A stretch of DNA of 64,000 nt, taken from assembly GCA_945883775.1 (NCBI GenBank), contig CAMCYG010000003.1, forward strand, positions 6,054-70,053. The letters are read 5' to 3'. The translations under genes and the position numbers were made by a program. Under the pieces are notes generated by a model. It was not told the origin of the DNA. It was given only the letters and a program-made list of their open reading frames with translations, and did no database searches. The DNA comes from Victivallis vadensis. GTDB taxonomy: Bacteria; Verrucomicrobiota; Kiritimatiellia; UBA8416; CAMCYG01. Positions 1 to 64,000 of this stretch are shown piece after piece. Positions within the stretch are counted from its first letter, which is position 1. Each line of letters opens with the position of its first letter.

Positions 1-832
1 TGGCATTGTTCAGACAGTTAGCCGCACGAACGCTAAGCTCTATCTCGTTCACGCTCATATTGAGCTTCCGTCTCATATCCTCGCGCTCGGCGTCGATCTG
101 CTTCTCTGTCTCCTCGAACTCAATGATATCGCGGCTGAAGTTTACAAACACATCAAGATGATGCCTTAGTATCGCCGATGACATCGTCAATGCATCATCA
201 GGAGTCACCCGGCCATCAGTCCAGACTTCAAGAAGAAGCTTATCATAATCTGTTCTCTGTCCGACTCTTGTATTCTCTGTGAAAAAGTTCACCTTGGTGA
301 CTGGTGAGAACACAGAGTCAATCGGTATACGGCCTATTTCCTGATCAAGTTTCTTGTTCGACTCTCCGGGGCAGAACCCCCTTCCTGTCCTTACTTCAAG
401 CTCCATCTCCAGCTTGCCATCCTTGGCCAGGGTAGCAATGTGAAAATCAGGATTCAGTATCTCCACCGCTCCAGCGGTCTGTATATCAGCAGCAGTAACC
501 TCCGCCGGTCCGTTAACTTTGATCCTAAGCGTAACAGGCTCTCTGACATAGCCCTTCAACAGAACCTTTTTGAGGTTGAGTATTATATCCGTAACATCTT
601 CCACGACGCCTGGCAGAGCGCAAAACTCATGATCCGCACCCTCTATCTTGACGGATGTTATGGCCACACCCTCAATCGAGGAAAGCAACACCCTCCTCAA
701 CGAATTCCCGATTGTCCGTCCGTACCCTATCTCGAAGGGCTCGGCAACAAAACGGGCAAATGTCCCGCTTGCGGTTGCATCATCTTTCATGACGCGCTTA
801 GGCATCTCAAATCTGCTTAATCTCTTTGGCAT
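1..832 (-). CDS. rpoA: RNA polymerase alpha subunit, first ~277 codons (gene runs past the window start)
   Basis: Hand translation of the open-ended minus frame from ATG at 832 gives MPKRLSRFEMPKRVMKDDATASGTFARFVAEPFEIGYGRTIGNSLRRVLLSSIEG..., an alpha N-terminal domain. It follows rpsD as in alpha operons. It is missing from the ORF track because the frame runs off the window. Confidence 0.92.
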   Translation of the reverse strand, partial: MPKRLSRFEMPKRVMKDDATASGTFARFVAEPFEIGYGRTIGNSLRRVLLSSIEGVAITSVKIEGADHEFCALPGVVEDVTDIILNLKKVLLKGYVREPVTLRIKVNGPAEVTAADIQTAGAVEILNPDFHIATLAKDGKLEMELEVRTGRGFCPGESNKKLDQEIGRIPIDSVFSPVTKVNFFTENTRVGQRTDYDKLLLEVWTDGRVTPDDALTMSSAILRHHLDVFVNFSRDIIEFEETEKQIDAEREDMRRKLNMSVNEIELSVRAANCLNNA

Positions 833-861
833 GTTTTTCAGTCCTTTCCAGAAGCAATTAA

Positions 862-1491
862 TTACTTCGAATACAACTCAACTATAAGCTGTTCGTTAAC
901 GATAGGCGCGATTTCCTCGCGGGTTGGCACCTTCAGCACCTCACCCTTGAAGTTAGCGGCGTCAATGCTCATCCAGCCTGGAACTACCCTGGCTTGGCTT
1001 GCTTCAAGACTTTGTGATGCATGGGCTCTGCTCTTTGGGTTATCCTTTACCTCGATCACAGACCCAGGTTTCACGCCCATTGAAGGTATATTTACGATAC
1101 GTCCGTTAATTTTAATATGTCTGTGCGTTACGAACTGCCTAGCCGATTTTCTGGAAAACGAAAAGCCTAGTCTATAAATGATATTGTCAAGTCTCATCTC
1201 AAGAAGCTGAAGCAGTTTATCACCAGTGACACCCTTTGACCTCTGCGCTCTGTCAAAAAACAATCTAAACTGGCCTTCCTGCATTCCGTACATACGACGC
1301 AACTTCTGCTTTTCCCTCAACTGTACGCCGTAATCAGAAAGCTTCTTGCCTCTTCTCTGTCCGTGAACACCCGGAGAAGCTCTTCCCGTCTCTATTGGGC
1401 ACTTGGCCATGGTACAACGCTTGCCCTTTAGCATAAGCTTTACGCCTTCCCTACGACACTGTCTGCACCCCGGACCATTGTATCTGCCCAT
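862..1491 (-). CDS. rpsD: 30S ribosomal protein S4
   Basis: [26 protein letters not shown]... from ATG at 1491; the longest ORF adds 10 aa. TAATG overlap with the rpsK stop. Confidence 0.95.
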   Translation of the reverse strand: MGRYNGPGCRQCRREGVKLMLKGKRCTMAKCPIETGRASPGVHGQRRGKKLSDYGVQLREKQKLRRMYGMQEGQFRLFFDRAQRSKGVTGDKLLQLLEMRLDNIIYRLGFSFSRKSARQFVTHRHIKINGRIVNIPSMGVKPGSVIEVKDNPKSRAHASQSLEASQARVVPGWMSIDAANFKGEVLKVPTREEIAPIVNEQLIVELYSK

Positions 1492-1979
1492 TATACTCTC
1501 CTTCTCTTTCTCGGCCTGCATCCATTGTGCGGAACAGGAGTAACATCCTTGATAAGCGTAACACTGATACCGGCAGCTTGTAATGCTCTGATAGCGGACT
1601 CTCTGCCAGCCCCTGCTCCCTGGACATGCACTTCCACCTCGTGCATTCCGCGAGAAAGAGCCTGCCTGGCCGCATCCTGCCCGACCATCGTCGCAGCAAA
1701 TGCTGTGCTCTTACGGGCCCCTTTGAAACCCTGCTTACCAGAACTGCTCCACGAAATAACGCCACCTCTAGGATCGGTGATGTACACCATTGTGTTATTA
1801 AAAGTCGATCTGACATGCGCTATTCCCGTTGGCACATGCTTCTGTCCCTTGACTGCCTTACGCGGCACAGGGGCCGCTGCTGGCGCGCCAGCTTCACCGG
1901 ATGTCGTCATATCAAGCAGCGGTGCCTCTACGATCTTCTGCTCGCCAGCTACTTCCTTCTTGTCTTTTATATCGGCCAT
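1491..1979 (-). CDS. rpsK: 30S ribosomal protein S11 with ~30-aa N-terminal extension
   Basis: Core [22 protein letters not shown]...RKSTAFAA. The extension [22 protein letters not shown]... precedes the usual start region. An alternative ATG lies at 1910. Confidence 0.93.
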
Positions 1980-1998
1980 TATTTTCTAGTCTCCGCTT

Positions 1999-2400
1999 TT
2001 AATCTGACTTCTTGGCGGCGCCTTTTTCTTCCTTGCCCCTGACTGCGCCGACCGTCTTTTTCGGTCCCTTCCTTGTCCTTGCATTGGTTCTCGTCCTCTG
2101 CCCGCGGACCGGAAGCCCCCTCTTGTGCCTTATACCCCTGTAACTACCTGTTGCAATAAGCCGCCTAATGTTCTGGGCAACTTCTCTGCGAAGATCGCCT
2201 TCGACTCTGTAATTACCCTGTATGATACCAATGAGATGTCTTAACTCTTCAGGAGTCAGCTCATCTGCTTTTTTAGCTGGATCGATCTTTGCCTGCTCTA
2301 TGACATCTCGTGCCCGCTTGAGCCCGATCCCATAAATATAACACAAGGAATACTCAATCCTCTTCTTACCTGGAATGTCTACACCAAGAATTCTGGGCAT
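1999..2400 (-). CDS. rpsM: 30S ribosomal protein S13
   Basis: [26 protein letters not shown]... Confidence 0.96.
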
Positions 2401-2412
2401 TAAACCAACCTC

Positions 2413-2526
2413 CTATCCCTGTCTCTGTTTGTGGCGTGGATTTACGCAAAGTATCCTGACCACACCCTTGCGGCGCACGATTTTGCATCTTTCACATATT
2501 CTTTTAATTGCACTTCTTACTTTCAA
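2413..2526 (-). CDS. rpmJ: 50S ribosomal protein L36
   Basis: Hand-found, 37 aa from a TTG start preceded by GGAGAG: [37 protein letters not shown]. Too short for the ORF track. Confidence 0.88.
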
Positions 2527-2609
2527 CTTTACTCTCCTTACATTCTCAAAAAGGCAAATATATTAGTATCTTTTATTCTAACAGTCCACTAAAAACATAC
2601 AATAAGTCA

Positions 2610-3353
2610 TTATTTTGTCAGAATCTCAGCCCCTGACTTCGTAATAGCTATTGTATGCTCAAAATGAGCAGACTGCTTCCTGTCCCTGGTCACGACGGTC
2701 CATTTATCATCGATTATGTCCACCTCGTGACCACCCATATTTATCATCGGCTCCAAAGCCAATACCATTCCAGACTTCAATACCGGACCTTTACCGGGAG
2801 GCCCGAAGTTTGGTATTTGCGGCTCTTCATGGACCTTCTTGCCCACTCCGTGGCCGACAAAATCCTGAACTACTGAGAACCCTGACTCCACAGCCACTCG
2901 CTCTATAGCGTGCGATATATCTGAAAGCCTGTTTCCCGCCACCGCCATTGCAATTCCGGCCTCCAGCGCCCGCTCTGTAGTTCTGACGAGCCTGATCACC
3001 TCAGGATTCGTCACACCTACCATCACCGTCACTGCTGTGTCACCCACATAGCCTTTAAACCTGACACCAATGTCGATACTTACAATATCACCAAGCTGTA
3101 TGCGCTTTTTACCTGGTATCCCATGAACAACCTCCTCATTGAGGCTTACACAGATTACCCCAGGATAGCCCATATAACCCAGAAATGCGCTTTCTGCACC
3201 TTGCTTCTTCATCAACTCAGAAGCATAATCAGAAAGCTCCAGCGTTGTCATTCCCGGCACAATCGATTTTGCCAGCGCATCCCTTACCCGGCCCGCAATC
3301 GATCCACTTTCACGCATCAATTGCAACTCATCCGCGCTCTTGATGCCTATCAT
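2610..3353 (-). CDS. map: Methionine aminopeptidase type I
   Basis: 247 aa with VVHGIPG, DIGV..GYVGD and HEEPQIPN motifs of the MetAP-I pita-bread fold. Confidence 0.95.
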   Translation of the reverse strand: MIGIKSADELQLMRESGSIAGRVRDALAKSIVPGMTTLELSDYASELMKKQGAESAFLGYMGYPGVICVSLNEEVVHGIPGKKRIQLGDIVSIDIGVRFKGYVGDTAVTVMVGVTNPEVIRLVRTTERALEAGIAMAVAGNRLSDISHAIERVAVESGFSVVQDFVGHGVGKKVHEEPQIPNFGPPGKGPVLKSGMVLALEPMINMGGHEVDIIDDKWTVVTRDRKQSAHFEHTIAITKSGAEILTK

Positions 3354-3378
3354 TAAAAATACCCCTCGACAGCTGCAA

Positions 3379-4071
3379 TCACTTCACACAAAAAAACGAT
3401 TCCGCAGCGGTGCCGATCTTGCCACCCTTTTTCAAATAATCAATAATCTTCTCTGAAAGCTTTGCCGCATTTTGGTTCGAATCGATTGTCACAAGCACGC
3501 CGCTCTTCTTGTAGCGCTCTATCAGGCTTTGCGTCTGCTTCTTGAAAACTTCCAGCCTGTTGTTAATCGTTGCCTCACTATCATCAGGGCGCTGATAAAG
3601 CTCGCCTGAACACAAATCACAGACTCCGTCTTTCTTCGGCGGAATATTGACAATATGGAAACTCTGCCCGCATTTTTTACATACGCGACGGCCCGTCAAT
3701 CTCTGCATGAGCACATCTCTGGGTGAATCAAGGAAAAGAACGTGCTGAATTCTACCGCCGCGATTAGTCAGACTCTTGTCCAGCAAATCCGCCTGCTCAA
3801 CTGTCCTGGGAAACCCGTCGAACATGTAAGATCCGTCCTTGCCGCCCTTATCAAGCCTTGCTTCCACTATCTTGATAATCAGCTGGTCCGGGACAAGCTC
3901 ACCCTTTTTCATATAGGATTCAGCTTCAAGGCCCAATGCCGTCTGTGCTTTGACATTCTCGCGTAACATGTCCCCTGTTGAAATATGCGTATAGCCTGCG
4001 ATGTCCCTTATCTTCTCTCCGATGGTACCTTTACCTGACCCAGGCGCTCCCAGCAATATGATTACATTCAT
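3379..4071 (-). CDS. adk: Adenylate kinase (zinc-lid type)
   Basis: P-loop GAPGSGKGT and lid CKKCG...CDLCSG. Short C-terminal tail after the core. Confidence 0.95.
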   Translation of the reverse strand: MNVIILLGAPGSGKGTIGEKIRDIAGYTHISTGDMLRENVKAQTALGLEAESYMKKGELVPDQLIIKIVEARLDKGGKDGSYMFDGFPRTVEQADLLDKSLTNRGGRIQHVLFLDSPRDVLMQRLTGRRVCKKCGQSFHIVNIPPKKDGVCDLCSGELYQRPDDSEATINNRLEVFKKQTQSLIERYKKSGVLVTIDSNQNAAKLSEKIIDYLKKGGKIGTAAESFFCVK

Positions 4072-4095
4072 GTTCTCATATCTCCTTTTAGATCA

Positions 4096-5442
4096 TTATC
4101 TCCTGCCACGCAGTTTACCCTTGGTCAGGAATCCATCGTAGTGACGCATCAGCAAATGCGACTCAACCTGCCTCATCGTATCAAGTGCAACACCGACAAT
4201 AATCAGCATGCTGGTTCCGCCAAGGAATCCGGCAACTAACGACGGCACCTTAAACTGGGCGGCCATAACCGTAGGTAGCACCGCTATTACAGCGAGGAAT
4301 ATCGCACCAAACAATGTTATCCTCGTCATCGTCATATCAAGGAACTCTGCAGTTGGCGTCCCAGGCCTTATGCCCGGAACATAACCGCCATTACGCTTAA
4401 GATCATCCGCTATCTGTACAGGATTAAACTGAGTAGCCACCCAGAAATATGAAAAGAAAATTATCAACGTTGCTTCAAGCACTAGATACAATGGCCTGCC
4501 CAAATAGATTGCATCACCTACAGCCTGACACCAATCAATTGGTATTTTCTTAAGTATCACTGCAGGAAACGTCAACAGGGCGCTGGCAAATATGATGGGC
4601 ATTACACCTGAATAGTTGACCCTTAGCGGCATGTATGTGTTCTGACCGCCATAAACCTTCCGGCCAACGACCCGTTTAGTCGTATTGATGGGAAGTTTCC
4701 TCTGTCCCTGCGTGAGAGCTATTGTCGCCGCTGTAACAAGAAACAGCATCGCCAACAATCCGACCAGATGGAATATATTGAATTGTGAAACTCCATCGAC
4801 CTTCTTGAACATCGCCGCACCAGCGTATACCGCGTTAGGAAGCCGGCTCACGATATTCACAGCTATGATTATTGACATACCGTTCCCGATGCCACGCTCA
4901 GAAATCTGCTCGCCTAGCCACATTAGAAGCATTGTGCCAGTCGTCATAGTTATCATGGTCATCAGCCGGAATCCCATGCCAGGATTGACCACTACGTCAT
5001 GCGTTAGCCCCAAAGACTGCGGATTCTCAAGACTGATAGCAAGAAACAGTCCTTGCACCAGACATATGGCCAGAGTGAAATATCTGGTATATTGAGTCAG
5101 CTTCTGCCTACCGGCTTCACCCTCACGGGCAAGGCGTTCCAAGGCAGGTATAATTGCAGTCATCAGCTGTAATATGATCGATGCACTTATATACGGCCAT
5201 ATGCTGAGGGCTCCTATTGCGCAGTTTGAAAGAGCACCACCACTGAACAGATCGATCCAACTCAGGAATCCACCCTGAACGTTGCTTTCGATTTCCGCAA
5301 TCATCCTCTGCAATGCGCTTGCGTCAACCCCTGGCGTCGGAACTACCGTCATCAATCTGCTTATGAAAACAAGCCCAAGCGTAAACAAAATGCGTGAACG
5401 CAGTTCCGGAATCTTGAAACAATTGGCGAATGCGGCAAACAT
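4096..5442 (-). CDS. secY: Preprotein translocase subunit SecY
   Basis: 448-aa polytopic membrane protein in the canonical spc-operon position. Confidence 0.97.
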   Translation of the reverse strand: MFAAFANCFKIPELRSRILFTLGLVFISRLMTVVPTPGVDASALQRMIAEIESNVQGGFLSWIDLFSGGALSNCAIGALSIWPYISASIILQLMTAIIPALERLAREGEAGRQKLTQYTRYFTLAICLVQGLFLAISLENPQSLGLTHDVVVNPGMGFRLMTMITMTTGTMLLMWLGEQISERGIGNGMSIIIAVNIVSRLPNAVYAGAAMFKKVDGVSQFNIFHLVGLLAMLFLVTAATIALTQGQRKLPINTTKRVVGRKVYGGQNTYMPLRVNYSGVMPIIFASALLTFPAVILKKIPIDWCQAVGDAIYLGRPLYLVLEATLIIFFSYFWVATQFNPVQIADDLKRNGGYVPGIRPGTPTAEFLDMTMTRITLFGAIFLAVIAVLPTVMAAQFKVPSLVAGFLGGTSMLIIVGVALDTMRQVESHLLMRHYDGFLTKGKLRGRR

Positions 5443-5894
5443 TAGACTGGTAATACCTCACATTTTCCGCCAAGTGCCTCTATTCTAGCCTTGACGGATG
5501 CACTGAAGGCATGAGCCTTTACAGTAAGCTTTTTGTCGAGAATGCCCTTCCCGAGAATCTTAATTCTGTCAAACACTCCGTTTGTCAGGCCGCTCTTCTT
5601 GAGAAGCTCCAATGTAACATCTGTACCGTTATCAAAACAGTTGAGATCGCCCATGTTAACAGCCAAAGTCTTTGGCCTGGTGAAATTCTTGAATCCGGTT
5701 TTAGGAATTCTGCGGATTAGCTTCATCTGTCCGCCTTCGAATCCGCCCTTGAACTTATGGCCCTTTCTGGCCCACTGTCCCTTATGCCCGCTACCAGATG
5801 TCTTACCCTGACCGGAGCTTTCGCCCCTGCCTACACGCTTCCGGCTCTTCTTTGCTCCGGGAGTTACTTTCAATGAATGTAGAGTTATAGTCAT
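5442..5894 (-). CDS. rplO: 50S ribosomal protein L15
   Basis: GRGESSGQGKTSGSGHKGQ motif. Stop overlaps the secY ATG (TAATG). Confidence 0.96.
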   Translation of the reverse strand: MTITLHSLKVTPGAKKSRKRVGRGESSGQGKTSGSGHKGQWARKGHKFKGGFEGGQMKLIRRIPKTGFKNFTRPKTLAVNMGDLNCFDNGTDVTLELLKKSGLTNGVFDRIKILGKGILDKKLTVKAHAFSASVKARIEALGGKCEVLPV

Positions 5895-5896
5895 TA

Positions 5897-6400
5897 TTAT
5901 ACCTGCACCTGCCGCATCGCGGCTATTTGCTCTTTGGATCTTAACTTACTCAAGGCATCAAGAGTGGCCTTTACTACGTTCAGCTTATTACTGCTGCCCA
6001 TAGACTTTCCCAGAACATCTCTTATCCCTGAAACCTCTAAAACTACTCTCATGCCGCCTCCGGCAATTACGCCAGTACCCGGAGAAGCAGGCTTAAGCAA
6101 TACTTTACCTCCATCAAAACTGCCACGCACCTCGTGTGGGATTGTCCTGTCTCTCATGCAGACAGGGGTCATGCTTTTCTTGGCCAGTTCAGTGCTCTTG
6201 CGTATGGCTTCTGCAACCTCATTGGCCTTACCGAATCCATATCCGACTTTGCCATTACGGTCACCAACGACTACGACTGCGCTGAAGCTGAATCTTCTGC
6301 CGCCCTTGACAACCTTTGCGCAACGATTGACAAAAACAACACGCTCTTCTAAATCGCTCTTCTGCTCGGGCATATTATCCCTATTATTGCTTTTCTTCAC
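5897..6400 (-). CDS. rpsE: 30S ribosomal protein S5
   Basis: [18 protein letters not shown]... Directly abuts rplO, so no L30 gene lies between them. Confidence 0.96.
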
Positions 6401-6765
6401 TACTTAGTCTCCTTGGTATCCGCAGTCTTACCCGTACCGCAGACTGCTTCTACAATGGTCTTCACCTTGCCGTGATACTTGAAGCCGCCACGATCGACGA
6501 CAACTTTAACAATGCCCGCAGCCTTTGCGCTATCCGCAGCCTTTTTCCCAACCTTGGCCGCCGTGGCGATATTATTGCCTCCGTCCATACCTGCCGAGGA
6601 AGCCGACGCCAGGGTTCGATGATTCACATCGTCGATGAACTGGACATACATATGCTTGTTCGAAATCATCACAGACATCCTCGGACGTTCAGCTGTGCCG
6701 CTGACAGTCTTCCTGATCCTCAAATGCCTGAGTTCCCTTTTTGACTTTCTATTAACAACTTTCAT
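6400..6765 (-). CDS. rplR: 50S ribosomal protein L18
   Basis: [20 protein letters not shown]... and [12 protein letters not shown]. Confidence 0.96.
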
Positions 6766-6777
6766 TTGCTAAAATCC

Positions 6778-7314
6778 TTAAGCTACTGTCTTGCCTACCT
6801 TGCGGCGTACATGTTCATTCTTGTAACGGATACCCTTGCCCTTGTAGGGCTCCACCGGGAAGAAGGAACGGACATGAGCCGCCACTTCACCCACCTTCTG
6901 ATTGTCGACACCAGATATTTTCAACATCGTACCCTGATCGATCGTCATTTTTATACCATCGGGCAGGTCATAATCGATCGGCCTTGAATAGCCAAGAGAG
7001 AATGTGGCTTTCTTACCTGCTAACGCGGCTTTAAAACCAACACCCTGAATCTCAAGCTCCTTGAAAAAGCCGGTTGTCACACCTACTATCATGTTAGATA
7101 TCAGGCTTCTTGCCATTCCATGATAACTCTTTCCAAACGCCGTATCCTCTGTCGACGTCAGAACCACCTGCTTGTCCTGAATCTTGACCTGAACTGGCCC
7201 GGAAAACTCACGGGAAAGCTCGCCAAGTGGTCCTTTTACCTTGACCGTCGAATTATCGATCTTCACATCGACACCTGCTGGAACATCTATCGGTTTTTTT
7301 CCTATCCTAGACAT
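6778..7314 (-). CDS. rplF: 50S ribosomal protein L6
   Basis: MSRIGKKPIDVPAGVDVKI... Confidence 0.96.
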   Translation of the reverse strand: MSRIGKKPIDVPAGVDVKIDNSTVKVKGPLGELSREFSGPVQVKIQDKQVVLTSTEDTAFGKSYHGMARSLISNMIVGVTTGFFKELEIQGVGFKAALAGKKATFSLGYSRPIDYDLPDGIKMTIDQGTMLKISGVDNQKVGEVAAHVRSFFPVEPYKGKGIRYKNEHVRRKVGKTVA

Positions 7315-7322
7315 CGCTCACC

Positions 7323-7715
7323 TCACCAAACAACACATATGATTTCGCCACCAAGTTTCTGCTTCCTGGCTTCCTTGTCCGTAAGCAAACCGCCAGAAGT
7401 ACTTAATATCGATATACCCATACCGCCCAAAACTTTGGGTATCTTGTCGAACCTTGTATACACACGCAGACCCGACTTGCTCTTTCTTCTAAGGCCCGTT
7501 ATGGCCGGCTCCCCGTTAACATATTTTATGTAGAGCACCAGTGTCTTCTTGATACCGCCCTCTACAGCATAATCAAGGATATAGCCTTCTTTTTTAAGGA
7601 TTCGCGCTATTTCGGTCTTCACTTTCGAACTTTGAAGTTCGACCTTCTCAAGCCCTGCCGTCTGGGCATTCCTGATCCTCAACAGCATATCCGCAATGGG
7701 ATCTGTACAACTCAT
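7323..7715 (-). CDS. rpsH: 30S ribosomal protein S8
   Basis: DPIADMLLRIRNA... Confidence 0.96.
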   Translation of the reverse strand: MSCTDPIADMLLRIRNAQTAGLEKVELQSSKVKTEIARILKKEGYILDYAVEGGIKKTLVLYIKYVNGEPAITGLRRKSKSGLRVYTRFDKIPKVLGGMGISILSTSGGLLTDKEARKQKLGGEIICVVW

Positions 7716-7731
7716 TTTATTTCTCCGCTCC

Positions 7732-7917
7732 TTACCAGCTAGCCTTTGTTATACCGGGTATCTGGCCATTCATCGCCATTTCCCTGAAACATAGTCGACA
7801 GACCTGGAACTTCCTGATGAATGCACGTGGTCTACCGCATTTTTTGCACCTATTGTACTTGCGCACCTTAAATTTAGGTGTCCGCTCCTGTTTTACCATC
7901 AATGATTTCTTAGCCAA
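7732..7917 (-). CDS. rpsN: 30S ribosomal protein S14, short zinc-binding (type Z) form
   Basis: 61 aa with CKKCG...CRLC. Confidence 0.95.
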
Positions 7918-7932
7918 TTCAGCTTCCTCCCA

Positions 7933-8469
7933 TTACTTACCGACAAAAGGTATCCCGACAAGTTTCAGCAGCTCACGAGCTTCTTTGTTGCTCGAGGCAC
8001 TGGTAACTATGGTTACGTCCATTCCCTGAATCTGGGTTACCGTGTTGGGATCTATCTCGGGAAAGATTGTCTGCTCTTTGATGCCGAATGTATAATTTCC
8101 CCTGCCATCAAAAGACGTCACCGGCAATCCCCTGAAATCCCTGACCTTAGGTAGCGCCGCACTTATCAACCTGTCTATAAAATCATACATCCTCTCGCCG
8201 CGTACGGTAACTTTTGCGCCGACATTCATCCCTTCTCTCAGCTTGAAGTTTGATATGCTCTTGGTGGATTTGATGATGACCGGCTTCTGGCCTGTCATCG
8301 CAGCAAGCTGCTCGGCGAAGCCCTTGAGCGCATCCTTATCAGCCGCACTTACACCCATGTTAATGACAACCTTGAGAATGCGAGGCACTCTCATCTTATT
8401 GCTGATGCCAAGATTCTTCATCAGTGCCGGCACCACTTCTTTACTATATTTATCTCTTAATCTCGACAT
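7933..8469 (-). CDS. rplE: 50S ribosomal protein L5
   Basis: MSRLRDKYSKEVVPALMKNLG... from ATG at 8469. The longest ORF (to 8487) would overlap the end of rplX. Confidence 0.94.
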   Translation of the reverse strand: MSRLRDKYSKEVVPALMKNLGISNKMRVPRILKVVINMGVSAADKDALKGFAEQLAAMTGQKPVIIKSTKSISNFKLREGMNVGAKVTVRGERMYDFIDRLISAALPKVRDFRGLPVTSFDGRGNYTFGIKEQTIFPEIDPNTVTQIQGMDVTIVTSASSNKEARELLKLVGIPFVGK

Positions 8470-8476
8470 TTTATCC

Positions 8477-8797
8477 TCATTTATCAAATGAATATCCGCA
8501 CTTGCGACACTTTCTAACGGTCTTGCTTTCGACCGCGACCATCTTTATACGACGACCCTTCTTGCAATCAGGGCACAAAAGCATGAGGTTGGACATCGCA
8601 ATCGACTGCTCCTTATCCGTGATACCACCCTGCGGATTCTCCTTTGTCTTGCGCAGACACTTCTTCACAAGGTTTACGCCCTCTACAAAGGCTCTTTCGC
8701 GTGAAGAGACCACCTGCAGTATCTTCCCCTTCTTACCACTCTCCGACCCGGATATTACTATCACGGTATCATTCTTTTTTATTCTATTTATACTCAC
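8477..8797 (-). CDS. rplX: 50S ribosomal protein L24
   Basis: KOW region KKNDTVIVISGSESGKKGKI plus a C-terminal CPDC...CRKC segment. Confidence 0.95.
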   Translation of the reverse strand: MSINRIKKNDTVIVISGSESGKKGKILQVVSSRERAFVEGVNLVKKCLRKTKENPQGGITDKEQSIAMSNLMLLCPDCKKGRRIKMVAVESKTVRKCRKCGYSFDK

Positions 8798-8826
8798 GAT
8801 ATATTCCCCTTCTGACCTGCAGCTCT

Positions 8827-9192
8827 CTAAATCACCTCTGGAGCCAGCGATATCACTTTCATAAAATTCTTATCACGCAGTTCCCTTGCCACCGGGCCGA
8901 ATATCCTTGTGCCAAGAGGGTTCAGCGTCGCATCTATAATAACGCATGCATTGTTGTCGAATCGCAGATAAGACCCATCAGGTCTCCGTATAGGATGGAC
9001 CGTTCTGACTATTAGAGCGGTTGCAACCTGACCCTTCTTTACCTGTCCGTCAGGCTGTGCTTCTTTTATGGCTACCTTTATTATGTCCCCGACGTGGGCA
9101 GCATTGCGCTTATGTCCAAGAATCCTAAAACACATGGCTCTCTTTGCTCCACTGTTGTCGGCAACCACCAGCTCTGTCTGCTCTGTAATCAT
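8827..9192 (-). CDS. rplN: 50S ribosomal protein L14
   Basis: [17 protein letters not shown]... Confidence 0.96.
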
Positions 9193-9204
9193 TATCTTCT
9201 GTCC

Positions 9205-9480
9205 TTATTTCAATGCATTCTTCAAAACTTCGACTAGGCGCCATCTCTTCAGGCGGCTGATCGGCCTAGACTCTACTATTATTACAGTATCACCCACGAC
9301 AGCCTTATTTTCCTCATCATGCACGTGGAATGTTTTCTTATATGTAAGGACCTTGCCATAAACCGGATGAGGCTTTCTAGTCTCGGTGAGCACTCTGATG
9401 CTCTTATTCCCCATCTTGCTGATGACTATTCCTTTTCTTTCCTTGCGCTTGCCGCGGTTATTTGTAATTTCCTGCGCCAT
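9205..9480 (-). CDS. rpsQ: 30S ribosomal protein S17
   Basis: KERKGIVISKMGNKSIRV...YKKTFHVHDE. Confidence 0.95.
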   Translation of the reverse strand: MAQEITNNRGKRKERKGIVISKMGNKSIRVLTETRKPHPVYGKVLTYKKTFHVHDEENKAVVGDTVIIVESRPISRLKRWRLVEVLKNALK

Positions 9481-9481
9481 C

Positions 9482-9685
9482 TTACTTCACTCCCAGTTCT
9501 CTGATTGCTGTCTTGATTCTGGCTACATCGCGTCTGAGTGTCCGAAGACGCAAGGGCTGCTCAAGGGTGCCTGTGCCTCTCTTCATCCTCAAAGAGAAGA
9601 GCTCCTTTTGAGTATCCTCACTCAACTGCTTCAGTTCCTCAATCGTCTGTCCTTTTAAATTCTTTACCTTCATTTTCTTATCCAT
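9482..9685 (-). CDS. rpmC: 50S ribosomal protein L29
   Basis: ATG at 9685; the track start at 9691 is a TTG. ...ELFSLRMKRGTGTLEQPLRLRTLRRDVARIKT. Confidence 0.92.
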   Translation of the reverse strand: MDKKMKVKNLKGQTIEELKQLSEDTQKELFSLRMKRGTGTLEQPLRLRTLRRDVARIKTAIRELGVK

Positions 9686-9687
9686 AA

Positions 9688-10107
9688 TCAACCCACTTTT
9701 CCCCTGATGACCATCTTGGTGGCAATGCCTATTTTGGCCGCAGCCAACCTGAACGAATCCCTGGCTACAGCTTCTGTTACACCAGCCAATTCAAAAAGCA
9801 TCGCCCCCGGTCTAATAATAGCCACCCACCATTCGGGATTTCCTTTTCCCTTACCCATTCTGACCTCGATAGGCTTCTTAGTCACTGGCAAATCCGGAAA
9901 AATCCTTATCCAGAGCTTGCCTTTCTTTTTAAGGCTCCTGTTTATGGATACCCTGCACGCCTCAATCTGCGTGTTACGGAGCCATCCCCGTCCTATAGCT
10001 TTCAATCCGTATTCACCAAAAGCCAATGCATTACCACTAGTCGCTTTTCCGCTCCAGTCAAGTTTATGACTCTTGCGATGCTTTACTCTTTTAGGCATAA
10101 GAGGCAT
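9688..10107 (-). CDS. rplP: 50S ribosomal protein L16
   Basis: [12 protein letters not shown]... An alternative ATG lies at 10098. Overlaps the end of rpsC. Confidence 0.94.
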
Positions 10108-10762
10108 TTGACTTTACCCCCTTCCCGACTTCCTTTGTCTCAGGTTTCTTACAAACCCACACTTTAACACCAATTAGACCGGCCGTGGTAGCCGCCTCAG
10201 CAAATCCGTAATCAATCTCCTCCTTGAGCGTATGCAAAGGAACTTTGCCTTCCTTCGACCACTCATACCTGGAAATCTCCGCTCCTCCGAGCCGGCCGCT
10301 GCACTTTATCTTCATTCCCTTGGCACCCAGCTCTAGCGCAAGCTTAATGGCTCTCTTGATGCACCTCTTGACTGCCACTCTGCGCTCAATCTGCAAGGCA
10401 ATACCCTCAGCGACAAGCTGTGCGTTCACATCAGGATCTTTGACTTCTCTGATATCTATGTACACATCCTTGCCCTGAGTCATCTTGGCGACCCTGCCCT
10501 TTAACTCGTCTATCTTGGCGCCTTTAGGACCTATCACAACTGCAGGCCGAGCCGTGTGTATGGTAACCCTCAACCGATTCGCAGCTCGCTCAATTATTAT
10601 GTCAGATATCGATCCGTCCTTGAGCTCTTTCTTCAAGAAAGACCTGATCTTACCGTCCTCTATCAGCAACTGACCAAATCCTTTTTTGCCGCTGAACCAG
10701 CGGGAACGCCAGTTCTTATTTACGGCCAATCTGATCCCTATTGGATTAACCTTCTGTCCCAA
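10091..10762 (-). CDS. rpsC: 30S ribosomal protein S3
   Basis: [12 protein letters not shown]... with a KH domain. Confidence 0.96.
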
Positions 10763-10804
10763 TTTTAGCTCCTTCCGGTGCTCACGCCTTGCGTGCTACA
10801 CTTA

Positions 10805-11143
10805 TTATTTTGATTCGTCCGTCAAAATTATCTTTATATGACAAAGCCTTTTCTTAATCGGACCTGCTGATCCACGAGCCCTTGCCTTGAATCTTCTCAT
10901 CATCACAGAAGCCTCGACAACAGCGCTCTTGACCGTCAAACTCTCCAGCGAAAGCTTATGATTCTTCTCCGCATTCGCAATAGCCGACTTGAGAGTCTTG
11001 CCAACATAGAATGCGCCTTTTCTTTCGCTGAACTCGGTTATCTGTAGCGCCTCAGCAACTGACATGCCGCGTATTTTCGCAGCAATGTCTCTTGCCTTGG
11101 TGGGCGACAGCCTCACAAATCTTGCATATGCTCTTACGTCCAT
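10805..11143 (-). CDS. rplV: 50S ribosomal protein L22
   Basis: ARFVRLSPTKARDIAAKIRGMSV... Confidence 0.95.
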   Translation of the reverse strand: MDVRAYARFVRLSPTKARDIAAKIRGMSVAEALQITEFSERKGAFYVGKTLKSAIANAEKNHKLSLESLTVKSAVVEASVMMRRFKARARGSAGPIKKRLCHIKIILTDESK

Positions 11144-11158
11144 TGAAGTCTTTCCCTG

Positions 11159-11443
11159 TTACTTAAGCGCTTTAGTCTTGTCAGTATGCGCACCGTGCTT
11201 GCGGAACGTCCTGGTTGGCGCAAACTCACCCAGGCGATGCCCTACCATGTTTTCATTTATGAATATCGAAAGATGCTGCTTACCGTTATGAATGGCAAAC
11301 GTATGCCCCACAAAGTCAGGGACGATCATAGACCCTCTCGCCCAAGTCTTAATCGGCTTACGCTCCCCTGTCTTGTTGAGCTTCTCCACCTTTTTGAGAA
11401 GCTTATCGTCTACGAATGGCCCTTTTTTAAGTGAACGCGACAT
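11159..11443 (-). CDS. rpsS: 30S ribosomal protein S19
   Basis: [19 protein letters not shown]...HNGKQH. Confidence 0.96.
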
Positions 11444-11447
11444 CTTT

Positions 11448-12272
11448 TTACTTTCTCCGTTTGATTATGAATCTATTCGAGGTTCTCCGCCTGCCTCTCG
11501 TTTTCCCGCCCTTCGACAGTTTGCCCCATGGTGACACCGGATGTCCACCACCGGAACTCCTGCCCTCGCCTCCACCCATAGGATGATCGACCGGGTTCAT
11601 CGCAACACCCCTGACCGTAGGCCTTATACCACGCCACCTTTTGCGACCGGCCTTACCCAACACCAGAGAGGACCAATCCGAATTTCCGATCTGACCGACC
11701 GTCGCAACGCACCTCACATTAATAAGACGTATCTCGCCAGATGGCAATCTTATGTGAGCAAACTCGCCTTCCTTGGACATAAGCTGCGCTTTCCCGCCAG
11801 CTGTCCTTACAATCTGTCCACCCCTGCCAGGCTGTAGTTCTATATTATGGATTGTCTGTCCCAGCGGCATTTTAGATAGCGGCATACAGTTACCAATAAC
11901 CGGCTCAGCATCAGGGCCGGAAAGAAGTTTGTCGCCCACTTTCACCCCTTGAGGTGCAAGTATGTAACGCTTCTCGCCGTCCACATAAGCCAAAAGAGCT
12001 ATGTAACATGAGCGATTTGGATCGTACTCTATTGCAGAGACAACAGCAGGTATTCCGTTCTTGTCACGCTTGAAATCAATGATTCTGTACTTTCTCTTAT
12101 GCCCACCGCCGCGATGACGGACTGTTATACGTCCCTCGAAATTACGTCCTGCGGTCTTGTTCATCGCCACCGTCAAGCTACGCTCAGGCGACTTTTTCGT
12201 TATCTCTTCATACGATGGTACTATAGTGTACCTCATCGATGGCGTTGTCGGCTTATATTTCTTAAGACCCAT
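11448..12272 (-). CDS. rplB: 50S ribosomal protein L2
   Basis: ...[18 protein letters not shown]... Confidence 0.97.
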
Positions 12273-12289
12273 GGCTAATCACCCTACCT

Positions 12290-12571
12290 TTAAACTGTTA
12301 AGTCTATCTTGCTGTCACCCTTAAGGGTCACAACTGCCCTCTTCCAATCAGAGCGTTTACCGTACTTGTTTTTTCTGTCCCTCTTGACCTTGCCCTCGTA
12401 CCTCATGGTATTGACGGCAGCAACAGTCACCTTAAACATCTTTTCTACAGCCTGCTTGACCTCTATCTTCGTGGCCGCTTTATCGACTAAGAAAAAATAC
12501 TTATTATGCTCCATGAGCTTGCTGCTCTTCTCTGTCACATGTACCTTCTTGATGACTTCTTCAAGACGCAT
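12290..12571 (-). CDS. rplW: 50S ribosomal protein L23
   Basis: ATG at 12571; the track start at 12577 is a TTG. ...VTEKSS...FLVDKAATKIEVKQAVEKMF. Confidence 0.93.
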   Translation of the reverse strand: MRLEEVIKKVHVTEKSSKLMEHNKYFFLVDKAATKIEVKQAVEKMFKVTVAAVNTMRYEGKVKRDRKNKYGKRSDWKRAVVTLKGDSKIDLTV

Positions 12572-12573
12572 TA

Positions 12574-13215
12574 TCAACCTGCCTTCCCTTTGCCAGCAAA
12601 CCTGTTCATCATGACTTCATAGCCAGACTTGTCCGTCACAATTGCTGAATGATTTATCAGCTGGTAAATATTAACGTCATCAGCCCTGCTGATTTCGACA
12701 CCGGGGATGTTCCTGGCCGAACGTATGACATTCTGGTCAAGTTTGCCAAGAGCCACAAGCACCTTGCGCGCTATACCCAGATTCTTCAACAATGATACAA
12801 ATGTCTTCGTTTTAGGCGCCACCATCTCCATTGAATTTATAACCCTTATCTGGTCGTTGGCAATCTTCTCACTGAAGGCTCTCTTGAAAGCCAGCTTTGC
12901 CACCTTCTTGTTGATCTTCTGAGTGTAATCCCTGGGATGCGGACCGAATGCAACACCACCACCGCGCCACACGGGCGACTGCCTTAGTCCAGCCCTCGCA
13001 CGTCCTGTGCCTTTCTGTTTCCAAGGCTTCTTGTTGCTTCCGGCGACTTCGCCTTTTCTCAACGTCGATGCAGCACCCAGCCGCTTTGCAGCCATGGTCG
13101 CCACAATAACGTCATGAACAGCCTGCTCGCCCTTGTCCAGCACAAGGATCTTATCATCAACCTTTATCTCCCCTGCCGGAGAACCCTTTATATCAAATAC
13201 TTTTATGTTGCTCAT
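12574..13215 (-). CDS. rplD: 50S ribosomal protein L4
   Basis: ...KQKGTGRARAGLRQSPVWRGGGVAFGP... Confidence 0.96.
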   Translation of the reverse strand: MSNIKVFDIKGSPAGEIKVDDKILVLDKGEQAVHDVIVATMAAKRLGAASTLRKGEVAGSNKKPWKQKGTGRARAGLRQSPVWRGGGVAFGPHPRDYTQKINKKVAKLAFKRAFSEKIANDQIRVINSMEMVAPKTKTFVSLLKNLGIARKVLVALGKLDQNVIRSARNIPGVEISRADDVNIYQLINHSAIVTDKSGYEVMMNRFAGKGKAG

Positions 13216-13868
13216 TGGGCCTTACCTGCCTTCTTCTTTAAAGCTTTCCTGACGATGACCAGGGCACCATTGAATCCTGGCACAGCCCCGCCAACCAATA
13301 AAAGGTTTTCCTGTCCCCTCAGCTCGACAACCTTGATGTTCTGAGTTGTTACCTGATCCACGCCCATATGGCCTGACATCCTCTTACCTTTCAGAACACG
13401 CGCAGGATATGAATTCTGACCTATTGATCCAACCCTTCGTTTCGAATGACCACCGTGCGTCATAGGGCCACCCCTCATCCGATAACGCTTAACCACACCC
13501 TGAAAACCACGGCCTTTTGTGATTCCCGTAATATCCACAAACTTAACACCTTCGAATATTGTGGCATTGACTGAATCACCGGCTTTGATCTCATTCTTAG
13601 GATCGACCTTAAATTCCTTGAGGAACTGCTTAGGCGCTGTCCCCGCCTTCTTGAATCTTGCGAGATCAGGCTTGATTGTCCGCGACTCTTTCTTGTCACA
13701 GTACCCCACCTGAACAGCATCGTAGCCATCCTTAACGCCAGTCTTTCGCTGAATTACGACACAGGGCCCCATCTCCAAGACAGTAACATCTCTACGTACG
13801 CTATTCGCGTCGTACACCTGCATCATACCTATCTTTTTTCCTATTAATCCTTCCATGGCTCCACTCAT
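13212..13868 (-). CDS. rplC: 50S ribosomal protein L3
   Basis: ...[13 protein letters not shown]... ATGA overlap with the rpsJ stop. An alternative ATG lies at 13856. Confidence 0.95.
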
Positions 13869-14173
13869 ATCTTGATTGTTATATCCACACCGGCGGGAAG
13901 GTTGAGCTTCTTCAGCTCATCTACCGTCTTGGCGGTCGGACTCAATATGTCCAGCAAACGCTTATGCGTGCGCATTTCAAACTGGTCCATCGATTTCTTA
14001 TCCGCATGCGGACTTCTATTCACCGTGAAACGCTCTATTCTTGTGGGAAGTGGGGTCGGCCCGACAACCTGAGCACCGGTTCCCTTAGCCGTTTCTATGA
14101 TATCCTGCACAGCCTGATCAAGCACACCATGATCGTAAGCTTGCAATTTAATTCTTATTCGCTGACCTTCCAT
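13865..14173 (-). CDS. rpsJ: 30S ribosomal protein S10
   Basis: [17 protein letters not shown]... Confidence 0.96.
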
Positions 14174-14180
14174 TATGTTC

Positions 14181-16313
14181 TCACCTGTTAAGTAGTTGGT
14201 CCCTCAGATTCTTCGGGACAATCTCAAATTTCTCAGGCTCCATCGTATATGCCGCACGACCCCGCGCCACAGAACGAACAGCTGTTGAATAGCCGAACAG
14301 TTCCGCCAGCGGGACGCAAGCATGTATGATGTGCGAATCGCCCTTCATATACATCTCCCTCACCTTACCTCTACGTCCATTTATGTCACTCATAATATCC
14401 CCCATATGCTCTGCGGGAGTTATGATCTCGAGCGACATCAACGGCTCCACCAACTCAGGAGCCGCCTGCATGACAGCATCTCTGAAAGCCATTACTGCTG
14501 CACTCCTAAACGCTATTTCACTCGACGCTTCAGGATCAAATGAAGCGCCTGTCACCTTGACTTCTATGTCCGTGACCGGGAATCTTCCCAAAACGCCGGT
14601 TACTATACCGTCTTGCAGGCCATCTTCAACACTTTTCCGCATTTCATGTGGTAATTTTTCTGTGGACACCTTAAAGTCAATCTTATTGCCTGTGCCACGC
14701 TCTTTGGGAGAAACCTCTATACTCACCATAGCAAACTGCCTTTTCCCGCCTATTTCACGGTCAAATGTATGTGATGCCACTGTCTTTTTGGTGATTATTT
14801 CATAATAGGCAACCATAGGATTTCCCATGTTTGCGCTTACCTTAAACTCCCGGCTTAACCTGTCTTTAAGTATCTCCAAATGCAGTTCACCCATTCCACT
14901 CACGACAGTCTGGCCCGTTTCTGCATCAATCCGGATAAGCCAAGTTGGATCTTCTGATGCCAGATTCTCAAGTGCCAGATTCAGTTTTTCCTTGTCCGCT
15001 CTGGTTTTTGGCTCTATTGCCAGGAACATAACAGGCTCGGGAAACTTGATTCTTTCCAGCTCAATGACAGCATTCTCCAGGCATAGTGTATCACCAGTCG
15101 TAACATTCTTCATTCCTGCTATGGCACCTATTTCGCCTGAGTAAAGCTGCTCTACATCCGTTCTGCTGTCAGCATGAAGCTGTAAAAGACGCATTACCCG
15201 TTCACGCTTCTTCGTCCTGCTGTTAAGAACATTCTGCCCCTTCTTTATCTTTCCGGAGTAAACACGGAAAAAGGCCAGCCTGCCAGAGTAGGGATCATTT
15301 GCAATTTTAAATACCAGCGCGCTGAGCGGCCCAAAATCATCCGGCTCACGTTCTATTATCTCATCATTCTTAGGATTGATACCCTTTATAACTGGAACTT
15401 CGAGCGGACTCGGAAGAAAATCAACCACAGCATCCAGCAACTGCTGAACCCCCTTGTACTTGAGTACCGAGCCGCATACGACAGGCACAATCTTGTTCGC
15501 CACCGTCAGCATACGTATTGATTGCTTCAGGACCTCGACTGGCACATCCGGATTGGAGAGAAATGCATCAAGCAGGGTCTCATCTTTTTCTGCTAACTTC
15601 TCTATCATGTCGAGCCGAGCCTTTTCAGCACACGCAGCAAGCTCTGCTGGTATATCAGTTACCGACATCTTCGTTCCCATGCTATCATTATCAAATGATA
15701 TCGCACGCATAGCGAGAAGATCTATTATTCCGGTGAAATTCTCTTCAACGCCGATAGGTATCTGCAACGGCACAGCAAACGAACCCAGACGCTCACCAAT
15801 CTCAGTGACAACCTTTCTAAAATCAGCACCCATCCTGTCCAGCTTATTCACGAACGCTATTCGTGGAACATGGTATTTATCTGCCTGCCTCCAAACCGTT
15901 TCGGACTGAGGCTGAACTCCGCCCACACCGCAGAACACGCCTACTGCTCCATCGAGGACGCGCAAAGACCGCTCCACCTCAACGGTGAAATCAACATGGC
16001 CAGGGGTGTCGATGATATTAATTTGATGATCTTTCCAGAAGCAAGTCGTAGCTGCGCTGGTTATGGTTATACCGCGCTCCTTCTCTTGAATCATCCAATC
16101 CATGACCGCCGTACCGTCATGTACTTCACCCATCTTATAGACCTTACCCGTATAATACAGCATGCGCTCAGTCACGGTGGTCTTACCGGCATCTATATGA
16201 GCTATGACGCCGATATTCCTTACCGAACTAAGAGGCTTTGTCCGCTCAGGTGCCTCTCTAATTGCACTCTTTGCGTTCGTAACCATGCTATTTTGTTCCA
16301 AAACTGCTGACAT
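14181..16313 (-). CDS. fusA: Elongation factor G
   Basis: Start moved to the ATG at 16313, giving MSAVLEQNS...[16 protein letters not shown]. The longest ORF would overlap rpsG. G1-G4 GTPase motifs are present. Confidence 0.95.
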
Positions 16314-16335
16314 TATACCTTTTGACAAATAGTCT

Positions 16336-16806
16336 TTACCAAGCGTAATGCGCAAATGCCTTATTGGCCTGCGCCATCTTGTGGGTATCATCACGCTTCT
16401 TTATCGCGTTACCCTGATTATTGAAAGCGTCCATCAGCTCCAATGCAAGCGCTCTGCTCAGAGGGATACCCTTGCGAGCAGACGAATACGACGTAAGCCA
16501 ACGCAAGCCCAACGCAAGACCTCTTTGCTTGTTCACCTCTACTGGAACCTGATAAGTTGCGCCGCCCACTCTCCGCGACCTCACTTCTACCCGCGGCTTA
16601 ATATTGTCCATGGCTTTGATAAGGACCTCCATTGGATCGGTCTTCATCTTTTCCTGAATCTCGTTAAGAGCCCCGTATACTATCTTTTCAGCCGTGGCCT
16701 TCTTGCCTTTTCGCATTATGACGTTGATCATGCGGGCAACTAGTTCACTATTATACTTTAAATCCGGTATTACGGTCCTCTGTTCAGCTTGATGCCTTCT
16801 AGCCAT
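16336..16806 (-). CDS. rpsG: 30S ribosomal protein S7
   Basis: [20 protein letters not shown]... Confidence 0.96.
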
Positions 16807-16821
16807 ATTGCTATTCCTTGA

Positions 16822-17229
16822 TTAAGCCTTTGCCGGCTTCTGTTTTTTTACCCCGTACTTGCTTCTTGAAACATTACGAGTCAGTTTGTTCGTATTACTT
16901 GGACCGGCTGCTCCCAGCGAATCAAGCGCACCCCTGACTATATGATACCTTACGCCAGGAAGATCCTTTACCCTGCCACCCCTCACCAACACCACGCTGT
17001 GCTCCTGAAGATTGTGACCTTCTCCGGGTATATAAGCCGTTACCTCATACCCAGTCGTAAGCCGTACTCTTGCAACTTTACGGAGTGCTGAGTTCGGTTT
17101 CTTTGGTGTCTGCGTCTTTACGATAACGCAAACGCCTCTGCGCTGCGGACAGCTCTTAAGCGCAGCAGATTTACTCTTCTTCCGCTGTCTTGTTCTGCCA
17201 TATTTCACTAACTGGTTAATTGTCGGCAT
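16822..17229 (-). CDS. rpsL: 30S ribosomal protein S12
   Basis: [12 protein letters not shown]...[16 protein letters not shown]. Confidence 0.97.
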
Positions 17230-17252
17230 ATATTTTTTATCCTCTTTACAAA

Positions 17253-17281
17253 AAGGAAGCTAAATCTATCAACTCTTCCTT
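17253..17281 (-). terminator. Candidate hairpin/T-tract after rpoC
   Basis: In the mRNA sense: AAGGAAG, 15-nt loop, CTTCCTT, followed by TTTGT. The stem is only 7 bp, so this is weak. Confidence 0.3.
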
Positions 17282-17294
17282 GTTACTTACAAGA

Positions 17295-20200
17295 CTAACC
17301 TAGCAAATTACGCAAGTTCTGCTTTGCCTCATCCACCTGTGGCATATCTTCTTCCGCTATTGGCTCCGCCAACGGAACAAGCTTTATATTCCTGTGCATC
17401 GCGAATCCTGTCCCGCCCGGTATCAACTGACCCATTATTACGTTCTCCTTGAACCCACGCAATGTGTCAATCCTGCCCAGCGTTGCAGCATCGGTCAATA
17501 CCCTGGTGGTGTCCTGGAATGACGCAGCAGAGATGAAACTCTCTGTCTCCAGCGATGCCTTAGTGATGCCAAGTAGCGCGGGAGCAGCCTCTGCAGGCCT
17601 CTTCCCCTCTTTCATCGCATCCTCGTTCGTCTGCAGGAACTTCTGCTTCATTACCTGCTCTCCCCACAGAAATTCGGTATCGCCTGGATTAGTGATCCTG
17701 ACTTTGCGCAACATCTGTCGTACTATGATCTCGATATGCTTGTCATTGATCTCCACACCCTGCAGCCTGTATACCTGCTGCACCTCATTCACAAGGTACT
17801 CCTGAAGCGCCTGCGGCCCGCAGACATCCAAGATCTCCTGAGGCACAACCGGCCCTTCAGTAAGCTGCTGGCCTTTCTTGATCTTGTCACCCTTGAACAC
17901 GACGATATGCTTGCTCATAGGTATCATGTGCTCTTCGACAGCCCCGGTTGACTCATCCCGTATAATCAGACAGCGTTTGCCGCGCTGATTGGGGCCAAAG
18001 TCGACAAGTCCCTCGATCTTGGCAATCTCTGCAGCATCTTTTGGCTGCCTGGCCTCGAATAATTCTGACACCCTCGGCAATCCACCGGTGATATCACGAG
18101 TCTTTGATTCCTTGCGGGGTGTTTTTGCAAGCACTTCGCCAGGAAGGACTTTTTTGCTTTCCTTCACCATAACGTGAGCACCTGCAGGTATGCTATAGAA
18201 TGCCAACACTTGCCCGGTTTTGTCATCCTTCAGGATGATCTGCGGATGCATGTCCTCTTTGGTTTCCAGAACAACCGCGCCCTTTAATCCGGTGGCCTCG
18301 TCGATCTCCTTCTTGACCGTTACATTCTCAACGAAGTCGTGGAAGCTCACAACACCTTCCTGCTCCGCCAGAATCGGCACGCTGTAGGGATCCCACTTGG
18401 CAAGCATTTTCCCTTTAGATATGTTTCCACCATCTTCAGCATTGATTATCGCGCCCATCGCAATTAGATGCCTTTCGAGCTCACGACCCGTATCGTCATG
18501 CACGCTGATGGATCCATTCTTATTTAGAACAACAGACTCGTCTTCCTTGTTCTTCACGATCCTCAAATCGCTGAACCTTACAGTTCCGGAATTCTTAACA
18601 TGAATCTCAGGCTGTTTGAAGACTGCGCTCGCGGTACCACCAATGTGGAACGTTCTCATTGTCAACTGCGTTCCGGGCTCACCGATGGATTGTGCGGCGA
18701 TAATTCCAGTGGCCGTACCCACCTCTACAGGCTTCCCGGTAGCCAAGTCTCTGCCGTAGCACTTAGCGCATATGCCGATCCTGGCTTCGCACGTCAAGAC
18801 GCTCCTGATTTTGATACGCTCTACACCTATCTTTGCCATCTTATCGCATACCGTCTCAGTAAGCTCGTCGCCCGCTTTAACTATTACAGTCTGGGAAATA
18901 GGATCCAGAACATCGTTTAGAGCCGTACGTCCTGTCGCTCTGGTCTTGAGAGAAACCAGCTCGTCGTCACCTTCAGTCACGGCACTAATTTCGATGCCGT
19001 TAACCGTGTTACAATCCTGCTCAACTATGATCACGTCCTGTGAGACATCAACAAGTTTACGTGTAAGATATCCCGCATCAGCTGTCTTTAATGCAGTATC
19101 AGCAAGTCCCTTTCTGGCGCCGTGGGTACTAATGAAGTACTCAAGAACACTGAGACCTTCTTTAAAGTTGGATGTGATCGGCCTTTCAATAATCTCACCT
19201 GACGGTTTTGCCATCAAACCACGCATACCAGCTAGCTGCCTAATCTGCTGACGGCTACCTCTCGCCTTCGAGTCGACCATCATGTAAACAGGGTTTATCT
19301 CAGCACTGCCCTGATTCTCTTCGATCGAACGGTACATAGCATTGGAAATCTCCTCTGTGGCATGAGTCCAGATATCAATGATCTTATTATACCGCTCACC
19401 GTCGGTTATCACACCATTACGATATTGGCGATCGACCTCGGCAACACTCTCCCGTGCCCTGTCAATTATCTCGGGCTTGTCTTTGGGAATGATCATGTCG
19501 TCCATACCGATTGAGACTCCGGCCAGCGTTGCGTGCTCAAAGCCCAATTTTTTGAGATCATCAAGAACGGCAACCGTCTTGCTGTGACCAGCAAGCTTGT
19601 GGCAAGTCGAGATAAGCTTTCCGAGCATTGATTTATCTACGAGCTTATTCACAAAGCCCATTGCTTCAGGCCATATGTTATTGAACATCACCCTGCCGAT
19701 TGTTGTGGCGATTACCTTTGCGTTCTTGTCTCCATACTCGGTGTCGCGCAAATGGTCAGGGTTCTTGAATCTTATCCTCGTATGTACGGTCATTGCTCCG
19801 TCGTCAAACGCAAGTTTGACGTCAGTGTAATCATTCAGTATTGGAAGTCTTTCGTGACTAGCACCTGCTTCCTTTTTCTTATATGACTGTATCTTATCCG
19901 CCTGACTGAAGGCCGTCAGGTAGTATATACCAAGAGCTATATCCTGTGTGGGAGTCATGACTGACTTTCCACTGGAAGGCGAGAATATGTTATTCGTCGA
20001 CATCATCAGCAACCGAGATTCAATCTGTGCCTCCACTGATAAAGGAACATGCACAGCCATCTGGTCACCATCAAAGTCAGCATTGTAAGCGGTACAGACT
20101 AGCGGATGTATCTGAATCGCATCACCCTCTATAAGCATGGGTTCGAATGACTGTATACTGAGCCTATGCAGCGTAGGGGCTCTGTTCAGCATCACTGTCT

Positions 20201-21458
20201 TGTCTCTCGTAACTTCCTCGAGAATATCCCAAACTTCGTCAGTCTGCTTTTCAATCAGCTTCTTTGCACTGCGAACGGTGTGGACCACGCCCATTTCCTT
20301 GAGCCTTCTTATTATGAAGGGCTCGAACAGTACAAGCGCCATCTTCTTGGGTAAGCCGCACTGGTTAAGCTTCAGCTCCGGCCCGACAACGATGACCGAC
20401 CTGCCTGAATAATCCACTCGCTTACCGAGAAGATTCTGGCGGAATCTTCCACTCTTGCCTCTAAGCATATCCGACAACGACTTCAATGGCCTGTTGCCCT
20501 GTCCATTGACAGGTCTGCCATGGCGTCCGTTATCAAACACCGCATCTACCGCCTCCTGCAACATCCGCTTTTCATTGCGTATGATGACATCAGGCGTCTT
20601 GAGCTGCAAAAGGTTCTTAAGCCTGTTGTTGCGGTTAATAACCCGCCTGTAAAGATCATTAAGATCTGAGGTTGCGAATCTGCCGCCCTCAAGAGGCACA
20701 AGCGGACGAAGCTCCGGCGGTATGACAGGCAGCACATCCAGGATCATCCACTCCGGCCGCGTGCCGCTGTTTCTGAATCCCTCAACCACCTTCATCCTTT
20801 TTGAAAGCTTCTTCCGGGTCTGCTTGCTCTTGGTCTTCTCCATCTGATCCTCAAGCTCAACGATCATTTGATCAAGATCTGATGCTTTCAGGATATCACG
20901 CACAGCTTCAGCACCCATCTTTGCGTCAAACGTTTCGCCGTATTTCTCGAGAGCCTCTCTATATTCCATCTCACTCAAAAGCTGCTTAGCTTTTAATGGC
21001 GTATCACCAGGATTGATAACCAGATAGTCTTCGTAGTATAGAACCCTCTCGAGGTTTGTGGTCGTGATGTCGAGCATCAGGCCTATCCTGCTTGGGGTGC
21101 ACTTGAAGAACCATATATGCGACACCGACACTGCCAACTCTATATGCCCCATCCTCTCACGACGAACCCTAGCCTGAGTCACCTCTACGCCGCAACGGTC
21201 GCAGATGACGCCCTTATGCTTGATTCTCTTGTATTTACCGCAACTGCACTCCCAATCACGCGTAGGGCCGAAAATTCTCTCACAGAATAGTCCGCCACGT
21301 TCGGGTTTGTATGTCCGATAATTTATCGTCTCTGGATTCTTGACCTCTCCCTTGCTCCAAGACCTTATCATTTCAGGCGAAGCCAGCGTTATCTGTACAG
21401 AATGGAACTTATCCACTTCAGACAATCCCATCATTCCTCTTGCCGAAAATTGGTTCAA
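17295..21458 (-). CDS. rpoC: RNA polymerase beta-prime subunit
   Basis: 1387 aa with NADFDGD active site and N-terminal zinc motif CSCGKYK...CDRCG. Confidence 0.98.
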
Positions 21459-21470
21459 GTCAACCTCCTG

Positions 21471-24400
21471 TTAAATGCTGCTGGTTACAGCCTGTTCATT
21501 CGCTTTCATATTCACATGCAGGCACAATCCCCTAAGTTCGTTCACGAGAACGCTGAACGACTCCGGAGTACCCGCATCAAGGGTATTTTCGCCCTTGACG
21601 ATGGATTCATATATCCTCGTTCTGCCAGGCACATCATCGCTCTTCACGGTCAGGAATTCCTGAAGCATGAACGATACGCCATAGGCCTCAAGCGCCCATA
21701 CTTCCATTTCTCCAAGCCGCTGACCACCGTACTGTGCCTTGCCGCCAAGAGGCTGCTGGGTCACCAACGAGTAAGGGCCAACTGCTCTGGCATGAATCTT
21801 ATCCGTGACAAGATGATGAAGCTTCATCATATATATCTGCCCGACAACGACCCTCTGGTCAAAAGGCTCACCGGTACGTCCATCATACAGCACAGTCTTG
21901 CCATCGACAGGCATCTTAGCCTTCTCCAGCAATTCTCTTATGCTCTTCTCGGAAATACCGTCAAAGACTGGCGTTGTCGCGTGCATACCAAGCGCCTTGC
22001 ATGCGGCACCAAGGTGCGTCTCCAGCACCTGCCCGACGTTCATACGGGAAGGCACACCGAGAGGATTCAGCACGATGTCGCACGGTGTTCCATCCGGAAG
22101 GAATGGCATCTCGCAGTCAGGAACTATTCTGGCAACAACACCCTTGTTACCATGGCGTCCTGCCAGCTTGTCACCGACAGCCAATTTCTTCTTAGCGGCC
22201 ACATACACCTTCACCTGCTTGATTATTCCAGCGTCAACCTCGTCACCGCTTTCAAACCTGTCTATCGCCTTCTGATGGTCGTCATCCAGTTCTGCAAACT
22301 TCGGCCTGTAGTCACCGATAATCTCGTCTATCTTAATCTGTATGGGACTGCTCTCAATCTGGATGTGCGCATGCGCTGCTGCAAGCTTCCTGAGCAATGT
22401 CTTGGTTATCTTCCTGTTGGCAGGGATAATGACTTCACCGGCTTCGGTATCACTGACATCTAGAGGAATCTTCTCACCAAGCAGTATATTGCTCAACGCC
22501 TCTGTCAACTCCTCAAGAAGCTGCTGCCTTTTCTGCTTATACTCCTCATTGATATTCTTGACCTGCTTTTTCTTCTCAGAATTACTCATCGAAGTGCGCT
22601 TGATCTCTTTGACATGAGACTGTACGTTGATATCCATGACAATACCGTATGTCCCACTGGGGACTGTAAGGGAGGTATCGCGCACCTCTGCAGCCTTTTC
22701 ACCGAAGATCGCACGCAGCAACCTTTCCTCTGGTGCAAGTTCCGTCTCACTCTTAGGTGTGATTTTGCCTACAAGTATGTCACCTGGCATAACTTCGGCC
22801 CCGCGCCGCACAACGCCGTCAGTTCCAAGATCCTTCAGGGCTTCCTCGCCGACATTCGGAATATCCCGCGTAATCTCTTCCGGACCCAGCTTTGTGTCCC
22901 GAGCGCCTATCTCAAACTCCTGCACGTGTATCGAGGTGAATATATCATCTCTTAACACCCGTTCGCTGATGAGAATCGCATCTTCAAAGTTATATCCGCA
23001 CCAAGGCATAAAGGCCACCAGCAGATTCTTGCCCAGCGACAATTCGCCTTCACAAGTTGCAGGTCCATCGGCGATTGTATCGCCTTTCTTTATGCTCTGC
23101 CCTATGGCCACTGTAGGCTTCTGGTTAAAACATGTCCCGGCATTCGTACGCCGGAATTTCTGTAGTTCGTATTCAACTACTGAATCCTTGCTCTGTCCGC
23201 GCTGCGGGAGCTTACCATCATCGGTAACTATGACCTTGTATGCAGAAACATACGCCACCTTACCGGCTTTGGAAGCGACAATCTTCACCCTGGAATCCCT
23301 GGCTACGAGATCTTCCAGCCCTGTGGCCACGTAAGGCCGCTGAGTTTTGAGTAGCGGGACTGCCTGCCTCATCATGTTAGCGCCCATCAAGGCTCTGTTA
23401 GCATCATCATGCTCAAGGAACGGAATAAGACCAGCTGCGATACTTACCACCTGCATAGGTGATACATCCATGAGTTCAACTTTGTCCTTGGGAACCTCCA
23501 GAAACTCGCCTTTCTGCCTCACAGATACCATGTCCTTCGCAAACCTGTTCTTATCATCCAAAGGCGCATTAGCCTGGGCGATAATATAGCGCTCTTCCTG
23601 ATCTGCTGTAAGATACAGCACATCATCCAGCACTTTTCCGCTGGTTACTTTCCTGTATGGACTTTCGATAAAGCCAAAATCATTTACCTTCGCAAAAATA
23701 CTGAGCGAAGATATAAGACCAATATTCGGTCCCTCAGGCGTCTCGATCGGACATATTCTGCCGTAGTGACTTGAATGCACGTCACGCACCTCAAATCCTG
23801 CGCGCTCTCTGCTCAAGCCTCCGGGGCCCAACGCGCTCAATCTGCGCTTATGCGCAAGCTCAGAAAGTGGATTCGTCTGATCCATGAACTGACTGAGCTG
23901 GCTTCTGCCGAAGAAGTCCTGCACAACAGCTGAAAGCGATTTTGAGTTGACCATCTTCTGAGGACTCAGCTTTCCATGGGCGGGATCATAAAGGGTCATC
24001 CGCTCACGAATAAGCCTTTCCGTTCTTGCCAAGCCTACTCGGCACTGATTTTCTATCAACTCACCTATGGTTCTGATACGCCTGTTGCCGAGATGGTCGA
24101 TATCGTCCACCGACTCCTTACCCAGCTTAATTTTAATCAGATGTTTTACAGCGGCAATCACATCAAGTTTATCGAGCACCCTTAGATCTTTGTCAACCTG
24201 GTCCTCTAACCCGAGCTTCTGATTGATCTTGTATCTGCCGACTTTGCCCAAGTCATAACGCTTAGCATCAAAAAACAGCCTCTTGATCAACTGCCTTGCG
24301 TTTGATGGCGTCGCGGGATCACCCGGACGAAGTTTATGGTATATATCCTTAAGTGCATCTTCCATCGTCTGGGATTTATCATCGCTAACGCTCTCCATGA

Positions 24401-25244
24401 AAACGCCATTATCCCATGACACGTCCACAACTTCGATACTCTTTATGTCAGCGTCCTTAAGCTGCTGCAACTTGGCTATTGTAATAGGCTCAAATTTCTT
24501 GGCAAGCAGTGACTTTGAATCTGCATCAACTATATCGGTCTTAAATACCCTGTAAGCTATATCCTCTTCACTGTATGCTTTTCCCAGGCTTATCTTATCA
24601 AACTTATAATAAAGCCCGAGCAACTCTTCGTCAGTACCGTAGCCTAACGCCCTTAAAAAGGTCGAGGCGAGAAACTTCCGGCGTCTGCGCTTCCGATCCA
24701 TGTAAATCCAGATCCTGTCCGATGTGTCGAATTGAATCTCGATCCATGAGCCGCGGTCTGGTATTATCCTTATCGAATACAGCGTCGAACCATTTGCGTG
24801 CAGCGTTTGCTCCGCGCATATGCCAGGTGAGCGATGAAGCTGGCTTACGACCACTCTCTCTGCACCATTGACAACGAACGAACCATGATCGGTCATTATG
24901 GGGATCTCTCCCATATAGACACTCTCCTCATGTACATCGTCGCCGTCTTTTAACCTGAACGAAACCCGCAGGGGGGCTGAATATGTCTGACCTTCGAACA
25001 AGCTTTTCACCGCGCCAAGCTTAGGCTCAGCAAGCTCATATTTGACAAAATCAATAACGTACCGTCCATCATAGCTCACTATGGGGAAGACTTCCTTGAA
25101 GACTGCCTGAAGCCCCATGTTCTTTCTCTTTAAAGGATTTACATCCTTCTGGAGAAAGCTGGCGTATGACTTTGTCTGAATCTCTATCAAATCAGGCGGT
25201 TCTATAACTGCCTGCAACTTACCATAATTTGTTCTATCGGCCAT
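21471..25244 (-). CDS. rpoB: RNA polymerase beta subunit
   Basis: 1257 aa; conserved beta-subunit blocks throughout, e.g. GRHGNKGVV. Confidence 0.98.
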   Translation of the reverse strand: MADRTNYGKLQAVIEPPDLIEIQTKSYASFLQKDVNPLKRKNMGLQAVFKEVFPIVSYDGRYVIDFVKYELAEPKLGAVKSLFEGQTYSAPLRVSFRLKDGDDVHEESVYMGEIPIMTDHGSFVVNGAERVVVSQLHRSPGICAEQTLHANGSTLYSIRIIPDRGSWIEIQFDTSDRIWIYMDRKRRRRKFLASTFLRALGYGTDEELLGLYYKFDKISLGKAYSEEDIAYRVFKTDIVDADSKSLLAKKFEPITIAKLQQLKDADIKSIEVVDVSWDNGVFMESVSDDKSQTMEDALKDIYHKLRPGDPATPSNARQLIKRLFFDAKRYDLGKVGRYKINQKLGLEDQVDKDLRVLDKLDVIAAVKHLIKIKLGKESVDDIDHLGNRRIRTIGELIENQCRVGLARTERLIRERMTLYDPAHGKLSPQKMVNSKSLSAVVQDFFGRSQLSQFMDQTNPLSELAHKRRLSALGPGGLSRERAGFEVRDVHSSHYGRICPIETPEGPNIGLISSLSIFAKVNDFGFIESPYRKVTSGKVLDDVLYLTADQEERYIIAQANAPLDDKNRFAKDMVSVRQKGEFLEVPKDKVELMDVSPMQVVSIAAGLIPFLEHDDANRALMGANMMRQAVPLLKTQRPYVATGLEDLVARDSRVKIVASKAGKVAYVSAYKVIVTDDGKLPQRGQSKDSVVEYELQKFRRTNAGTCFNQKPTVAIGQSIKKGDTIADGPATCEGELSLGKNLLVAFMPWCGYNFEDAILISERVLRDDIFTSIHVQEFEIGARDTKLGPEEITRDIPNVGEEALKDLGTDGVVRRGAEVMPGDILVGKITPKSETELAPEERLLRAIFGEKAAEVRDTSLTVPSGTYGIVMDINVQSHVKEIKRTSMSNSEKKKQVKNINEEYKQKRQQLLEELTEALSNILLGEKIPLDVSDTEAGEVIIPANRKITKTLLRKLAAAHAHIQIESSPIQIKIDEIIGDYRPKFAELDDDHQKAIDRFESGDEVDAGIIKQVKVYVAAKKKLAVGDKLAGRHGNKGVVARIVPDCEMPFLPDGTPCDIVLNPLGVPSRMNVGQVLETHLGAACKALGMHATTPVFDGISEKSIRELLEKAKMPVDGKTVLYDGRTGEPFDQRVVVGQIYMMKLHHLVTDKIHARAVGPYSLVTQQPLGGKAQYGGQRLGEMEVWALEAYGVSFMLQEFLTVKSDDVPGRTRIYESIVKGENTLDAGTPESFSVLVNELRGLCLHVNMKANEQAVTSSI

Positions 25245-25305
25245 TCAGCACCTCTAAATGAGAATGGTTACTGTAGCATTCCACGAAAATCAAAGTAATG
25301 ATTAA

Positions 25306-25710
25306 TTACTTGATCTCCACTTTGGCTCCGGCGGCTTCAAGCTTCGCCTTTATCTCGGCGGCCTGTTCCTTCGTAGCACCTTCCTTCACGGTCTTGGGAG
25401 CTCCCTCGGCCATGTTTTTGGAATCCTGCAGACCAAGTCCGGTTATCGCACGTATCTCCTTGATCACGCCGATCTTATTCGCACCGGCATTGGCAAGAAT
25501 GACAGTGAATTCCGTCTTCTCTTCCGCCGGTGCTGCCGCTGCTGCTCCGCCGCCTGCCGCCGCTACGGCTACAGGTGCTGCTGCGCTGACACCGAACTTG
25601 TCTTCCAATACTTTAACCAACTTTGATAATTCAAGAACGCTGATACCTTCAAGCCACTCAACGAACTCAACCATCTTTCCTTCTGCCACAGGTTTTGTTG
25701 TATTTTCCAC
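25306..25710 (-). CDS. rplL: 50S ribosomal protein L7/L12
   Basis: Ala-rich hinge followed by the C-terminal domain ...[16 protein letters not shown]... Confidence 0.96.
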
Positions 25711-25768
25711 TTTCCTACTCCTCTACTTGTTGTTTTTCCTGATACCTGTCAAATCCAGTTCACAGCAA

Positions 25769-26293
25769 TTATTGCTGTTTTCCGGCCTTCTGTTCCTCTA
25801 TTGCCTTCAAAACGTATAACACACTTGAAATTTTCCCGCTCATCACGCGGACCAAACTGGTCATAGGCGCCGCAAGGGTGCCGACAAGCTGACCAAGCAG
25901 CACATGCTTAGAAGGAATGCTTGCCAGCTGTACTATCTCCGACGGCGTGAGACTGTCTTTACCGAATCTTCCGCCCTTAATCTTCTGCGCACTATTATTC
26001 TCTTTAATGAATTCGCTCAGCGCTTTTGCCACAAGAGTTACATCGCCCTTGCCGAAAATCATCGCAGTAGCGCCTACAGTAAAATTGTCGACGTTCCAGC
26101 CAGAACCTTCTACTGCTTTGCGCAGGAAGGAGTTCTTTACAACGCTGACTCTTGTCTTGTTGCCGCGCATCCTGCCGCGCAGATCAGCCAGCTTTTCCAC
26201 CGTGGCGCCCTTGAAGTCCAAAAGCATCACGTAGTCGCTGCCCTCAAGACTGTCCTTTACTTCTTTCAGTATGGAGATTTTTTCTGGTCTCAT
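25769..26293 (-). CDS. rplJ: 50S ribosomal protein L10
   Basis: Start moved to the ATG at 26293 (MRPEKISILKEV...). The longest ORF would overlap rplA. Confidence 0.93.
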   Translation of the reverse strand: MRPEKISILKEVKDSLEGSDYVMLLDFKGATVEKLADLRGRMRGNKTRVSVVKNSFLRKAVEGSGWNVDNFTVGATAMIFGKGDVTLVAKALSEFIKENNSAQKIKGGRFGKDSLTPSEIVQLASIPSKHVLLGQLVGTLAAPMTSLVRVMSGKISSVLYVLKAIEEQKAGKQQ

Positions 26294-26304
26294 TTGAATC
26301 CTAC

Positions 26305-26988
26305 CTATTCGCTTACCTTGACTTTGACACCCACGCCCATTGTGGACGAAACCGTGCAATTCTTCATGAATATACCTTTGGCGCCGGCAGGTTTTTCTGC
26401 CTTCACCGCGTTTATGATAACATTGGCATTCTCAGCAAGCTTCAGCGTGTCAAAGGACAACTTACCGAAAGCGACGTTTACGTTGCCGTGCTTGTCCATT
26501 CTGAACTCGACCTTACCGGCCTTGCTTTCCTTGACGGCCTGAGCTGTATTCTCAGTAACAGTACCCGTCTTGGGATTCGGCATAAGCCCCCTTGGTCCCA
26601 GCACTTTACCGAGCTTTCTGACTTCCTTCATCGCTTCATTGGTAGCAACGGCTACGTCAAAATCGCACCAGCCGCCCTTTACCTTCTCAATTAAATCCTC
26701 AAAGCCTACAACATCAGCTCCGGCCGCCGTTGCTGCATCAGCTGCAGCGCCAGTCGCAAACACTATGACCTTGACCTTACGGCCTGTGCCATGAGGAAGA
26801 GACACAGTACCGCGGACCATATTCTCCGACTTAGTCGGATCTATGCCAAGCCTTATACCGATTTCCATGGTCTCATCAAATTTCGCGTAATGGTTCTGCT
26901 TAAGGAAGTCAATCGCCTTATCAAGCTCCAGAGCTTCCGCTGGTGCCTTCTCCCTTATGCTTTTATATTTCTTTCCGTGCGTCGCCAT
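26305..26988 (-). CDS. rplA: 50S ribosomal protein L1
   Basis: MATHGKKYKSIREKAP... Confidence 0.96.
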   Translation of the reverse strand: MATHGKKYKSIREKAPAEALELDKAIDFLKQNHYAKFDETMEIGIRLGIDPTKSENMVRGTVSLPHGTGRKVKVIVFATGAAADAATAAGADVVGFEDLIEKVKGGWCDFDVAVATNEAMKEVRKLGKVLGPRGLMPNPKTGTVTENTAQAVKESKAGKVEFRMDKHGNVNVAFGKLSFDTLKLAENANVIINAVKAEKPAGAKGIFMKNCTVSSTMGVGVKVKVSE

Positions 26989-27004
26989 AAATTAATGCCG
27001 CCTT

Positions 27005-27430
27005 TCAATCTACTACTTCAACACCCATGCTCCTGGCCGTACCCTCGATAATCCGTGAGGCTCTTGCAGGATCCGTGGCGTTCATATCCTTCGCTTTGAG
27101 TTTAACAATCTCCAGGATCTGCGCCCTGGTAACCTTGCCGACCTTATCCCTGTTAGGAATCGCCGATCCCTTTGCCAAGCCTGCCGCTCTTTTCAGCAGC
27201 GAAGATGCTGGCGGACTCTTGGTGATAAATGTAAAACTTCTGTCTGCGAAGACCGTGATGATGACCGGTATTACCAAACCGGCATTATCCTTGGTTGCAG
27301 CATTAAACTGCTTACAGAATTCCATGATGTTCACACCCTGCTGACCGAGAGCAGGACCCACTGGCGGCGCGGGATTGGCCTGTCCAGCCGGTATCTGAAG
27401 CTTAACTTTTCCTATAACTTTCTTTGCCAT
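27005..27430 (-). CDS. rplK: 50S ribosomal protein L11
   Basis: ...[29 protein letters not shown]... Confidence 0.97.
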
Positions 27431-27431
27431 T

Positions 27432-27980
27432 TTACGCCCTTTCTACCTGCCAGAATTCAAGTTCAACCGGAGCCGAACGTCCAAATATCGCTACTGCGAC
27501 CTTCAGCTTGCCTCTATCCGGGTCTATTTCCTCGACAACTCCACTGAAGTTCAGGAAAGGCCCATCGACTATCTTTATCGTTTCTCCAGGCTCGAATGTG
27601 ATTTTTGGCTTTACTTTCTCTTTCTTCTCTTCGACCTGGTTCAATATTACATCAACCTCACCCTGCCTCAGAGGAACAGGTTTCTCTCCGCCGATAAAAC
27701 CAATGATTCCAGGAGTCTCCCGAATGAAGTACCATGCTTTGTCCCGCAACTGCTTATTTTCATCATAAAGCGCTACGTTCACAAGCACATATCCCGGGAA
27801 AAACTTCCGGGTACTCGTGGATTTAACACCCTTCTTCACCTCAGAGACCTTCTCAGTAGGAATGACGACTTCGTCGATGAACTCAGTCATCTCTTCCTGC
27901 TTCAAGCGGCGCATAATGCTCTCGCGAACATTATTCTCCTGCCCCGTTAGGGTATGAATAACAAACCACTGTTTATCCAT
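27432..27980 (-). CDS. nusG: Transcription antitermination factor NusG
   Basis: [14 protein letters not shown]... (NGN domain) plus a C-terminal KOW domain. Confidence 0.95.
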
Positions 27981-27991
27981 TGACTACCACC

Positions 27992-28195
27992 TTATGGAAT
28001 TATCAGATCAAGCAATTCAATCAAGATCTTATCACAGACACCTATAAAAACTCCCAGCATTACCACAGAGACGATCACTACCATCGTGGACTCGATAAGC
28101 TCCTGCCGTGACGGCCAAGCTGTTTTCTTAAGCTCTGCCCCGACCTCATCTATAAAGGTCCTTATCGAATTCAAGATCTTGCTAATCTTCTCCAT
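27992..28195 (-). CDS. secE: Preprotein translocase subunit SecE
   Basis: ATG at 28195; the track start is a TTG. Single C-terminal TM helix, canonical position before nusG. Confidence 0.9.
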   Translation of the reverse strand: MEKISKILNSIRTFIDEVGAELKKTAWPSRQELIESTMVVIVSVVMLGVFIGVCDKILIELLDLIIP

Positions 28196-28248
28196 AAACA
28201 AACCTTAAATCATTATCCTGCCGCGGATTAACCGGCAAAACAGCCTGC

Positions 28249-28324
28249 TGGCAGGCCAGGAGGGACTTGAACCCCCAACAGCCGGTTTTGGAGACCGGTA
28301 CTCTGCCAATTGAGTTACTGGCCT
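28249..28324 (-). tRNA. trnW: tRNA-Trp (anticodon CCA), CCA end encoded
   Basis: Hand-folded 76-nt cloverleaf: acceptor AGGCCAG/CTGGCCT, anticodon arm CCGGT-CTCCAAA-ACCGG, T-loop TTCAAGT. Confidence 0.9.
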
Positions 28325-28335
28325 ACAACAAACTG

Positions 28336-28488
28336 CTACTTGCTCTCCTTGTGAAGCGTGCGTTTCTTATCATGCGTGCAGAACTTCAGGAGCTCTAGCT
28401 TGACTGTAGTCTGCTTCTTATTACGCGTCGTCATGTAATTGCGACGCTTGCATACGCTGCAGGCTAAGGTAACTTGCTCTCTGGGCAT
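28336..28488 (-). CDS. rpmG: 50S ribosomal protein L33
   Basis: Hand-found 50 aa: MPREQVTLACSVCKRRNYMTTRNKKQTTVKLELLKFCTHDKKRTLHKESK. Too short for the ORF track. Confidence 0.88.
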   Translation of the reverse strand: MPREQVTLACSVCKRRNYMTTRNKKQTTVKLELLKFCTHDKKRTLHKESK

Positions 28489-28511
28489 TGTTGATTGCCT
28501 CGTGTTAAAAT

Positions 28512-28541
28512 ATGCGGCTTGTTCCGGAGAACAAGCCGCAT
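28512..28541 (-). terminator. Intrinsic terminator/attenuator-like hairpin downstream of tuf
   Basis: Perfect 13-bp stem ATGCGGCTTGTTC / GAACAAGCCGCAT with loop CGGA, 15 nt after the tuf stop. Followed in the mRNA sense by ATTTTAA. Confidence 0.55.
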
Positions 28542-28555
28542 TATATTATTTTCAA

Positions 28556-29764
<1,209 letters not shown>

Positions 29765-29831
29765 GACCGTATCCTCCGATATTTACTTCTACTTCTAAGT
29801 TTTACCCACGTTATTACAACTGTTCATGCTC

Positions 29832-29907
29832 TGGAGCCCACAAGCGGGATCGAACCGCTGACCTCGTCCTTACCAAGGACGTGCTCTACCAACTGAGCTA
29901 TATGGGC
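29832..29907 (-). tRNA. trnT: tRNA-Thr (anticodon GGU), CCA end encoded
   Basis: Hand-folded 76 nt: acceptor GCCCATA/TGTGGGC, anticodon arm CGTCC-TTGGTAA-GGACG, T arm AGCGG-TTCGATC-CCGCT. Confidence 0.9.
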
Positions 29908-30236
29908 CCGATTCGTTCCTACGCTCAAACACGGCAAGAAGAAAGGAGACAAATAAACTCCTTTCGACGTCAAAGTTAACATATAAAAAGCTCACTTTGT
30001 TGCCGATATTCACCTAGATATACTCAATACGGCTAGGCATCCATTAATACAAAACCTTGTGACATTATCATAAACCGTTCCAGTGTCAAAGGTTTTTTGA
30101 AAATATTTGCATATTTTATTAGGAGCGCCTCAGAGGGTATGATTTATGCCTGTTTATACAAGACCGACTATATCAGCCAGCCACTCAACTCTCATAATTG
30201 AGGATAATCATCCCACATGAGCACCAAAGCACCAAT

Positions 30237-30479
30237 TTAGCCCGATCTCAAGCAATTCAGCCTCTGTCCTCTGTATGTGCCCACCGCACTTGATTTGCAG
30301 ACGACCAGATATATCCGGACATTGTACCGCTCAACCCGCTCTGACAAAGCATTTATGAACCGCTGCCGGGCCGCATCATCAACAAACAGCCGACTCTCTT
30401 CCAGTCGCCCATCACCGATCATCCTGCACTCCACATGATAGATCGCTACAGGATACTCAACTCTTAAATGCCTTGCCAT
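30237..30479 (-). pseudogene. Truncated REP-associated tyrosine transposase (RAYT / IS200-like Y1) N-terminal fragment
   Basis: MARHLRVEYPVAIYHVECR...FVDDAARQRFINALSERVERYNVRIY matches the usual MARxxRIxxPGxxYHV...F.DD.DR..F..L...V.R N-terminus. The frame then diverges and stops before the HUH (NHxHLL) and catalytic Tyr regions. Confidence 0.6.
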
Positions 30480-30620
30480 ACCGCAATACACTGCAGCCAA
30501 ACGTCTACAGTCAAGCAACTATTGCTTGTTTCAAAGGCTGCTCCCTATAGACACTTCTTCGCCTTCGGCGGCTCCACCTTTTTCAACTCCTCCGCCTGCG
30601 CGCTCCCGACAAGTGGCAGA

Positions 30621-31079
30621 TCAGCCGGCACCGATATCGTCACCTTCCCTGATTGTAAGCGTCATGGGCTTCTCAGCATAAACATCCTTGCCAGCCTGAC
30701 ACGCATGTATACACGTTAGAGAGCGCCAGTGTTCCGGCGTCGCCGTAATCACCGCGTCAATATCCTTGCGCTCCAGCATTTTCCGGTAATCCTGGTACAC
30801 TTCCGCCTTGTACTTTGCAGCCCGCTCCCTCGCCCGAACAAGATTCACATCGGCAACAGCCACTATACGCGCCAACTTGGACCCGCCCGCAGAACTCAAC
30901 AACCCGCCCCCCTGCCGCCCCGGCCCAATCACCGCAATACCAATCCTGTCATTCGCGCCGGGCCTCCCGTCCGCGGCAAGAACTCCACTGGGAATAATAT
31001 ACGGTGCCGACACGGCTGCCGCACCAAATGCCAAACCACGACCTAGAAACTCTCTGCGGGATATTCCTGATGACTTCAT
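30621..31079 (-). pseudogene. Truncated Gfo/Idh/MocA oxidoreductase (TAT signal plus Rossmann N-terminus only)
   Basis: 152 aa: SRREFLGRG twin-arginine signal, IGIAVIGPGRQG and VYAEKP motifs, then a premature stop. Intact family members in this window are 386 aa and more than 270 aa. Confidence 0.65.
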
Positions 31080-31269
31080 GATGTACTCCTTTGCTGGGTT
31101 GATTTACCTGCTGTCTCAGACACGGCAGCTCATGCATGTAACATGCAGGTGAATCTATCCAAAACAGCCAGGACGACAACCTCACCGCGCGCAAATATTC
31201 CCTCATTTTGTGCAATTATTATCTCCACATTTGTCCAGCATGCGCTACCATTCAGCCGGGTACACAAAT

Positions 31270-31449
31270 ATGCAGAGAACGCCTAGAATCATCCTGTTTA
31301 TGGACACGTCCCGGGGCTACGAACAAGGCCTGACACGTGGAATCCTGAAACACTTACGGCTTCACGGCCCATGGAATTTCTTCAGAACCATGCCGGTCGT
31401 CTCAGGCGGCCGCATACTCAAACTACGCTTTAGCGGAGTTACTCATTAA
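31270..31449 (+). pseudogene. N-terminal fragment of a XylR-like (sugar-binding-fold/AraC-type) regulator
   Basis: MQRTPRIILFMDTSRGYEQGLTRGILKHLRLHGPWNFF resembles the N-terminus of XylR-type regulators. The frame ends after ~59 aa. Divergent from the truncated oxidoreductase. Confidence 0.5.
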
Positions 31450-31617
31450 AGGTTTTAAGTCAAGAGACAAAAGTACCACGTCTCGACATTAGACATTGTC
31501 CTTTCGGTCTTATCAATTACAGATCTTAATCTGCTATCGGAGAGCACGCGCTTCTCTATCCTTGTCAGAGCCTTGCTGACAGCAGACATACCATTGGTAT
31601 TAACAAAGGAGGTTTGT

Positions 31618-33036
31618 TCACAGCCGATAGGCCGTCTTAGGAAGTTCGCGGGTCAGCGCCCTGATCGCCTTGAAGGCGTCGTTTTTATCCATTATATGTC
31701 TTGCCGCAAGTCCGGCGAGGCAATTGGCGTCTATACGCCGGGCAAGGTCATGCCGCGAAGGGATAGAGGTAAATGAACGAGTGTCATCGTTAAAACCTAC
31801 GGTGTTATAAACGCCGGCTGTCTCCAACACCATCTGCTTGAACCGGGTCATTCCGTTAATACTGTCATGAAACCACCAGGACGGACCAAGCCGCAAAGCA
31901 GGGTAATGCCCAGCCAGAGGAGCCAGCTCCCTCGAGTATGTAGACTCATCCATGGTAAATATTATTATCCTGAGATTGATGTCATTCCCGCATTCATTAA
32001 GCAATGCTTTAAGGTTGGTGGTAAATTCCGTAGAAACTGGAATATCGCAACCCTTGTCCGCCCCGAATCTCTTGCTGATACATTCGTTATGATTTCTGTA
32101 ACAGCCCGGATGGATCTGCATCACTAGACCGTCTTCGATGCTCATTCTGGCCATCTCAAGTAGCATATTGCCGTGGAAGAACAATGCAGTCTGCGCATCA
32201 ACAGGCGTCTTCAATGCCTTCTGGAATATCCGCTCTGATTCGTTGGGATTGAGTTTGCATGTAAAAGGCGTAAACATCGCGTGATCCGTTGCCACTGCGC
32301 CCATTTTCTTGAAATATTGACGGCGCTCCCGCAACGCATCCAGAAACATGGCATATGTAGTGACATCCTTGCCGGTAATCACCCCAAGCGCCTCGAGATT
32401 ATCGCGCCAGCCCTGACTGTCAATCTGGATCAAGCTGTCCGGCCTGAATGTCGGAATGACCCTGCCAGCCCAACCAGACTCCGCTATTTTTTTATGATGC
32501 TCCAAACTGTCCAACGCGCCATCAGTTGTCGCCATTACCTCTATCTTGAAATTCTCGTATAGCTTTCTCGGCCTGAATTCCGGCGATTTCATCTTCTCGC
32601 ACAGCTGATCGTATATCCGCATTGCAGAATCACCGCTTAACCGCTCATCAACTCCAAATACCTTGGCCAGCTCGTAATTCATCCACGACTCCGACGGCGT
32701 TCCGGCAAACAGATACCAATTATCAGCAAACAGCTGCCAAATCTTTCTGTTATCCTTCTCAACAGGAGTCCCGTCAACTGTCGGAATACCTATACTCTCA
32801 AGCGGAATTCCCTGAGAGTAAAGCATCCTGAAGACATAATGATTAGGCTTGAGCAAAAGCTCTACCGGGTCAGGGAACGCCCTGTCCTCGGCCAAGATAG
32901 ATGGATCAACATGCCCATGCGGACTGATTATGGGAAGGTCCCGTACACTCTCGTACAACTCACATGCTATCTTCCGAGTTGTAGGATCCGGATCAAAACA
33001 TCTGCTCTCGTCCAATATCAGCGGTATCTTTATCAT
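31618..33036 (-). CDS. uxaC: Uronate (glucuronate) isomerase
   Basis: 472 aa; N-terminal ...LPIISPHGHVDP... (HxH of the amidohydrolase fold) and overall UxaC-like sequence. Confidence 0.85.
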   Translation of the reverse strand: MIKIPLILDESRCFDPDPTTRKIACELYESVRDLPIISPHGHVDPSILAEDRAFPDPVELLLKPNHYVFRMLYSQGIPLESIGIPTVDGTPVEKDNRKIWQLFADNWYLFAGTPSESWMNYELAKVFGVDERLSGDSAMRIYDQLCEKMKSPEFRPRKLYENFKIEVMATTDGALDSLEHHKKIAESGWAGRVIPTFRPDSLIQIDSQGWRDNLEALGVITGKDVTTYAMFLDALRERRQYFKKMGAVATDHAMFTPFTCKLNPNESERIFQKALKTPVDAQTALFFHGNMLLEMARMSIEDGLVMQIHPGCYRNHNECISKRFGADKGCDIPVSTEFTTNLKALLNECGNDINLRIIIFTMDESTYSRELAPLAGHYPALRLGPSWWFHDSINGMTRFKQMVLETAGVYNTVGFNDDTRSFTSIPSRHDLARRIDANCLAGLAARHIMDKNDAFKAIRALTRELPKTAYRL

Positions 33037-33053
33037 GTGGTTCCTTTCGTGAT

Positions 33054-34412
33054 TCAGCTCTTCTTATCTATATCAAATGGCACAAACTTCGGTGCGAGCA
33101 TATGGTGTACCGCAAAAGCCACAATATACGCCATGGCGCAAAAGCCAAACAGTATGGCATAACCATCATTGATCCGGCCAACTTTATCATATTTATCAAG
33201 AAGCATACCAGACCATATAGGGAACATCATACCGCCCAGCGATCCGGCCATTCCGCCAAGACCGACAACCGACGCAATAGCCTTTTTAGGGAACATATCC
33301 GAAACCGTTGTGAATAAGTTTGCCGACCAGGCCTGATGAGCCGCACCAGCAAGCCCTATCAACATGACAGCAACCCAGTCACCACTTGATCTGACCAGCA
33401 ATATCGGCAGAACCATGAGCGCGAATATGCACATTCCCACTTTCCTCGCCTTGGTCACACTCCAGCCGCTCTTCACCAGATGCCCTGTTATCCAGCCGCC
33501 AAATATACTGAGCACTGTCACTATGGCATATATGGTCACGAGATGCAGCCAGCTGTTCTTGATGTCAAGCCCGCGCGTTTTCTTGAAGAAATCCGGCAAC
33601 CATATGAGAAAGAACCACCACACAGGGTCCGTTAAGAATTTTCCAATTACAAACGACCACGTCTGCTTAAAGCCCAACAGCTTCAACCACGGGGTCTTCT
33701 CTGTACTTACATCTTCTCTATCGCTGAGTATGTGAGCCAGCTCTTCTTTCGATACTTTAGGATGGCCCTCAGGAGACTTATACATAGGAAGCCAGAAGAA
33801 TAACCAGACGAACCCTACAGCGCCTGCGATTATGAAAGTTGACTGCCAGCCAAATGAATACGCAAGCAGAGGTACCAGCGCCGGGGCCGCGATTGCTCCC
33901 ACATTACAGCCGCTATTGAAGAGACTGGTAGCAAATGCGCGCTCCCGCTTGGGAAACCATTGAGCCACAGCCTTGATTGCCGAAGGAAAGTTGCCTGCCT
34001 CTGCAGCACCCAGCAGTATACGGCACAAGCCGAACGCAGATACTGCAATCAAGGTATACTTGAACTCTTTCTGTCCGACAAAAAAAGACAGCCCCGCAGG
34101 GATGAGTACAATCAGCGCATGTGCCATGGCAGCCAGACTCCACCCGATCATCGAGATCGCATACCCGCGCCTTACGCCCCGCCTGTCGACGTACCAGCCG
34201 AACCACAGAAGACCCAGCCCATAAGCCGCCTGGAACAGAGAATTTATCAATCCGTATTGTGCGTTAGTCCAGCCTATCTGCACGTCGAGTATCGGCTTTA
34301 GCAGAGCCAGTATCTGACGATCTATATAGTTTACAGTGGTAGCAAAAAACAATAACGCGCAAATTACCCATCTGTAATTAGTCATCTTCCCAACAGAACT
34401 GCTACCAGCCAT
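33054..34412 (-). CDS. MFS transporter, ACS/hexuronate (ExuT-like) family
   Basis: 452 aa, 12-TM pattern; ...VNYIDRQILALLKPIL... typical of ExuT-type permeases. Adjacent to uxaC. Confidence 0.8.
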   Translation of the reverse strand: MAGSSSVGKMTNYRWVICALLFFATTVNYIDRQILALLKPILDVQIGWTNAQYGLINSLFQAAYGLGLLWFGWYVDRRGVRRGYAISMIGWSLAAMAHALIVLIPAGLSFFVGQKEFKYTLIAVSAFGLCRILLGAAEAGNFPSAIKAVAQWFPKRERAFATSLFNSGCNVGAIAAPALVPLLAYSFGWQSTFIIAGAVGFVWLFFWLPMYKSPEGHPKVSKEELAHILSDREDVSTEKTPWLKLLGFKQTWSFVIGKFLTDPVWWFFLIWLPDFFKKTRGLDIKNSWLHLVTIYAIVTVLSIFGGWITGHLVKSGWSVTKARKVGMCIFALMVLPILLVRSSGDWVAVMLIGLAGAAHQAWSANLFTTVSDMFPKKAIASVVGLGGMAGSLGGMMFPIWSGMLLDKYDKVGRINDGYAILFGFCAMAYIVAFAVHHMLAPKFVPFDIDKKS

Positions 34413-34491
34413 AATTGACCTCTTTCTATAATCAACCCACTTGTGCCCTAACCCAACTGCTCGACCAGAAGACAGCTCGACCTTCCTCTGC

Positions 34492-34533
34492 CTTACATCT
34501 TCACCTTGAACCTTTAACCTGTAACATTTAACT
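34492..34533. repeat. Degenerate heptanucleotide tandem array (6 units)
   Basis: CTTACAT CTTCACC TTGAACC TTTAACC TGTAACA TTTAACT, in phase, abutting the gnd stop. Confidence 0.6.
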
Positions 34534-35982
34534 CTAGACTATATATGTCGTCGAAACCGTATCTCCACCTCTACCCGTCCAATTCGTATGGAAGAACTGA
34601 CCGCGCGGTTTATCAAGCCTCTCATAAGTGTGCGCACCAAAATAGTCACGTTGCGCCTGAAGCAGATTTGCCGGCAGGCGTTCCGACCTGTATCCGTCAA
34701 AATAGCTTAATGCGGATGACATCGAAGGCACGGGAATGCCGTTTAGCATAGCAGCTGATATTACATTCCGCCAGGCAGCCTGTGAACTCACCAGCTTATC
34801 CTTAAAGAACGGATCAAGCATCAGATTCGCAAGAGAACCGTTCTTCTCGAACGCCTCCTTGATCTTGCCGAGGAATACTGATCTTATGATGCAGCCGCCC
34901 CGCCATATAAGCGCAATTCCGCCATAGTTCAAGTTCCATCCGTATTCTTTTGCAGCTGCCATCATCAGCGAATAGCCCTGTGCATAAGACACGATCTTCG
35001 ACGCATACAGGCTCTTACGCAGGTCATCGATGAACTTAGCTTTGTCACCCTTGAACTGAATCACCGGACCACTGATCTGCTTCGAAGCCAGAACCCTTTC
35101 GTCCTTTACAGCCGACAGACATCTCGCAAACACTGACTCGCCGATGAGAGTCAGCGGCACCCCAAGATCCAGTGCCGCTATTCCGGTCCACTTGCCCGTG
35201 CCCTTCTGTCCTGCAGTGTCCAGAATCTTGTCGACCATCGCCTTGCCGTCAGCATCCTTGAAGCCAAGTATATCCCTTGTGATCTCTACAAGATAACTAT
35301 CGAGCTCACCTTTGTTCCATTCTGCAAAGACCTTGTGCATCTCGTCAGCCGACATGCCAAGCAGGTCCTTCATGATATGATAAACCTCACAAATCAACTG
35401 CATATCGCCATATTCAATCCCGTTGTGAACCATCTTCACGAAATGACCGGCACCGTTCTCGCCAATCCATTCACAGCAAGACGAGCCGCCGTCGACTTTT
35501 GCCGCTATCGCCTGAAAGATGGGCTTGACGCTAGGCCATGCAGCGGCTGATCCGCCGGGCATGATCGACGGACCAAGAAGCGCCCCTTCTTCTCCGCCAG
35601 AAACACCTGTACCAATATAAAGCAGGCCTTTCTCCTCGACATACTTTGTGCGCCTGTTGGTATCGGGATAATGAGAATTGCCGCCGTCAATAATGATATC
35701 GCCCTTTTCAAGATGAGGAATGAGCATCTCTATATACTCATCGACCGGCTTGCCAGCCTTGACCATAAGCATTACTTTTCTGGGCTTGTTGAGCGATTTT
35801 ACAAGCTCAGGAATCGTAGCCGCGCCGATAAACTTCTTACCCTTGCCTCTACCATTAACAAATTCAGTCACCTTGGACACTGTACGGTTAAATACTGCCA
35901 CCGTAAACCCCTTGCTCTCCATGTTAAGGACAAGATTCTCGCCCATCACAGCCAACCCGATCAAACCAATATCAGCCTTCAT
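34534..35982 (-). CDS. gnd: 6-phosphogluconate dehydrogenase (decarboxylating)
   Basis: 482 aa; [16 protein letters not shown] Rossmann N-terminus and full-length Gnd-like sequence. GGAGG 8 nt upstream of the ATG. Confidence 0.93.
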
Positions 35983-35995
35983 TAATTTACCTCCG

Positions 35996-36019
35996 TTAAT
36001 CCGGCGTTCGCCGGATTAA
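35996..36019. repeat. Perfect 11-bp-stem hairpin abutting the gnd Shine-Dalgarno
   Basis: TTAATCCGGCG tt CGCCGGATTAA. No U-tract. Confidence 0.7.
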
Positions 36020-36066
36020 TAATGTTTCTCTGCATTAATTCAACTAACTGTATATCCTCTCACACG

Positions 36067-36133
36067 GTAGGGCGAACCCTCCGGGTGAGCCGGTAATTCC
36101 AATTCTACGGCTCGGCCAGAGGCCTCGCCCTAC
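36067..36133. repeat. Inverted REP-like pair, GTAGGGCGA family
   Basis: GTAGGGCGAACCCTCCGGGTGAGCCGG...ACGGCTCGGCCAGAGGCCTCGCCCTAC; the 9-bp termini are exact inverted repeats. A near-copy sits at 47745-47812. Overlaps the TAG stop of the LarA-like gene. Confidence 0.8.
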
Positions 36134-37401
36134 CTAAATCTACTATTGACCGACCATAATCCCAATGCCGGATTGGAGATGTAGAAGATCTCCTCTCCGT
36201 CCTTCATCACATTAAAGCCATCCTTCAGGCGCGTGACATCATACTTCTGCATCATCTGCCCAAGTTCTGCGTGCTTGAAGTTTATCGCCTCTATATCACT
36301 GCGCGAAATGGTGTCAGTACAATATGTGACAGTAAAGCGCCCTTCCGTTGACCCGTGTATCAAATGTGCTGCGGCGCTGAGATTCTGCTTTAAATCATCA
36401 TTATGTTTTACAAGCTCCTGCACCTTGTCGCTGCCTACATAACCGTATTTCCTTATAAGCTTATTGATCTGGGGATCCTCGCCAAACTCCTTCAAGCCAG
36501 GCGCAAGTATGATCAGCTCACCGGCGTCAGCCAGAGCCATCCTGGTTCGATAGATGGCCTTGTTGCCCAGCCACGTGCTCTTAAACTCTGCGGGATCAAG
36601 GTAGACCACGACTTTTTTCAGCGGCTTTTCCAGCATCTGGAAATTCACCTTGAGCGAAAGGTCCGCCGCCTTTCTGAAACATTCGTCATCATTTCCGATA
36701 TACAGACCCCTGACGACCAGCCGACCGTCTTCGCCTCGCCCGACAACCGTCTGAACATACACTACAGGCATATCAGGCGCTATCTTTGTCGATGCATAAT
36801 TGAGCACTTTCCGTACAGGCGTGTCCACCCTGCCCATTATCCGCTCCATGCCGTAAACGGCTCCAAGATAATGACTTTTGCTGATACCTTCCGCCCCGCC
36901 AACTCCTACGAATATGTTTTTGTTATGGTTTGCCATGCCAATGACTTCGTGCGGCACCACCTGTCCAATTGACAGGATCAAATCTACGTTGTCATTCACC
37001 AGCATCTTATTTACCTGCGCCGGCCACGGATAATCCAGCCGACCTTCAGAGACTTCGCGCACATATTCGCCAGGCACCTGACCGAGCGTAACAAGATCTT
37101 TTCTAAAGTCATGGACACGGAACAGCGAACGGGGAACATCCGGAAACATGCTCGCAATCTCAACGTCCGACATCGCATAATGAGTACCAAGCGCAGGCAT
37201 CACCGCATATGTCTTTTCACGATAATACTCATAGGCATATTTTGTGAGCTCACCGGCACGTGAATGATACCTTGTCTGGTCCGGCGGAAGCAGAAGGACC
37301 TTTCGCCTATCGCCGACAGTTTTCAATGCACAACAGAGACACTCCTTGAGCTCTTGCGAGGAGAGATCTGCCGATTCACTGCCCTTTTCGAAGTACATCA
37401 T
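36130..37401 (-). CDS. LarA-family (nickel-pincer nucleotide dependent) 2-hydroxyacid racemase/epimerase homologue, DUF2088
   Basis: 423 aa with DQTR(41-44), GTH74, PH151, K161 and H177. The spacings match the LarA catalytic His, cofactor Lys and Ni His (see findings). Confidence 0.7.
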   Translation of the reverse strand: MMYFEKGSESADLSSQELKECLCCALKTVGDRRKVLLLPPDQTRYHSRAGELTKYAYEYYREKTYAVMPALGTHYAMSDVEIASMFPDVPRSLFRVHDFRKDLVTLGQVPGEYVREVSEGRLDYPWPAQVNKMLVNDNVDLILSIGQVVPHEVIGMANHNKNIFVGVGGAEGISKSHYLGAVYGMERIMGRVDTPVRKVLNYASTKIAPDMPVVYVQTVVGRGEDGRLVVRGLYIGNDDECFRKAADLSLKVNFQMLEKPLKKVVVYLDPAEFKSTWLGNKAIYRTRMALADAGELIILAPGLKEFGEDPQINKLIRKYGYVGSDKVQELVKHNDDLKQNLSAAAHLIHGSTEGRFTVTYCTDTISRSDIEAINFKHAELGQMMQKYDVTRLKDGFNVMKDGEEIFYISNPALGLWSVNSRFR

Positions 37402-37402
37402 A

Positions 37403-38290
37403 TCAGCACCACGGTGGATTCTCTGGCAGAAAAGTCTTGAATTCTTTAATCAGCGCGGCCTCGTATGCGCCGCTATAAGTACCCGCAAAGAATTTATCCA
37501 GCGCCTCGCCGTGGAACCTCTGCCACGACTCATCCTCTCGACCGGGATTCACCGGGAAGAACAGCACCCCATTCGCTGTTGCAGCACTCAGATCACCAAT
37601 CGCGTCTCCGACCATCAGTATTTTTTTCGCATCATACTTTCCAACAGCACCAAACTTCAAATGCTCGGTCTTTGTGCCATACTCCTGACCTGCAATCAGG
37701 CGAGTAAACTTCTTAATGTCGTGCTCTTCCCACTCCCTGTTGAGTGCGGCGCCAGGCGTCTGCGAAACGACCATAATGTCGGCCGTAGGCTTCATTTTCT
37801 CCAACGACTCCTGCACATAAGGGAAAGGCGGGATCCCAGACACCATATCCTCTATGTCCTCGTTAATCGCCTCCGACCATGCCAGCGTCCTGTAAACAAT
37901 GTCATTTTGGACAACATCTGCATATTTCTCCAAAGTCGGATTCCCGAGCTTCGTTTCCTTTTTCGTCCACTCCACAATCTGCGGGATCTCAATAATCTGG
38001 GCCTTACGAGCCTTGACCTCGCGGCGCTCCCTAAGCAAGTCCAGCACCTTGATCAAAGCAATGAATCTATTACAGCCGCGCGTTGTCGAATAGAGATTTA
38101 CAAAATCCCACGCCTCGCGCGCATACTTTGACACCTTCTGCAAATCAAAATACTTGATAGTATTGGGACAGAAGCACTCCTTGTGCTTGATCTCCATCGT
38201 ATCAAACGCACAGCCGTCAGAATCTATTCCAATGAAAAACTCTTTCGCCGGCTTGATATCCGTCAACTCCTTGTGTGGGTCTTTACTCAT
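37403..38290 (-). CDS. HAD-superfamily hydrolase (probable sugar-phosphate phosphatase)
   Basis: Motif I IDSDGC and motif IV GDAIGD. ATG at 38290 has AGGAGA 7 nt upstream; the longer ORF reaches 38320. Confidence 0.75.
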   Translation of the reverse strand: MSKDPHKELTDIKPAKEFFIGIDSDGCAFDTMEIKHKECFCPNTIKYFDLQKVSKYAREAWDFVNLYSTTRGCNRFIALIKVLDLLRERREVKARKAQIIEIPQIVEWTKKETKLGNPTLEKYADVVQNDIVYRTLAWSEAINEDIEDMVSGIPPFPYVQESLEKMKPTADIMVVSQTPGAALNREWEEHDIKKFTRLIAGQEYGTKTEHLKFGAVGKYDAKKILMVGDAIGDLSAATANGVLFFPVNPGREDESWQRFHGEALDKFFAGTYSGAYEAALIKEFKTFLPENPPWC

Positions 38291-38334
38291 TAATCTTTCT
38301 CCTGATTCGACATTCTTCATTTTGATTGCAAATT

Positions 38335-38389
38335 GCGCTCATAGAGCGCTGCTACATCTTTTCTTAATGTAGCACCCATCTGCGATGGG
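38335..38389. repeat. Inverted pair of GTAG-headed REP-like hairpins
   Basis: GCGCTC-ata-GAGCGC-TGCTACAT cttttctta ATGTAGCA-CCCATC-tgc-GATGGG. Confidence 0.85.
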
Positions 38390-38393
38390 CTCT

Positions 38394-38442
38394 CCTGAAT
38401 TCTGTATTCAGTTCGACTGTCTACTGTTCACCGTCTACCGCC
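38394..38442. repeat. Degenerate heptanucleotide tandem array (7 units)
   Basis: CCTGAAT TCTGTAT TCAGTTC GACTGTC TACTGTT CACCGTC TACCGCC. Runs into the pfk-family stop codon. Confidence 0.6.
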
Positions 38443-39734
38443 TACTTCTTCTTGTACGCTTCAGGCATATATTCCGGCAACTTCTTCTTGGCGAATATCT
38501 CCTTGAACTGCGAAAAACGCTGGCGACCATTGATAATGGGCACCGAAACCCAGTCCTCACCGATCAGCGGCCTGGCGTAGTCCACAAAATCATCCGTCAC
38601 ATCGACCTTGCTCTTCGAAATCCATTCCGCCGGGAAGAAGCGCTCTGACAATGCCACTTTCTCCAACGGCACCTTGCCGTACCTGACATTGTAAATAAAA
38701 CCAGGCTCTCTGAGTATCGTCGCCATCCAGCCATTCCCGTCTTTGACTGCTACTTCCACAGCTTTCTGGCCCACCTTGTAAGCTTCCTCAAGATCAACTG
38801 TTGATGCAAATATAATCGAATGACGCTGGTCCGTCCCCGGCACTTGGCCTCTGGCGCTGCCCTGCGCTTTGATACCCTTCTCATTAAGATAGTTCACGAC
38901 CGCCTGATAAGCAGAGATCTTACTGGCACCGAATTCGACATGACCGAACGAATCACGCACTTCGCCAATGCTTCCGACATCGAAACCCTCACTGACCACA
39001 ACTATACAGCGATGATCCTTCGACAGCTGATCATTCACCTTGTCAAGCATCTCAGGCATGGACAACTTTGACTCCGTCATATAGATCTGAAGCGGCATCG
39101 TCCTGTCCGGATCAGCAAGCCTGGCAGCGGCTGGTATATACCCGATTTTCCTGCCCATCGCCTGAAGTACAAGTACAGGATCCGCCGGGTACGACCCCAT
39201 GTTTTCCTCATTAGCCGCCTGAACCACGTGTGACCAGTATTTTGCCACACTTCCGTAACCGGGTGTGTGGTCAATCAATGTACGTTCGCTGTCGCCAAGG
39301 TCATTGTCGATGGTTTTGGGCACACCTGTCGCAACGACATCAATTCCCTTATCCTTACACAGCTGGCTGACTTTGTAGGCGGTATGCTGCGAGTCGTTAC
39401 CGCCAATATAGAAGAAATAGCCGATATTATGAGCTTTGAACACCTCTGCTATGCGATCGAAATCTTTCAACTGCTTATCTTTGAGCTTGTAGCGGCAAGT
39501 TCCGATACTGCCTGCGGCAGGCGTAGTACGCAAAAGAGATATCTCCTCCCGATCCTGAGACGACAGATCCAGAAGATCTTCTTTTAGAACTCCCTCTATA
39601 CCATGCCAGCCACCATAGACTGTGCCGAATTTATCAGGAAACATCCGACATGCCTCGATAATCCCACGCAACGAATTATTGATTACCGGCGACGGCCCAC
39701 CCGACTGCGCTATCAATACATTCTTCTTCGCCAT
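38442..39734 (-). CDS. Phosphofructokinase-family enzyme, probably PPi-dependent
   Basis: 430 aa with GGNDS and PKTIDNDL motifs. Lys in PKTIDND is the PPi-type signature. Strong AGAGGAGA RBS. Confidence 0.8.
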   Translation of the reverse strand: MAKKNVLIAQSGGPSPVINNSLRGIIEACRMFPDKFGTVYGGWHGIEGVLKEDLLDLSSQDREEISLLRTTPAAGSIGTCRYKLKDKQLKDFDRIAEVFKAHNIGYFFYIGGNDSQHTAYKVSQLCKDKGIDVVATGVPKTIDNDLGDSERTLIDHTPGYGSVAKYWSHVVQAANEENMGSYPADPVLVLQAMGRKIGYIPAAARLADPDRTMPLQIYMTESKLSMPEMLDKVNDQLSKDHRCIVVVSEGFDVGSIGEVRDSFGHVEFGASKISAYQAVVNYLNEKGIKAQGSARGQVPGTDQRHSIIFASTVDLEEAYKVGQKAVEVAVKDGNGWMATILREPGFIYNVRYGKVPLEKVALSERFFPAEWISKSKVDVTDDFVDYARPLIGEDWVSVPIINGRQRFSQFKEIFAKKKLPEYMPEAYKKK

Positions 39735-39769
39735 ACCATCTCCTCTTATGATTAAGTAAATAATATTAT

Positions 39770-39854
39770 CCCACAGATTAACACAGATAAAGAATGATAT
39801 TTCTGTCTTCCGCTCTTGGCGGAATTATCTTATCCATCTGTGTTTATCTGTGGG
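39770..39854. repeat. 85-bp imperfect palindrome with CACAGAT words
   Basis: CCCACAGATTAACACAGAT ... ATCTGTGTTTATCTGTGGG (one mismatch in 19 bp), with central hairpin TCCGC-tcttg-GCGGA. Confidence 0.75.
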
Positions 39855-39886
39855 CAATTTCTTCTTTATTCTTCAACATCAACAAC

Positions 39887-40738
39887 TTAAACACCCGAAT
39901 ACGCGCTGAAACCTCCGTCAACAGGGATAATAACGCCTGTTATGAATTTGGAAAGGTCAGAAGTCAGAAAAAGCGCAGTTCCCACCAGATCAGCCGGCTC
40001 ACCGAATTTACCCATCGGAGTCCCGTTTATGATCTTATTGCCGCGAGGTGTCAGCTGGCCGGTCTTCTCATCAGTCAACAGGAAACGGTTCTGATTAGTC
40101 ACAAAAAAGCCAGGCGCCACAGCGTTGACGCGCACATTGACCTTTGCCATATGCACCGCCAGCCACTGCGTAAAGTTGTTTATCGACGCCTTGGCAGCGG
40201 AATAAGCAGGAATTTTTGTCAAAGGACGGAAAGAATTCATCGAAGATATATTTAGTATTGCACCGCCGGATGCGTTGACCATATCTCTGGAGAAGACCAT
40301 GGTCGGCAGGATCGTCCCCTTAAAATTAAGATCAAATATCTTATCAAACCCTTCCAGCTCCAATCCAAAGAAAGTACCGGCAAGTTCACCAAGATCACCC
40401 TTTTCAATAAACTCTTTAGCCGTAGTTGCTTTTGGCGAATTGCCTCCGGCGCAATTGATCAGAATATCAATCATACCCAGACGACTTTTAATTTCTTCGT
40501 TTGCCTTTCCAAGCGAGACTTTATCAAGAACATTTGCCTGGATCCCGATAACTGCATTCTTCGTCCTGCCTGCGATATCGGCCGCGACTTTGTCGGCTGC
40601 TTCCTTGCTCAGATCGGCAATAGCCACCTTGCAACCTGCCGCCGAATAACCTTCCGCGAGAGTTGCTCCTATAACGCCCGCTCCTCCGGTTATCACACAA
40701 ACCTTACCCTTCATGCCTGAGAAATCATATTTGACCAT
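39887..40738 (-). CDS. SDR oxidoreductase, UxuB/YjmF-type (fructuronate reductase / D-mannonate oxidoreductase-like)
   Basis: 283 aa from ATG at 40738; the longest ORF adds 21 aa. TGGAGVIG, SSMNSFRPLTKIPAYSAAKA and C-terminal VDGGFSAYSGV, typical of this SDR subfamily. Confidence 0.75.
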   Translation of the reverse strand: MVKYDFSGMKGKVCVITGGAGVIGATLAEGYSAAGCKVAIADLSKEAADKVAADIAGRTKNAVIGIQANVLDKVSLGKANEEIKSRLGMIDILINCAGGNSPKATTAKEFIEKGDLGELAGTFFGLELEGFDKIFDLNFKGTILPTMVFSRDMVNASGGAILNISSMNSFRPLTKIPAYSAAKASINNFTQWLAVHMAKVNVRVNAVAPGFFVTNQNRFLLTDEKTGQLTPRGNKIINGTPMGKFGEPADLVGTALFLTSDLSKFITGVIIPVDGGFSAYSGV

Positions 40739-40993
40739 GGTTAATTCCCTCTTCTTTCTTGTAATTAAATTAACCTTAATAACTAGCCAAAAAGAAATCA
40801 ATAAGAAATTATAAATTTAAATATGACTAGGGATGTAAGACAGATTTGTCGGGTTAGGCCTCAATGAGAAATGGATCTAAAGCTGTAACTCATTAGACCG
40901 CAATCACCTCCCCTGCTATACAGAAAAGGCAAAGACCCGAAAGAGAGATCATTCACGAGCTCAAAGCTATCGAATATCACCCACCGACGCTGA

Positions 40994-41983
40994 TCAACCA
41001 AACGCTTCGTCGAATACCCTGTCAGACTTCTTGAAATCAAGAGCCTTGACGAAACGGCAGGCTTCTTCAGCACCGTGCTCACGGTCCATCATCGCATCTT
41101 CCCACTCAACCGACAAGGGCCCAGCGTAGTTGATGACATTAAGCTGACGCATGATCTCCTCGAACTTCACGCCGCCGCGGCCAAGGCTTCTAAAATCCCA
41201 ACCTCTGCCGGGCGTACCGAAGTTCAGGTGCGACGACAGTATCCCGCTCTCGCCATCGAGAGTCACTGCCGCATCCTTCATATGGACATGATATATCCTA
41301 TCCGGAAACGCTTTGATGAACTTGACAGGGTCGACCATCTGCCAGTGCAAATGGCTGGGGTCGAAGTTGAAGCCGAACGTCTTCCTGTCCTTCACTGCTC
41401 TCAGAGCCCGTCTGGCGGTAATGATATCGAAAGCTATCTCGGTAGGATGGACTTCCAGTGCGAATTTTACGCCGCATTTATCGAATTCATCCAGTATCGG
41501 GTTCCACATCTTCGCAAAGAACGCGAAACCGTCCTCGACCATCGTGTCACTGACAGGCGGGAAGCTGTAGAGCATATGCCATATCGATGAGCCGGTAAAA
41601 CCATTGACCACCTTGACCCCGATATTCTTCGCAGCCTTGGCTGTATACTTCATCTCCTGGACCGCCCAGGCGCGCTTCTTCTCTGCATTGCCATGACATG
41701 TCTTTGGTGAAAACAGATCTGATCGGGAATCATTATTAGCATCACAAACAAGCTGTCCTGAAAGATGAGCACTTATCGCGTAGCACTCCAGCTTGTAGTC
41801 AGCCAGAAGCTCTTTCCTGCTCTTTGCGTATTTAAGATCCTTGGCCGCTTTTTCGACTTCGACATGATCACCCCAGCAAGCAAGCTCAAGCCCATCATAG
41901 CCCCACGCCTTTGCCTTTTTTGCAAGGTCTTCAAGTTTCAAATCAGCCCACTGCCCAGTGAATAAAGTTACCGGTCTAGCCAT
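40994..41983 (-). CDS. Xylose-isomerase-like TIM-barrel protein (sugar phosphate isomerase/epimerase family)
   Basis: 329 aa; ...WGYDGLELACWGDH... and HVHMKD metal-site context. AGGAGG RBS. Confidence 0.8.
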   Translation of the reverse strand: MARPVTLFTGQWADLKLEDLAKKAKAWGYDGLELACWGDHVEVEKAAKDLKYAKSRKELLADYKLECYAISAHLSGQLVCDANNDSRSDLFSPKTCHGNAEKKRAWAVQEMKYTAKAAKNIGVKVVNGFTGSSIWHMLYSFPPVSDTMVEDGFAFFAKMWNPILDEFDKCGVKFALEVHPTEIAFDIITARRALRAVKDRKTFGFNFDPSHLHWQMVDPVKFIKAFPDRIYHVHMKDAAVTLDGESGILSSHLNFGTPGRGWDFRSLGRGGVKFEEIMRQLNVINYAGPLSVEWEDAMMDREHGAEEACRFVKALDFKKSDRVFDEAFG

Positions 41984-42044
41984 TGTAGTTCCTCCTCTTA
42001 TCTTTGCTTATCCGCATTCATCGGCCATTAAACATTCTTCTCAT

Positions 42045-42067
42045 CCGCTCATAGAGCGGTGCTACAT
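42045..42067. repeat. GTAG-headed REP-like hairpin
   Basis: CCGCTC-ata-GAGCGG-TGCTACAT. Differs from the 38335 copy only by a compensatory G-C to C-G swap of the outer stem pair. Confidence 0.85.
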
Positions 42068-42158
42068 TCTGAATTCTGGATTCTGACTCCTGAATTCTTC
42101 TCTCCTGCCGCTCTTGATTTATTTCTGGTTTCGTATTTCTAGTTTCAGGTTTCTCTTT
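42068..42158. repeat. Degenerate heptanucleotide tandem array (13 units in one phase)
   Basis: TCTGAAT TCTGGAT TCTGACT CCTGAAT TCTTCTC TCCTGCC GCTCTTG ATTTATT TCTGGTT TCGTATT TCTAGTT TCAGGTT TCTCTTT. Confidence 0.8.
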
Positions 42159-43317
42159 ACATCTTCACCCATTTAGCACCGAGCTTGGCAGATTTCACGA
42201 CCGCCTCGATGAACTGCATTCCTCTTAAGCCCGCCTCGACGCCCGGAAAGTCCAGCGCTAGAGGATCAACTTTGGCCCCCTCAAGCTTTGCAATTATTAC
42301 ATCAGCGAAGTTTGAATAATTGTTTGCAAATGCCTCAAAGAACGCTTCAGGATGACCGAACGGCAGTCTCGAATTGCGCGCGGCGGCTTTGCTCTTCTCG
42401 CCGACGTAAGCATTGCCGCGCTTCCAGATCTGCGTCGGGCCGTTTATTACATTGACGGACAGATAGTTCGGATTTTCCTGATGCCACTCAAGGCTCTTTT
42501 CCATGCCGTACACCCAGATTGCAAGATTGTTCTCCTCACCAATGGAAACCTGACTGGCATGAAGAACACCTCTTGCTCCGTTATCAAAACGAAGCAGGCA
42601 GTTGCCGTCATCCTCAAGCCTGCGACCCTGCACGAAGGTCGTAAGGTCGGCACATATCTCCTTTACCTTCAGCCCTGAGATATATTCCGCAAGGTTCTCC
42701 GCGTGCGTACCTATATCACCCATACAGCCTGCAGCACCGCTCTGCTTAGGATCGGTCCGCCATGAAGCCTGCTGAGAGCCTTCTCGCTCTATGGGCTTGA
42801 TCAGCCAGCCTTGCGGATATTGCACAACGATCTTAATGATCTTGCCCAAGTCGCCCTGCTTAACCATATCGCGCGCAAGCTTCACCATCGGATAACCGGT
42901 ATAGTTGTGCATCAGACCGAACACCTTGCCGGATTTCTTTACGATCTTCTCCAGAGATTTGGCCTCTTTCACGTCCATAGTCATCGGCTTCTCGCACATT
43001 ACATTAAAGCCGGCCTCAAGGAATGCCGCCGCTATGGGATAATGCCAGTTATTAGGAGTAGTGACCGACACGAAATCAACCCTCTCCCCGACAGGCAGTT
43101 TCTTCTCCTCCTGGATCATCGTTTTGTAATCAGAGTAAGTGCGGGCAGGACTAATGCACAGCTCACGACCCATCTGCATACTCTTCTCAGGATTGATATC
43201 AAATGCTCCGGCCACGATATCAATCTTGCCATCCAGCCGCGCAGCCCTGCGGTGAACTTCTCCGATAAACGCACCCGGCCCGCCGCCAACCATTCCCATC
43301 TTGAGTTTTCTTTTCAC
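42157..43317 (-). CDS. Gfo/Idh/MocA-family NAD(P)-dependent oxidoreductase (cytoplasmic)
   Basis: GTG start at 43317, 5 nt after AAGGAGG; the longest ORF to 43410 would overlap the MFS gene. VKRKLKMGMVGGGPGAFIG... and CEKP motif. Confidence 0.8.
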   Translation of the reverse strand: MKRKLKMGMVGGGPGAFIGEVHRRAARLDGKIDIVAGAFDINPEKSMQMGRELCISPARTYSDYKTMIQEEKKLPVGERVDFVSVTTPNNWHYPIAAAFLEAGFNVMCEKPMTMDVKEAKSLEKIVKKSGKVFGLMHNYTGYPMVKLARDMVKQGDLGKIIKIVVQYPQGWLIKPIEREGSQQASWRTDPKQSGAAGCMGDIGTHAENLAEYISGLKVKEICADLTTFVQGRRLEDDGNCLLRFDNGARGVLHASQVSIGEENNLAIWVYGMEKSLEWHQENPNYLSVNVINGPTQIWKRGNAYVGEKSKAAARNSRLPFGHPEAFFEAFANNYSNFADVIIAKLEGAKVDPLALDFPGVEAGLRGMQFIEAVVKSAKLGAKWVKM

Positions 43318-43339
43318 AAATGCCTCCTTGAGATAGTAA

Positions 43340-44842
43340 TTATTCCGTGATCTTTTCCACCTTGTAGCCACCACGCTGTCTGTCGCTGATGTATAAGATG
43401 CCAAAGACAAGAACCAGCACTATTGCAGAAGGCGCCATCATGCGGAATGCTATCCTTCCGCCATAATTGTCGGCCGGATTAAGGATCTTCGCAGCCTCGT
43501 CAACAACGGGAGCCTTGATGTTTGCGCCAAGTGCCGTCCTCAAAGCGTTTGCCGTTTCAGGCTGAGGAAGCTCACCTGCTGGCAGCGTCTTCACCTTGTC
43601 AAGAAATGCCCTGGCCGTATCAATGCTTGGCTGGAAGTCATTCTTAAGTTCATTCTTAGCTTCCGCCTGCAGCTTCGGAAACTCGACTGCGATCTTTTCG
43701 ATAACAGCAACTGTCTCTACAGCAGACAGCTTATCATTTAGATGCTGGTCGGCGATTTTGCCTATCAGAGGGGAAGCAATCATTCCTGACGCAAGCATAC
43801 CCATGCCGCCCATCAGCGCCAACGCAAGCGCTCCACCTTTCGGCACCCTTTCCGCCACCAGACCAACCATTGTCGGCCAGAAATAGCAAACGCCAACCGC
43901 AAAGACCGTCGATGCCGCAAGTGCCATCTTTATGGATTCCGCATAGCTCAACCAGTAAAGGCCGGCGCCACTAATAATTGCGGAGCCTAGCAGAAGACCA
44001 GTCGGTGAGAATTTATGAACAAAGGGCCCGGCAAAGTATCGCAGGACCGCCATAAGTCCAGTTATCCAGACGAGAACAAGTATGCCGTGCATTCCCCCAG
44101 CCTGCAGAATCGAAGGGATCCAGCGGTTCGGGCCGAGTTCAAGCGAGGCTGTCAGGCCCATGCAGAGGAACATTATAATGAACAAAGGCCTCATAAGCGT
44201 GGCCTTCATCATCCCGCCAAAAGATATGCCGGAACGGACACGCTCAGTGACCGGATAAGTCTGGCCCATTGCCAGGAACCCATACACTAAAGCTGGGATC
44301 ATAATAAGGCAAAGCCTGAGTTTCCAGGACATGACGCCAAGCTGGGCCAGCCCAAAACAGGCAAGGCCGCCGATCACTATACCACCCGGGAACCACATAT
44401 GAAATTTATTCAGCCTTGTCGTCTTGTCATCCGGATACAACGTTGCAACAAGAGGGTTACAGACAGCTTCCACCGTGCCGTTGCCTATAGCAAGCACAAG
44501 TGCGCCGGCAAAAAGCATCGTAAACCCATTGGCAAATATCATAATTGCCGGCCCTGCCATATGACACAGAAACGCGAAACCTAGAAGCCGCTTCATCCCC
44601 AACGCATCGCAAAACGGGCCTAGCACGATAATTGACAGAGTGAAGCCCCAGAGCGCAGCTCCTCCAATCCAGCCTACCTGCTCGTTAGTCAAAACAAAAT
44701 GAGTCTTGAGCGCACCCATAATGTCACCTATTACCGCGAACGCAACTGCGGTTGCTATCAGAGCCAGACAGCTGCCGACAAACAATCGCGCTGCATGAAC
44801 ACTGCTCACCCCGTGAACTGCTGATGGATCCGAATTAGACAT
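43340..44842 (-). CDS. MFS transporter with C-terminal hydrophilic domain plus an extra TM helix
   Basis: ATG at 44842 follows AGGAGG. 500 aa; the core MFS is followed by a ~100-aa helical hydrophilic segment and a final hydrophobic helix. Confidence 0.75.
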   Translation of the reverse strand: MSNSDPSAVHGVSSVHAARLFVGSCLALIATAVAFAVIGDIMGALKTHFVLTNEQVGWIGGAALWGFTLSIIVLGPFCDALGMKRLLGFAFLCHMAGPAIMIFANGFTMLFAGALVLAIGNGTVEAVCNPLVATLYPDDKTTRLNKFHMWFPGGIVIGGLACFGLAQLGVMSWKLRLCLIMIPALVYGFLAMGQTYPVTERVRSGISFGGMMKATLMRPLFIIMFLCMGLTASLELGPNRWIPSILQAGGMHGILVLVWITGLMAVLRYFAGPFVHKFSPTGLLLGSAIISGAGLYWLSYAESIKMALAASTVFAVGVCYFWPTMVGLVAERVPKGGALALALMGGMGMLASGMIASPLIGKIADQHLNDKLSAVETVAVIEKIAVEFPKLQAEAKNELKNDFQPSIDTARAFLDKVKTLPAGELPQPETANALRTALGANIKAPVVDEAAKILNPADNYGGRIAFRMMAPSAIVLVLVFGILYISDRQRGGYKVEKITE

Positions 44843-45032
44843 ACTACCTCCTGTTGTTTTTAATCTGCTTTCCCTCACATCTGCAACAAATGCACTTTGA
44901 TTTCTACCCCAAAGATTAATCCTAAGCAATGCTGAAGAACGAGCCACCAACTCTTAATGTTAGAGACGGTACATAAAACATCTAATCTTGTCTTGTATTT
45001 ATACTGCAATTTCTTGTACTATTTCGGCGCTG

Positions 45033-45746
45033 ATGAATTCCTCAAACTTACAGATAGAAGCATTTAGGCAACTCTACCAGTACCTGCCAGACGTCTATTT
45101 CTTCGCAAAAGACATTAACTGCAAGTTCATTATGGCGAATACCACATTTGTAGAAAAATGCGGAGCACACAAAGAATCGGATATAATAGGAAAAACGGAT
45201 TACGACCTCTTTCCGCATGATCGCGCCGAGATATACATAAAGGACGATCAGTATGTCATGTCGACAGGGCAGAGCATCATAAACAAAGTCGAACTCGCCC
45301 CGGAATCTGACAATTCGATGAACTGGTTCATCACCAATAAAGTGCCCTTACGCTCGCATGACGGCAAAATCGTCGGTCTAGCAGGAATTGCGCGTGACCT
45401 AAACAAGGCGATAACATCGCTAACCCCCTACTCTCATATGTCAGGAGTCCTCAAATACATCAACGACCACCATATGGAGGAGATCGAGATTCACGACCTT
45501 GCCGAAATGGTGCATCTATCTGTCAGCCAATTCGAGCGGAAGTTTAAAAAGACGTTTCAGTTAAGCCCCGTGAAGCATATTACCAACGTAAGGATAAATT
45601 CCGCCAAGCAGCAGCTGGCATTATCCAGCAAAAAAATATCCTCCATCGCACAGGACGCCGGATTCTACGACCATAGCCACCTCACCCGCGAATTCATACG
45701 GCACACCGGAATGACCCCCACCCAGTATCGCAAGAAGATGGGATGA
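45033..45746 (+). CDS. PAS-domain AraC-family transcriptional regulator
   Basis: N-terminal PAS-like fold (...FFAKDINCKFIMAN...GLAGIARD) and C-terminal AraC HTH (...HLTREFIRHTGMTPTQYRK). First ATG is at 45033; the track start at 44988 is a TTG. Confidence 0.8.
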   Translation: MNSSNLQIEAFRQLYQYLPDVYFFAKDINCKFIMANTTFVEKCGAHKESDIIGKTDYDLFPHDRAEIYIKDDQYVMSTGQSIINKVELAPESDNSMNWFITNKVPLRSHDGKIVGLAGIARDLNKAITSLTPYSHMSGVLKYINDHHMEEIEIHDLAEMVHLSVSQFERKFKKTFQLSPVKHITNVRINSAKQQLALSSKKISSIAQDAGFYDHSHLTREFIRHTGMTPTQYRKKMG

Positions 45747-45857
45747 GGAATTGCAAAGGATTTACAATTCCTCCAGCGGAACGTATGAACGTTCCGATGC
45801 CTCGGGGCTGACAATATCGGAATTGCTTCTTCCTATAGTCGGCAGTTGAACTGCCGA
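45747..45857. repeat. Three consecutive hairpins downstream of the AraC gene
   Basis: GGAATTG-11 nt-CAATTCC; CGGAACGT-atga-ACGTTCCG; CTATAG-TCGGCAGT-tga-ACTGCCGA. The GGAACG stem recurs at 54767. Confidence 0.7.
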
Positions 45858-45901
45858 TGAACCAAAACGGCAACCGTCTGGCACAACATTATAAAGGCGC
45901 A

Positions 45902-46531
45902 TCAAACAGGTTTCGCTTTTTGTCCAAAATACGTCTTTTTGAACCAGGCATATGCCGCCACAAGAACGACACAAAACACTATTACGGCTACGGTTGCCTG
46001 CTTTGAGTATTGCTTGATGATCGCCTCATTCTCACCACATTGGAAACCGATATAGACAAGGATCGCGCACCATATCCCCGAGCCAAGTCCCGTAAAGAAA
46101 AGGAAATGCGACATCTTCATCTTTGCAAGTCCGGCAGGCAGAGAGACATATTGACGAATACCCGGAATCAATCGTCCGGTAAACGTCCCGATCTCGCCAT
46201 GCTCCCTGAAAAAATCTTCCGCCTTTATGTATGTTTTTTGAGATATAAAGAAATATTTGCCGTATTTCAAAAGGAAAGGCCGACCCACATAGAGAGCCAA
46301 CACATAATTTAGAATAGCACCTAACCAGCTCCCCAAAATACCCATAAATATCGCAACATACGCATTCATCTCACCCTTCGACGCAAGATAGCCAGCCTGC
46401 GGCATTACCAGCTCACTTGGAAATGGTATAAAAGAACTCTCAATGAACATTAAAAATGCTATGCCGAGGTAACCCAAAGTCCTGACAAGCTCCACGCTCC
46501 ATGCGACCATCTCACCAAAAAAATGTTCCAT
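45902..46531 (-). CDS. DedA-family inner membrane protein
   Basis: 209 aa; ...FIESSFIPFPSE... and GRLIPGIRQYVSLPAG motifs. Confidence 0.85.
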   Translation of the reverse strand: MEHFFGEMVAWSVELVRTLGYLGIAFLMFIESSFIPFPSELVMPQAGYLASKGEMNAYVAIFMGILGSWLGAILNYVLALYVGRPFLLKYGKYFFISQKTYIKAEDFFREHGEIGTFTGRLIPGIRQYVSLPAGLAKMKMSHFLFFTGLGSGIWCAILVYIGFQCGENEAIIKQYSKQATVAVIVFCVVLVAAYAWFKKTYFGQKAKPV

Positions 46532-46557
46532 ACTATTTTTCCTTACTATTTTTCTTA

Positions 46558-46589
46558 ATGTAGCGGGCAGAAAATAGACTTTCTGCCGC
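46558..46589. repeat. GTAG-headed REP-like hairpin
   Basis: ATGTAGC-GGGCAGAAA-atagac-TTTCTGCC. The leading TTTCTTAATGTAGC is identical to the 14 nt ending at 38373 (38360-38373). Confidence 0.8.
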
Positions 46590-46692
46590 TATTTGGCAAT
46601 AGAGGAAAGCGCTAAACATACAAATCTTCACCTTGTTCTTCCTTAGTGGTGAAACATTCTTCTGTTTTACCCAAGAGTCAACAATCCACCGT

Positions 46693-47727
46693 CTACATCT
46701 TAATCAACGCCTTCATCACTCCGTCGCGATAACCGGCGACTACATCAAAAGCCTTCTTAACATCCTTTAATGCAAACCTGTGCGTTATCATGGGGTCAGG
46801 CCTGATCTTTCTGCTGCCAATCATCCTGACAGCATCATGGTCGCAGCCGTTCTGACGCCTGACATTCTGGAGCGTAATCTCCTTCCTCCGCAGATCCTCC
46901 ATCTTGAACGAAACACGGTCAACCGTAGGAATACCGATTATCATCAGCTTTCCTCCAGGCTTAAGGATCGATATAGCCTGATCCAGTGCAGCCTGCTTGC
47001 CGCAACAGTCGAAAACGATGTCGAGCTGTGCTTTCTCTTTTCCGTTGATTGCCTTGTCAACCTCAAGAACGTCCGGGTTGCCAGCCCAGACAGCACCCGT
47101 CTTTTTTGCAAGTTTCAAGCGCTCTGCTATCTTGTCTGTCACATACACACGCCCGACTCCGCATGCCTTCAGCATCAGATGAACGCTCATCCCAATCGGC
47201 CCATAGCCAAGTATGCCGACATTCCTGTCTTTGACATTACCAGCAGACCGCACAGCATAAAGACCAATTGCCAGCGGCTCAGCAAGAGCGCCCTGCTCAG
47301 CCGTCATACCCGTCGGCATTTTTATGCAGTTCGCCTCCGGCATTACTATGTATTCAGAAAGACAGCCTGCTATTTGGCCCGGACAGCCGAGGAACTTTAT
47401 TTTCCGGCAGGTATGCGGCCGGCCAACACGGCACTGATCACACGAACCGCAATTTATAGCCGGCTCTATAGCAACAAGATCGCCGGGTTTCAGGGATTTT
47501 ACCGAGGAACCTACGCTCTCAACAATGCCGGAACACTCGTGCCCCACCGCGAATGGATATTTGACGACCTGACTTCCGATTCTGCCGGTGAGATAGTAGT
47601 GCACATCGGAGCCGCAGACTCCGATTGCCTTCATCCTGACAAGCACGTCAGTTCTGGATATGAGCCTCGGAACCGGCCGCTCGACCAGCTTCATCTTTCT
47701 TAAACCTGTCAGCACCGCAGATTTCAT
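46693..47727 (-). CDS. Zinc-dependent polyol dehydrogenase (sorbitol/L-iditol dehydrogenase-like MDR)
   Basis: 344 aa from ATG at 47727; the longer ORF N-terminus is translated REP sequence. GVCGSDVHYY..GRIG, GHE, and structural zinc CGSCDQCRVGRPHTC. Confidence 0.85.
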   Translation of the reverse strand: MKSAVLTGLRKMKLVERPVPRLISRTDVLVRMKAIGVCGSDVHYYLTGRIGSQVVKYPFAVGHECSGIVESVGSSVKSLKPGDLVAIEPAINCGSCDQCRVGRPHTCRKIKFLGCPGQIAGCLSEYIVMPEANCIKMPTGMTAEQGALAEPLAIGLYAVRSAGNVKDRNVGILGYGPIGMSVHLMLKACGVGRVYVTDKIAERLKLAKKTGAVWAGNPDVLEVDKAINGKEKAQLDIVFDCCGKQAALDQAISILKPGGKLMIIGIPTVDRVSFKMEDLRRKEITLQNVRRQNGCDHDAVRMIGSRKIRPDPMITHRFALKDVKKAFDVVAGYRDGVMKALIKM

Positions 47728-47744
47728 TGTGCGTCTCTCTTTAA

Positions 47745-47812
47745 CCGGCTCACCCAGAGGGTTCGCCCTACCTTTCAGGAATTGGGTAGGGCGAGGCGTC
47801 CCTGCCGAGCCG
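47745..47812. repeat. Inverted REP-like pair, GTAGGGCGA family
   Basis: CCGGCTCACCCAGAGGGTTCGCCCTAC ctttcaggaattgg GTAGGGCGAGGCGTCCCTGCCGAGCCG. Halves are near-identical to those at 36067-36133 but in permuted order. Confidence 0.8.
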
Positions 47813-47871
47813 TCTTCGTTTGGTGGCATCCAACGTTGGCCACATCAAGTTAATCTGTGGGCAACGCTCTT

Positions 47872-49092
47872 CTATCTTTTCCCAAATCCCTCAATCACCA
47901 GACTCCCCAGCGTGCTGTAGAACTTTATCCTGTCTTCCGAATTAGCAAATGCAGAATCGGGCACGCCCTTTGAGTCCACAAATCCATCCTGCCCATTTAC
48001 CTTCTTAAACTGGTGAGCAGCAACAACACAGGCTCCCTCCCAGAAAATTGGCTTGAGCGATTCAGGCACACTAACGCCAGCCTTACAGGTCGGCTCGATC
48101 GGAATCTTGTCCAGCGTGTTATGCTCCGTCCCGGCTACGACGACTATCCCTGCTCCGCGCAGAGCCTTCACATATTTCTCCAGAACGGCAGGTTCATTCC
48201 GCATCGGAATTACTTCTGCCATATGGATATTCATCGTCTTGAGGCGCTTAACAAGCTCGTCCACCGGTTCCTCGAATTCGCAGAGCTTGGACGCACCGTC
48301 TGCCAGCGTCGGATAGCAGGGAATGCCGCCAAGTTCAAGTATCAGTGTAAATGCTTCTGCGAAGGACACAAACTCCTCTTTTATGAACGCAGGCCTTCCA
48401 GCCTTCATCATTCTGGAACGTATCTCGCCCTGGACCTGCACGGCATCGTCAGGCTTCTTCAGCTCCTCACCAAACACAGCGTTAAAAAGCTTCTGCCTCT
48501 GTGAGACATCAAGCCGTTCGAATATCACCTCCTGAAAGGCCTGAGCAAGATGCCGCTCCTGAAGCACAACATATTCAGCCCTGACATTGTGCCGTTTGAC
48601 GACCCGCCGAACGACTTCCTTGTCGGAAAGAGCAGGATCAAATCCGCCAGCATGAAAAATATGGTCTATCTTGGCAGCCATATCCATCATCCGTTTTGTA
48701 TCACTGCTCCTTATCAAATCCATATACTTCTGAGCTACAGGGGTGAGCTTCTCAAACATGGTAATTCCCTTGCCGCATATATAGATCCTGCCTGGATTGC
48801 CATGGTCGTTGATCCGCTTCCCGGATTTAATATATTCATCCAACAGCGCTATCACCTCGATACCATAAAGAGGGAATATGCCGACCTTGGCGGCAAGCTG
48901 GCTGAAATCAGCATAGACTTCATGATAGTAGTAATTACTCACGCCTACGGCGTTCATCTTCTCTGCAGCAGCCATCTTTACAGCTTCTTCGATGGTGTCG
49001 AATGCCGAGAAATTAGGCGGTAGATGGATATGAGAATTAGACCTGCCAACGGTCATTTGCCCACGGTTACTTTTAGCCTTCTCCGAGAGCAC
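47872..49092 (-). CDS. Conserved hypothetical metal-dependent hydrolase-like protein (HxH motif; PHP/amidohydrolase-like), function unknown
   Basis: ...GRSNSHIHLPPNFSAF...GTEHN... The start is uncertain: GTG at 49092 has AGGGGA upstream, ATGs lie at 49056 and 49131, and the 49170 ATG sits inside the palindrome. Confidence 0.55.
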   Translation of the reverse strand: MLSEKAKSNRGQMTVGRSNSHIHLPPNFSAFDTIEEAVKMAAAEKMNAVGVSNYYYHEVYADFSQLAAKVGIFPLYGIEVIALLDEYIKSGKRINDHGNPGRIYICGKGITMFEKLTPVAQKYMDLIRSSDTKRMMDMAAKIDHIFHAGGFDPALSDKEVVRRVVKRHNVRAEYVVLQERHLAQAFQEVIFERLDVSQRQKLFNAVFGEELKKPDDAVQVQGEIRSRMMKAGRPAFIKEEFVSFAEAFTLILELGGIPCYPTLADGASKLCEFEEPVDELVKRLKTMNIHMAEVIPMRNEPAVLEKYVKALRGAGIVVVAGTEHNTLDKIPIEPTCKAGVSVPESLKPIFWEGACVVAAHQFKKVNGQDGFVDSKGVPDSAFANSEDRIKFYSTLGSLVIEGFGKR

Positions 49093-49145
49093 CTGTATAT
49101 CCCCTGCGTTTTTTACAAGATCAATAATCATGACCGGCAGTATAT

Positions 49146-49176
49146 GTAAATTTGCGTGCATTGCACGCAAATTTAC
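49146..49176. promoter_or_regulatory. Perfect 15+1+15 bp palindrome, candidate operator in a divergent intergenic region
   Basis: GTAAATTTGCGTGCA t TGCACGCAAATTTAC, verified base by base. Lies 43-73 nt upstream of the ATG at 49219. Confidence 0.6.
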
Positions 49177-49218
49177 GGTACATATTCCCTTAGGTTAGGA
49201 ATTATGGGAGGAGAATAT

Positions 49219-49431
49219 ATGGCATCGAAGAAACCACTAAAGAAGATGAGCATCAGGGAAGTAAAGTTCTTCAAGATCGCAAACCGAAAGGGATTCGCTA
49301 CCATTGCTAAAAACAACCTCACCGAAGGCCGCACTGTCTATCAGGCTTACAGCCGAATGGTAAAGGCCTGCAAACGTATGGGCTACGAACTGCCCCTGGC
49401 CGCAGGCGTTACGCTTCCTAAACCGAAATGA
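49219..49431 (+). CDS. Small (70 aa) highly basic hypothetical protein
   Basis: GGGAGGAG 5 nt before the ATG at 49219. MASKKPLKKMSIREVKFFKIANRKGF... has 17 K/R against 3 D/E. No family recognised. Confidence 0.5.
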   Translation: MASKKPLKKMSIREVKFFKIANRKGFATIAKNNLTEGRTVYQAYSRMVKACKRMGYELPLAAGVTLPKPK

Positions 49432-49523
49432 GAATTTCGGTTTTGTGCAAAGTGTAAGGTTTAAAGTACAAGGCAGTTCTAGCTGACTTCTTTTAACTTT
49501 ACACTTATACGGCTTTGAGTCCG

Positions 49524-51206
49524 TTACTTCGCTTTCGCCAACAATTCAGCTTCTGCTTCCTGAGTCCAGAGACCGTCCTGCATCTTATCCACAACGGTCG
49601 GATAAACTGCAGCCAGCTTGCTCAGAGGGATCAGGCCCATCTCATGCAGTTCAGGATAGACAATGATCTTACCAGATAGCGTCCTGTTCTCCACCGCAAC
49701 AAGACCCTCTATCGCTCCAGCCATTCCGCAGACCGCATCCAATGAATAATTAGTGTCCAGCTTACCGCTTTCCAGCTTGCTCAACACTACCTTCATGTCG
49801 CGCAGAACTGACCCGCTGGTCCCGAACATGTAGGCCCGCTTTGCGATGACCGCATCAATATCCATCGAATGTATCGTCGGGGCCGGTATGCCCGCAAATA
49901 TATTGATCAGACTGTCCTGCGCGCAATCAGCAAGCGCTCCTGCCACAACTGCCGGAACTGGGGCCATCACAGCCACATAAGTGAACTTGTCCTGCAGTTT
50001 CTCTTTCTGCGTATTGACCATTGAGCATGCGACACCATTTTCTTCTGCAATAGGATCCACGATCCTCCGCAATGCAGCCAGCCTAGCATCGTCAAAATCA
50101 GTCCCTACAACCGATACGCCCTCTATGCCTGTGCAGACGTTCCTGATAACGTGCATCTGCCCCATAGGCCCGCCAGCGCCGATCACGAGACATTTGTCGT
50201 TCTTCCTCAGCTCAGTGGTAACTGGTATCATCGCATAACTCTCAGACGCATCATCTCCCGGCGTCCCTATCCAGCGAGTCATCCCGTAATGTATCCGGCC
50301 AATCCCTATCGCAACAGGCGCGCCGATCTTTCTGCCGCCGAGAACTATATTTATAATACCCTTCTCTGCCAGCTTTCCACTCAACTGCTCAATGACCGTC
50401 TTCTCACTGCCGAAATATATGATGTCATCATAAGAGACGTCCTTCAGGTCGGACACTGCCTGAACTTTTTCCACGTGCGCGCCAAGCTGGTCAACTGCCT
50501 GCTGCTGAGCAGCATCAGGGCACACAATAGTGACCGACGATTTCTTATGGCTCCGGCCCATTGCATCCTTGACCCCCTTGATCTGCCGTCCGGAATCCGC
50601 CACGATGGCCAATCGTCCGCCATCCTTTACCTGCCTGCGCTCCTCGTTGAGATACGAATTCTCAACACATGCCCATGGCTCGACAAGGCATATCGCCGAT
50701 GCGCTTTTTGTTTCGCTTACCGGGATCAAGAAGCGCTCACCAGTCAAATGATCCTGGGAAATCCGCTCATCTATGATTACATACTCTTCCAGGCCGCCGT
50801 CAAAATTATATCCGAATGCCGCATTACTTCCTGCCGCAGTCTTCAAGCCGCGATAATCGGTCTGAACTAGACAGCGCTCACCAACCTTATGCTGCTGGAC
50901 TTTATCACCCACCGCTACAATTCGAATCACCGTCTCATGTCCTGGTACTACAGGCCTGTCGCCAGGAACATACGAAGGGATCCCCGCAAGCATTTCAGCA
51001 TCAGCCCCCTGCACTATCTCGCTCTTTCTGGCGTGACTGGTGAATTGCTTAAGAAGCTTGAGATCCGAAAAACAAAGTCCGTTAGCCTCAATTTTGGCAA
51101 GTATCTGGAATCCCTTTGGCTCATCGACAGGCTTACTTTTGTTAAGCTCCAGCTTTCCAGGCCCGATCAACTGTACCGCATACTGCGTCTTAGGTATTTT
51201 ATTCAT
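49524..51206 (-). CDS. Atypical 560-aa MDR-superfamily dehydrogenase with an inserted extra domain
   Basis: N-terminal GroES-like domain with GLCFSD and PGHET zinc-ligand contexts. A ~150-aa insert precedes the GAGGPMG Rossmann motif at ~aa 345. Confidence 0.7.
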   Translation of the reverse strand: MNKIPKTQYAVQLIGPGKLELNKSKPVDEPKGFQILAKIEANGLCFSDLKLLKQFTSHARKSEIVQGADAEMLAGIPSYVPGDRPVVPGHETVIRIVAVGDKVQQHKVGERCLVQTDYRGLKTAAGSNAAFGYNFDGGLEEYVIIDERISQDHLTGERFLIPVSETKSASAICLVEPWACVENSYLNEERRQVKDGGRLAIVADSGRQIKGVKDAMGRSHKKSSVTIVCPDAAQQQAVDQLGAHVEKVQAVSDLKDVSYDDIIYFGSEKTVIEQLSGKLAEKGIINIVLGGRKIGAPVAIGIGRIHYGMTRWIGTPGDDASESYAMIPVTTELRKNDKCLVIGAGGPMGQMHVIRNVCTGIEGVSVVGTDFDDARLAALRRIVDPIAEENGVACSMVNTQKEKLQDKFTYVAVMAPVPAVVAGALADCAQDSLINIFAGIPAPTIHSMDIDAVIAKRAYMFGTSGSVLRDMKVVLSKLESGKLDTNYSLDAVCGMAGAIEGLVAVENRTLSGKIIVYPELHEMGLIPLSKLAAVYPTVVDKMQDGLWTQEAEAELLAKAK

Positions 51207-51216
51207 ATTTTTTCCT

Positions 51217-51300
51217 TATCATCTACCATCTGCATTTTGTAATCTGTGATCTATGTTCTGTAATCTGAGCTTTGTAATCTGTGATTTGTAATCTATTTGA
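51217..51300. repeat. Degenerate heptanucleotide tandem array (12 units in one phase)
   Basis: TATCATC TACCATC TGCATTT TGTAATC TGTGATC TATGTTC TGTAATC TGAGCTT TGTAATC TGTGATT TGTAATC TATTTGA. Fills most of the gap between the two dehydrogenase genes (51217 onward) and runs 8 nt into the SDR coding end. Confidence 0.85.
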
Positions 51301-52375
51301 GCATTACCTGGCCACCCGTAACGGGTATAGCCTGACCTGTCTCGTACTCCTGCTCCATGATGTAATAAATCGCCTTCATCACATCAGCCGTCCTGCAGCC
51401 CCTGCCCATTGGCACTTTCGCTTCATAAAACTTCTTCACATCTTCTACCGTTTTTGCGCCAGGGACTTTACCCGTTCTGAGATACTGAGCAAACAGCCCG
51501 TTTGCCGGATCCGACCACAACGGCCCGTCAAAGAAATTGCCAGGACATATGGAATTGACCTTGATTCCGTCCTCTATCAATTCCATCGCAAACGACTGGG
51601 TAAGCCCGATACCGCCAAACTTACTGCCGGCATACGCGCCGTTTCTGTTCGACCCCACAAGCCCGGATTTGCTGTTAATCTGGATAATGTCGCTGAGCCG
51701 GCCCGGTTTTGCCGCATGCTGCGCCGCCAATACAAGCGACGCCTTTTGAGCACACAGGAAATAGCCCTTGTAATTTACTGCGCCAACAAAATCAAAATCC
51801 TTCTCTGACTGCGACTTAACACTCTCCGCCTTCAAAACACCAGCGTTCGCGAGAAACAGATCGAATCCGCCAAAACGTTTGACTGTAGTCAAAACGGCAT
51901 CCGCAACTGAATTGCCGTCGGTTACATTGACCTTCACCGCCAGCGCCGTACCTTCTCCCTGCTTCTGGTTAATACCGGCAGCAGCTTTCTCAGCCAACTC
52001 GAAGTTCATATCGGCAAGCACGACCTTGCCGCCCTGATCAGCCAGATCCATCGCTATCTCGAGCCCGAATCCCTGGGCAGCACCTGTGACTATCGCCACT
52101 TTACCTGAAGCCCGACCCGGCTTTACAGTCTGCCGTGAAATAGCGAAACAGCCGATGTCCTTTACTGACACACTCTCAGGGACCTGTTTTAGTCCGCCAA
52201 CAAACGACTTCAGTAAAGCTATCAGCTCTTTCTGATCTGCGCCTTTCGGCTCAAACACGGCAACATCCTTACAGCTGCACTTCTCACTGAACTCAACCAC
52301 GGCAGGCACGTTCTTATCAGCATAATTCAGCCTCAGGAACGGTGCGATGGTACATATGATTTCTCTATTTTCCAT
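51293..52375 (-). CDS. Sorbitol-6-phosphate 2-dehydrogenase-like SDR (SrlD family) with ~95-aa N-terminal extension
   Basis: ATG at 52375, 5 nt after GGAGG. IQINSKSGLVGS..YAGSKFGGIGLTQS, KVPMGRGC and TGQAIPVTGGQVML closely parallel E. coli SrlD blocks. Confidence 0.8.
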   Translation of the reverse strand: MENREIICTIAPFLRLNYADKNVPAVVEFSEKCSCKDVAVFEPKGADQKELIALLKSFVGGLKQVPESVSVKDIGCFAISRQTVKPGRASGKVAIVTGAAQGFGLEIAMDLADQGGKVVLADMNFELAEKAAAGINQKQGEGTALAVKVNVTDGNSVADAVLTTVKRFGGFDLFLANAGVLKAESVKSQSEKDFDFVGAVNYKGYFLCAQKASLVLAAQHAAKPGRLSDIIQINSKSGLVGSNRNGAYAGSKFGGIGLTQSFAMELIEDGIKVNSICPGNFFDGPLWSDPANGLFAQYLRTGKVPGAKTVEDVKKFYEAKVPMGRGCRTADVMKAIYYIMEQEYETGQAIPVTGGQVMLK

Positions 52376-52392
52376 ATTTTCCTCCAAATCCA

Positions 52393-52466
52393 GCGCATGA
52401 CACTGCGCCGCTTCAACAAATCAATTCTCATTCTGAATTCTGACTACTGAATCCTGAATTCTTACC
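52393..52466. repeat. Degenerate REP hairpin plus heptanucleotide array
   Basis: CAGCGCATGACAC-TGCGCCGCTTCA is a decayed copy of CAGCGCATGACACATGCGCTGCTACAT at 53919. It is followed by TTCTCAT TCTGAAT TCTGACT ACTGAAT CCTGAAT TCTTACC. Confidence 0.75.
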
Positions 52467-53850
52467 TTTTTTTCTTCGGTGCCCCGTGAATACACTCACC
52501 ATGTACTGCGTGCGCCGCTTCCATCCAGGACTCCGCAAATGTTGGATGGCAATGGATCGTGTTCCCAAGTTCCTTTGCCGTCAATTCAGCCCTTATTGCC
52601 AAAGCCGCCTCGGTTATCAACTCGGTAGCATGTGCACCGACCGCCTGGGCACCAAGCAACTGATCGGTCTTTGCGTCGACAATCCATTTTACAAATCCAA
52701 CTGTCTCGCCAGCCGCCATCGCTTTGCCAAGCCCGACAAATGCGAATTTGCCTATCTTAATCTGAATACCCTTCTCCGTGGCCTTTGCCTCACTGAGACC
52801 GGCACATCCCACCTCCGGTGATGTAAATATGCATGACGGAACCATTGCTTCACAAGCTCTGCGTTTCGGTCCGATTGCGTTCTCGACTGCTACAACACCT
52901 TGCGAAGTTGCCGCATGCGCAAGCTGAGTGCTTCCTGCCGTAACGTCGCCTATAGCGTATATCCCAGCCACGCTGGTCTGACAATATTGATCAATCTCGA
53001 TATGCCCAGTCTTTGTGACAGCCAACCCGGCTTTCGCAAGATCCAGTCCATCCGTATACGGCTTACGTCCGATTGCGACAAGCAGCATTTCCGCGCTTAC
53101 TGTCTCGGCACCGACTTTGCCGCTGACGGTCTTGCCCTTGGATTCTATCTTCTCAAGCGGCTTACCGGTCATTACTTTTATACCAAGATTCGTCTCAAAG
53201 CTCTTGCGAATCTCGTGCCGCACATCAGCATCGAGCACCATCAATATATCTTCCAGCATTTCGACAATCGTCACCTTCACGCCAAGCTGTGCCGCCATGC
53301 AGGCAAACTCACAGCCGATAACCCCGCCACCCAGGACTATCATGCTTTCGGGCAGCTTGGTCAGCTCAAGGAATTTCCTGCTCTCGATGATATTTGCCGC
53401 TTTCGGGATGAACCCTGGAACGACGGACACAGCCCCGGCAGCTATGATCACCTTGCCGGCTTCAATAGCTTCCTTGCCATTGATCATGAGTTTGTTGCGG
53501 GAAACAAAAGAGGCTGTTCCCTCAAATACGGCAACACCGTTGGCCTTCAGAAGAGAGCCGACCCCCCCCTTAAGTTTCGCCACGACCTCGTCTTTGCGCT
53601 TTGCCATAGCCGAGTAGTCAAAGCTGTTCTTGCCAGGCACAATGCCCAGCGACTGGGAATGGGACATCTTATGATAAAGCTCTGATGAGGCGATCAACGT
53701 TTTTGTAGGAATACAACCCCAGTTCAGGCATGTTCCACCGAGCGCCTCTTTCTCCACCAAGGCAACCTTGGCGCCAAGTTGTGCCGCCCTTATCGCCGCA
53801 GGATATCCACCCGGTCCTCCACCTATAACAACAACATCAAACTTTTCCAT
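52462..53850 (-). CDS. lpd: Dihydrolipoyl dehydrogenase (E3)
   Basis: ATG at 53850 after AGGAGG. GGGPGGY FAD motif and redox disulfide GGTCLNWGCIPTK. Confidence 0.93.
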   Translation of the reverse strand: MEKFDVVVIGGGPGGYPAAIRAAQLGAKVALVEKEALGGTCLNWGCIPTKTLIASSELYHKMSHSQSLGIVPGKNSFDYSAMAKRKDEVVAKLKGGVGSLLKANGVAVFEGTASFVSRNKLMINGKEAIEAGKVIIAAGAVSVVPGFIPKAANIIESRKFLELTKLPESMIVLGGGVIGCEFACMAAQLGVKVTIVEMLEDILMVLDADVRHEIRKSFETNLGIKVMTGKPLEKIESKGKTVSGKVGAETVSAEMLLVAIGRKPYTDGLDLAKAGLAVTKTGHIEIDQYCQTSVAGIYAIGDVTAGSTQLAHAATSQGVVAVENAIGPKRRACEAMVPSCIFTSPEVGCAGLSEAKATEKGIQIKIGKFAFVGLGKAMAAGETVGFVKWIVDAKTDQLLGAQAVGAHATELITEAALAIRAELTAKELGNTIHCHPTFAESWMEAAHAVHGECIHGAPKKKR

Positions 53851-53887
53851 TTCAATTCCTCCTGTCTGTTTCCGCATATACTCATCA

Positions 53888-53945
53888 CTGCAGCTGAGCA
53901 TGCGTCATGCTCATTTTTCAGCGCATGACACATGCGCTGCTACAT
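53888..53945. repeat. Inverted pair of REP-like hairpins
   Basis: CTGCAGC-TGAGCATG-cgt-CATGCTCA tttttc AGCGCATG-aca-CATGCGCT-GCTACAT. Ends at the lipB stop codon. Confidence 0.85.
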
Positions 53946-54586
53946 CAAGAAACCAAATTATACCCGAACAATCTCACAAAATTATTAATCACCCGTTTTT
54001 TGACCTCGTTCATCTCCACATCTTCGACATGCAGATGCAGAGAGGTCACGCCCTTGTCCTTAATCCCGCATGGAATTATTCCACCATAATCCGAAAGCCT
54101 CACCCTGACATTCAGAGAGAACCCATGCATCGTTACATGACCTGCTATCTTGACCCCTATCGCGGCGATTTTGTCGTCACCGATCCACACGCCGCGATTC
54201 TGCCTGTCGCCGCGCGACTTGACACCATACTGCGCCAGCGTATCTACAATGATCTTCTCCAGCATATCCACGTACCAGACGACCTTGCGCGAATCGCTTC
54301 CCAGATCGATAATCGGGTAGCCTACCAGCTGGCCCGGCCCATGATATGTCACATCCCCACCGCGTGTGGTTTGAAAAACCTTTATCCCCTTTTTCTCCAG
54401 ATCCGCAGGCGCAAGCAGGAGATTCTCCTCCTTGGCACTCCTGCCCAGCGTATAGACCGGCTCATGCTCCAGCAGGAGGAGCGTGTCACCTATACTGCCA
54501 GCTTTTCGCTCCTTTACCATCGCCTCCTGAAGCGAAAGCGCCTGCTCATATGCCACTAACCCGAGGTCTTTGACGGTCAATATCAT
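53945..54586 (-). CDS. lipB: Octanoyltransferase (lipoyl(octanoyl) transferase)
   Basis: 213 aa with RGGDVTYHGPGQLVGYPI, AAIGVK and PCGI motifs. Confidence 0.9.
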   Translation of the reverse strand: MILTVKDLGLVAYEQALSLQEAMVKERKAGSIGDTLLLLEHEPVYTLGRSAKEENLLLAPADLEKKGIKVFQTTRGGDVTYHGPGQLVGYPIIDLGSDSRKVVWYVDMLEKIIVDTLAQYGVKSRGDRQNRGVWIGDDKIAAIGVKIAGHVTMHGFSLNVRVRLSDYGGIIPCGIKDKGVTSLHLHVEDVEMNEVKKRVINNFVRLFGYNLVS

Positions 54587-54592
54587 ACTGAA

Positions 54593-54627
54593 GAATCACA
54601 TATCACAGATCACAAACACAGATTTTG
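54593..54627. repeat. Degenerate heptanucleotide array abutting the lipB start
   Basis: GAATCAC ATATCAC AGATCAC AAACACA GATTTTG. Confidence 0.65.
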
Positions 54628-54666
54628 AACCATGCCGATAAACTAAATCCATAATTTCTTTTCTTA

Positions 54667-54732
54667 CTGTAGGAGTCGATCCCCTGATCGACGATTCTTT
54701 CCCATCGCCGATCAGGGGATCGGCTCCTACAG
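54667..54732. repeat. 66-nt near-perfect palindrome (CTGTAGGAG-headed REP pair)
   Basis: CTGTAGGAGTCGATCCCCTGATCGACGAT tctttccc ATCGCCGATCAGGGGATCGGCTCCTACAG. 29-bp stem with 2 mismatches; each arm also contains its own CGATC..GATCG hairpin. Confidence 0.85.
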
Positions 54733-54748
54733 AAGGAAGAAACGCCAG

Positions 54749-54784
54749 CGCTCCATCTTCTGGAGCGGAACGGCTACCCGTTCC
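54749..54784. repeat. Two adjacent hairpins downstream of the E2 gene
   Basis: CGCTCCA-tcttc-TGGAGCG and GGAACGG-ctac-CCGTTCC. Confidence 0.7.
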
Positions 54785-54810
54785 GTCGTAGCCTTCCCTC
54801 AAGTATTTAA

Positions 54811-56151
54811 TTACGCCAGACTCTTCCAGAGTCCGACATTCTCAAGCTTTTTCTTGATCGCGTTAACAAATGTTGCGCCAAGTGCGCCGTCCACAATCCT
54901 GTGGTCGCACGACAGCGAGATCTTCATCATGTTCCTGACACAGATCTTGCCATTCTTGACTACGGCCGTCTCCCTGGTGCTTGCCACCGCCAGGATAGCA
55001 CCCTCGCCAGGATTGATGATCGCATGGAACTCTTCCACATCCAGCATGCCCATATTGGAAACTGTGAACGAACTGCCGCTCATCTCATCAGGAAGAAGTT
55101 TACCTTCTCTTGCCCTCATGGCCATCGCCTTGGCAGTTTCGCTAAGCTCTTTCAGTGACATGTCCTGCGCATCTTTGATGCACGGCACGACCAGCCCTTC
55201 ATCAAGGCTGACCGCCAGTCCGAGATTCACTCCACTGCGCCACGACACACTCAAGCCGTCGGTAGTACTGTTGACTGCCGGGAATTCCTGCAAGGACATC
55301 ACGACTGCCTCAAGAATGAAGTCGGTAATTGTATATTTCTTACCTGCGTCTTTCAGTTCCTGCCTGAACACCATGAGATCGGTCATATCGACCGATACCG
55401 TCACATAGAAGTGCGGGATCATCATGAAGCTCTCTGTGAGGCGCTTTGCGATGATCTGTCTCATCTTGCTCATCTTCTTCGGTTTCTCGGCTATAGCGCG
55501 CTTGATGTCTTCAGTCCTGATCCTGCCGCCTTCGCCCAGGCCTTTGACTGTAAGTATGTCAATACCCTCGGCCTGAGCCATCTGCTTCGCAGTGGGCGTA
55601 ATCTTGAGATTCGCATAACCGCGTCCGTCCAGATAGGCTTTGACATCAGCCTCGACTATCCTGCCACCGGGTCCACTACCCTTGATGTTGACAGCGCTCA
55701 CTGCGCTGTTCTTCACCAGGACCTTGGCTCGCGGAGATATGAATAATCTCCCGGGCTGAGCAGCCACTGCCGGCTCGGCCGGCTTCGGCATCTGTACGGC
55801 AGGGACATCGGCTCGCGGCTGTGCCGGGGCAACTGATGCAGCAGCCGCAGTGGCTGCTGCCGGCGCGGGAGCCGCCGCCTTTGGCGGTGGCGGAGCATCA
55901 GGCGCCTTCTCTCCCTTATCACCTACATATCCCACAACGGTATTAACCGGAACAGTTACGTTCTCAGCTACCACAACCTTTATCAGAATCCCCTCAAAGA
56001 AACTTTCCACCTCAAGTACTGACTTGTCCGTCTCGATCTCGAACAGGATGTCACCCTTCTTAACGACATCCCCTTCCTTCTTGTGCCATTTGACAATCGA
56101 GGATTCCTCGACGGTCTGTCCGAACTTCGGCATTATTACTGCTTGTGCCAT
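54811..56151 (-). CDS. Dihydrolipoamide acyltransferase (E2) with one lipoyl domain and two peripheral-subunit-binding domains
   Basis: Lipoyl-Lys context EIETDKSV, Pro/Ala linker, two PSBD-like segments (ISPRAKVL...GSGPGGRI and ITPTAKQM...GLGEGGRI), and catalytic SCDHRIVDGA. Confidence 0.9.
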   Translation of the reverse strand: MAQAVIMPKFGQTVEESSIVKWHKKEGDVVKKGDILFEIETDKSVLEVESFFEGILIKVVVAENVTVPVNTVVGYVGDKGEKAPDAPPPPKAAAPAPAAATAAAASVAPAQPRADVPAVQMPKPAEPAVAAQPGRLFISPRAKVLVKNSAVSAVNIKGSGPGGRIVEADVKAYLDGRGYANLKITPTAKQMAQAEGIDILTVKGLGEGGRIRTEDIKRAIAEKPKKMSKMRQIIAKRLTESFMMIPHFYVTVSVDMTDLMVFRQELKDAGKKYTITDFILEAVVMSLQEFPAVNSTTDGLSVSWRSGVNLGLAVSLDEGLVVPCIKDAQDMSLKELSETAKAMAMRAREGKLLPDEMSGSSFTVSNMGMLDVEEFHAIINPGEGAILAVASTRETAVVKNGKICVRNMMKISLSCDHRIVDGALGATFVNAIKKKLENVGLWKSLA

Positions 56152-56175
56152 TGTTAGATCCTCCAGGCCTTCGAG

Positions 56176-58467
56176 TTACATTACCTTCAATGCGGTGTTC
56201 ATTATGTCTTTAGCGTTAGGCAGAAATGCCAGCTCAAGCGGCAGCGACTGCGGTGCGATACCGTTTTTCGCACCAAGCCTCAGCACAGGTGCGTCGAGAT
56301 AATCAAACGCCTGTTCCATTATCTGAGACGCAACCTCGCCGGTAAAACTACCCATGCTTATGCACTGGCTTACCACCACGCACTTGCCGGTCTTCTTGAT
56401 CGACTTGATGACAGTTTCCATGTCCAGCGGAACGATTGAGCGCAGGTCGATAACTTCCACACTGATCTTTTTCTCAGCCGCCAGCATTTCAGCCGCCTTG
56501 AGCGAATCATGGACTGACGGACCCCATGTGACAATCGTCAGGTCCTTGCCCTCTCTCTTCACATCAGCTACGCCTAGCGGAATCATGTAGTCGCCCTCAG
56601 GCACAACACCCTTGATCCCGTACAGAAGCTGAGACTCTACGAACATGATGGGGTTATTATCCCTTATGCATGTTGTGAGCAATCCCTTGGCATCAGCCGG
56701 GGTCGAAGGATATATGATATACATGCCCGGGAACCCGGCAAACATGCTCTCGATCGACTGCGAATGCTGTCCGCCATAGCCCTTACCGCCGCCGACTGAA
56801 GCACGTATCACCAGAGGCACCTCAGCCTTGGCGCCCGACATATAATGCCACTTGGCTGCCTGATTTGCGATCTGGTCCGACGCCATCAGCGCGAAGTCCA
56901 TATACATCAGCTCGACAATAGGACGAAGCCCCGTCATCGCCGCTCCGACCGCGGTTCCGCAGATGCATGCCTCCGATATCGGAGAATTGAACACGCGATC
57001 CCTTCCGAATGCTTCAAGCAGGTCCTTGGTTACCTTGAACGCTCCGCCGTAATCGGCAACATCTTCTCCGTAGAATATTACCCTGTTATCACGGATCATT
57101 TCCTGAACAAGTGTTTCCTTAATGGCATCTTTATAAGTAAGCTGTCCATCCTTACGCTTGATCTCAGGCACAGGCTTGATAATCTTGACCTTGCTATACT
57201 TCTCCGGAACAACATCGCATGCCGTGTTAGTATTAGTGTACCTGATAACATCCGCCGCTACCGGATCGGCTGATGCCGCGGCTGCAGCGGCGGCCCTTGC
57301 GTTCCTATCGACAACCCGCTTCTTCAATTCTTCAAGCGTCTTCTTGTTCAGCACGCCTGCGTCAAGAATCTGCTTTTCATAAGCATCGATAGCATCCACA
57401 CACCGCCACTGCGACTCTTCTTCCTTCGTCCTGTACTCATTACGAGGATCGCTAAGCGAATGTCCGTAATATCTGTAAGTATCAAACTCGAGCAGGTATG
57501 GTCCGTCGCCCTTGCGGCAGCCTTCGGATGCGCGCTTGAACGCATCACGCACAGCCATCACGTCCATACCGTTGATTACTTCAGCATGCATCATGTTCTC
57601 CGCAAAACCTGCGGCGCGCTTTGCAAGACACTCGACCCCGCTGACCTCATCATCAACCCTGCCGGTCATGCCATAGTGGTTGTTGATAATAGCGAATATT
57701 ATCGGAAGCCCACCCTTCTTATCCTTCGAAAGATAGTTGCTGAACTGACCCATTGCAGCCCAATTCAAAGACTCAAGGACTACGCCGTTAGCATAGGCGC
57801 CATCACCTGCGAAGCAGCAGGTGACCTTGCCATCCTGCAGATAGCGCGAAGTCATTGCCGCACCTGTGGCAATCGGCACGCCGCCACCGACGATAGCGTT
57901 AGCACCGAGGTGACCGACAGTGAAGTCGGCAATGTGCATTCCACCCCCGCGCCCTTTGCAGTAGCCATCTTCCTTGCCGAACAATTCAGCGCATGTCCTG
58001 TAGATATGATCTTCCAGCGCCGCTTCGACAAGCACCTTGATGTCCTTGGAATTGCAGTTCGGCACCCGCTTCTGGAGCCTCTCAACGCTCATGGCCCTGA
58101 TGGCAACACAGCCCTTGGCTATGCTGTCGCCATGGCCGCGGTGAGTGGATGTGATCTGGTCATCGGCCTTCATGCCGATACAGGCTCCAACAGAAGTGGC
58201 TTCCTGGCCGACCGAAAGATGCGTCGGGCCGCGATATTCGAAATTCTTTACCGACTCGTAAGCGCCGGACCTTATCTTAACAATCATCTCCTCGGCCTCG
58301 CGGATCATAAGCATGTCTTCAAGAATATCAACTGCCTCCTGCTTGGTTATTGTTCCGGCCTTCACCTCGTCTTTCAGTGTCTTGTCATACGCGAATTCTT
58401 TGATCGTCCCGAACTTGACGACCTTCGACTTGAACTCCGGCTTCCTGTTGCTCAGGTAATTTGGCAT
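56176..58467 (-). CDS. Fused E1 alpha-beta thiamine-diphosphate dehydrogenase component (acetoin/pyruvate dehydrogenase type)
   Basis: 763 aa. Alpha part has STHRGHGD, CKGRGGGMHIAD and GDGAYANG...NN (TPP motif). An Ala-rich linker joins a transketolase-like beta part. Confidence 0.88.
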   Translation of the reverse strand: MPNYLSNRKPEFKSKVVKFGTIKEFAYDKTLKDEVKAGTITKQEAVDILEDMLMIREAEEMIVKIRSGAYESVKNFEYRGPTHLSVGQEATSVGACIGMKADDQITSTHRGHGDSIAKGCVAIRAMSVERLQKRVPNCNSKDIKVLVEAALEDHIYRTCAELFGKEDGYCKGRGGGMHIADFTVGHLGANAIVGGGVPIATGAAMTSRYLQDGKVTCCFAGDGAYANGVVLESLNWAAMGQFSNYLSKDKKGGLPIIFAIINNHYGMTGRVDDEVSGVECLAKRAAGFAENMMHAEVINGMDVMAVRDAFKRASEGCRKGDGPYLLEFDTYRYYGHSLSDPRNEYRTKEEESQWRCVDAIDAYEKQILDAGVLNKKTLEELKKRVVDRNARAAAAAAASADPVAADVIRYTNTNTACDVVPEKYSKVKIIKPVPEIKRKDGQLTYKDAIKETLVQEMIRDNRVIFYGEDVADYGGAFKVTKDLLEAFGRDRVFNSPISEACICGTAVGAAMTGLRPIVELMYMDFALMASDQIANQAAKWHYMSGAKAEVPLVIRASVGGGKGYGGQHSQSIESMFAGFPGMYIIYPSTPADAKGLLTTCIRDNNPIMFVESQLLYGIKGVVPEGDYMIPLGVADVKREGKDLTIVTWGPSVHDSLKAAEMLAAEKKISVEVIDLRSIVPLDMETVIKSIKKTGKCVVVSQCISMGSFTGEVASQIMEQAFDYLDAPVLRLGAKNGIAPQSLPLELAFLPNAKDIMNTALKVM

Positions 58468-58488
58468 ATCATCCGTCCTTTCTTTATT

Positions 58489-59262
58489 CTAATACAAAAC
58501 TTCGACATTCTTCTTTTTCATTTCTTTTACAAATTCAGGGCTGACGCCCTGATCTGTCACTATCACATCGACATCATTCACCGTACCGAACTTGGCGAAC
58601 GATGCAAAACCAACCTTTGAGCTGTCAACCAGAAGAACGACCCTGGCGGCACGGCCTATAACGGCTTCTTTTGTATGCGCCTCAGCAGGATCGGTAGTTG
58701 TCAGCTCATCCCCCACCAGGCCGCTGGTACCCATGAAGGCTATATCGAAATTAACATGATTGATTATATGATCGGTAAGCGAGCCGACGAATGTCTGGCT
58801 GATCTTCCGGAACTCTCCGCCGGTTAGGATCACGCGCGGCCCGTTCTCGGCATACAAATTCGCCACATGCAGGGAATTAGTGACGATAGTCAGCCTGTTA
58901 TGGCTGCCAAGCAGTTTGGCAAAGGCGAAAAGCGTGCTTCCGCCATCTATATAAATGGACGACGATGATTTCACGAAAGACAGTGCTAGCTCGGCTATCT
59001 TCTGTTTCTGTTTGGCAGCCTTGGCGGTCTTGTCATCAAAGCCTGGCTCATCGAAATTGGTGTCAACCGCCATGGCACCGCCATGAACCCTGCGGACCAT
59101 TCCCTTTTCATCAAGCTCAGCCAGATCACGGCGTATTGTTGCAGGCGAAACAGAGAGTTCATTACAGAGCTTTTCGACACTGATAAAGCCGCTCTGCTTG
59201 AGGATTTCCCTAATCTTCTTTTGCCTTTCCACCGCAAGACCCGTGTTTAGCTCTATGCTCAT
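58489..59262 (-). CDS. DeoR-family transcriptional regulator
   Basis: 257 aa; N-terminal HTH (...LSVSPATIRRDLAELDEKG) and a DeoR C-terminal sugar-phosphate sensor domain. Confidence 0.88.
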   Translation of the reverse strand: MSIELNTGLAVERQKKIREILKQSGFISVEKLCNELSVSPATIRRDLAELDEKGMVRRVHGGAMAVDTNFDEPGFDDKTAKAAKQKQKIAELALSFVKSSSSIYIDGGSTLFAFAKLLGSHNRLTIVTNSLHVANLYAENGPRVILTGGEFRKISQTFVGSLTDHIINHVNFDIAFMGTSGLVGDELTTTDPAEAHTKEAVIGRAARVVLLVDSSKVGFASFAKFGTVNDVDVIVTDQGVSPEFVKEMKKKNVEVLY

Positions 59263-59353
59263 ATGTGATTACTTATGATTAGATACAATCAGATGTAATC
59301 ATAATGAATCACACAAGACAAGAAGAATTTTGCGTATTTTTTCATGGATTTCT

Positions 59354-59388
59354 TGTCGGACTAGTCTGACATGTCGGACCGGTCTGAC
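59354..59388. promoter_or_regulatory. Tandem pair of 17-nt near-palindromic boxes (candidate operator or structural repeat)
   Basis: TGTCGGACTAGTCTGAC a TGTCGGACCGGTCTGAC, between the GHMP-kinase stop and the deoR-family start. Confidence 0.4.
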
Positions 59389-59394
59389 TGGCTA

Positions 59395-60633
59395 TCAGCA
59401 GCCAGGCAATACTTTCACGCCATCGACGACCTTGCAGACGTGGACTGCGTATTTGTCGGCAAATGCGGGCCTGCTCCTGGGATACGCACTATTAACGGCT
59501 TCCCTCACAGCTTTTACCGAATTAGCAGCAACGATGGCACCGGCTGCTCCTTTGTCGCCGCCGCCGAGCATACGCTCACCGTATACGCCTGGCACGGTCC
59601 TGACTATATCGCACATTGTCTCAAGTTCCGGGCCGGAGATTTTGTATTCATCGCGAAGGCCGACACCATCTGCACGGAATATGGAACCTACCTTCTCTAT
59701 TTTGCCGGCTTTCCAGGCTTCCATCATCTCATAAAACCGCTTCTGGGCCTTAAATATGTAAGTCAGCCTGTCGCAAAGATCAGGCTGACGCCGCTGAAAC
59801 CTGTCAATTATCGACTTGTACTGCTTATCGGTCTTAACATCGGCAAGGCATTTTATCCCAAACTCGGCTCCGGCCAGTTCCGCCATCTTCTCGCACTCTG
59901 CCCTGCGGACTTTGTAGGATGATTTTTCAAGACCAGGGCGGACTGTTCCGGTGTCAAGGCTTACGATCCTGAAATCGGACGCACCCTTGCCAAGAGAGAC
60001 ATACTTTATTGTACGCTTCGAAGGGCTGTAATGTGTACCCATCCCAGCCTTTGCAAAATATATCATTATCTGGTCGAGTTTGCCGCAGGGCGATCCCACA
60101 TAATCATTCTCCACTGCCTGAGACATGTCGACAATTTTCATGCCGTCCTTGATACTGATGCCATTTACTTCAAGCGTGGTCAGCATTAGATTTATGCAAA
60201 GCGAAGCCGAGCGCGACATTCCGCCGCCGGGTATATTACCAATCAGGACTGCGTCAAAACCTCTGGTCAATTTGTATCCAGCCTTCCTGAGCACATAATC
60301 CACTCCATAGGCATAGCGCGCCCAGGTATCTGCAATCGCGGCTGATTTAGGGGCTGGCGTCTGACCGGACTTGAATTCGATCACACCATCGGACTCGAAG
60401 TTGCCAGAGAAGAGACGGATCTTGCCAAGCGCATTGGGTTTATATGCCAGCCAGATGAATCTATCGGTACCAACGCCGAACAGTTCGGTTCCGTTATAAT
60501 CGCCATGCTCAACGCCCAGACAGAAACGTGACGAAGTCCTGCGCATCTTCCCGCCTTTGATGTCCAACTTGGCTGTCTTCGCAAGTCTGATTATTTCCTT
60601 ACGCGCACTGGCATCATCAACTATTTTATTCAT
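59395..60633 (-). CDS. GHMP-family sugar kinase, galactokinase-like
   Basis: ATG at 60633 after AAGGAG. GVEHGDYNG (GalK signature-like), PGGGMSRSAS (GHMP motif II) and GGGDKGA. Confidence 0.8.
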   Translation of the reverse strand: MNKIVDDASARKEIIRLAKTAKLDIKGGKMRRTSSRFCLGVEHGDYNGTELFGVGTDRFIWLAYKPNALGKIRLFSGNFESDGVIEFKSGQTPAPKSAAIADTWARYAYGVDYVLRKAGYKLTRGFDAVLIGNIPGGGMSRSASLCINLMLTTLEVNGISIKDGMKIVDMSQAVENDYVGSPCGKLDQIMIYFAKAGMGTHYSPSKRTIKYVSLGKGASDFRIVSLDTGTVRPGLEKSSYKVRRAECEKMAELAGAEFGIKCLADVKTDKQYKSIIDRFQRRQPDLCDRLTYIFKAQKRFYEMMEAWKAGKIEKVGSIFRADGVGLRDEYKISGPELETMCDIVRTVPGVYGERMLGGGDKGAAGAIVAANSVKAVREAVNSAYPRSRPAFADKYAVHVCKVVDGVKVLPGC

Positions 60634-60659
60634 ATCGGCTCCTTCGTATCTGCTCATTC

Positions 60660-60683
60660 GGCGCGGTAAGCCGCGCCGCTTCG
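60660..60683. repeat. REP-like hairpin, variant tail
   Basis: GGCGCGG-taag-CCGCGCC-GCTTCGA. Confidence 0.65.
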
Positions 60684-60704
60684 AACAGGAAATTATATTC
60701 CTCG

Positions 60705-60776
60705 CTGTAGCTGCGCATGTGTCATGCGCAGGTCTTCAGTCTTCTCCGCCGGCGCTTGACACAAGCGCCGCTACAT
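60705..60776. repeat. Inverted pair of GTAG-headed REP-like hairpins
   Basis: CTGTAGC-TGCGCATG-tgt-CATGCGCA ...19 nt... GGCGCTTG-aca-CAAGCGCC-GCTACAT. Confidence 0.85.
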
Positions 60777-60793
60777 AAGCAAAGATCGTTTCC

Positions 60794-61018
60794 TTACTTC
60801 GCCTTGCCATCTCCTGCCGCTTTCTTCGCTATATTCGCGGAAATCAGCATGAAAAGGCCGAAGACGACAAGCACAACACCCCACACCATATTAATATTGA
60901 TATTTAGCGAATGCTGGTACATATCGGCGTTGGCTTTCGTGAAGAAACCGTAACCGCACAACAAAACGCCCAGCAGGCTGAACATCATCCCTATCGGTAA
61001 TCTTATATCTAGTCCCAT
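60794..61018 (-). CDS. Small two-TM membrane protein co-transcribed with the SSS transporter
   Basis: 74 aa, two hydrophobic helices. AAGGAG RBS; starts 15 nt after the transporter stop. Confidence 0.6.
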   Translation of the reverse strand: MGLDIRLPIGMMFSLLGVLLCGYGFFTKANADMYQHSLNININMVWGVVLVVFGLFMLISANIAKKAAGDGKAK

Positions 61019-61033
61019 GATTATCTCCTTTGT

Positions 61034-63004
61034 TTACCAGAATATTATATTGATGATAACACAGATTATGATCAGTATCGTTCCTGCAACTGCAGGCCGG
61101 AATATCCATGCAGAATCGTCTTCAATCTGCTTGGGCGTAAGCGAATAAACCAGCCCTGTCAACTCCTTATCAGTCTTGGCCTGCTTGGTCATCAGAGAGA
61201 TGACAACGGTCAGAACAAGGCAGACGCTGAAGGCAAATATGGCAAGCCAGAAGTTCTGCGCCATCTCACTCGGGAATGTGTGCAGTATGCTCATGTAACC
61301 GCCCTTGACGCCCGGTGCATTTGTCCCGGCAATGGTCAACGCATGGAATATTCCAGATGTCAGCGTACCACAAAGAAGTCCGTAAAATGCGCCACTGGCA
61401 GTAGCGCGCTTCCAGAACATACCCATGATGAATGTCGCGAACAGCGGGGCATTGACGAACCCGAACACCAGCTGGATAATGTCCATAGCGTTATTGTACA
61501 GTGCCGCAAAATATGCACAGCCGATACTCACGATAATGCCGACAACCGTGGCCGCCCTGCCCATCCACATATAATGATCGTCGCTCTTCTCTGCCATTTT
61601 CATCCAGCGACGGAATGCCTGATACAGGTCGTAGGTCCAAATGGTATTGAACGCCGTTACATTGCCGGCCATACCGGACATGAAAGAGGCCAGCAAGGCA
61701 GTCAGTGCCAGACCGAGCAGACCGGCGGGGCAATAACGCGTAACCAATGAGACGATCACGCCGCTATAGTCATTCTCGGCACTGCAGCGTATACCATCAG
61801 CCAGATCGAGGTCGGTCTTGGCGGGATTATTCTTCGCCACAGTCATAAGAACACCGACTTTTGCAGGACTCAGAGTCTCTTTGACAGCGTCACTTAACTT
61901 CTTGGCGGCAGCCTTGCTGTCGAGATTTGCGGCAATTGCCTCTTTCAACACAGGAACAGCTTCCTGACAGACTGTCAGCTCAATCGCCTTACGTGGCAGA
62001 TGATAGCTTGCTTTATTGATATCGCCTGAGCCCGCCGAAGCCAGTCCTACGGCAATCATACCGGGCAGAATGACCAGGAGAGGAATGAGCATCTTTGGAA
62101 TGGCACCGACGAGCGGGGTGCGTCGCGCCGCAGCCATGTTCTTGGCAGCCATCGCCCTCTGCACCACCAGGAAGTTGGTGCACCAGTAGCCGAACGCCAA
62201 CACAAAGCCCAAGCCAAACACCATTCCGAACCAGTCAACGCCCATTGCATTCTGGTCGACACCCTTGAACATCACATCCCAGGTGCTTGTCCAGGCATTG
62301 GGAGCATAGGCATTCTCGCCCAAGCCAAGCGCCTGAGGCGCTGTCGCCACCCCGGTCAGCGTCTCCTTGAGCTTCGTCCAGCCGCCGACATCCTTGAGTC
62401 CGAGCCAAACCACCGGCGCGAAACCCAGCACTATCATAAAGAACTGCAGGACTTCAGTATAGATAGCAGAGGTCAAACCGCCCTTGAGCACATAAACAAG
62501 CACAACGCCTGAGCATATCCAGAGGCTGATATGGTAGTTCCACCCGAGAATCGAATGAAGAAGCTTAGCCAGCTCATTCATTGAGATGCCGGAAGCAAAG
62601 ACCGTCATCACAGCAAAAGTGATGGAATTAAGACAGCGCACCCTGCCGTCGAAACGCATATTCAGGTATTCAGGCACTGAACGCGCCTTTGATCCATAAT
62701 AGAACGGCATCATGAATACTGCAAGGAAGACCATGGCAAGGATCGCACCGATCCAATAGAAGTGACATGTCATCATTCCGTACTTCGCACCGCTGGCCGC
62801 CATACCGACAAGCTCAAGCGCGCCAAGATTGGCAGAGATGAACGCAATACCGGTTACCCACGTCGGGATCGAGTGACCGGAAATCAGGAAGTCCGAACTG
62901 GTCTTCATATAACGCTTGAGAACCCAGCCGATTCCTAGGACGAACATAACATAGATAGCCATTATCGAGTAATCGATAACACCCATTTGAATCAGAGACG
63001 ACAT
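61034..63004 (-). CDS. Sodium:solute symporter (SSS/SGLT-like) with ~95-aa hydrophilic insertion
   Basis: 656 aa; N-terminal half is SGLT-like (...FLISGHSIPTWVTGIAFISANLGALE...). AAGGAG RBS. Confidence 0.85.
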   Translation of the reverse strand: MSSLIQMGVIDYSIMAIYVMFVLGIGWVLKRYMKTSSDFLISGHSIPTWVTGIAFISANLGALELVGMAASGAKYGMMTCHFYWIGAILAMVFLAVFMMPFYYGSKARSVPEYLNMRFDGRVRCLNSITFAVMTVFASGISMNELAKLLHSILGWNYHISLWICSGVVLVYVLKGGLTSAIYTEVLQFFMIVLGFAPVVWLGLKDVGGWTKLKETLTGVATAPQALGLGENAYAPNAWTSTWDVMFKGVDQNAMGVDWFGMVFGLGFVLAFGYWCTNFLVVQRAMAAKNMAAARRTPLVGAIPKMLIPLLVILPGMIAVGLASAGSGDINKASYHLPRKAIELTVCQEAVPVLKEAIAANLDSKAAAKKLSDAVKETLSPAKVGVLMTVAKNNPAKTDLDLADGIRCSAENDYSGVIVSLVTRYCPAGLLGLALTALLASFMSGMAGNVTAFNTIWTYDLYQAFRRWMKMAEKSDDHYMWMGRAATVVGIIVSIGCAYFAALYNNAMDIIQLVFGFVNAPLFATFIMGMFWKRATASGAFYGLLCGTLTSGIFHALTIAGTNAPGVKGGYMSILHTFPSEMAQNFWLAIFAFSVCLVLTVVISLMTKQAKTDKELTGLVYSLTPKQIEDDSAWIFRPAVAGTILIIICVIINIIFW

Positions 63005-63188
63005 ACCTGCTCCTTTCAGTTGTTGAAAAACAAACTCGAGTTAAAGTATTTAATAAAAAGGGGCAACTCAATGTTTTTCTGCGTAAAGTTTTGAGATTTC
63101 TTCTTGCATCCAGCTCACTGACAAACCAATATTTTATTTCTTTTCGCGTACTGTTTTTCGCAAAAACTGAAATTGAAAGGTCATCATC

Positions 63189-64000
63189 ATTAAAAGACGC
63201 TCATTCCTCACATCTCTGGCAGTTGCCGGTACCGGGCTAATGCTTCCCCGCGGATCTATTTTCGGACAAGATGCACCGAGCAACAAACTGAACATAGCAT
63301 TAATAGGTGCCTATGGCCGGGCAACCGCACACTATAACGCCATCAAAGGCGAGAACGTAGTGGCCATATGCGATGTTGATAAAAACAATCTGGCTAAGGC
63401 CGCTGAGGTATTCCCTAAAGCCAAACAATACGAAGACTGGAGAAAATGTCTGGAACAGAAAGACATCAACGCGGTGGTCATATGCACGCCCGACTTCAGC
63501 CACGCCATAATCACCATGTGGGCAATGAATCGCGGCTTCCACGTATACTGCGAAAAGCCGGTCGCCATATCAGTCGAAGAAGCGCGCCTCGTAAGAGCGA
63601 CTTATTTAAAGAACAAGGGCAAGATCGCAACACAGATCGGCACCCAGCGCCACGCTATCCCCAATTTCAATCGCGTCAGGGAACTCGTCAAAGATGGCGC
63701 GATAGGAGAGCTCAAGAGTGTTTACGCATGGGGCGATAGACAGATTAGAAGACCAGGCTACCTTCCCGCCGCGGGCGAACCGCCAAAGACACTCAACTAC
63801 GATCTGTGGCTTGGCCCAGCCCAGTTTCATCCTTATAATCCCGGCTATTTCGCCGGAGGTTGCGGCTCAAATTGCTTGAGCTGGAATATGTACTGGGATT
63901 TCGGAACCGGTCAGGTAGGCGATATGGGCGCCCACACAATGGATCTGGCATGGAATGCCATTGATGCAGAAGTACCGACTTCCATAGAGGCGAGCGGCGA
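63189..64000 (+). CDS. Gfo/Idh/MocA oxidoreductase with twin-arginine signal (partial; continues past window end)
   Basis: Hand translation: (I)[48 protein letters not shown]...[16 protein letters not shown]... An in-frame stop lies at 63174-63176 and the first ATG (63240) is downstream of the TAT motif. The start is therefore probably non-canonical (ATT 63189 or ATC 63183/63186 after GAAAGG). Confidence 0.75.

Follow-up and report, generated by a model that had tools for sequence, protein, structure and literature searches.

A divergent LarAH group 18 protein of Victivallis vadensis, predicted to act as an NPN-dependent hexonate C2-epimerase

We describe a LarA-superfamily protein of Victivallis vadensis and assign it to LarAH group 18 (Desguin et al. 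2020). This group, covered by the NCBIfam model NF052594, is part of the GntE clade. Judged by its sequence, it is an intact member of the superfamily, with homology far beyond chance and a predicted activity. On balance we favour a functional NPN-dependent 2-hydroxyacid epimerase that would convert the D-mannonate into the D-gluconate skeleton, with free D-mannonate as the likeliest substrate in vivo and phosphorylation coming afterwards. The gene is largely known in kind, its family being already named and its reaction type already predicted; the protein presented here is a divergent member from what appears, with RpoB at 74-76% to Kiritimatiellia/Lentisphaerae MAGs, to be an uncultured bacterium of the PVC group. 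The window, that is, the whole stretch of 64,000 nucleotides that was analyzed, contains it among the following genes:

39887..40801, minus strand: SDR-type D-mannonate oxidoreductase (fructuronate reductase, UxuB-like); NF006132, 375 bits against a cut-off of 281
38442..39734, minus strand: PFK-family kinase of 430 aa with PPi-type markers, in the kinase slot of the module; NF010675, 377 bits; 3HNO/3K2Q, E=5e-72; residue analysis
37403..38320, minus strand: HAD-like protein in which the four HAD motifs are all present, along with a large C1 cap; weak Pfam HAD_2 match, E=2e-4; AF2/Foldseek
36130..37401, minus strand: LarAH group 18 protein of 423 aa, predicted NPN-dependent hexonate C2-epimerase; ORF with ATG start; NF052594; Lar_N; 4NAR match; AF2/Foldseek
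34534..35982, minus strand: gnd, decarboxylating NADP-dependent 6-phosphogluconate dehydrogenase; TIGR00873, 776 bits
33054..34412, minus strand: MFS transporter of the D-galactonate/hexuronate (ExuT-like) subfamily; profile matches
31618..33036, minus strand: UxaC glucuronate isomerase; NF002794, 530 bits

The 423-aa reading frame at 36130..37401, proposed in an earlier note on this DNA, is found in the ORF list and its translation; its strand has to be corrected to minus. A script check located D41-Q-T-R44, G72-T-H74, P150-H151, K161 and H177 exactly where that note had placed them. Family assignment follows from NF052594 ("nickel-dependent putative hexonate epimerase"), which matches over model positions 2-410 of 411 with 648 bits and E=5e-195, above its equivalog cut-off of 500, while Pfam Lar_N (PF09861) gives 31.6 bits against a cut-off of 23.3. 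The nearest database relative shares only 69% identity, and the PDB sequence match is 4NAR (E=2e-39). An AF2 model (pLDDT 82, pTM 0.82; the loop 145-168 is of low confidence in this apo model) retrieved only LarA-family structures among its best 19 PDB matches in Foldseek, with a TM of 0.78 to 4NAR and 0.66 to 5HUQ. Searching the PDB sequences with a profile of 21 group-18 sequences returned 4NAR alone at E<=0.01 and did not find 5HUQ; the correspondence to LarA was therefore drawn from a multiple alignment in which groups 17, 19 and 20 served as bridges, together with the fold search.

This MAFFT alignment combined the query with Lactiplantibacillus plantarum LarA, Thermotoga maritima GntE2 (4NAR) and members of groups 17, 18 and 19, the LarA and bridging group sequences being taken from Dataset S2 of PMC7583248. 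It pairs D41 with D72 of LarA, R44 with R75, H74 with H108, H151 with H174, K161 with K184, H177 with H200 and K281 with K298, all in invariant columns. The match of H151, K161 and H177 to the LarA triad, and of H74 to His108, had been suggested earlier and is confirmed here. The shared spacings of +10 (H151 to K161) and +16 (K161 to H177) reflect real homology and not coincidence, because the residues themselves align. The published GntE2 numbering (R41, H154, E155, S156, K164, H180, G286) is reproduced in the same alignment, which validates its register. Furthermore, each of the eight catalytic and cofactor residues is kept in 70 of 70 homologues from genome loci, which are 59-67% identical to the query. 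The principal motifs are encoded at these positions:

37270..37281, minus strand: D41-Q-T-R44 (LarA D72..R75; R75 binds NPN); alignment and homologue conservation
36871..36951, minus strand: loop H151-E152-V153 ... K161 ... H177 (LarA H174, F175, F176, K184, H200); alignment, invariant in 70/70
36559..36573, minus strand: W277-L-G-N-K281 (LarA Y294-Q-A-V-K298), K281 being the conserved catalytic lysine; alignment and homologue conservation

Group 18 has a residue signature of its own. Table S3 of Desguin et al. lists for it, at 20 LarA positions, D R H H E V K H V W L N K S A A L I H S, and 19 of these were matched individually in the query (D41, R44, H74, H151, E152, V153, K161, H177, W277, L278, N280, K281, S342, A344, A345, L347, I348, H349 and S351), the remaining one being the equivalent of LarA I220. 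The protein thus carries the signature D-R-H-H-E-V-K-H...W-L-x-N-K...S-x-A-A-x-L-I-H-x-S, with W-L-x-N-K present as W277-L-G-N-K281. The definition of GntEs published in 2024 names E, V, A and H at LarA F175, F176, W358 and T359. E152-V153 provides the first pair; an A345-H346 pair, common to GntE1-type enzymes and GntE2, is also present, in a MAFFT register two residues off W358/T359 (the alignment in that paper is structural). Directly after the catalytic K281 follows a Y-R-T-R motif (R285, R287) that is invariant in 70/70 members of group 18 and does not occur in GntE1 or GntE2.

Comparison with characterized relatives places the protein more precisely. Within group 18 it has 61% identity to Acidobacterium capsulatum ACP_2683, with the same signature and the same gene context of SDR, Gnd, sugar kinase, MFS transporter and UxaC; it departs from the published description in that the kinase slot holds a PFK-family and HAD-like pair instead of a ribokinase-family kinase. 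GntE2 (TM0442, 4NAR, LarAH group 20) is the closest solved structure at 26-29% identity. It shares the D/R/H/H/K/H/K set, an acidic first loop residue (E), the tryptophan preceding the catalytic lysine and the pathway idea of mannonate to gluconate to 6-phosphogluconate to Gnd. In contrast to the query, it has E-S in the loop instead of E-V, T-G-K instead of L-x-N-K, a longer alpha13-alpha14 insertion and an FGGY gluconokinase in its operon. The title of the 4NAR entry, 'putative uronate isomerase', is obsolete, and we rejected that reading. LarA (5HUQ) has the same fold and, at the same spacings, the NPN-tethering Lys, the Ni-ligating His, two catalytic His, Asp, Arg and Lys, but it is only 17% identical, its pocket residues F175, F176, Q295 and W358 are replaced in the query, and its larBCDE/lactate permease operon context is absent from the query locus.

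Epimerization of D-mannonate and D-gluconate has been measured for GntE1, GntE2, LarAH10 and LarAH15 only, GntE1 and GntE2 both accepting D-mannonate. Urdiain-Arraiza et al. 2024 (JBC 301:108069, PMC11770544) showed that LarAH15 of Phytophthora nicotianae epimerizes both acids, with a kcat of 111 per s and a Km of 9.4 mM on D-mannonate. Its forward cloning primer encodes M-A-T-L-L-F-A-E-G, which corresponds to MTLLFAEG in P. infestans PITG_09435, a group-18 member of the 2020 dataset with the same signature residues. From this match of the primer, and from the orthologue in P. infestans, the oomycete LarAH15 appears to belong to group 18 as well. It shares the active-site signature with our protein and has shown NPN-dependent D-mannonate/D-gluconate 2-epimerase activity, although it is eukaryotic and its assays covered non-phosphorylated acids only.

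The gene order in the window (UxuB-type SDR, PFK-like, HAD-like, LarAH18, gnd, MFS, UxaC) agrees with the context in Table S1 of Desguin et al. and with 80 related loci. Among the latter, the SDR gene stands just upstream of LarAH18 in 55 and Gnd just downstream in 49, while UxaC was found in 30, UxaE in 31 and an MFS transporter in 20. Loci arranged as SDR - (kinase) - LarAH18 - Gnd occur repeatedly across Planctomycetota, Bacteroidota, Ignavibacteria, Acidobacteriota, Spirochaetota and Verrucomicrobiota. Similarly, Desguin et al. (Sci Rep 10:18123, PMC7583248) predicted group 18 in 2020 to be a hexonate epimerase, with SDR in 36%, Gnd in 32% and a sugar kinase in 16% of contexts. The two most conserved neighbours, the mannonate-forming reductase and Gnd, bracket exactly the C2 inversion from mannonate to gluconate. 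No lactate genes occur among the neighbours, as had been noted before. NPN biosynthesis genes (larB, larC, larE) were not found among the scanned ORFs of the window, which is uninformative because linked larBCE are likewise missing from the group-18 contexts in the literature. Scans for sigma-70 promoters and terminators across 29.7-45.2 kb gave counts not above those of shuffled sequence, so that operon boundaries were not drawn from them.

Alignment, fold, family model and gene context together support the earlier proposal of an NPN-dependent 2-hydroxyacid epimerase predicted to be active. They also support a sugar acid as its substrate; calling that substrate unassigned no longer holds, given that group 18/NF052594 has stood as a putative hexonate epimerase since 2020. 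By homology with LarA, NPN would be tethered to K161, nickel would be ligated by H177 and R44 would help to hold the cofactor. The hydride at C2 of the substrate would be taken up temporarily by C4 of the NPN pyridinium, leaving a 2-keto intermediate, and would be returned to the opposite face, with H74 and H151 alternating as base and acid. As suggested by the context, hexuronates may enter through the MFS transporter, be isomerized by UxaC and be reduced by the UxuB-like SDR; LarAH18 would then invert C2, taking the D-mannonate to the D-gluconate skeleton, and the product would leave as 6-phosphogluconate for decarboxylation to ribulose-5-phosphate by the adjacent Gnd. The most likely role is hence the C2-epimerization in a route from glucuronate/galacturonate via fructuronate, mannonate and 6-phosphogluconate to ribulose-5-P.

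Some observations speak against free mannonate as the substrate. The operon encodes a dedicated kinase and a HAD-type phosphatase-like protein where a gluconokinase might be looked for, and it contains no gluconokinase of known type. The Km of the characterized GntEs for free mannonate is high (9-120 mM), and extracts of L. suebicus epimerize mannonate only once it is phosphorylated (PMC6978723). A serious, if less probable, alternative is that a dedicated kinase acts first and that LarAH18 is the missing 6-phospho-D-mannonate 2-epimerase, which converts 6-phosphomannonate to 6-phosphogluconate for Gnd; the kinase would be the PFK-family protein here and a LarAH18-linked PfkB paralogue elsewhere. 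Valk et al. 2020 (Front Microbiol 10:3027) detected activity of a mannonate kinase together with that of a 6-phosphomannonate 2-epimerase in the L. suebicus extracts and found a homologue of the LarA-family protein TM0442 to be abundant in galacturonate-grown cells. That activity likewise sits between UxuB-made mannonate and Gnd, and one candidate put forward for it is a LarA-family protein, but it is known from cell extracts alone, without a gene or sequence to compare, and L. suebicus was not found in the 2020 LarAH dataset. All LarAH assays so far used non-phosphorylated substrates, and the invariant Y-R-T-R arginines of group 18 could bind a phosphate. On the other hand, LarAH15, apparently a group-18 enzyme, is effective on free mannonate, and a kinase next to the epimerase is compatible with either order of steps.

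The kinases themselves add to this picture. A dedicated kinase is usual beside LarAH18 across the 80 loci, yet many loci have no adjacent one, which counts against phosphorylation coming first. In 25 loci the neighbour belongs to a PfkB clade of its own (357-365 aa), distinct from the Eda-linked KdgK-type clade; five loci (L025, L028, L061, L064 and L078) contain both PfkB paralogues. The PFK-like gene is always paired with a HAD-like gene, and at one locus (L087) a PfkB kinase takes its place, so that both kinase types share the slot SDR-[kinase]-HAD-LarAH18-Gnd. Residue analysis further indicates that the 6-phosphate ligand equivalent to R162 is no longer present in the PFK-like subfamily. 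The PFK-like gene could also be suspected to encode a conventional PPi-phosphofructokinase for gluconeogenesis or the pentose phosphate pathway, as transketolase and FBP aldolase adjoin Gnd in some loci; this is disfavoured because of the PfkB swap in the identical slot and because the subfamily departs at substrate-ligand positions from solved structures annotated as PPi-PFK.

The HAD-like gene is translationally coupled to the epimerase gene, its stop codon ending 1 nt before the epimerase start codon, and it adjoins LarAH18 in 13 of the 80 loci. Its true start is likely M11, giving 295 aa. The AF2 model (pLDDT 93) resembles generic C1-cap HAD phosphatases in Foldseek, namely sugar-phosphate/phosphoglycolate phosphatases, the BT2127 pyrophosphatase and beta-PGM, at a TM of 0.4-0.5; there was no PDB sequence match and no NCBIfam match at E<=1e-5, and the Pfam match is sub-threshold. 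Taken together, one may tentatively picture group 18 as a 6-phospho-D-mannonate 2-epimerase for which a mannonate 6-kinase was recruited at least twice, as PfkB in most lineages and as a PPi-type PFK here, minus a fructose-6-phosphate ligand, with the HAD-like protein as a phosphatase that repairs or controls the pool of phospho-aldonates.

It is unlikely that another uronate-derived 2-hydroxyacid, such as altronate, idonate, galactonate or an aldarate, is the true substrate and mannonate a merely promiscuous one. Desguin et al. did name only 'a hexonate' for group 18 and suspected a different true substrate for GntE1; genes for GFO/IDH/MocA and PdxB dehydrogenases often lie between LarAH18 and Gnd, and KduI/KduD genes are frequent nearby. 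The most conserved neighbours are nevertheless the mannonate-forming reductase and Gnd, and the active-site signature is common to enzymes proven on mannonate. A decayed, non-catalytic DUF2088 protein or a lactate racemase is highly improbable, and we rejected both: homologues do carry the names 'nickel-dependent lactate racemase' (JGI) and 'DUF2088 domain-containing protein' (NCBI), and the Lar_N match is weak, but the catalytic and cofactor residues are all present and invariant, the lactate racemase model NF033504 gives only 13.9 bits where 460 are required, E, V and small residues (L at the W358 position) stand in place of the lactate-specific F175/F176/W358, and the context is free of lactate genes.

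The assignment helps annotation, since the names that relatives bear are still DUF2088 or 'lactate racemase'. The mannonate-to-6-phosphogluconate route is a redox-neutral way of turning pectin-derived uronic acids into pentose phosphate; in 2020 its genes were described as not identified, and our literature search found no later assignment. The context survey nominates a compact and widespread gene set for it, consisting of a UxuB-type SDR, a dedicated kinase from two alternative families, the HAD-like protein, LarAH18 and Gnd. Whether the free acid or its 6-phosphate is epimerized is now a question reducible to a simple assay, which would be relevant to groups working on NPN enzymes and to the engineering of galacturonate fermentation. 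If the phosphorylated acid were the substrate, this would be the gene set for the redox-neutral hexuronate-to-pentose-phosphate route of L. suebicus biochemistry.

The query, a homologue of lactate racemase LarA, is encoded by a genuine open reading frame at 36130..37401 on the minus strand, which starts with ATG and specifies 423 aa. Its assignment to the LarA family is unambiguous, despite a modest match to Pfam Lar_N (31.6 bits) and a search of PDB sequences with a group-18 profile that did not reach LarA itself. NCBIfam model NF052594 recognizes the query with 648 bits (E=5e-195; equivalog cut-off 500 bits), and PDB 4NAR, the D-gluconate 2-epimerase GntE2 (TM0442), matches it with E=2e-39. 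With an AlphaFold2 model of the query (pTM 0.82, pLDDT 82), the first 19 Foldseek matches were all LarA-family structures, with TM values of 0.78 for 4NAR, 0.68 for the Isosphaera broad-spectrum racemase, and 0.66-0.67 for the LarA proteins of T. thermosaccharolyticum and L. plantarum. The sole low-confidence stretch of the model, residues 145-168, is the loop bearing H151 and K161, which would fit a loop that binds the cofactor, as the model contains none.

NF052594 bears the name 'nickel-dependent putative hexonate epimerase', and its short name, NPN_18_hexonate, points to group 18 of the LarA homologues (LarAH) described by Desguin et al., who defined the groups from 20 active-site positions (PMC7583248). 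In the alignment, the query agrees with the signature of this group, D R H H E V K H V W L N K S A A L I H S (PMC7583248). In groups 18, 19, and 20 alike, the second catalytic histidine is followed by an E-V/S loop and the catalytic lysine is preceded by a W, and epimerization of D-mannonate to D-gluconate is the activity of groups 19 and 20 (PMC7583248). The closest relative in protein databases shares at most 69% identity, and the query is a new, fairly divergent member of an already known and named family.

The earlier note had listed D41-Q-T-R44, G72-T-H74, P150-H151, K161, and H177, all of which a script located at these positions, and had compared H74, H151, K161, and H177 with LarA H108, H174, K184, and H200. 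A multiple alignment of the query with L. plantarum LarA and LarAH groups 17, 18, 19, and 20 (sequences from Dataset S2 of Desguin et al. 2020, PMC7583248) bears these correspondences out and extends them: D41, R44, H74, H151, K161, and H177 fall in invariant columns with LarA D72, R75, H108, H174, K184, and H200. The same alignment recovers the published numbering of T. maritima GntE2 (R41, E155, S156, K164, H180, G286), so its register is sound. It also pairs K281, absent from the earlier list, with catalytic LarA K298. Each of these seven query residues is kept in 70/70 homologues from genome assemblies (59-67% identity to the query).

The query lies in a run of genes that are all co-directional from the SDR to UxaC:

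39887-40801, minus strand: SDR, 'D-mannonate oxidoreductase'
38442-39734, minus strand: PFK-family kinase
37403-38320, minus strand: HAD-like protein
36130-37401, minus strand: LarA homologue (query)
34534-35982, minus strand: gnd
33054-34412, minus strand: ExuT-like MFS transporter
31618-33036, minus strand: UxaC

This is the same context as published for group 18, where Table S1 gives SDR at 36%, 6-phosphogluconate dehydrogenase at 32%, and ribokinase-family kinase at 16%, together with MFS permease, glucuronate isomerase, and KduI, with larB/C/E unlinked (PMC7583248). A sugar-acid rather than a lactate setting, as the earlier note had read from the window neighbours, is therefore correct and already published for the family. 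None of larB, larC, and larE was found among the scanned window ORFs. The 147-bp spacer between the query gene and gnd contains a perfect palindrome with an 11-bp stem (35995-36020; coding strand, TTAATCCGGCG-AACG-CGCCGGATTAA), directly upstream of the gnd ribosome-binding site, and this may act as an operator or as an intercistronic hairpin.

With one genome scanned per species, at least 590 loci encoding relatives came up, of which 80 were kept, from Planctomycetota, Bacteroidota, Ignavibacteria, Acidobacteriota, Spirochaetota, Verrucomicrobiota, and others. Searching them by tblastn with the window neighbours placed the SDR just upstream of the group-18 gene (LarAH18) in 55/80 loci and Gnd just downstream in 49/80; UxaC appeared in 30, the MFS transporter in 20, the HAD-like protein in 13, and the PFK-like protein in four. 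ORF clustering yielded the consensus order [UxaC, UxaE, LacI], SDR, kinase slot, LarAH18, then a GFO-family dehydrogenase, PdxB, or nothing, followed by Gnd and the MFS transporter. The kinase slot holds a PfkB kinase, the PFK-like and HAD-like pair, the HAD-like protein alone, UxuA, or nothing. One flanking enzyme makes mannonate and the other consumes 6-phosphogluconate, compounds that differ by inversion at C2 and by the 6-phosphate. Of the contextual arguments for the reaction of LarAH18, this bracketing is the strongest. Between LarAH18 and gnd, about 20 of the 80 loci (including L006, L009, L016, L028, L058, L060, L064, L086, and L088) carry a gene scoring above the equivalog cut-off for PdxB (4-phosphoerythronate dehydrogenase), and others a 332-aa GFO/IDH/MocA dehydrogenase; coincidence, removal of a Gnd inhibitor, and a pathway step are candidate readings of this insert.

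The kinases adjoining LarAH18 form a set of their own. PfkB kinases in this position (25 loci, 357-365 aa) fall into clades apart from the 344-347-aa Eda-adjacent kinases, both paralogues occur together in five loci, and a KDPG-aldolase/sugar-kinase model scores the Eda-linked proteins at 490-562 bits versus 157-272 bits for the LarAH18-linked ones, which have no equivalog match. The LarAH18-Gnd branch thus has its own dedicated kinase. In the window a PFK-family protein fills this place, and in Ignavibacteriales CP065001.1 a 359-aa PfkB occupies the identical slot (SDR-PfkB-HAD-LarAH-Gnd), which looks like non-orthologous displacement. Contexts centred on the HAD-like gene revealed PFK-like plus HAD-like as a recurrent pair in hexuronate loci of several phyla (including L082-L088). 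The pair (37403-39734, minus strand, in the window) at times occurs without LarAH18 or Gnd, as in UxaC-UxaE-Eda-PFK-HAD-TRAP-KduI-KduD. By tblastn, the PFK-like subfamily keeps 70-76% identity across phyla. Its catalytic aspartates are retained, as are D104 and K124, markers of the PPi type; Pro replaces the 6-phosphate ligand equivalent to R162, Thr occupies position 249, and five residues are inserted (numbering approximate, counted on Bacillus PFK). It is possible that this protein is a true PPi-PFK serving the pentose phosphate pathway or gluconeogenesis, in line with the transketolase or FBP aldolase that follows Gnd in some loci. The HAD-like protein, confidently modelled (pLDDT 93), resembles only generic C1-cap HAD phosphatases, a HAD pyrophosphatase, and beta-phosphoglucomutase.

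Whether epimerization precedes or follows phosphorylation is a matter of weighing, and we lean slightly towards free mannonate as the substrate. LarAH15 of Phytophthora nicotianae is a D-gluconate 2-epimerase that turns over D-mannonate with a kcat of 111 per s and a Km of 9.4 mM (PMC11770544). Its forward primer encodes M-A-T-L-L-F-A-E-G, in agreement with the segment MTLLFAEG in P. infestans PITG_09435, a protein that carries the same signature and is assigned to group 18 in the 2020 dataset (PMC7583248); from this primer match we infer that a group-18 enzyme has probably already been shown active on free mannonate. 6-Phosphomannonate is a less probable substrate, though one to be taken seriously. 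Dedicated kinases, a HAD-type partner with its stop codon 1 nt ahead of the epimerase start codon, the high Km values that known GntEs show for free mannonate, and a Y-R-T-R motif (R285, R287), invariant in group 18 and missing from groups 19 and 20, all favour it. Against it, LarAH15 turnover on the free acid is good, an adjacent kinase is missing at many loci, and the part of R285/R287 in phosphate binding is hypothetical. In L. suebicus extracts, mannonate was not epimerized directly but phosphorylated, and 6-phosphomannonate was then converted to 6-phosphogluconate (Valk et al. 2020, PMC6978723); that study assigned no genes to these steps and flagged as a candidate a TM0442 homologue abundant in galacturonate-grown cells. 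Among the papers searched, none describes an assay of a LarA homologue with phosphorylated aldonates. Another hexonate would be an unlikely substrate, and a non-functional protein or a lactate racemase is very improbable.

Beyond the hexuronate genes, RpoB from the window is 74-76% identical to its nearest named relatives, Kiritimatiellia and Lentisphaerae MAGs, suggesting that the host is an uncultured member of the PVC superphylum. Positions 1-29907 carry the ribosomal protein, rpoB/rpoC, and tuf-secE-nusG-rplKAJL clusters, with tRNA-Trp at 28249-28324 and tRNA-Thr at 29832-29907. Between UxaC and the tRNA-Thr/tuf region, a 152-aa ORF (30621-31079, minus strand) comprises solely the Rossmann part found at the N terminus of a GFO/IDH/MocA oxidoreductase. 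Its best match spans positions 1-135 of a glycoside 3-dehydrogenase model 487 positions long, and it is probably what remains of a truncated gene. A second sugar module lies upstream of the hexuronate genes (40994-45746) and encodes an MFS transporter, a weakly levoglucosan-dehydrogenase-like GFO/IDH/MocA oxidoreductase, and a xylose-isomerase-like TIM-barrel protein, with a PAS-AraC regulator transcribed divergently. The module resembles a pathway of the 3-keto-sugar type and adjoins LarAH18 in 0 of the 80 loci. Next to an L-idonate/threonine-dehydrogenase-like, zinc-dependent gene (46693-47829) lie two poorly annotated proteins (47872-51206, minus strand), one of 432 aa with only a weak PHP-domain match and one of 560 aa with an ADH GroES-like N-domain in an apparently split or expanded architecture. 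A 763-aa fusion of pyruvate dehydrogenase E1 alpha and beta (56176-58467, minus strand) precedes E2 (54811-56151), LipB (53945-54586), and dihydrolipoyl dehydrogenase (52462-53901). Another putative unit for taking up and phosphorylating a sugar (58489-63004, minus strand) consists of a DeoR regulator, a GHMP-family kinase of 420 aa, and a sodium:solute symporter of 656 aa.

Taken together, family, fold, and gene context support the proposal of the earlier note that the query is an NPN-dependent (nickel-pincer nucleotide) sugar-acid epimerase, with a mechanism predicted from homology. Its very consistent gene context argues for a pathway role between the SDR and Gnd, in the company of odd kinase and HAD partners.

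Follow-up and report, generated by a model that had tools for sequence, protein, structure and literature searches.

Intergenic GTAG-headed hairpins of an uncultured Verrucomicrobia/Lentisphaerae/Kiritimatiellia-group bacterium belong to the known REP/REPIN class

Introduction

GTAG-type REP and REPIN elements are small bacterial repeats that are thought to be copied by RAYT, a domesticated transposase. Families of GTAG REPs, sub-families that differ by complementary stem changes, HH and TT hetero- and homodimers, and "REPtrons" have all been described, and such REPs have already been reported in the PVC bacteria Opitutus terrae and Rhodopirellula baltica (PMC3733652). The GTAG-tagged REP dimers of Di Nocera, De Gregorio & Rocco (2013, BMC Genomics 14:522) are also termed REPINs (Bertels & Rainey 2011, PMC3116915). 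The 23-nt REP of S. maltophilia joins GTAG to a perfect stem of 8 bp that closes on a loop of 3 nt; its cleavage depends on GTAG, on one particular base in the loop and on a stem without mismatches, and complementary stem swaps are tolerated (PMC8266576).

Here we analyse a 64,000-nt stretch of DNA (the window) and the draft assembly that contains it (2.66 Mb, 182 contigs, 89% complete), from an uncultured bacterium of the Verrucomicrobia/Lentisphaerae/Kiritimatiellia group for which the nearest genomes available for comparison are order-level relatives. We consider it very probable that the GTAG-headed hairpins of this window are GTAG-class REPs, mostly in inverted dimers (REPINs, BIME-like), and that at least seven co-resident families contribute about 400-450 copies to the genome. 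The finding is real but ordinary, as the class to which these hairpins truly belong is well known, and the whole picture, including the presence of REPs in this group of phyla, is already known (Di Nocera et al. 2013, PMC3733652).

Results

Hairpins of the window

All of the elements that an earlier note had listed in the window were recovered at the positions it gave. Folded as single-stranded DNA, each forms the described hairpin with its GTAG(C) head unpaired, with z-scores of -1.6 to -4.5 for the monomers and -5 to -10.9 for the three doublets of 66-68 nt. The proposal that they form one family was not borne out, as the ten "(A/C)TGTAGC" elements comprise three families (F1, F4 and F5) and a singleton (46558-46589). 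The elements are as follows.

36067..36133, unstranded: REP doublet (REPIN) of F6, two inverted GGTAGGGC-GA-NNNN-TCY-NNNN-GA-GCCG units, GTAG ends outside (z -5.8)
38335..38357, minus strand: REP monomer of F4, ATGTAGCA-GCGCTC-tat-GAGCGC, head unpaired in the fold, intergenic
38367..38389, plus strand: REP monomer of F5, ATGTAGCA-CCCATC-tgc-GATGGG (by sequence, fold and genome copies)
42045..42067, minus strand: REP monomer of F4, ATGTAGCA-CCGCTC-tat-GAGCGG, which is the most frequent stem type in F4 (by sequence and fold)
46558..46589, plus strand: GTAG-headed hairpin with an 8-bp stem, GGCAGAAA, found once in the genome, and a 6-nt loop
47745..47812, unstranded: REP doublet of F6, GTAG ends inside (by sequence and fold)
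52393..52415, minus strand: probable degenerate F1 copy, head GAAGC, stem shortened (by similarity only; z -1.8)
53888..53913, plus strand: F1 copy with mutated head GCAGC, loop cgt and stem TGAGCATG/CATGCTCA, a stem type that recurs elsewhere
53919..53945, minus strand: REP monomer of F1, ATGTAGC-AGCGCATG-tgt-CATGCGCT (by sequence and fold; intergenic)
54667..54732, unstranded: REP doublet (REPIN) of F3, TGTAGGA-GYCGATC-ccct-GATCGRC-GAT twice, inverted (z -10.9)
60660..60683, minus strand: possible degenerate F1-like copy, head GAAGC, stem GGCGCGG, loop ctta (membership uncertain)
60705..60731, plus strand: REP monomer of F1, CTGTAGC-TGCGCATG-tgt-CATGCGCA (by sequence and fold)
60750..60776, minus strand: REP monomer of F1, ATGTAGC-GGCGCTTG-tgt-CAAGCGCC (by sequence and fold)

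Several of these elements are paired. The F5 copy at 38367..38389 lies 9 nt from the F4 copy at 38335..38357 with the GTAG heads facing, while the F1 copies at 53888..53913 and 53919..53945 are partners with tails facing and GTAG ends outside; the same outward arrangement, with a 20-nt spacer, is seen in the heterodimer formed by 60705..60731 and 60750..60776. The two units of the F3 doublet differ at stem position 2, with T-A in one and C-G in the other. The singleton has an F5-like head context (cttaATGTAGC) and no family elsewhere in the genome. Judged by their sequences, the copies with GAAG heads (52393-52415 and 60660-60683) and the copy with a GCAG head (53888-53913) are plausibly degenerate members of F1. 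The F6 doublet at 36067..36133 belongs to a family that has head, loop and tail in common with the REPs around the genome's RAYT, and the one at 47745..47812 lies upstream of a minus-strand gene whose real start is at ~47726 (MKSAVL...) and whose N-terminus, we assume, resembles a zinc-dependent alcohol dehydrogenase.

Families, stem covariation and dimers

Genome-wide, we recognised at least seven families.

F1: TGTAGC-N-GNGCWTG-tgt
F2: ATGTAGY-NCCGGTG-tct
F3: TGTAGGA-GYCGATC-ccct
F4: ATGTAGCA-SCGCTC-tat
F5: ATGTAGCA-CCCATC-tat
F6: GGTAGGGC-GA-N4-TCY-N4-GA-GCCG
F7: GTAG-GGGCGYTG-ctngy

All of them show paired stem changes, a conserved head and loop, and inverted dimers, which have fixed spacings. 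The paired stem substitutions claimed in the earlier note were upheld in F1, F2, F3 and F7 with patterns anchored solely on head and loop. In F1 (TGTAGC-N8-TGT-N8), 78/90 candidates pair at ≥6/8 positions, and unpaired cells are almost absent from the pair tables (pair 1: G-C 44, T-A 27, A-T 6, C-G 1; pair 3: C-G 60, A-T 16; pair 6: A-T 50, T-A 25). A few heavily amplified founder events may underlie the covariation seen between sub-families, so the independent compensatory events may be few.

The elements are also one-sided, with the TGTAGC head on the TGT-loop side in 90/94 F1 hairpin cores. The F1 pattern has 71 matches in this genome and its reversed counterpart has 0; none of 30 order-level and 400 sampled phylum-level genomes contains the F1 pattern. 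All of the F1 (GTAGC-GCGCWTG) dimers, 20/20, are heterodimers that join two different stem types. F4 (pattern GTAGCA-SCGCTC-tat-GAGCGS, 12 genome copies) pairs with F5, whose 7 genome copies usually have an F4 partner, and F3 has 79 genome copies, including 12 pairs with heads 61 nt apart. The genome's commonest 10-mer is the F6 sequence GGTAGGGCGA (136 copies).

Enrichment and location

We counted every 4-mer located 0-2 nt 5' of a perfect hairpin with a stem of ≥6 bp. Across the genome GTAG was the most enriched of all 4-mers (273 vs 40.6 expected, 6.7-fold), placing the combination of head and hairpin far above compositional expectation. Such a hairpin follows 4.1% of all GTAG, in comparison to 0.9-1.2% for eight control tetramers including CTAC, and 2.0% for the control TAGG, which overlaps GTAGG heads. 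A chance or compositional artefact would fit one observation, that the bare 7-mer MTGTAGC stands at chance level in the window (14 vs 12.7 expected); the signal arises only for head and hairpin combined. This reading, to which we give practically no weight, is refuted by that enrichment, by the absence of the reversed F1 pattern and by concentration in non-coding DNA: 282/395 GTAG-hairpin calls lie outside long ORFs, in 11.4% of the genome, while the remaining 113/395 match the control background rate, and the whole excess (~290 copies) falls within the 11% of the genome that lacks long ORFs.

Being GC-rich and intergenic, the hairpins could alternatively be ordinary intrinsic terminators, or RNA hairpins that each belong to a particular gene, and be alike only in looks. 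Where the neighbouring genes are co-directional, single copies lie somewhat more often with the GTAG strand as the transcribed one (44 vs 25, P = 0.03), as this alternative would have it. However, TTTT occurs within 12 nt 3' of just 26/282 copies on the GTAG strand and 20/282 on the other (7-9%, against a background of 5%), the F1 3' flank consensus is G-rich, and copies are present in convergent, tandem and divergent gaps alike. Furthermore, near-identical sequences recur 10-140 times each, and the 10- and 12-mers that occur most often in the genome come from these families. We therefore regard terminators as very unlikely. The REP/REPIN reading with a hairpin kept by selection was favoured by every sequence-level test that we ran, on the basis of copy number, extragenic site, one-sided head, covarying stems, inverted dimers and lack of U-tracts.

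The claim that the elements are confined to the accessory half, away from the ribosomal block, holds within the window but is weak, because the first 30 kb has just 2462 nt of non-ORF DNA (3829 nt in the rest); the REP density of the whole genome predicts about 3 copies for that part (P roughly 0.03-0.04). Between the genes of the ribosomal block there is a single candidate, at 10783-10799, with a stem of 5 bp and no place in any family.

An intact RAYT and the families it may serve

The earlier note had proposed a search for intact RAYT genes with such hairpins beside them, and contig C69 carries one. The gene at C69:470-964 encodes a canonical 164-aa RAYT (NCBIfam REP_Tyr_transpos NF047646, 80.9 bits vs a cut-off of 80) in which the HUH motif reads PDHIHAI and the tyrosine motif reads FYIRQNPV, and in the PDB it matches E. 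coli TnpA-REP alone (4ER8, E = 2.5e-6). Four GGTAGGGC-N6-TCC-N6-GCC REP doublets flank it, two per side in mirror order.

C69:283-349 and C69:381-446: doublets upstream of the RAYT
C69:927-993 and C69:1025-1090: doublets downstream of the RAYT

Their head type is that of the window doublets at 36067-36133 and 47745-47812, and they have the head GGTAGGGC, the loop TCC and the tail GCC in common with dispersed F6. As the flank stems (GTGCTC, GACTTC and TCGATC) occur at the C69 locus only, the link between this RAYT and F6 is one of architecture, not identity. The C69 RAYT is the putative enzyme that mobilises F6.

The 89%-complete assembly contains no second RAYT (NF047646 search, E up to 1), a PF01797 search of it found only the two longer Y1 genes, and a cognate RAYT for the other six of the seven families (F1-F5 and F7) is absent from it. 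These families (GTAGC/GTAGT/GTAGGA/GTAGGGG) could thus be orphans, their RAYTs lost and their copies immobile relics, perhaps kept for host use in RNA 3'-end protection or protein binding; we hold this to be possible but doubtful. Consistent with it, several window copies have mutated heads (GCAG, GAAG), and F1-like REPs in soil metagenomes accompany a RAYT type of their own, to which this genome offers a single homologue, the C69 gene (32-34% identity). In those metagenomes, F1-like REP dimers lie on both sides of ~150-aa RAYT genes on two contigs (L095 and L072), and on a third (L063) a dimer lies downstream of the RAYT with a different GTAG hairpin upstream. On the other hand, repeat-flanked genes assemble poorly in a draft of 182 contigs, and the majority of copies retain both a perfect palindrome and an intact head (F1 90/94), which argues for recent copying or ongoing selection. 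A milder alternative is that the RAYTs of F1-F5 and F7 exist in the unassembled 11% of the genome. Both dispute that these families are currently mobilised, not that they are REPs.

The single C69 RAYT might instead serve all GTAG families through the shared head and a generic hairpin. The unpaired GTAG is common to all seven families, just one RAYT is seen in the assembly, and binding in S. maltophilia tolerates GTAG changes and complementary stem swaps (PMC8266576). We nevertheless find this improbable, given that loop base and stem geometry are specific in tested systems (PMC8266576), that genomes with multiple REP families normally have one RAYT per family, and that F6 is bulged whereas F1-F5 are short perfect hairpins, two architectures that correspond to two RAYT groups (Corneloup 2021).

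Among relatives, RAYT-family matches were found in 63/64 same-order genomes, 33 of them above the cut-off. Repeated GTAG hairpin families of their own lie beside the RAYT at 5/12 fetched loci (L031, L033, L035, L037 and L041); the other 7/12 showed no such family beside the gene.

A transposase remnant in the window

The window also contains a decayed gene that the earlier note had called RAYT-like.

30237..30566, minus strand: TIR-bounded Y1 transposase remnant (TIRtron), first 64 codons and a decayed left inverted repeat

"RAYT-like" is fair in that the coding part (30237-30518) stems from a Y1 (HUH) transposase, of which it keeps the 64 N-terminal residues; it breaks off ahead of the HUH motif and is 81% identical to residues 1-64 of C67:41-1102; the left repeat, GGGAGCAGCCTTTGAAACAAGCAATAG, lies at about 30540-30566. 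It is nonetheless a different gene (TIRYT) and not the REPs' cognate enzyme, because its full-length paralogues (C67:41-1105 and one on C21), 354-aa tyrosine transposases bounded by GGGGTCAGCCCTTAA inverted repeats, have no flanking GTAG REPs. The TIR is not amplified here, with 3 intact copies and the decayed window copy.

Discussion

The genome itself presents the anatomy, copy number, extragenic position, covariation and dimers of REPs, and one RAYT between four F6-type doublets. By analogy with the E. coli, S. maltophilia and Marinomonas systems, a REP unit would fold on single-stranded DNA, RAYT (TnpA-REP, an HUH/Y1 nuclease) would recognise the shape of the hairpin together with its loop and its unpaired GTAG, and a cut beside the unit would lead to copying or excision. 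Such recognition would explain why head and loop are kept and stems change only in complementary pairs.

The window remnant and the C67 and C21 genes resemble the TIRtrons/TIRYT of Di Nocera 2013 in being bounded by inverted repeats that start with GGGGTCAG, which fits the published GGGGWSAS motif, and in having a 3' repeat that overlaps the stop codon; this likeness concerns the gene remnant, not the hairpins.

F1-F5 are comparable to the S. maltophilia SMAG/REP-Sm elements with their group 3 TnpA-REP (Rocco 2010; Nunvar 2010, PMC2817692; Corneloup 2021, PMC8266576). Both have GTAG, an 8-bp perfect palindrome and a 3-nt loop, 23-27 nt in all, and in both the head and loop are conserved with complementary stem variation, the determinants measured for that enzyme (PMC8266576). 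Unlike REP-Sm, F1-F5 flank no group-3-like RAYT in this assembly.

F6 is closer to the E. coli REP/BIME with TnpA-REP (YafM; PDB 4ER8; Ton-Hoang 2012, PMC3333891; Messing 2012, PMC3479197), as GTAG is followed by an imperfect palindrome interrupted by an internal mismatch (GA/GA in F6; the E. coli REP is bulged), and partners of different types alternate in dimers, as do Y and Z REPs in BIMEs. The stem and loop sequences differ, and the C69 RAYT, which has 4ER8 as its only PDB match, is only about 25-30% identical to TnpA-REP over 126 residues.

In comparison to the REPs of Di Nocera 2013, the sequences here are lineage-specific, as seen for F1, and this draft assembly shows a single RAYT against seven families. 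In other respects the two agree: units of 20-30 nt end in a GTAG that stays unpaired, their stems measure 6-9 bp and their loops 3-4 nt, complementary changes in the stem set sub-families apart, several families share a genome, inverted dimers are often heterodimers, and, as in REPtrons, a RAYT gene is flanked by REP doublets.

GTAG-headed hairpins in the window

The earlier note had described intergenic hairpins with a GTAG head in the window, and we found each of the 13 elements it named where it had placed them. All 13 fold as single-stranded DNA in the layout it described, with the head unpaired, and all 13 lie between genes; the one ORF that the doublet at 47745-47812 overlaps is over-extended, its true start (MKSAVL) being at about 47726. 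We assigned the elements to families numbered F1 to F7, of which F1-F5 are short perfect hairpins and F6 is a bulged hairpin with a GA/GA internal mismatch; a doublet, or dimer, is two inverted units. The window contains no copies of F7.

38357-38335, head first: F4 REP, ATGTAGCA-(G/C)CGCTC-tat-GAGCG(C/G)
42067-42045, head first: F4 REP, ATGTAGCA-(G/C)CGCTC-tat-GAGCG(C/G)
38367-38389, head first: F5 REP, ATGTAGCA-CCCATC-tgc-GATGGG
53945-53919, head first: F1 REP, TGTAGC-N-GCGC(A/T)TG-tgt-CA(T/A)GCGC-N
60705-60731, head first: F1 REP, TGTAGC-N-GCGC(A/T)TG-tgt-CA(T/A)GCGC-N
60776-60750, head first: F1 REP, TGTAGC-N-GCGC(A/T)TG-tgt-CA(T/A)GCGC-N
53888-53913: F1 build with the mutated head GCAG
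52415-52393, head first: F1-like, head GAAG
60683-60660, head first: F1-like, head GAAG
46558-46589: GTAG-headed hairpin with a stem found nowhere else in the genome
36067-36133: F6 inverted doublet, units GGTAGGGC-GA-N4-TCY-N4-GA-GCCG
47745-47812: F6 inverted doublet, units GGTAGGGC-GA-N4-TCY-N4-GA-GCCG
54667-54732: F3 inverted doublet, units TGTAGGA-GYCGATC-ccct-GATCGRC-GAT

Short arrays of the heptamers TCTGAAT, TCTGGAT and CCTGAAT adjoin the GTAG head of F4-type copies in the window (42068-42100, 38390-38412 and 52425-52462), and an F4-type head with an adjoining array also occurs on another contig of this genome (C62:13943). TCTGAATTCTG has 16 occurrences genome-wide.

Genome-wide enrichment, copy number and location

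We searched the draft genome from which the window (C3:6054-70053) is taken (2.66 Mb, 182 contigs, 49% GC, 89% complete). As the window contains the bare heptamer MTGTAGC at chance level (14 copies, with 12.7 expected), the hairpin must be part of the search pattern. We therefore tabulated the sequence next to 3729 perfect hairpins across the genome (stem of at least 6 bp, loop of 3-7) and found that, of all tetranucleotides, GTAG was the most enriched at 0-2 nt from the stem's 5' base, with 273 occurrences where 40.6 were expected, a 6.7-fold enrichment of head plus hairpin. When only Watson-Crick stems were counted, a hairpin followed 4.1% of all GTAG in the genome and 0.9-1.2% of the occurrences of eight control tetramers close to it in composition, its complement CTAC among them; the TAGG control, which overlaps GTAGG heads, gave 2.0%. 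These counts use Watson-Crick stems of at least 6 bp in place of a permissive finder that accepted G-T pairs and 5-bp stems and was too noisy (11% of any tetramer scored). Likewise, a head-swap control with two mismatches was uninformative and was replaced by a tabulation of the flanks of hairpin cores.

With genes approximated by long ORFs, the space between them makes up 11.4% of the genome, and it held 282 of the 395 GTAG hairpin calls. The remaining 113 match the background (false-positive) rate of the control tetramers, so we estimate about 290 real GTAG hairpins. To this excess F6 adds about 140 GGTAGGGCGA units, which escape the Watson-Crick filter because their stems are short and bulged, giving about 430 units together. 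The commonest 10- and 12-mers of the genome are pieces of REP elements (GGTAGGGCGA, 136 occurrences; CGCCGCTACA, 83; GCGCATGACA, 77; GATCAGGGGATC, 43; ACCGGGACTACA, 38), and the units account for most of its over-represented oligomers as well as for many longer gaps between genes. REP units are probably also part of the reason that the assembly is fragmented into 182 contigs. A further over-represented motif in this genome, with consensus cATTTTGTtCATTCTGTCAAAA, is unrelated to the GTAG hairpins; ATTCTGTCAAAA occurs 41 times, each within about 22 nt of conserved sequence, and the motif might serve in regulation or resemble a promoter.

REP hairpins were present in tandem, convergent and divergent gaps, and genome-wide we saw no strong preference for gap type or for position within gaps. 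Single copies in co-directional gaps had a weak orientation bias (44 vs 25, P = 0.03). The possibility that the hairpins are ordinary intrinsic terminators was rejected, as TTTT follows within 12 nt in 9% of cases when the GTAG strand is read and in 7% when the opposite strand is read, compared with 5% of random intergenic 12-mers.

Families, stem covariation and dimers

The earlier note had treated most of the elements as a single family; this did not hold, as the hairpins sort genome-wide into at least seven. Approximate copy numbers are 78-94 for F1, 52-60 for F2, 79 for F3, 12 for F4, 7 for F5, 136-186 for F6 and 37 for F7. Short patterns searched with one mismatch over-counted (F1, 204; F2, 100); as we estimate that about 100 chance matches are expected, these totals were dropped and only the spacing peaks were used. 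The F1 head is one-sided: TGTAGC lies on the TGT-loop side in 90 of 94 hairpin cores, the other flank being different and G-rich, and the F1 pattern occurs 71 times in the genome while the reversed pattern does not occur.

We assessed stem covariation with a search anchored on head and loop alone, leaving the stem free. In F1, the first stem pair was G-C in 44 cases, T-A in 27, A-T in 6 and C-G in 1; the third was C-G in 60 and A-T in 16; the sixth was A-T in 50 and T-A in 25; and the unpaired cells of the table were almost empty. The stems of F2, F3 and F7 covary likewise, and the paired substitutions on a constant head and loop that the earlier note had reported are borne out. Independent compensatory events are far fewer than copies, since sub-families were amplified from founders. 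In F7 (GTAG-GGGCGTTG-cttg-CGACGCCC; for example, C1:19227-19251), 35 of 37 copies have T·G at stem position 7. Such a position can pair in the GTAG strand, or in RNA of that strand, but not in the opposite one, indicating that one particular strand folds.

In F1 dimers with GTAG inside (heads facing), the heads are 23 nt apart; with GTAG outside, the distance is 54-60 or about 93 nt; head spacing in doublets is 61 nt for F3 and 60 nt for F2. All 20 of 20 F1 dimers were heterodimers, typically GGCGCATG with TGAGCTTG, and the usual partner of F4 is F5.

A RAYT gene between REP doublets on contig C69

An intact gene for a REP-associated tyrosine transposase (RAYT) flanked by GTAG hairpins is present on contig C69 of this genome (C69:470-964), between four F6-type doublets. 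It was found with the NCBIfam model REP_Tyr_transpos (NF047646), which it passes narrowly (80.9 bits, cut-off 80). The 164-aa product contains PDHIHAI (the HUH motif) and FYIRQNPV (the catalytic tyrosine in a Y-x-x-x-N-P context), and in the PDB it matches E. coli TnpA-REP alone (4ER8, E = 2.5e-6). Two REP doublets lie on each side in mirror order (C69:283-349, 381-446, 927-993 and 1025-1090), all built GGTAGGGC-N6-TCC-N6-GCC. This is the classic arrangement of a RAYT between REPs, and the doublets share their head, loop and tail with F6. Their stem sequences (GTGCTC, GACTTC and TCGATC) are confined to the C69 locus, so the doublets are linked to the dispersed F6 copies by shared architecture. 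Within the 89%-complete assembly, units of F1-F5 and F7 were not found flanking any RAYT. By analogy, we infer that the REP units may be mobile.

The Y1 remnant in the window belongs to a TIR-bounded family

The earlier note had proposed a decayed RAYT-like gene at 30237-30479. A search of the genome with Pfam Y1_Tnp gave two genes, on contigs C67 and C21, and the Y1 elements bounded by terminal inverted repeats (TIRs) are as follows.

30237-30566 (-), window: TIR-bounded Y1 element
C67:4657-4917: TIR-bounded Y1 element
C67:41-1105: TIR-bounded Y1 element
C21:25713-26613: TIR-bounded Y1 element

The ORF at 30237-30518 (-) is 81% identical to residues 1-64 of the 354-aa protein encoded at C67:41-1105 and ends before the HUH motif; searched alone with the RAYT model, it had no match. 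The full-length C67 protein passes Pfam Y1_Tnp and scores 49.7 bits with the RAYT model, under the cut-off of 80. The C67 and C21 copies have inverted repeats GGGGTCAGCCCTTAA at both ends where the copies reach them, the right repeat overlapping the stop codon, and the flanks of the C67 paralogue are GGGGTCAG inverted repeats, not REPs. A decayed left inverted repeat is present in the window at about 30540-30566. The GGGGTCAGCCCTTAA motif is also found in relatives from MAGs of Lentisphaerae, Verrucomicrobia and Kiritimatiellia, wherever the contig extends far enough, and a variant of it, GGGGTCAGGCCTTA, at a Nitrosomonas locus (L015). Di Nocera et al. 2013 (PMC3733652) named such genes TIRYTs, and the elements TIRtrons, with the shared repeat motif GGGGWSAS; the C67 and C21 copies are Y1 genes within inverted repeats that share it. 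The remnant is a relative of RAYTs, as the earlier note had it, and, being of a TIR-bounded type, is ruled out as the enzyme of the REPs; it is a TIRYT.

The window copy and the one at C67:4723-4917 are truncated at almost identical points (residues 64-65), immediately ahead of the HUH motif, and the sequences past the break are unrelated. A second, divergent Y1 fragment at C67:2150-2736 covers residues 100-239 with 40% identity to the C67 protein and follows a long GGTAGGGCGG...CGCCCTGCC palindrome; together these may be a decayed REPtron (a RAYT gene flanked by REPs) of another type. Adjoining the window remnant, an ORF at 30621-31079 (-), bearing a TAT-type signal (MKSSGISRREFLGRG...), breaks off after 152 aa; it presumably resembles a Gfo/Idh/MocA-type oxidoreductase, and this is consistent with a small gene-decay zone at the edge of the ribosomal block.

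Distribution in relatives and soil metagenomes

Of 64 genomes of the order, 63 gave RAYT-family matches, 33 of them above the cut-off, and 5 of 12 fetched loci (L031, L033, L035, L037 and L041) have their own repeated GTAG hairpin families beside the RAYT match. To our knowledge, REP-RAYT systems have been studied almost exclusively in Proteobacteria; this genome and the matches across the order show it to be common and diverse among these members of the PVC group.

The F1 pattern was not found in 30 genomes of the order, the closest relatives in the comparison, or in 400 sampled genomes of the phylum. The exact F1 master sequence had no match in JGI metagenomes; a degenerate pattern matched more than 120 soil metagenome contigs of about 55% GC that carry TGTAGCGGTGCTTGTGTCAAGCACCG, including the following REPtron contigs.

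Ga0081539_10000098 (L095): F1-like dimers on both sides of a RAYT gene of about 150 aa
Ga0307477_10078236 (L072): F1-like dimers on both sides of a RAYT gene of about 150 aa
Ga0137408_1210957 (L063): F1-like unit downstream of a RAYT gene of about 150 aa, different GTAG hairpin upstream

The soil REP (TGTAGCGGTGCTTG-tgt-CAAGCACCG) is nearly identical to an F1 sub-type of this genome, in which the three soil RAYTs have a single homologue, the C69 gene (32-34% identity). That F1 so closely matches the REP beside RAYTs of unrelated soil organisms and is absent from the 400 sampled genomes of its phylum would mean either horizontal spread of REP and RAYT together or convergence. A joint reading would add to this either that one RAYT copies both bulged and perfect-stem REPs, or that most families have stayed near-perfect long after loss of their enzymes; we consider this combination unlikely. 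If true, a small genome would hold seven structurally different GTAG REP families with possibly one RAYT.

Comparison with known REP systems

Folding, the one-sided GTAG, copy number, extragenic position and inverted dimers support the proposed identity of the elements as REPs and REPINs. The observation is confirmed, and its interpretation is supported with the corrections described here: these elements are further examples of an already published class of GTAG REPs. Di Nocera et al. 2013 (PMC3733652) described GTAG-tagged REPs with complementary-stem sub-families, several families per genome, homo- and heterodimers in HH and TT arrangements, REPtrons and TIRtrons; their survey included Opitutus terrae (families GTAG-17 to GTAG-20) and Rhodopirellula baltica, both from the PVC group. 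Our finding extends that published observation and opens no new question. For a 23-nt perfect-stem REP, Corneloup et al. 2021 (PMC8266576) reported that cleavage needs GTAG, one loop base and a perfect stem, and that complementary stem swaps are tolerated; bulged and perfect REPs are the substrates of two RAYT groups. F6 resembles the bulged REPs of the E. coli type, whereas F1-F5 resemble the perfect REPs of the S. maltophilia type.

Follow-up and report, generated by a model that had tools for sequence, protein, structure and literature searches.

The window, a 64-kb stretch of DNA, holds a group of genes which a preliminary description had treated as one island for sugar or polyol catabolism. 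All ten genes of that island were found on the minus strand at the coordinates given there, and every domain assignment made for them was confirmed with Pfam and NCBIfam models. The boundaries had been drawn wrongly: the island splits into two units, 63004-59395 and 59312-46693.

The first unit comprises an SSF symporter (61034-63004, 656 aa), a small TM protein (60794-61018, 74 aa) and a GHMP/GalK-like kinase (59395-60657; 420 aa as an ORF, 412 aa in the public gene call), all on the minus strand. It is an independent module. These genes form a conserved pair of their own in other genomes, are flanked by unrelated genes in other phyla, and co-occurred with E1αβ or MDR560 in 0 of the 165 related loci. 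They therefore do not belong to the island as had been supposed. The second unit (59312-46693, minus strand) consists, in order of transcription, of a TGATT array, deoR, E1αβ, E2, lipB, E3, SDR, MDR560, PHP and Zn-ADH, and thus reaches further downstream than described before, taking in the last two genes. The shared direction of these genes is a weak argument for their unity, because almost all long ORFs of the window lie on the minus strand; the GC skew is negative throughout.

The separate start at deoR is marked by a conserved operator array. This predicted operator-like element (59263-59312, minus strand) immediately precedes the start codon of deoR and has the architecture GTGATT-n4-ATGATT-n5-TGATT-n6-AATCAT-n4-AATCAC. 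Four or more TGATT/AATCA sites per 60 bp were found in the window only at this position (5 found vs 0.16 expected), and the same architecture was repeated 5' of deoR in eleven related loci. The adjoining regulator (58489-59262, minus strand) carries the Pfam domains HTH_DeoR and DeoRC, the latter a sugar-phosphate sensor domain, and no NCBIfam equivalog matched it above cut-off. A DeoR gene adjoins E1αβ in 48/67 genome loci and in 21/27 metagenome loci with enough sequence. DeoR probably represses the operon, its own gene included.

Lipoyl complex and companion enzymes

The fused E1 alpha-beta protein (56176-58467, minus strand, 763 aa), which contains GYCKGRGGGMHIADF and the Pfam domains E1_dh, Transket_pyr and Transketolase_C, is by its sequence the predicted ThDP-dependent component of a PDH/acetoin-DH-type complex. 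Its beta part scored above the cut-off of the NCBIfam PDH E1-beta subfamily (365 vs 321 bits) and its alpha part below the PDH cut-off (251 vs 394 bits), and the nearest PDB relatives were the G. stearothermophilus E1β and the human E1α. The protein, with 523 relatives in the genome collection, has family-specific insertions, including 12 aa within the GDG...NN ThDP motif. The nearest split E1 relatives (~44% identity) belong to plasmid-borne, sugar-type clusters of Rhizobium/Sinorhizobium and Priestia, in which genera a housekeeping PDH is expected.

By Pfam, the E2 dihydrolipoyl acyltransferase (54811-56151, minus strand) combines a single lipoyl domain with an E3-binding domain and a DHRIVDG-containing catalytic domain, and its top NCBIfam match was PDH acetyltransferase, below the cut-off (344 vs 445 bits). 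The E3 dihydrolipoyl dehydrogenase (52462-53850, minus strand; 462 aa in the public gene call, with the ORF extending to 53901) scored 511 bits on TIGR01350 (cut-off 409). As judged by sequence, E1β, E2 and E3 are PDH-like. Between E2 and E3 lies a LipB octanoyltransferase (53945-54586, minus strand), above the NCBIfam cut-offs of TIGR00214 and NF010925. That lipB is dedicated to the cluster, as had been suggested, agrees with its recurrence: lipB together with lipA adjoins MDR560 in two further loci (L083 and L153), and lipB or lipB plus lipA occurs within the related clusters of rhizobial plasmids. The E2-lipB intergenic region (54587-54810, minus strand) is highly structured, with a stem of ~30 bp (RNA fold -104 kcal/mol, z = -9.2), and its hairpin arms occur nowhere else in the window; it could be a processing site, a stabilizer or a terminator.

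The SDR dehydrogenase (51293-52387 or 51293-52375, minus strand) has an N-terminal extension of ~95 aa. Its top NCBIfam match was sorbitol-6-phosphate dehydrogenase, below the cut-off (240 vs 307 bits), and it shares 63-77% identity with the SDR domain of Aldolase_II-SDR fusions in four related loci. A weak, collinear alignment (11 bits) places the extension against positions 245-277 and 340-360 in the profile of the fusion, and the same 364-aa form was found in seven other loci. By these alignments, the SDR is the SDR half of a RhaEW-like aldolase/SDR fusion from which the aldolase core was lost. In the fused aldolase domains of relatives, the residues matching FucA Glu73, His92, His94 and His155 were kept in 25/25 sequences, so that the class II aldolase of most relatives is predicted to be catalytically intact.

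MDR560 (49524-51206, minus strand, 560 aa), from a family of >4000 members, is a medium-chain dehydrogenase of the Zn type into which a domain of ~130 aa is inserted. ADH_N was the only Pfam domain detected; the ligands Cys45 and His90-Glu91 and the motif GAGGPMG were invariant in 36 sequences. In Foldseek searches with the AF2 model (pLDDT 89), about half of the query matched an ordinary MDR core, the best matches including butanediol and threonine dehydrogenases and carbonyl reductases (TM 0.78). The next gene (47872-49161, minus strand), annotated "hypothetical protein" in the sources, encodes a PHP-fold metal-dependent phosphoesterase with a weak Pfam PHP match, a helical insertion and invariant HxH, E, H, E and H residues; the top Foldseek matches of its AF2 model (pLDDT 91) were the Cv1693 pAp phosphatase (2yb1), BAD_1165 and RNase AM. 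The last gene (46693-47829, minus strand, 378 aa) encodes a classical Zn-dependent alcohol/polyol dehydrogenase (Pfam ADH_N and ADH_zinc_N). Orthologues follow MDR560 in two loci, L120 (53% identity, beside RhaA) and L116, and a Zn-ADH takes the equivalent position in Chloroflexi loci; it is probably an accessory member of the unit.

Conservation and deoxyhexose neighbourhoods

The set DeoR/E1αβ/E2/E3/PHP-like/(aldolase-)SDR/MDR560 recurs in Kiritimatiellia, Verrucomicrobiota, Planctomycetota, Sumerlaeota and Chloroflexota. In 21 of the 24 informative metagenome loci, E1αβ and MDR560 were no more than 10 kb apart. In loci anchored on MDR560, counted only where enough upstream sequence was available, SDR was present in 53/57, the PHP-like gene in 40/44, E2 in 26/32, E3 in 26/38 and DeoR in 21/27. 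Linkage of the lipoyl complex with the SrlD-like SDR and MDR560 extends over at least five phyla, with order and orientation rearranged between them; this part of the conserved neighbourhood proposed for E1 was borne out, and the GHMP kinase had to be removed from it. A second E1αβ lineage, 36-45% identical, carries an equivalent set in Sumerlaeota and Planctomycetota. Around both lineages, dozens of loci spread over several phyla keep the genes E2-E3-PHP-(Ald)SDR-MDR560 in this order, closely spaced and on a single strand. The linkage is not a chance juxtaposition; neither a chance nor a loose association would be retained through such divergence of the lineages.

Time and again the set lies among genes for the use of L-fucose (GH29, FucI, FucU, FucP, kinase) or of L-rhamnose (RhaA, RhaB, RhaM), and genes of these pathways were present in nine relatives' loci, in line with the earlier suggestion of a sugar pathway with 6-deoxy-ketose phosphate intermediates. 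One fucose locus, with no aldolase in view, reads E2-E3-PHP-SDR-MDR560-GH29 fucosidase-FGGY kinase-FucI-MFS-FucU (L131), and a rhamnose locus reads SBP-RhaM-RhaA-like-RhaB-PHP-AldSDR-MDR560...E2-E3-E1αβ (L159). The locus of the closest E1αβ relative (L002, 74% identity) has the order DeoR-E1αβ-E2-E3-aldolase-RhaA-...-kinase, with a stand-alone aldolase and a RhaA 61% identical to that of E. coli. Against the rhamnulokinase model, the FGGY kinase reached 483 bits. The 64-kb window itself contains no fucose or rhamnose gene, and the locus no aldolase domain. Kiritimatiellales isolates ferment fucose and rhamnose, with fucK left unidentified in both strains and aldA in strain F1 (PMC7356697).

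Candidate substrates and routes

We propose as the most likely reading, though with slightly less than even confidence, that 59312-46693 is a DeoR-controlled operon for the lower branch of 6-deoxyhexose (L-fucose/L-rhamnose) catabolism, converting a lactaldehyde-derived C3 unit to acyl-CoA. DHAP and L-lactaldehyde would be formed by the successive action of an isomerase, a rhamnulo/fuculokinase and a class II aldolase, presumably encoded elsewhere in the genome and, in relatives, beside the cluster. The RhaW-like SDR would then oxidize lactaldehyde to L-lactate, a Zn-MDR (MDR560 or a paralogue) would bring the CH3-CHOH- carbon to the 2-oxo level, and the fused-E1/E2/E3 complex would turn the C3 2-oxo compound (pyruvate in the simplest case) into acetyl-CoA, with formation of NADH. 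DeoR would act on the TGATT array and presumably be released by a ketose-1-phosphate. If true, toxic lactaldehyde would be disposed of in the cytosol with no need for a microcompartment. The MDR oxidation step is a guess, because we know of no MDR that oxidizes lactate. This phosphate-free route leaves the near-universal PHP phosphoesterase without a function, and it calls for three NAD-linked oxidations of each C3 unit, a difficulty for those carriers that are strict fermenters. Both points count against it, as does the lack of fucose and rhamnose genes in the window and of an aldolase domain at the locus. Gene content, linkage across phyla, the fucose and rhamnose neighbourhoods, operator conservation and folds are shown by the analysis, whereas all substrates are inferred. 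The complex could act on pyruvate formed via lactate, on lactaldehyde itself or on a deoxyketose phosphate; E1α and E2 scores below the PDH cut-offs, the insertions near the ThDP motif and the sugar-type plasmid clusters of the split relatives argue for a substrate other than pyruvate.

The latter two features would also suit direct action of the complex on L-lactaldehyde, an alpha-hydroxy-carbonyl like acetoin, which we consider unlikely. Lactaldehyde would be oxidized to lactyl-CoA or cleaved in acetoin style to formyl-CoA and acetaldehyde, and the MDRs would recycle NADH, e.g., by forming ethanol from acetaldehyde or 1,2-propanediol from lactaldehyde. Lactate dehydrogenase is absent from the cluster, and a minimal unit of E1αβ-E2-E3-MDR (~430 aa) was found in at least eight Verrucomicrobiota loci, its MDR being 53% identical to the one following MDR560 in Planctomycetota. 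We know of no E1 of this class that uses an aldehyde productively, the PHP enzyme is again unexplained, and no conserved phosphotransacylase, kinase or formyl-CoA-handling gene was found near the cluster. Furthermore, most clusters already encode a RhaW-like SDR, homologues of which turn lactaldehyde into lactate (PMC3870299). A prediction of the Caldicellulosiruptor type, with a DeoR-family-regulated acetoin-DH-like complex in a genome without aldA and fucO, speaks for direct use (PMC8579813).

Rather improbable is a refined form of the route first suggested, in which fuculose-1-P or rhamnulose-1-P would be reduced at C2 and oxidized at C5 by the SDR and MDR560, and the resulting alpha-hydroxy methyl ketone, a 1-deoxy-hexulose-6-phosphate type, cleaved by E1 in acetoin style to acetyl-CoA and a tetrose-4-phosphate. 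L-fucose and L-rhamnose would converge on one product, because they differ only at C4, which would become the aldehyde carbon. The domain order of the fused E1 matches that of DXS and transketolase, the aldolase domain is missing from the window and seven similar clusters, and the companions come from families with polyol-phosphate dehydrogenases (SrlD, IMG 'sorbose-1-P reductase', mannitol-1-P dehydrogenase-like). The MDR core resembles dehydrogenases that oxidize CH3-CHOH-CHX- groups, the cluster includes a phosphoesterase, and a KpsF/GutQ sugar-phosphate isomerase occurs in 8 loci. RhaEW required NAD+ in vitro even to release DHAP (PMC3870299). Such cleavage is, however, not the most economical explanation, because most relatives carry an intact aldolase fused to the SDR, which would give DHAP and lactaldehyde; L002 has its aldolase beside RhaA. 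By stereochemical reasoning, the route would yield D-threose-4-P or L-erythrose-4-P, which are not standard intermediates, and to our knowledge no acetoin-style cleavage of such a ketose phosphate has been described.

Least probable is a general pyruvate dehydrogenase with its lipoylation gene, a DeoR sensing glycolytic sugar phosphates and dehydrogenases and PHP enzyme that are unrelated or loosely connected: it would suit the PDH-like sequences, the common strand and the many close relatives with DeoR-E1αβ-E2-E3 among unrelated flanks (one lineage after dnaK-groES-groEL), which fit a specialized complex equally, but not the gene order conserved around two divergent E1αβ lineages or the repeated embedding in fucose and rhamnose loci.

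Comparison with known systems

The preliminary description knew of no pathway with this gene set, which was nearly right; the exception is the 'three-subunit dehydrogenase' of C. bescii (Athe_0702-4, RhaR2 regulon), which was predicted by bioinformatics to handle lactaldehyde in rhamnose catabolism (Rodionov et al. 2021, PMC8579813). By description, both systems combine an acetoin/PDH-type E1/E2 set, a DeoR-family regulator and rhamnose genes, and both are proposed to process lactaldehyde in the absence of aldA and fucO. The Firmicute set has split E1α and E1β, whereas the present E1 is fused with insertions of its own, is accompanied by the PHP phosphoesterase, MDR560 and a RhaEW-like (aldolase-)SDR, and spans PVC, Planctomycetota, Sumerlaeota and Chloroflexota.

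RhaEW (YuxG) homologues convert rhamnulose-1-P to DHAP and L-lactate in vitro, and their regulator RhaR is often of the DeoR family (Rodionova et al. 2013, PMC3870299). The fusion of the relatives is homologous to TIGR02632 over its full length (334 bits; equivalog cut-off 568), keeps the aldolase metal and acid-base residues, and is adjoined in several loci by a DeoR-family regulator, RhaA, RhaB and RhaM. The window copy differs in its lack of the aldolase core, and the characterized rha operons are without a lipoyl complex, PHP enzyme or MDR560.

As in AcoABCL with butanediol dehydrogenase, E1αβ/E2/E3 genes stand beside an MDR and an SDR that could make the carbonyl substrate of the complex, and the aco operon of Pelobacter carbinolicus also holds a lipoate-biosynthesis gene (acoS). 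The present regulator is of the DeoR type, with no sigma-54 AcoR activator, and the genomic context is deoxyhexose rather than butanediol. The 'acoRABCL' locus of C. difficile has a DeoR-type regulator and gave no growth on acetoin (bioRxiv 10.1101/2023.07.28.551048).

The bacterial microcompartment of Planctomycete/Verrucomicrobia (PV-BMC) shares the phyla, the sugars fucose and rhamnose, and the disposal of toxic L-lactaldehyde with acyl-CoA formation (PMC8857213), but its shell proteins, CoA-acylating aldehyde dehydrogenase and phosphotransacylase have no counterpart at the present locus. In summary, the PDH-like complex shares a regulator-controlled operon with three unusual companion enzymes, and the place of this set within fucose and rhamnose loci of relatives from several phyla points to an uncharacterized way of completing deoxy-sugar breakdown in the cytosol, which, compared with the PV-BMC, would depend on ThDP and lipoate.

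Gene set and boundaries of the unit

The preliminary description had placed ten minus-strand genes in a single sugar or polyol island. All ten were found at their reported positions, with ORFs that agree with the public gene calls of this ENA metagenome contig (ERZ27280308, k141_1524644) and domain assignments upheld by Pfam and NCBIfam. Their shared orientation was also confirmed, but it is weak evidence, because nearly all long ORFs of the 64-kb window lie on the minus strand and the GC skew is negative throughout. The island itself was resolved into two units. An SSF symporter, a 74-aa transmembrane (TM) protein and a GalK-like GHMP kinase (59395-63004, minus strand) constitute an independent conserved module, separate from the lipoyl-complex operon (59312-46693). 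The PHP-like gene (47872-49161), which encodes a PHP-fold phosphoesterase, and a Zn-ADH gene, both downstream of the limit originally set, belong to the operon as well.

The tie proposed between the kinase, the symporter and the complex did not hold. Homologues of the symporter, the small TM protein and the kinase occurred in 0 of 165 related loci collected around E1 or MDR560, the 560-aa Zn-type medium-chain dehydrogenase of the operon. The kinase family is conserved at 68-73% identity across Verrucomicrobia, Phycisphaerae and Planctomycetes. In three unrelated genomes the kinase adjoins an SSF transporter, in one of them also with an aldose epimerase and a small DUF3185-like membrane protein, and neither E1 nor DeoR was found near the kinase homologues of these three genomes. 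Symporter and kinase were ruled out as pathway members on these two grounds. The kinase scored below every galactokinase cut-off (best 178 bits vs 385), and Pfam detected GHMP_kinases_N only. A direct repeat (GTCAGACCGGTCCGAC / GTCAGACTAGTCCGAC, approximately 59352-59392) follows the kinase stop codon immediately and precedes the deoR operator array.

The 133-bp gap between the kinase gene and deoR contains the array GTGATT-n4-ATGATT-n5-TGATT-n6-AATCAT-n4-AATCAC, which extends up to the deoR start codon. It is the sole site in the window with at least four TGATT/AATCA pentamers per 60 bp (5 found vs 0.16 expected), and a matching architecture precedes deoR in many relatives. Since this operator-like array is conserved before deoR, the lipoyl-complex operon is predicted to begin at deoR under an array of its own. 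The regulator has the sugar-phosphate-responsive architecture of the DeoR family (HTH_DeoR, 74.7 bits; DeoRC, 163.3 bits; Pfam). A scan for promoter and terminator consensus sequences gave counts equal to the shuffled expectation.

The intergenic region between E2 and lipB (54587-54810) folds as RNA with -104 kcal/mol (z = -9.2), forming a near-perfect stem of about 30 bp with arms at 54669-54694 and 54705-54730. No copies of this hairpin were found elsewhere in the window, and Rfam returned nothing but a spurious sub-threshold miRNA match within it. Because E3 directly follows E2 in relatives, lipB and the hairpin appear to have been inserted specifically in this lineage. A perfect palindrome with arms of 14 nt (TAAATTTGCGTGCA/ATG/CACGCAAATTTA, 49147-49176) has its centre at the start codon of the PHP-like gene; it forms an RNA hairpin of -24.8 kcal/mol (z = -4.7) and may serve as an operator or as a hairpin acting on translation. 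A basic 70-aa ORF on the plus strand (49219-49431), also present in the public record, lies opposite the operon between the genes for MDR560 and the PHP-like protein, which are 362 bp apart.

Downstream of the operon (36130-37401 and 31618-44950), a weak LarA-like ORF (lactate racemase N-domain) was observed together with genes for UxaC, 6-phosphogluconate dehydrogenase, PFK, a GFO/IDH/MocA protein, a xylose-isomerase-like TIM barrel and an SDR. The TIM barrel shares 60% identity with the product of a gene 2.6 kb from MDR560 in locus L150, and the SDR is 47% identical to one encoded near the module in L155-L158.

Conservation and sugar context of the module

Window proteins were compared by tblastn with 80 genome loci anchored on E1. 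The core DeoR-E1αβ-E2-E3 was recovered there, with DeoR in 48/67, E2 in 46/63 and E3 in 32/52 of the loci with enough sequence. MDR560, SDR, PHP-like and Zn-ADH genes co-occur with E1 in Verrucomicrobiia (L051, L056), in L066 and L069, and in three Chloroflexota loci. In a further 80 metagenome loci anchored on MDR560, the canonical layout has E1αβ and deoR on one strand and E2, E3, PHP-like, SDR or Aldolase_II-SDR, and MDR560 on the other. Among loci with enough upstream sequence, MDR560 was accompanied by SDR in 53/57, PHP-like in 40/44, E2 in 26/32, E3 in 26/38, DeoR in 21/27 and E1αβ in 21/24. A second fused-E1 lineage (823-826 aa; 36-45% identity) was found with the same set in MDR560 contexts of Planctomycetota, Sumerlaeota and a 2.5-Mb contig. 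The neighbourhood of fused E1, SDR and 560-aa MDR, the conservation of which had been named as a check, is thus present across phyla and around two E1αβ lineages.

Common additional genes at MDR560 loci encode a mannitol-1-P-dehydrogenase-like protein, a second MDR of about 425 aa, a KpsF/GutQ-type isomerase and LipB-LipA. The second MDR shares 53% identity with the one encoded after E1αβ-E2-E3 in a Verrucomicrobiota lineage where these genes lie behind dnaK-groES-groEL. In one Verrucomicrobiota lineage (L037, L047, L053, L060, L063 and L064), E1αβ-E2-E3-MDR (approximately 430 aa) stands directly after these chaperone genes, and a TauE/SafE sulfite-exporter-like gene lies nearby in some of the loci (annotated in L037). 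The ORF clusters upstream of E1αβ in Verrucomicrobia that had been considered as transporter, small protein and kinase (c9, c16 and c6) proved to be DnaK, GroES and GroEL, and the seemingly conserved 862-aa and similar ORF clusters (c5, c10 and c11) were antisense artefacts of ORF calling in high-GC loci. In a Sumerlaeota locus (L083), an APH-family kinase with an MtnK-like fold (6455-7483), matched by no NCBIfam family, lies between deoR and the fused E1 gene, a second, unrelated kinase type recruited beside the complex.

The sugar was read from the flanks of several loci. In L131, MDR560 is followed by a GH29 α-L-fucosidase, an FGGY kinase that scored 483 bits against the rhamnulokinase model, FucI, an MFS transporter and FucU. 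In L159, a binding protein, RhaM, a RhaA-like isomerase and RhaB directly precede PHP-AldSDR-MDR560, where AldSDR denotes the Aldolase_II-SDR fusion, and a SorC regulator and E2-E3-E1αβ come after MDR560. Probing with Fuc and Rha proteins of E. coli showed that the locus of the nearest relative of the window E1 (L002) reads DeoR-E1αβ-E2-E3-aldolase-RhaA (61% identity), with a kinase further on, and L138 reads kinase-RhaA-E1αβ-DeoR, then E2-E3-AldSDR-MDR560. RhaA, FucI/FucP/FucU or RhaM/RhaD-like genes were also found in L069, L021, L066, L120 and L073. Overall, fucose/rhamnose genes were present in 11/51 and a module gene in 18/51 of the E1-anchored loci of at least 12 kb, and none of the former was detected in the window itself.

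L-Fucose and L-rhamnose catabolism converge on DHAP and L-lactaldehyde. From the flanking fucose and rhamnose genes of relatives, the pathway was identified as one for a 6-deoxyhexose. The sugar interpretation first offered was partly supported, with the unit redrawn and the sugar specified through relatives. The module, being shared by fucose and rhamnose loci, most probably serves their common lower part. Gene context points to the recruitment of a PDH/acetoin-dehydrogenase-type complex and two unannotated enzyme families for the breakdown of deoxy-sugars.

Proteins of the module

The fused E1 (763 aa) comprises E1_dh, Transket_pyr and Transketolase_C domains and contains the motif GYCKGRGGGMHIADF, the catalytic loop YRYYGHSLSDP and the ThDP motif GDG...NN, which spans 38 residues vs 26. 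Its beta part passed NF006667 (365 vs 321 bits), and its alpha part fell below TIGR03182 (251 vs 394). Both fused-E1 lineages carry an insertion of 40-60 aa after HRGHGxxIAKG and one of 12 aa within GDG...NN, neither of which occurs in split E1α/β. The nearest relatives, from uncultured Victivallales and Kiritimatiellae, are 74% identical. The sequence did not point to a particular E1 substrate: the protein is about equally distant (42-45%) from the E1s of rhizobia, C. difficile ('Aco') and Priestia ('PdhA') and shares its catalytic loop with all of them. E2 has lipoyl (ETDKS), E3-binding and catalytic (DHRIVDG) domains and missed the PDH equivalog cut-off (344 vs 445 bits), E3 contains GGTCLNWGCIP and passed TIGR01350, and LipB passed the NCBIfam cut-offs. 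The lipoyl lysine, E3-binding domain and DHRxxDG of E2 and the CxxxxC of E3 expected of a PDH complex were all found.

The best NCBIfam match of the window SDR was sorbitol-6-phosphate dehydrogenase (240 bits, below cut-off). In most relatives the SDR is the C-terminal half of a 620-730-aa AldSDR fusion with full-length homology to the RhaEW model (TIGR02632, 334 bits vs a cut-off of 568), and residues matching FucA Glu73, His92, His94 and His155 were kept in 25/25 fusion sequences. The 364-aa form of the window, also present in seven other loci, gave no Pfam match to Aldolase_II; it keeps a remnant of about 95 aa, which shows a weak but collinear alignment with the region between the two domains of the fusion.

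The PHP-like family has more than 2600 members, every one annotated 'hypothetical'. Its invariant residues are N41, H43, H45, E101, H190, H203, E315, H346 and H382, including an HxH. A PDB sequence search gave no match, and only the fold search succeeded: the AF2 model (pLDDT 91) matched 2yb1, 3e0f and 9etk in Foldseek (probability 1.0; TM 0.72-0.75 on target), which are the PHP phosphoesterases Cv1693 pAp phosphatase, BAD_1165 and RNase AM. The modelled fold and the candidate ligands are those of a PHP-family phosphoesterase. In the MDR560 family (more than 4000 members), Pfam detected the MDR GroES-like domain only, and the catalytic-zinc ligands and GxGxxG are kept. In its model (pLDDT 89), a domain of about 130 residues is inserted into an otherwise ordinary MDR core, and the best structural matches include butanediol, threonine and carbonyl reductases.

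Possible reactions and comparison with known systems

The most economical scheme is built on known activities: a class II aldolase would release L-lactaldehyde, a RhaW-like SDR would convert it to lactate, an MDR would convert lactate to pyruvate, and the fused-E1 lipoyl complex would convert pyruvate to acetyl-CoA. This scheme has nearly an even chance of being correct. However, it leaves the PHP phosphoesterase without a role, its three NAD-linked oxidations are awkward for fermenters, and we know of no precedent for the MDR step to pyruvate. It also sits uneasily with the insertions peculiar to E1, 12 residues of which fall within the ThDP motif, and with E1α and E2 scores below the PDH equivalog cut-offs.

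It is possible, although we would sooner expect otherwise, that the complex is not a PDH but a ThDP/lipoate enzyme that converts a non-2-oxoacid product of the deoxy-sugar directly to acyl-CoA and forms, with MDR560 and the PHP-like protein, a widespread cytosolic fucose/rhamnose pathway replacing the aldehyde-dehydrogenase and microcompartment routes. L-lactaldehyde, a methyl-ketone formed from it and a 5-keto/1-deoxy ketose phosphate would be candidate substrates. That the complex uses lactaldehyde directly is, taken by itself, unlikely. Acetoin-type cleavage of an oxidised deoxyketose phosphate, as first proposed, would account for the aldolase-less variants, the phosphoesterase and the families with polyol-phosphate dehydrogenase members, but it conflicts with the intact aldolase of most clusters and is quite improbable. 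A plain housekeeping PDH in merely loose linkage is very improbable given a gene order conserved across phyla.

Fucose and rhamnose are the methyl-pentoses found in recalcitrant sulfated polysaccharides such as fucoidans and mucins, of which PVC bacteria and Planctomycetes are specialist degraders, and in the current view toxic lactaldehyde is handled in microcompartments or by AldA and FucO. In PVC bacteria it has otherwise been assigned to microcompartments (PMC8857213). Of the Pontiella strains, which ferment fucose and rhamnose, neither had an identified fucK, and strain F1 had no identified aldA (PMC7356697). The cluster would supply the missing lower pathway in such cultured Kiritimatiellales, and it links two large families that lack annotation, MDR560 and PHP-like, with a lipoyl complex. 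If the substrate is not pyruvate, the known chemistry of 2-oxoacid-dehydrogenase-type complexes would be extended.

The nearest split E1α/β (approximately 44%) are encoded on Rhizobium/Sinorhizobium plasmids (L167, L168) beside a PfkB kinase, a sugar ABC transporter, a SorC regulator and LpdA, with LipA or a class II FBP aldolase, and a split E1 set on a Priestia plasmid (L170) adjoins a glucitol-type PTS with GutM. These loci and one of C. difficile (L169) carry E1α/E1β/E2/LpdA with 42-45% identity to the window E1 in sugar-type clusters; a 441-aa oxidoreductase is another neighbour among them. Linkage of Aco/PDH-like complexes to sugar genes thus seems to extend beyond this module, which suggests a larger uncharacterised class.

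Literature searches for a known pathway that combines these genes yielded only one prediction. Caldicellulosiruptor bescii is without aldA and fucO, and Rodionov et al. predicted an acetoin-dehydrogenase-like three-subunit enzyme of the DeoR-type RhaR2 regulon for its lactaldehyde step (PMC8579813). The earlier statement that no pathway had been described stands for the gene set, but the idea was foreshadowed by this prediction in one Firmicute genus. Of the features of the C. bescii type, the window has the Aco/PDH-like complex and the DeoR-family regulator; fucose/rhamnose genes adjoin in relatives (L002, L021, L066, L069, L131, L138 and L159) and are absent from the window. The 'acoRABCL' genes of C. 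difficile include a co-transcribed DeoR-type regulator, and acetoin gives no growth (bioRxiv 10.1101/2023.07.28.551048). AcoABCL systems are defined by a sigma-54 AcoR and a link to acetoin/butanediol, whereas the regulator here is of the DeoR family and the context is fucose/rhamnose; no sigma-54 AcoR-type gene was found in the window or the annotated related loci. RhaEW of Chloroflexus and Bacillus produces DHAP and L-lactate from rhamnulose-1-P and requires NAD+ even to release DHAP, and RhaR is often a DeoR-family protein (PMC3870299). RhaEW is a fusion of a class II aldolase with an SDR; the window SDR is without the aldolase domain, whereas its relatives carry the full fusion.
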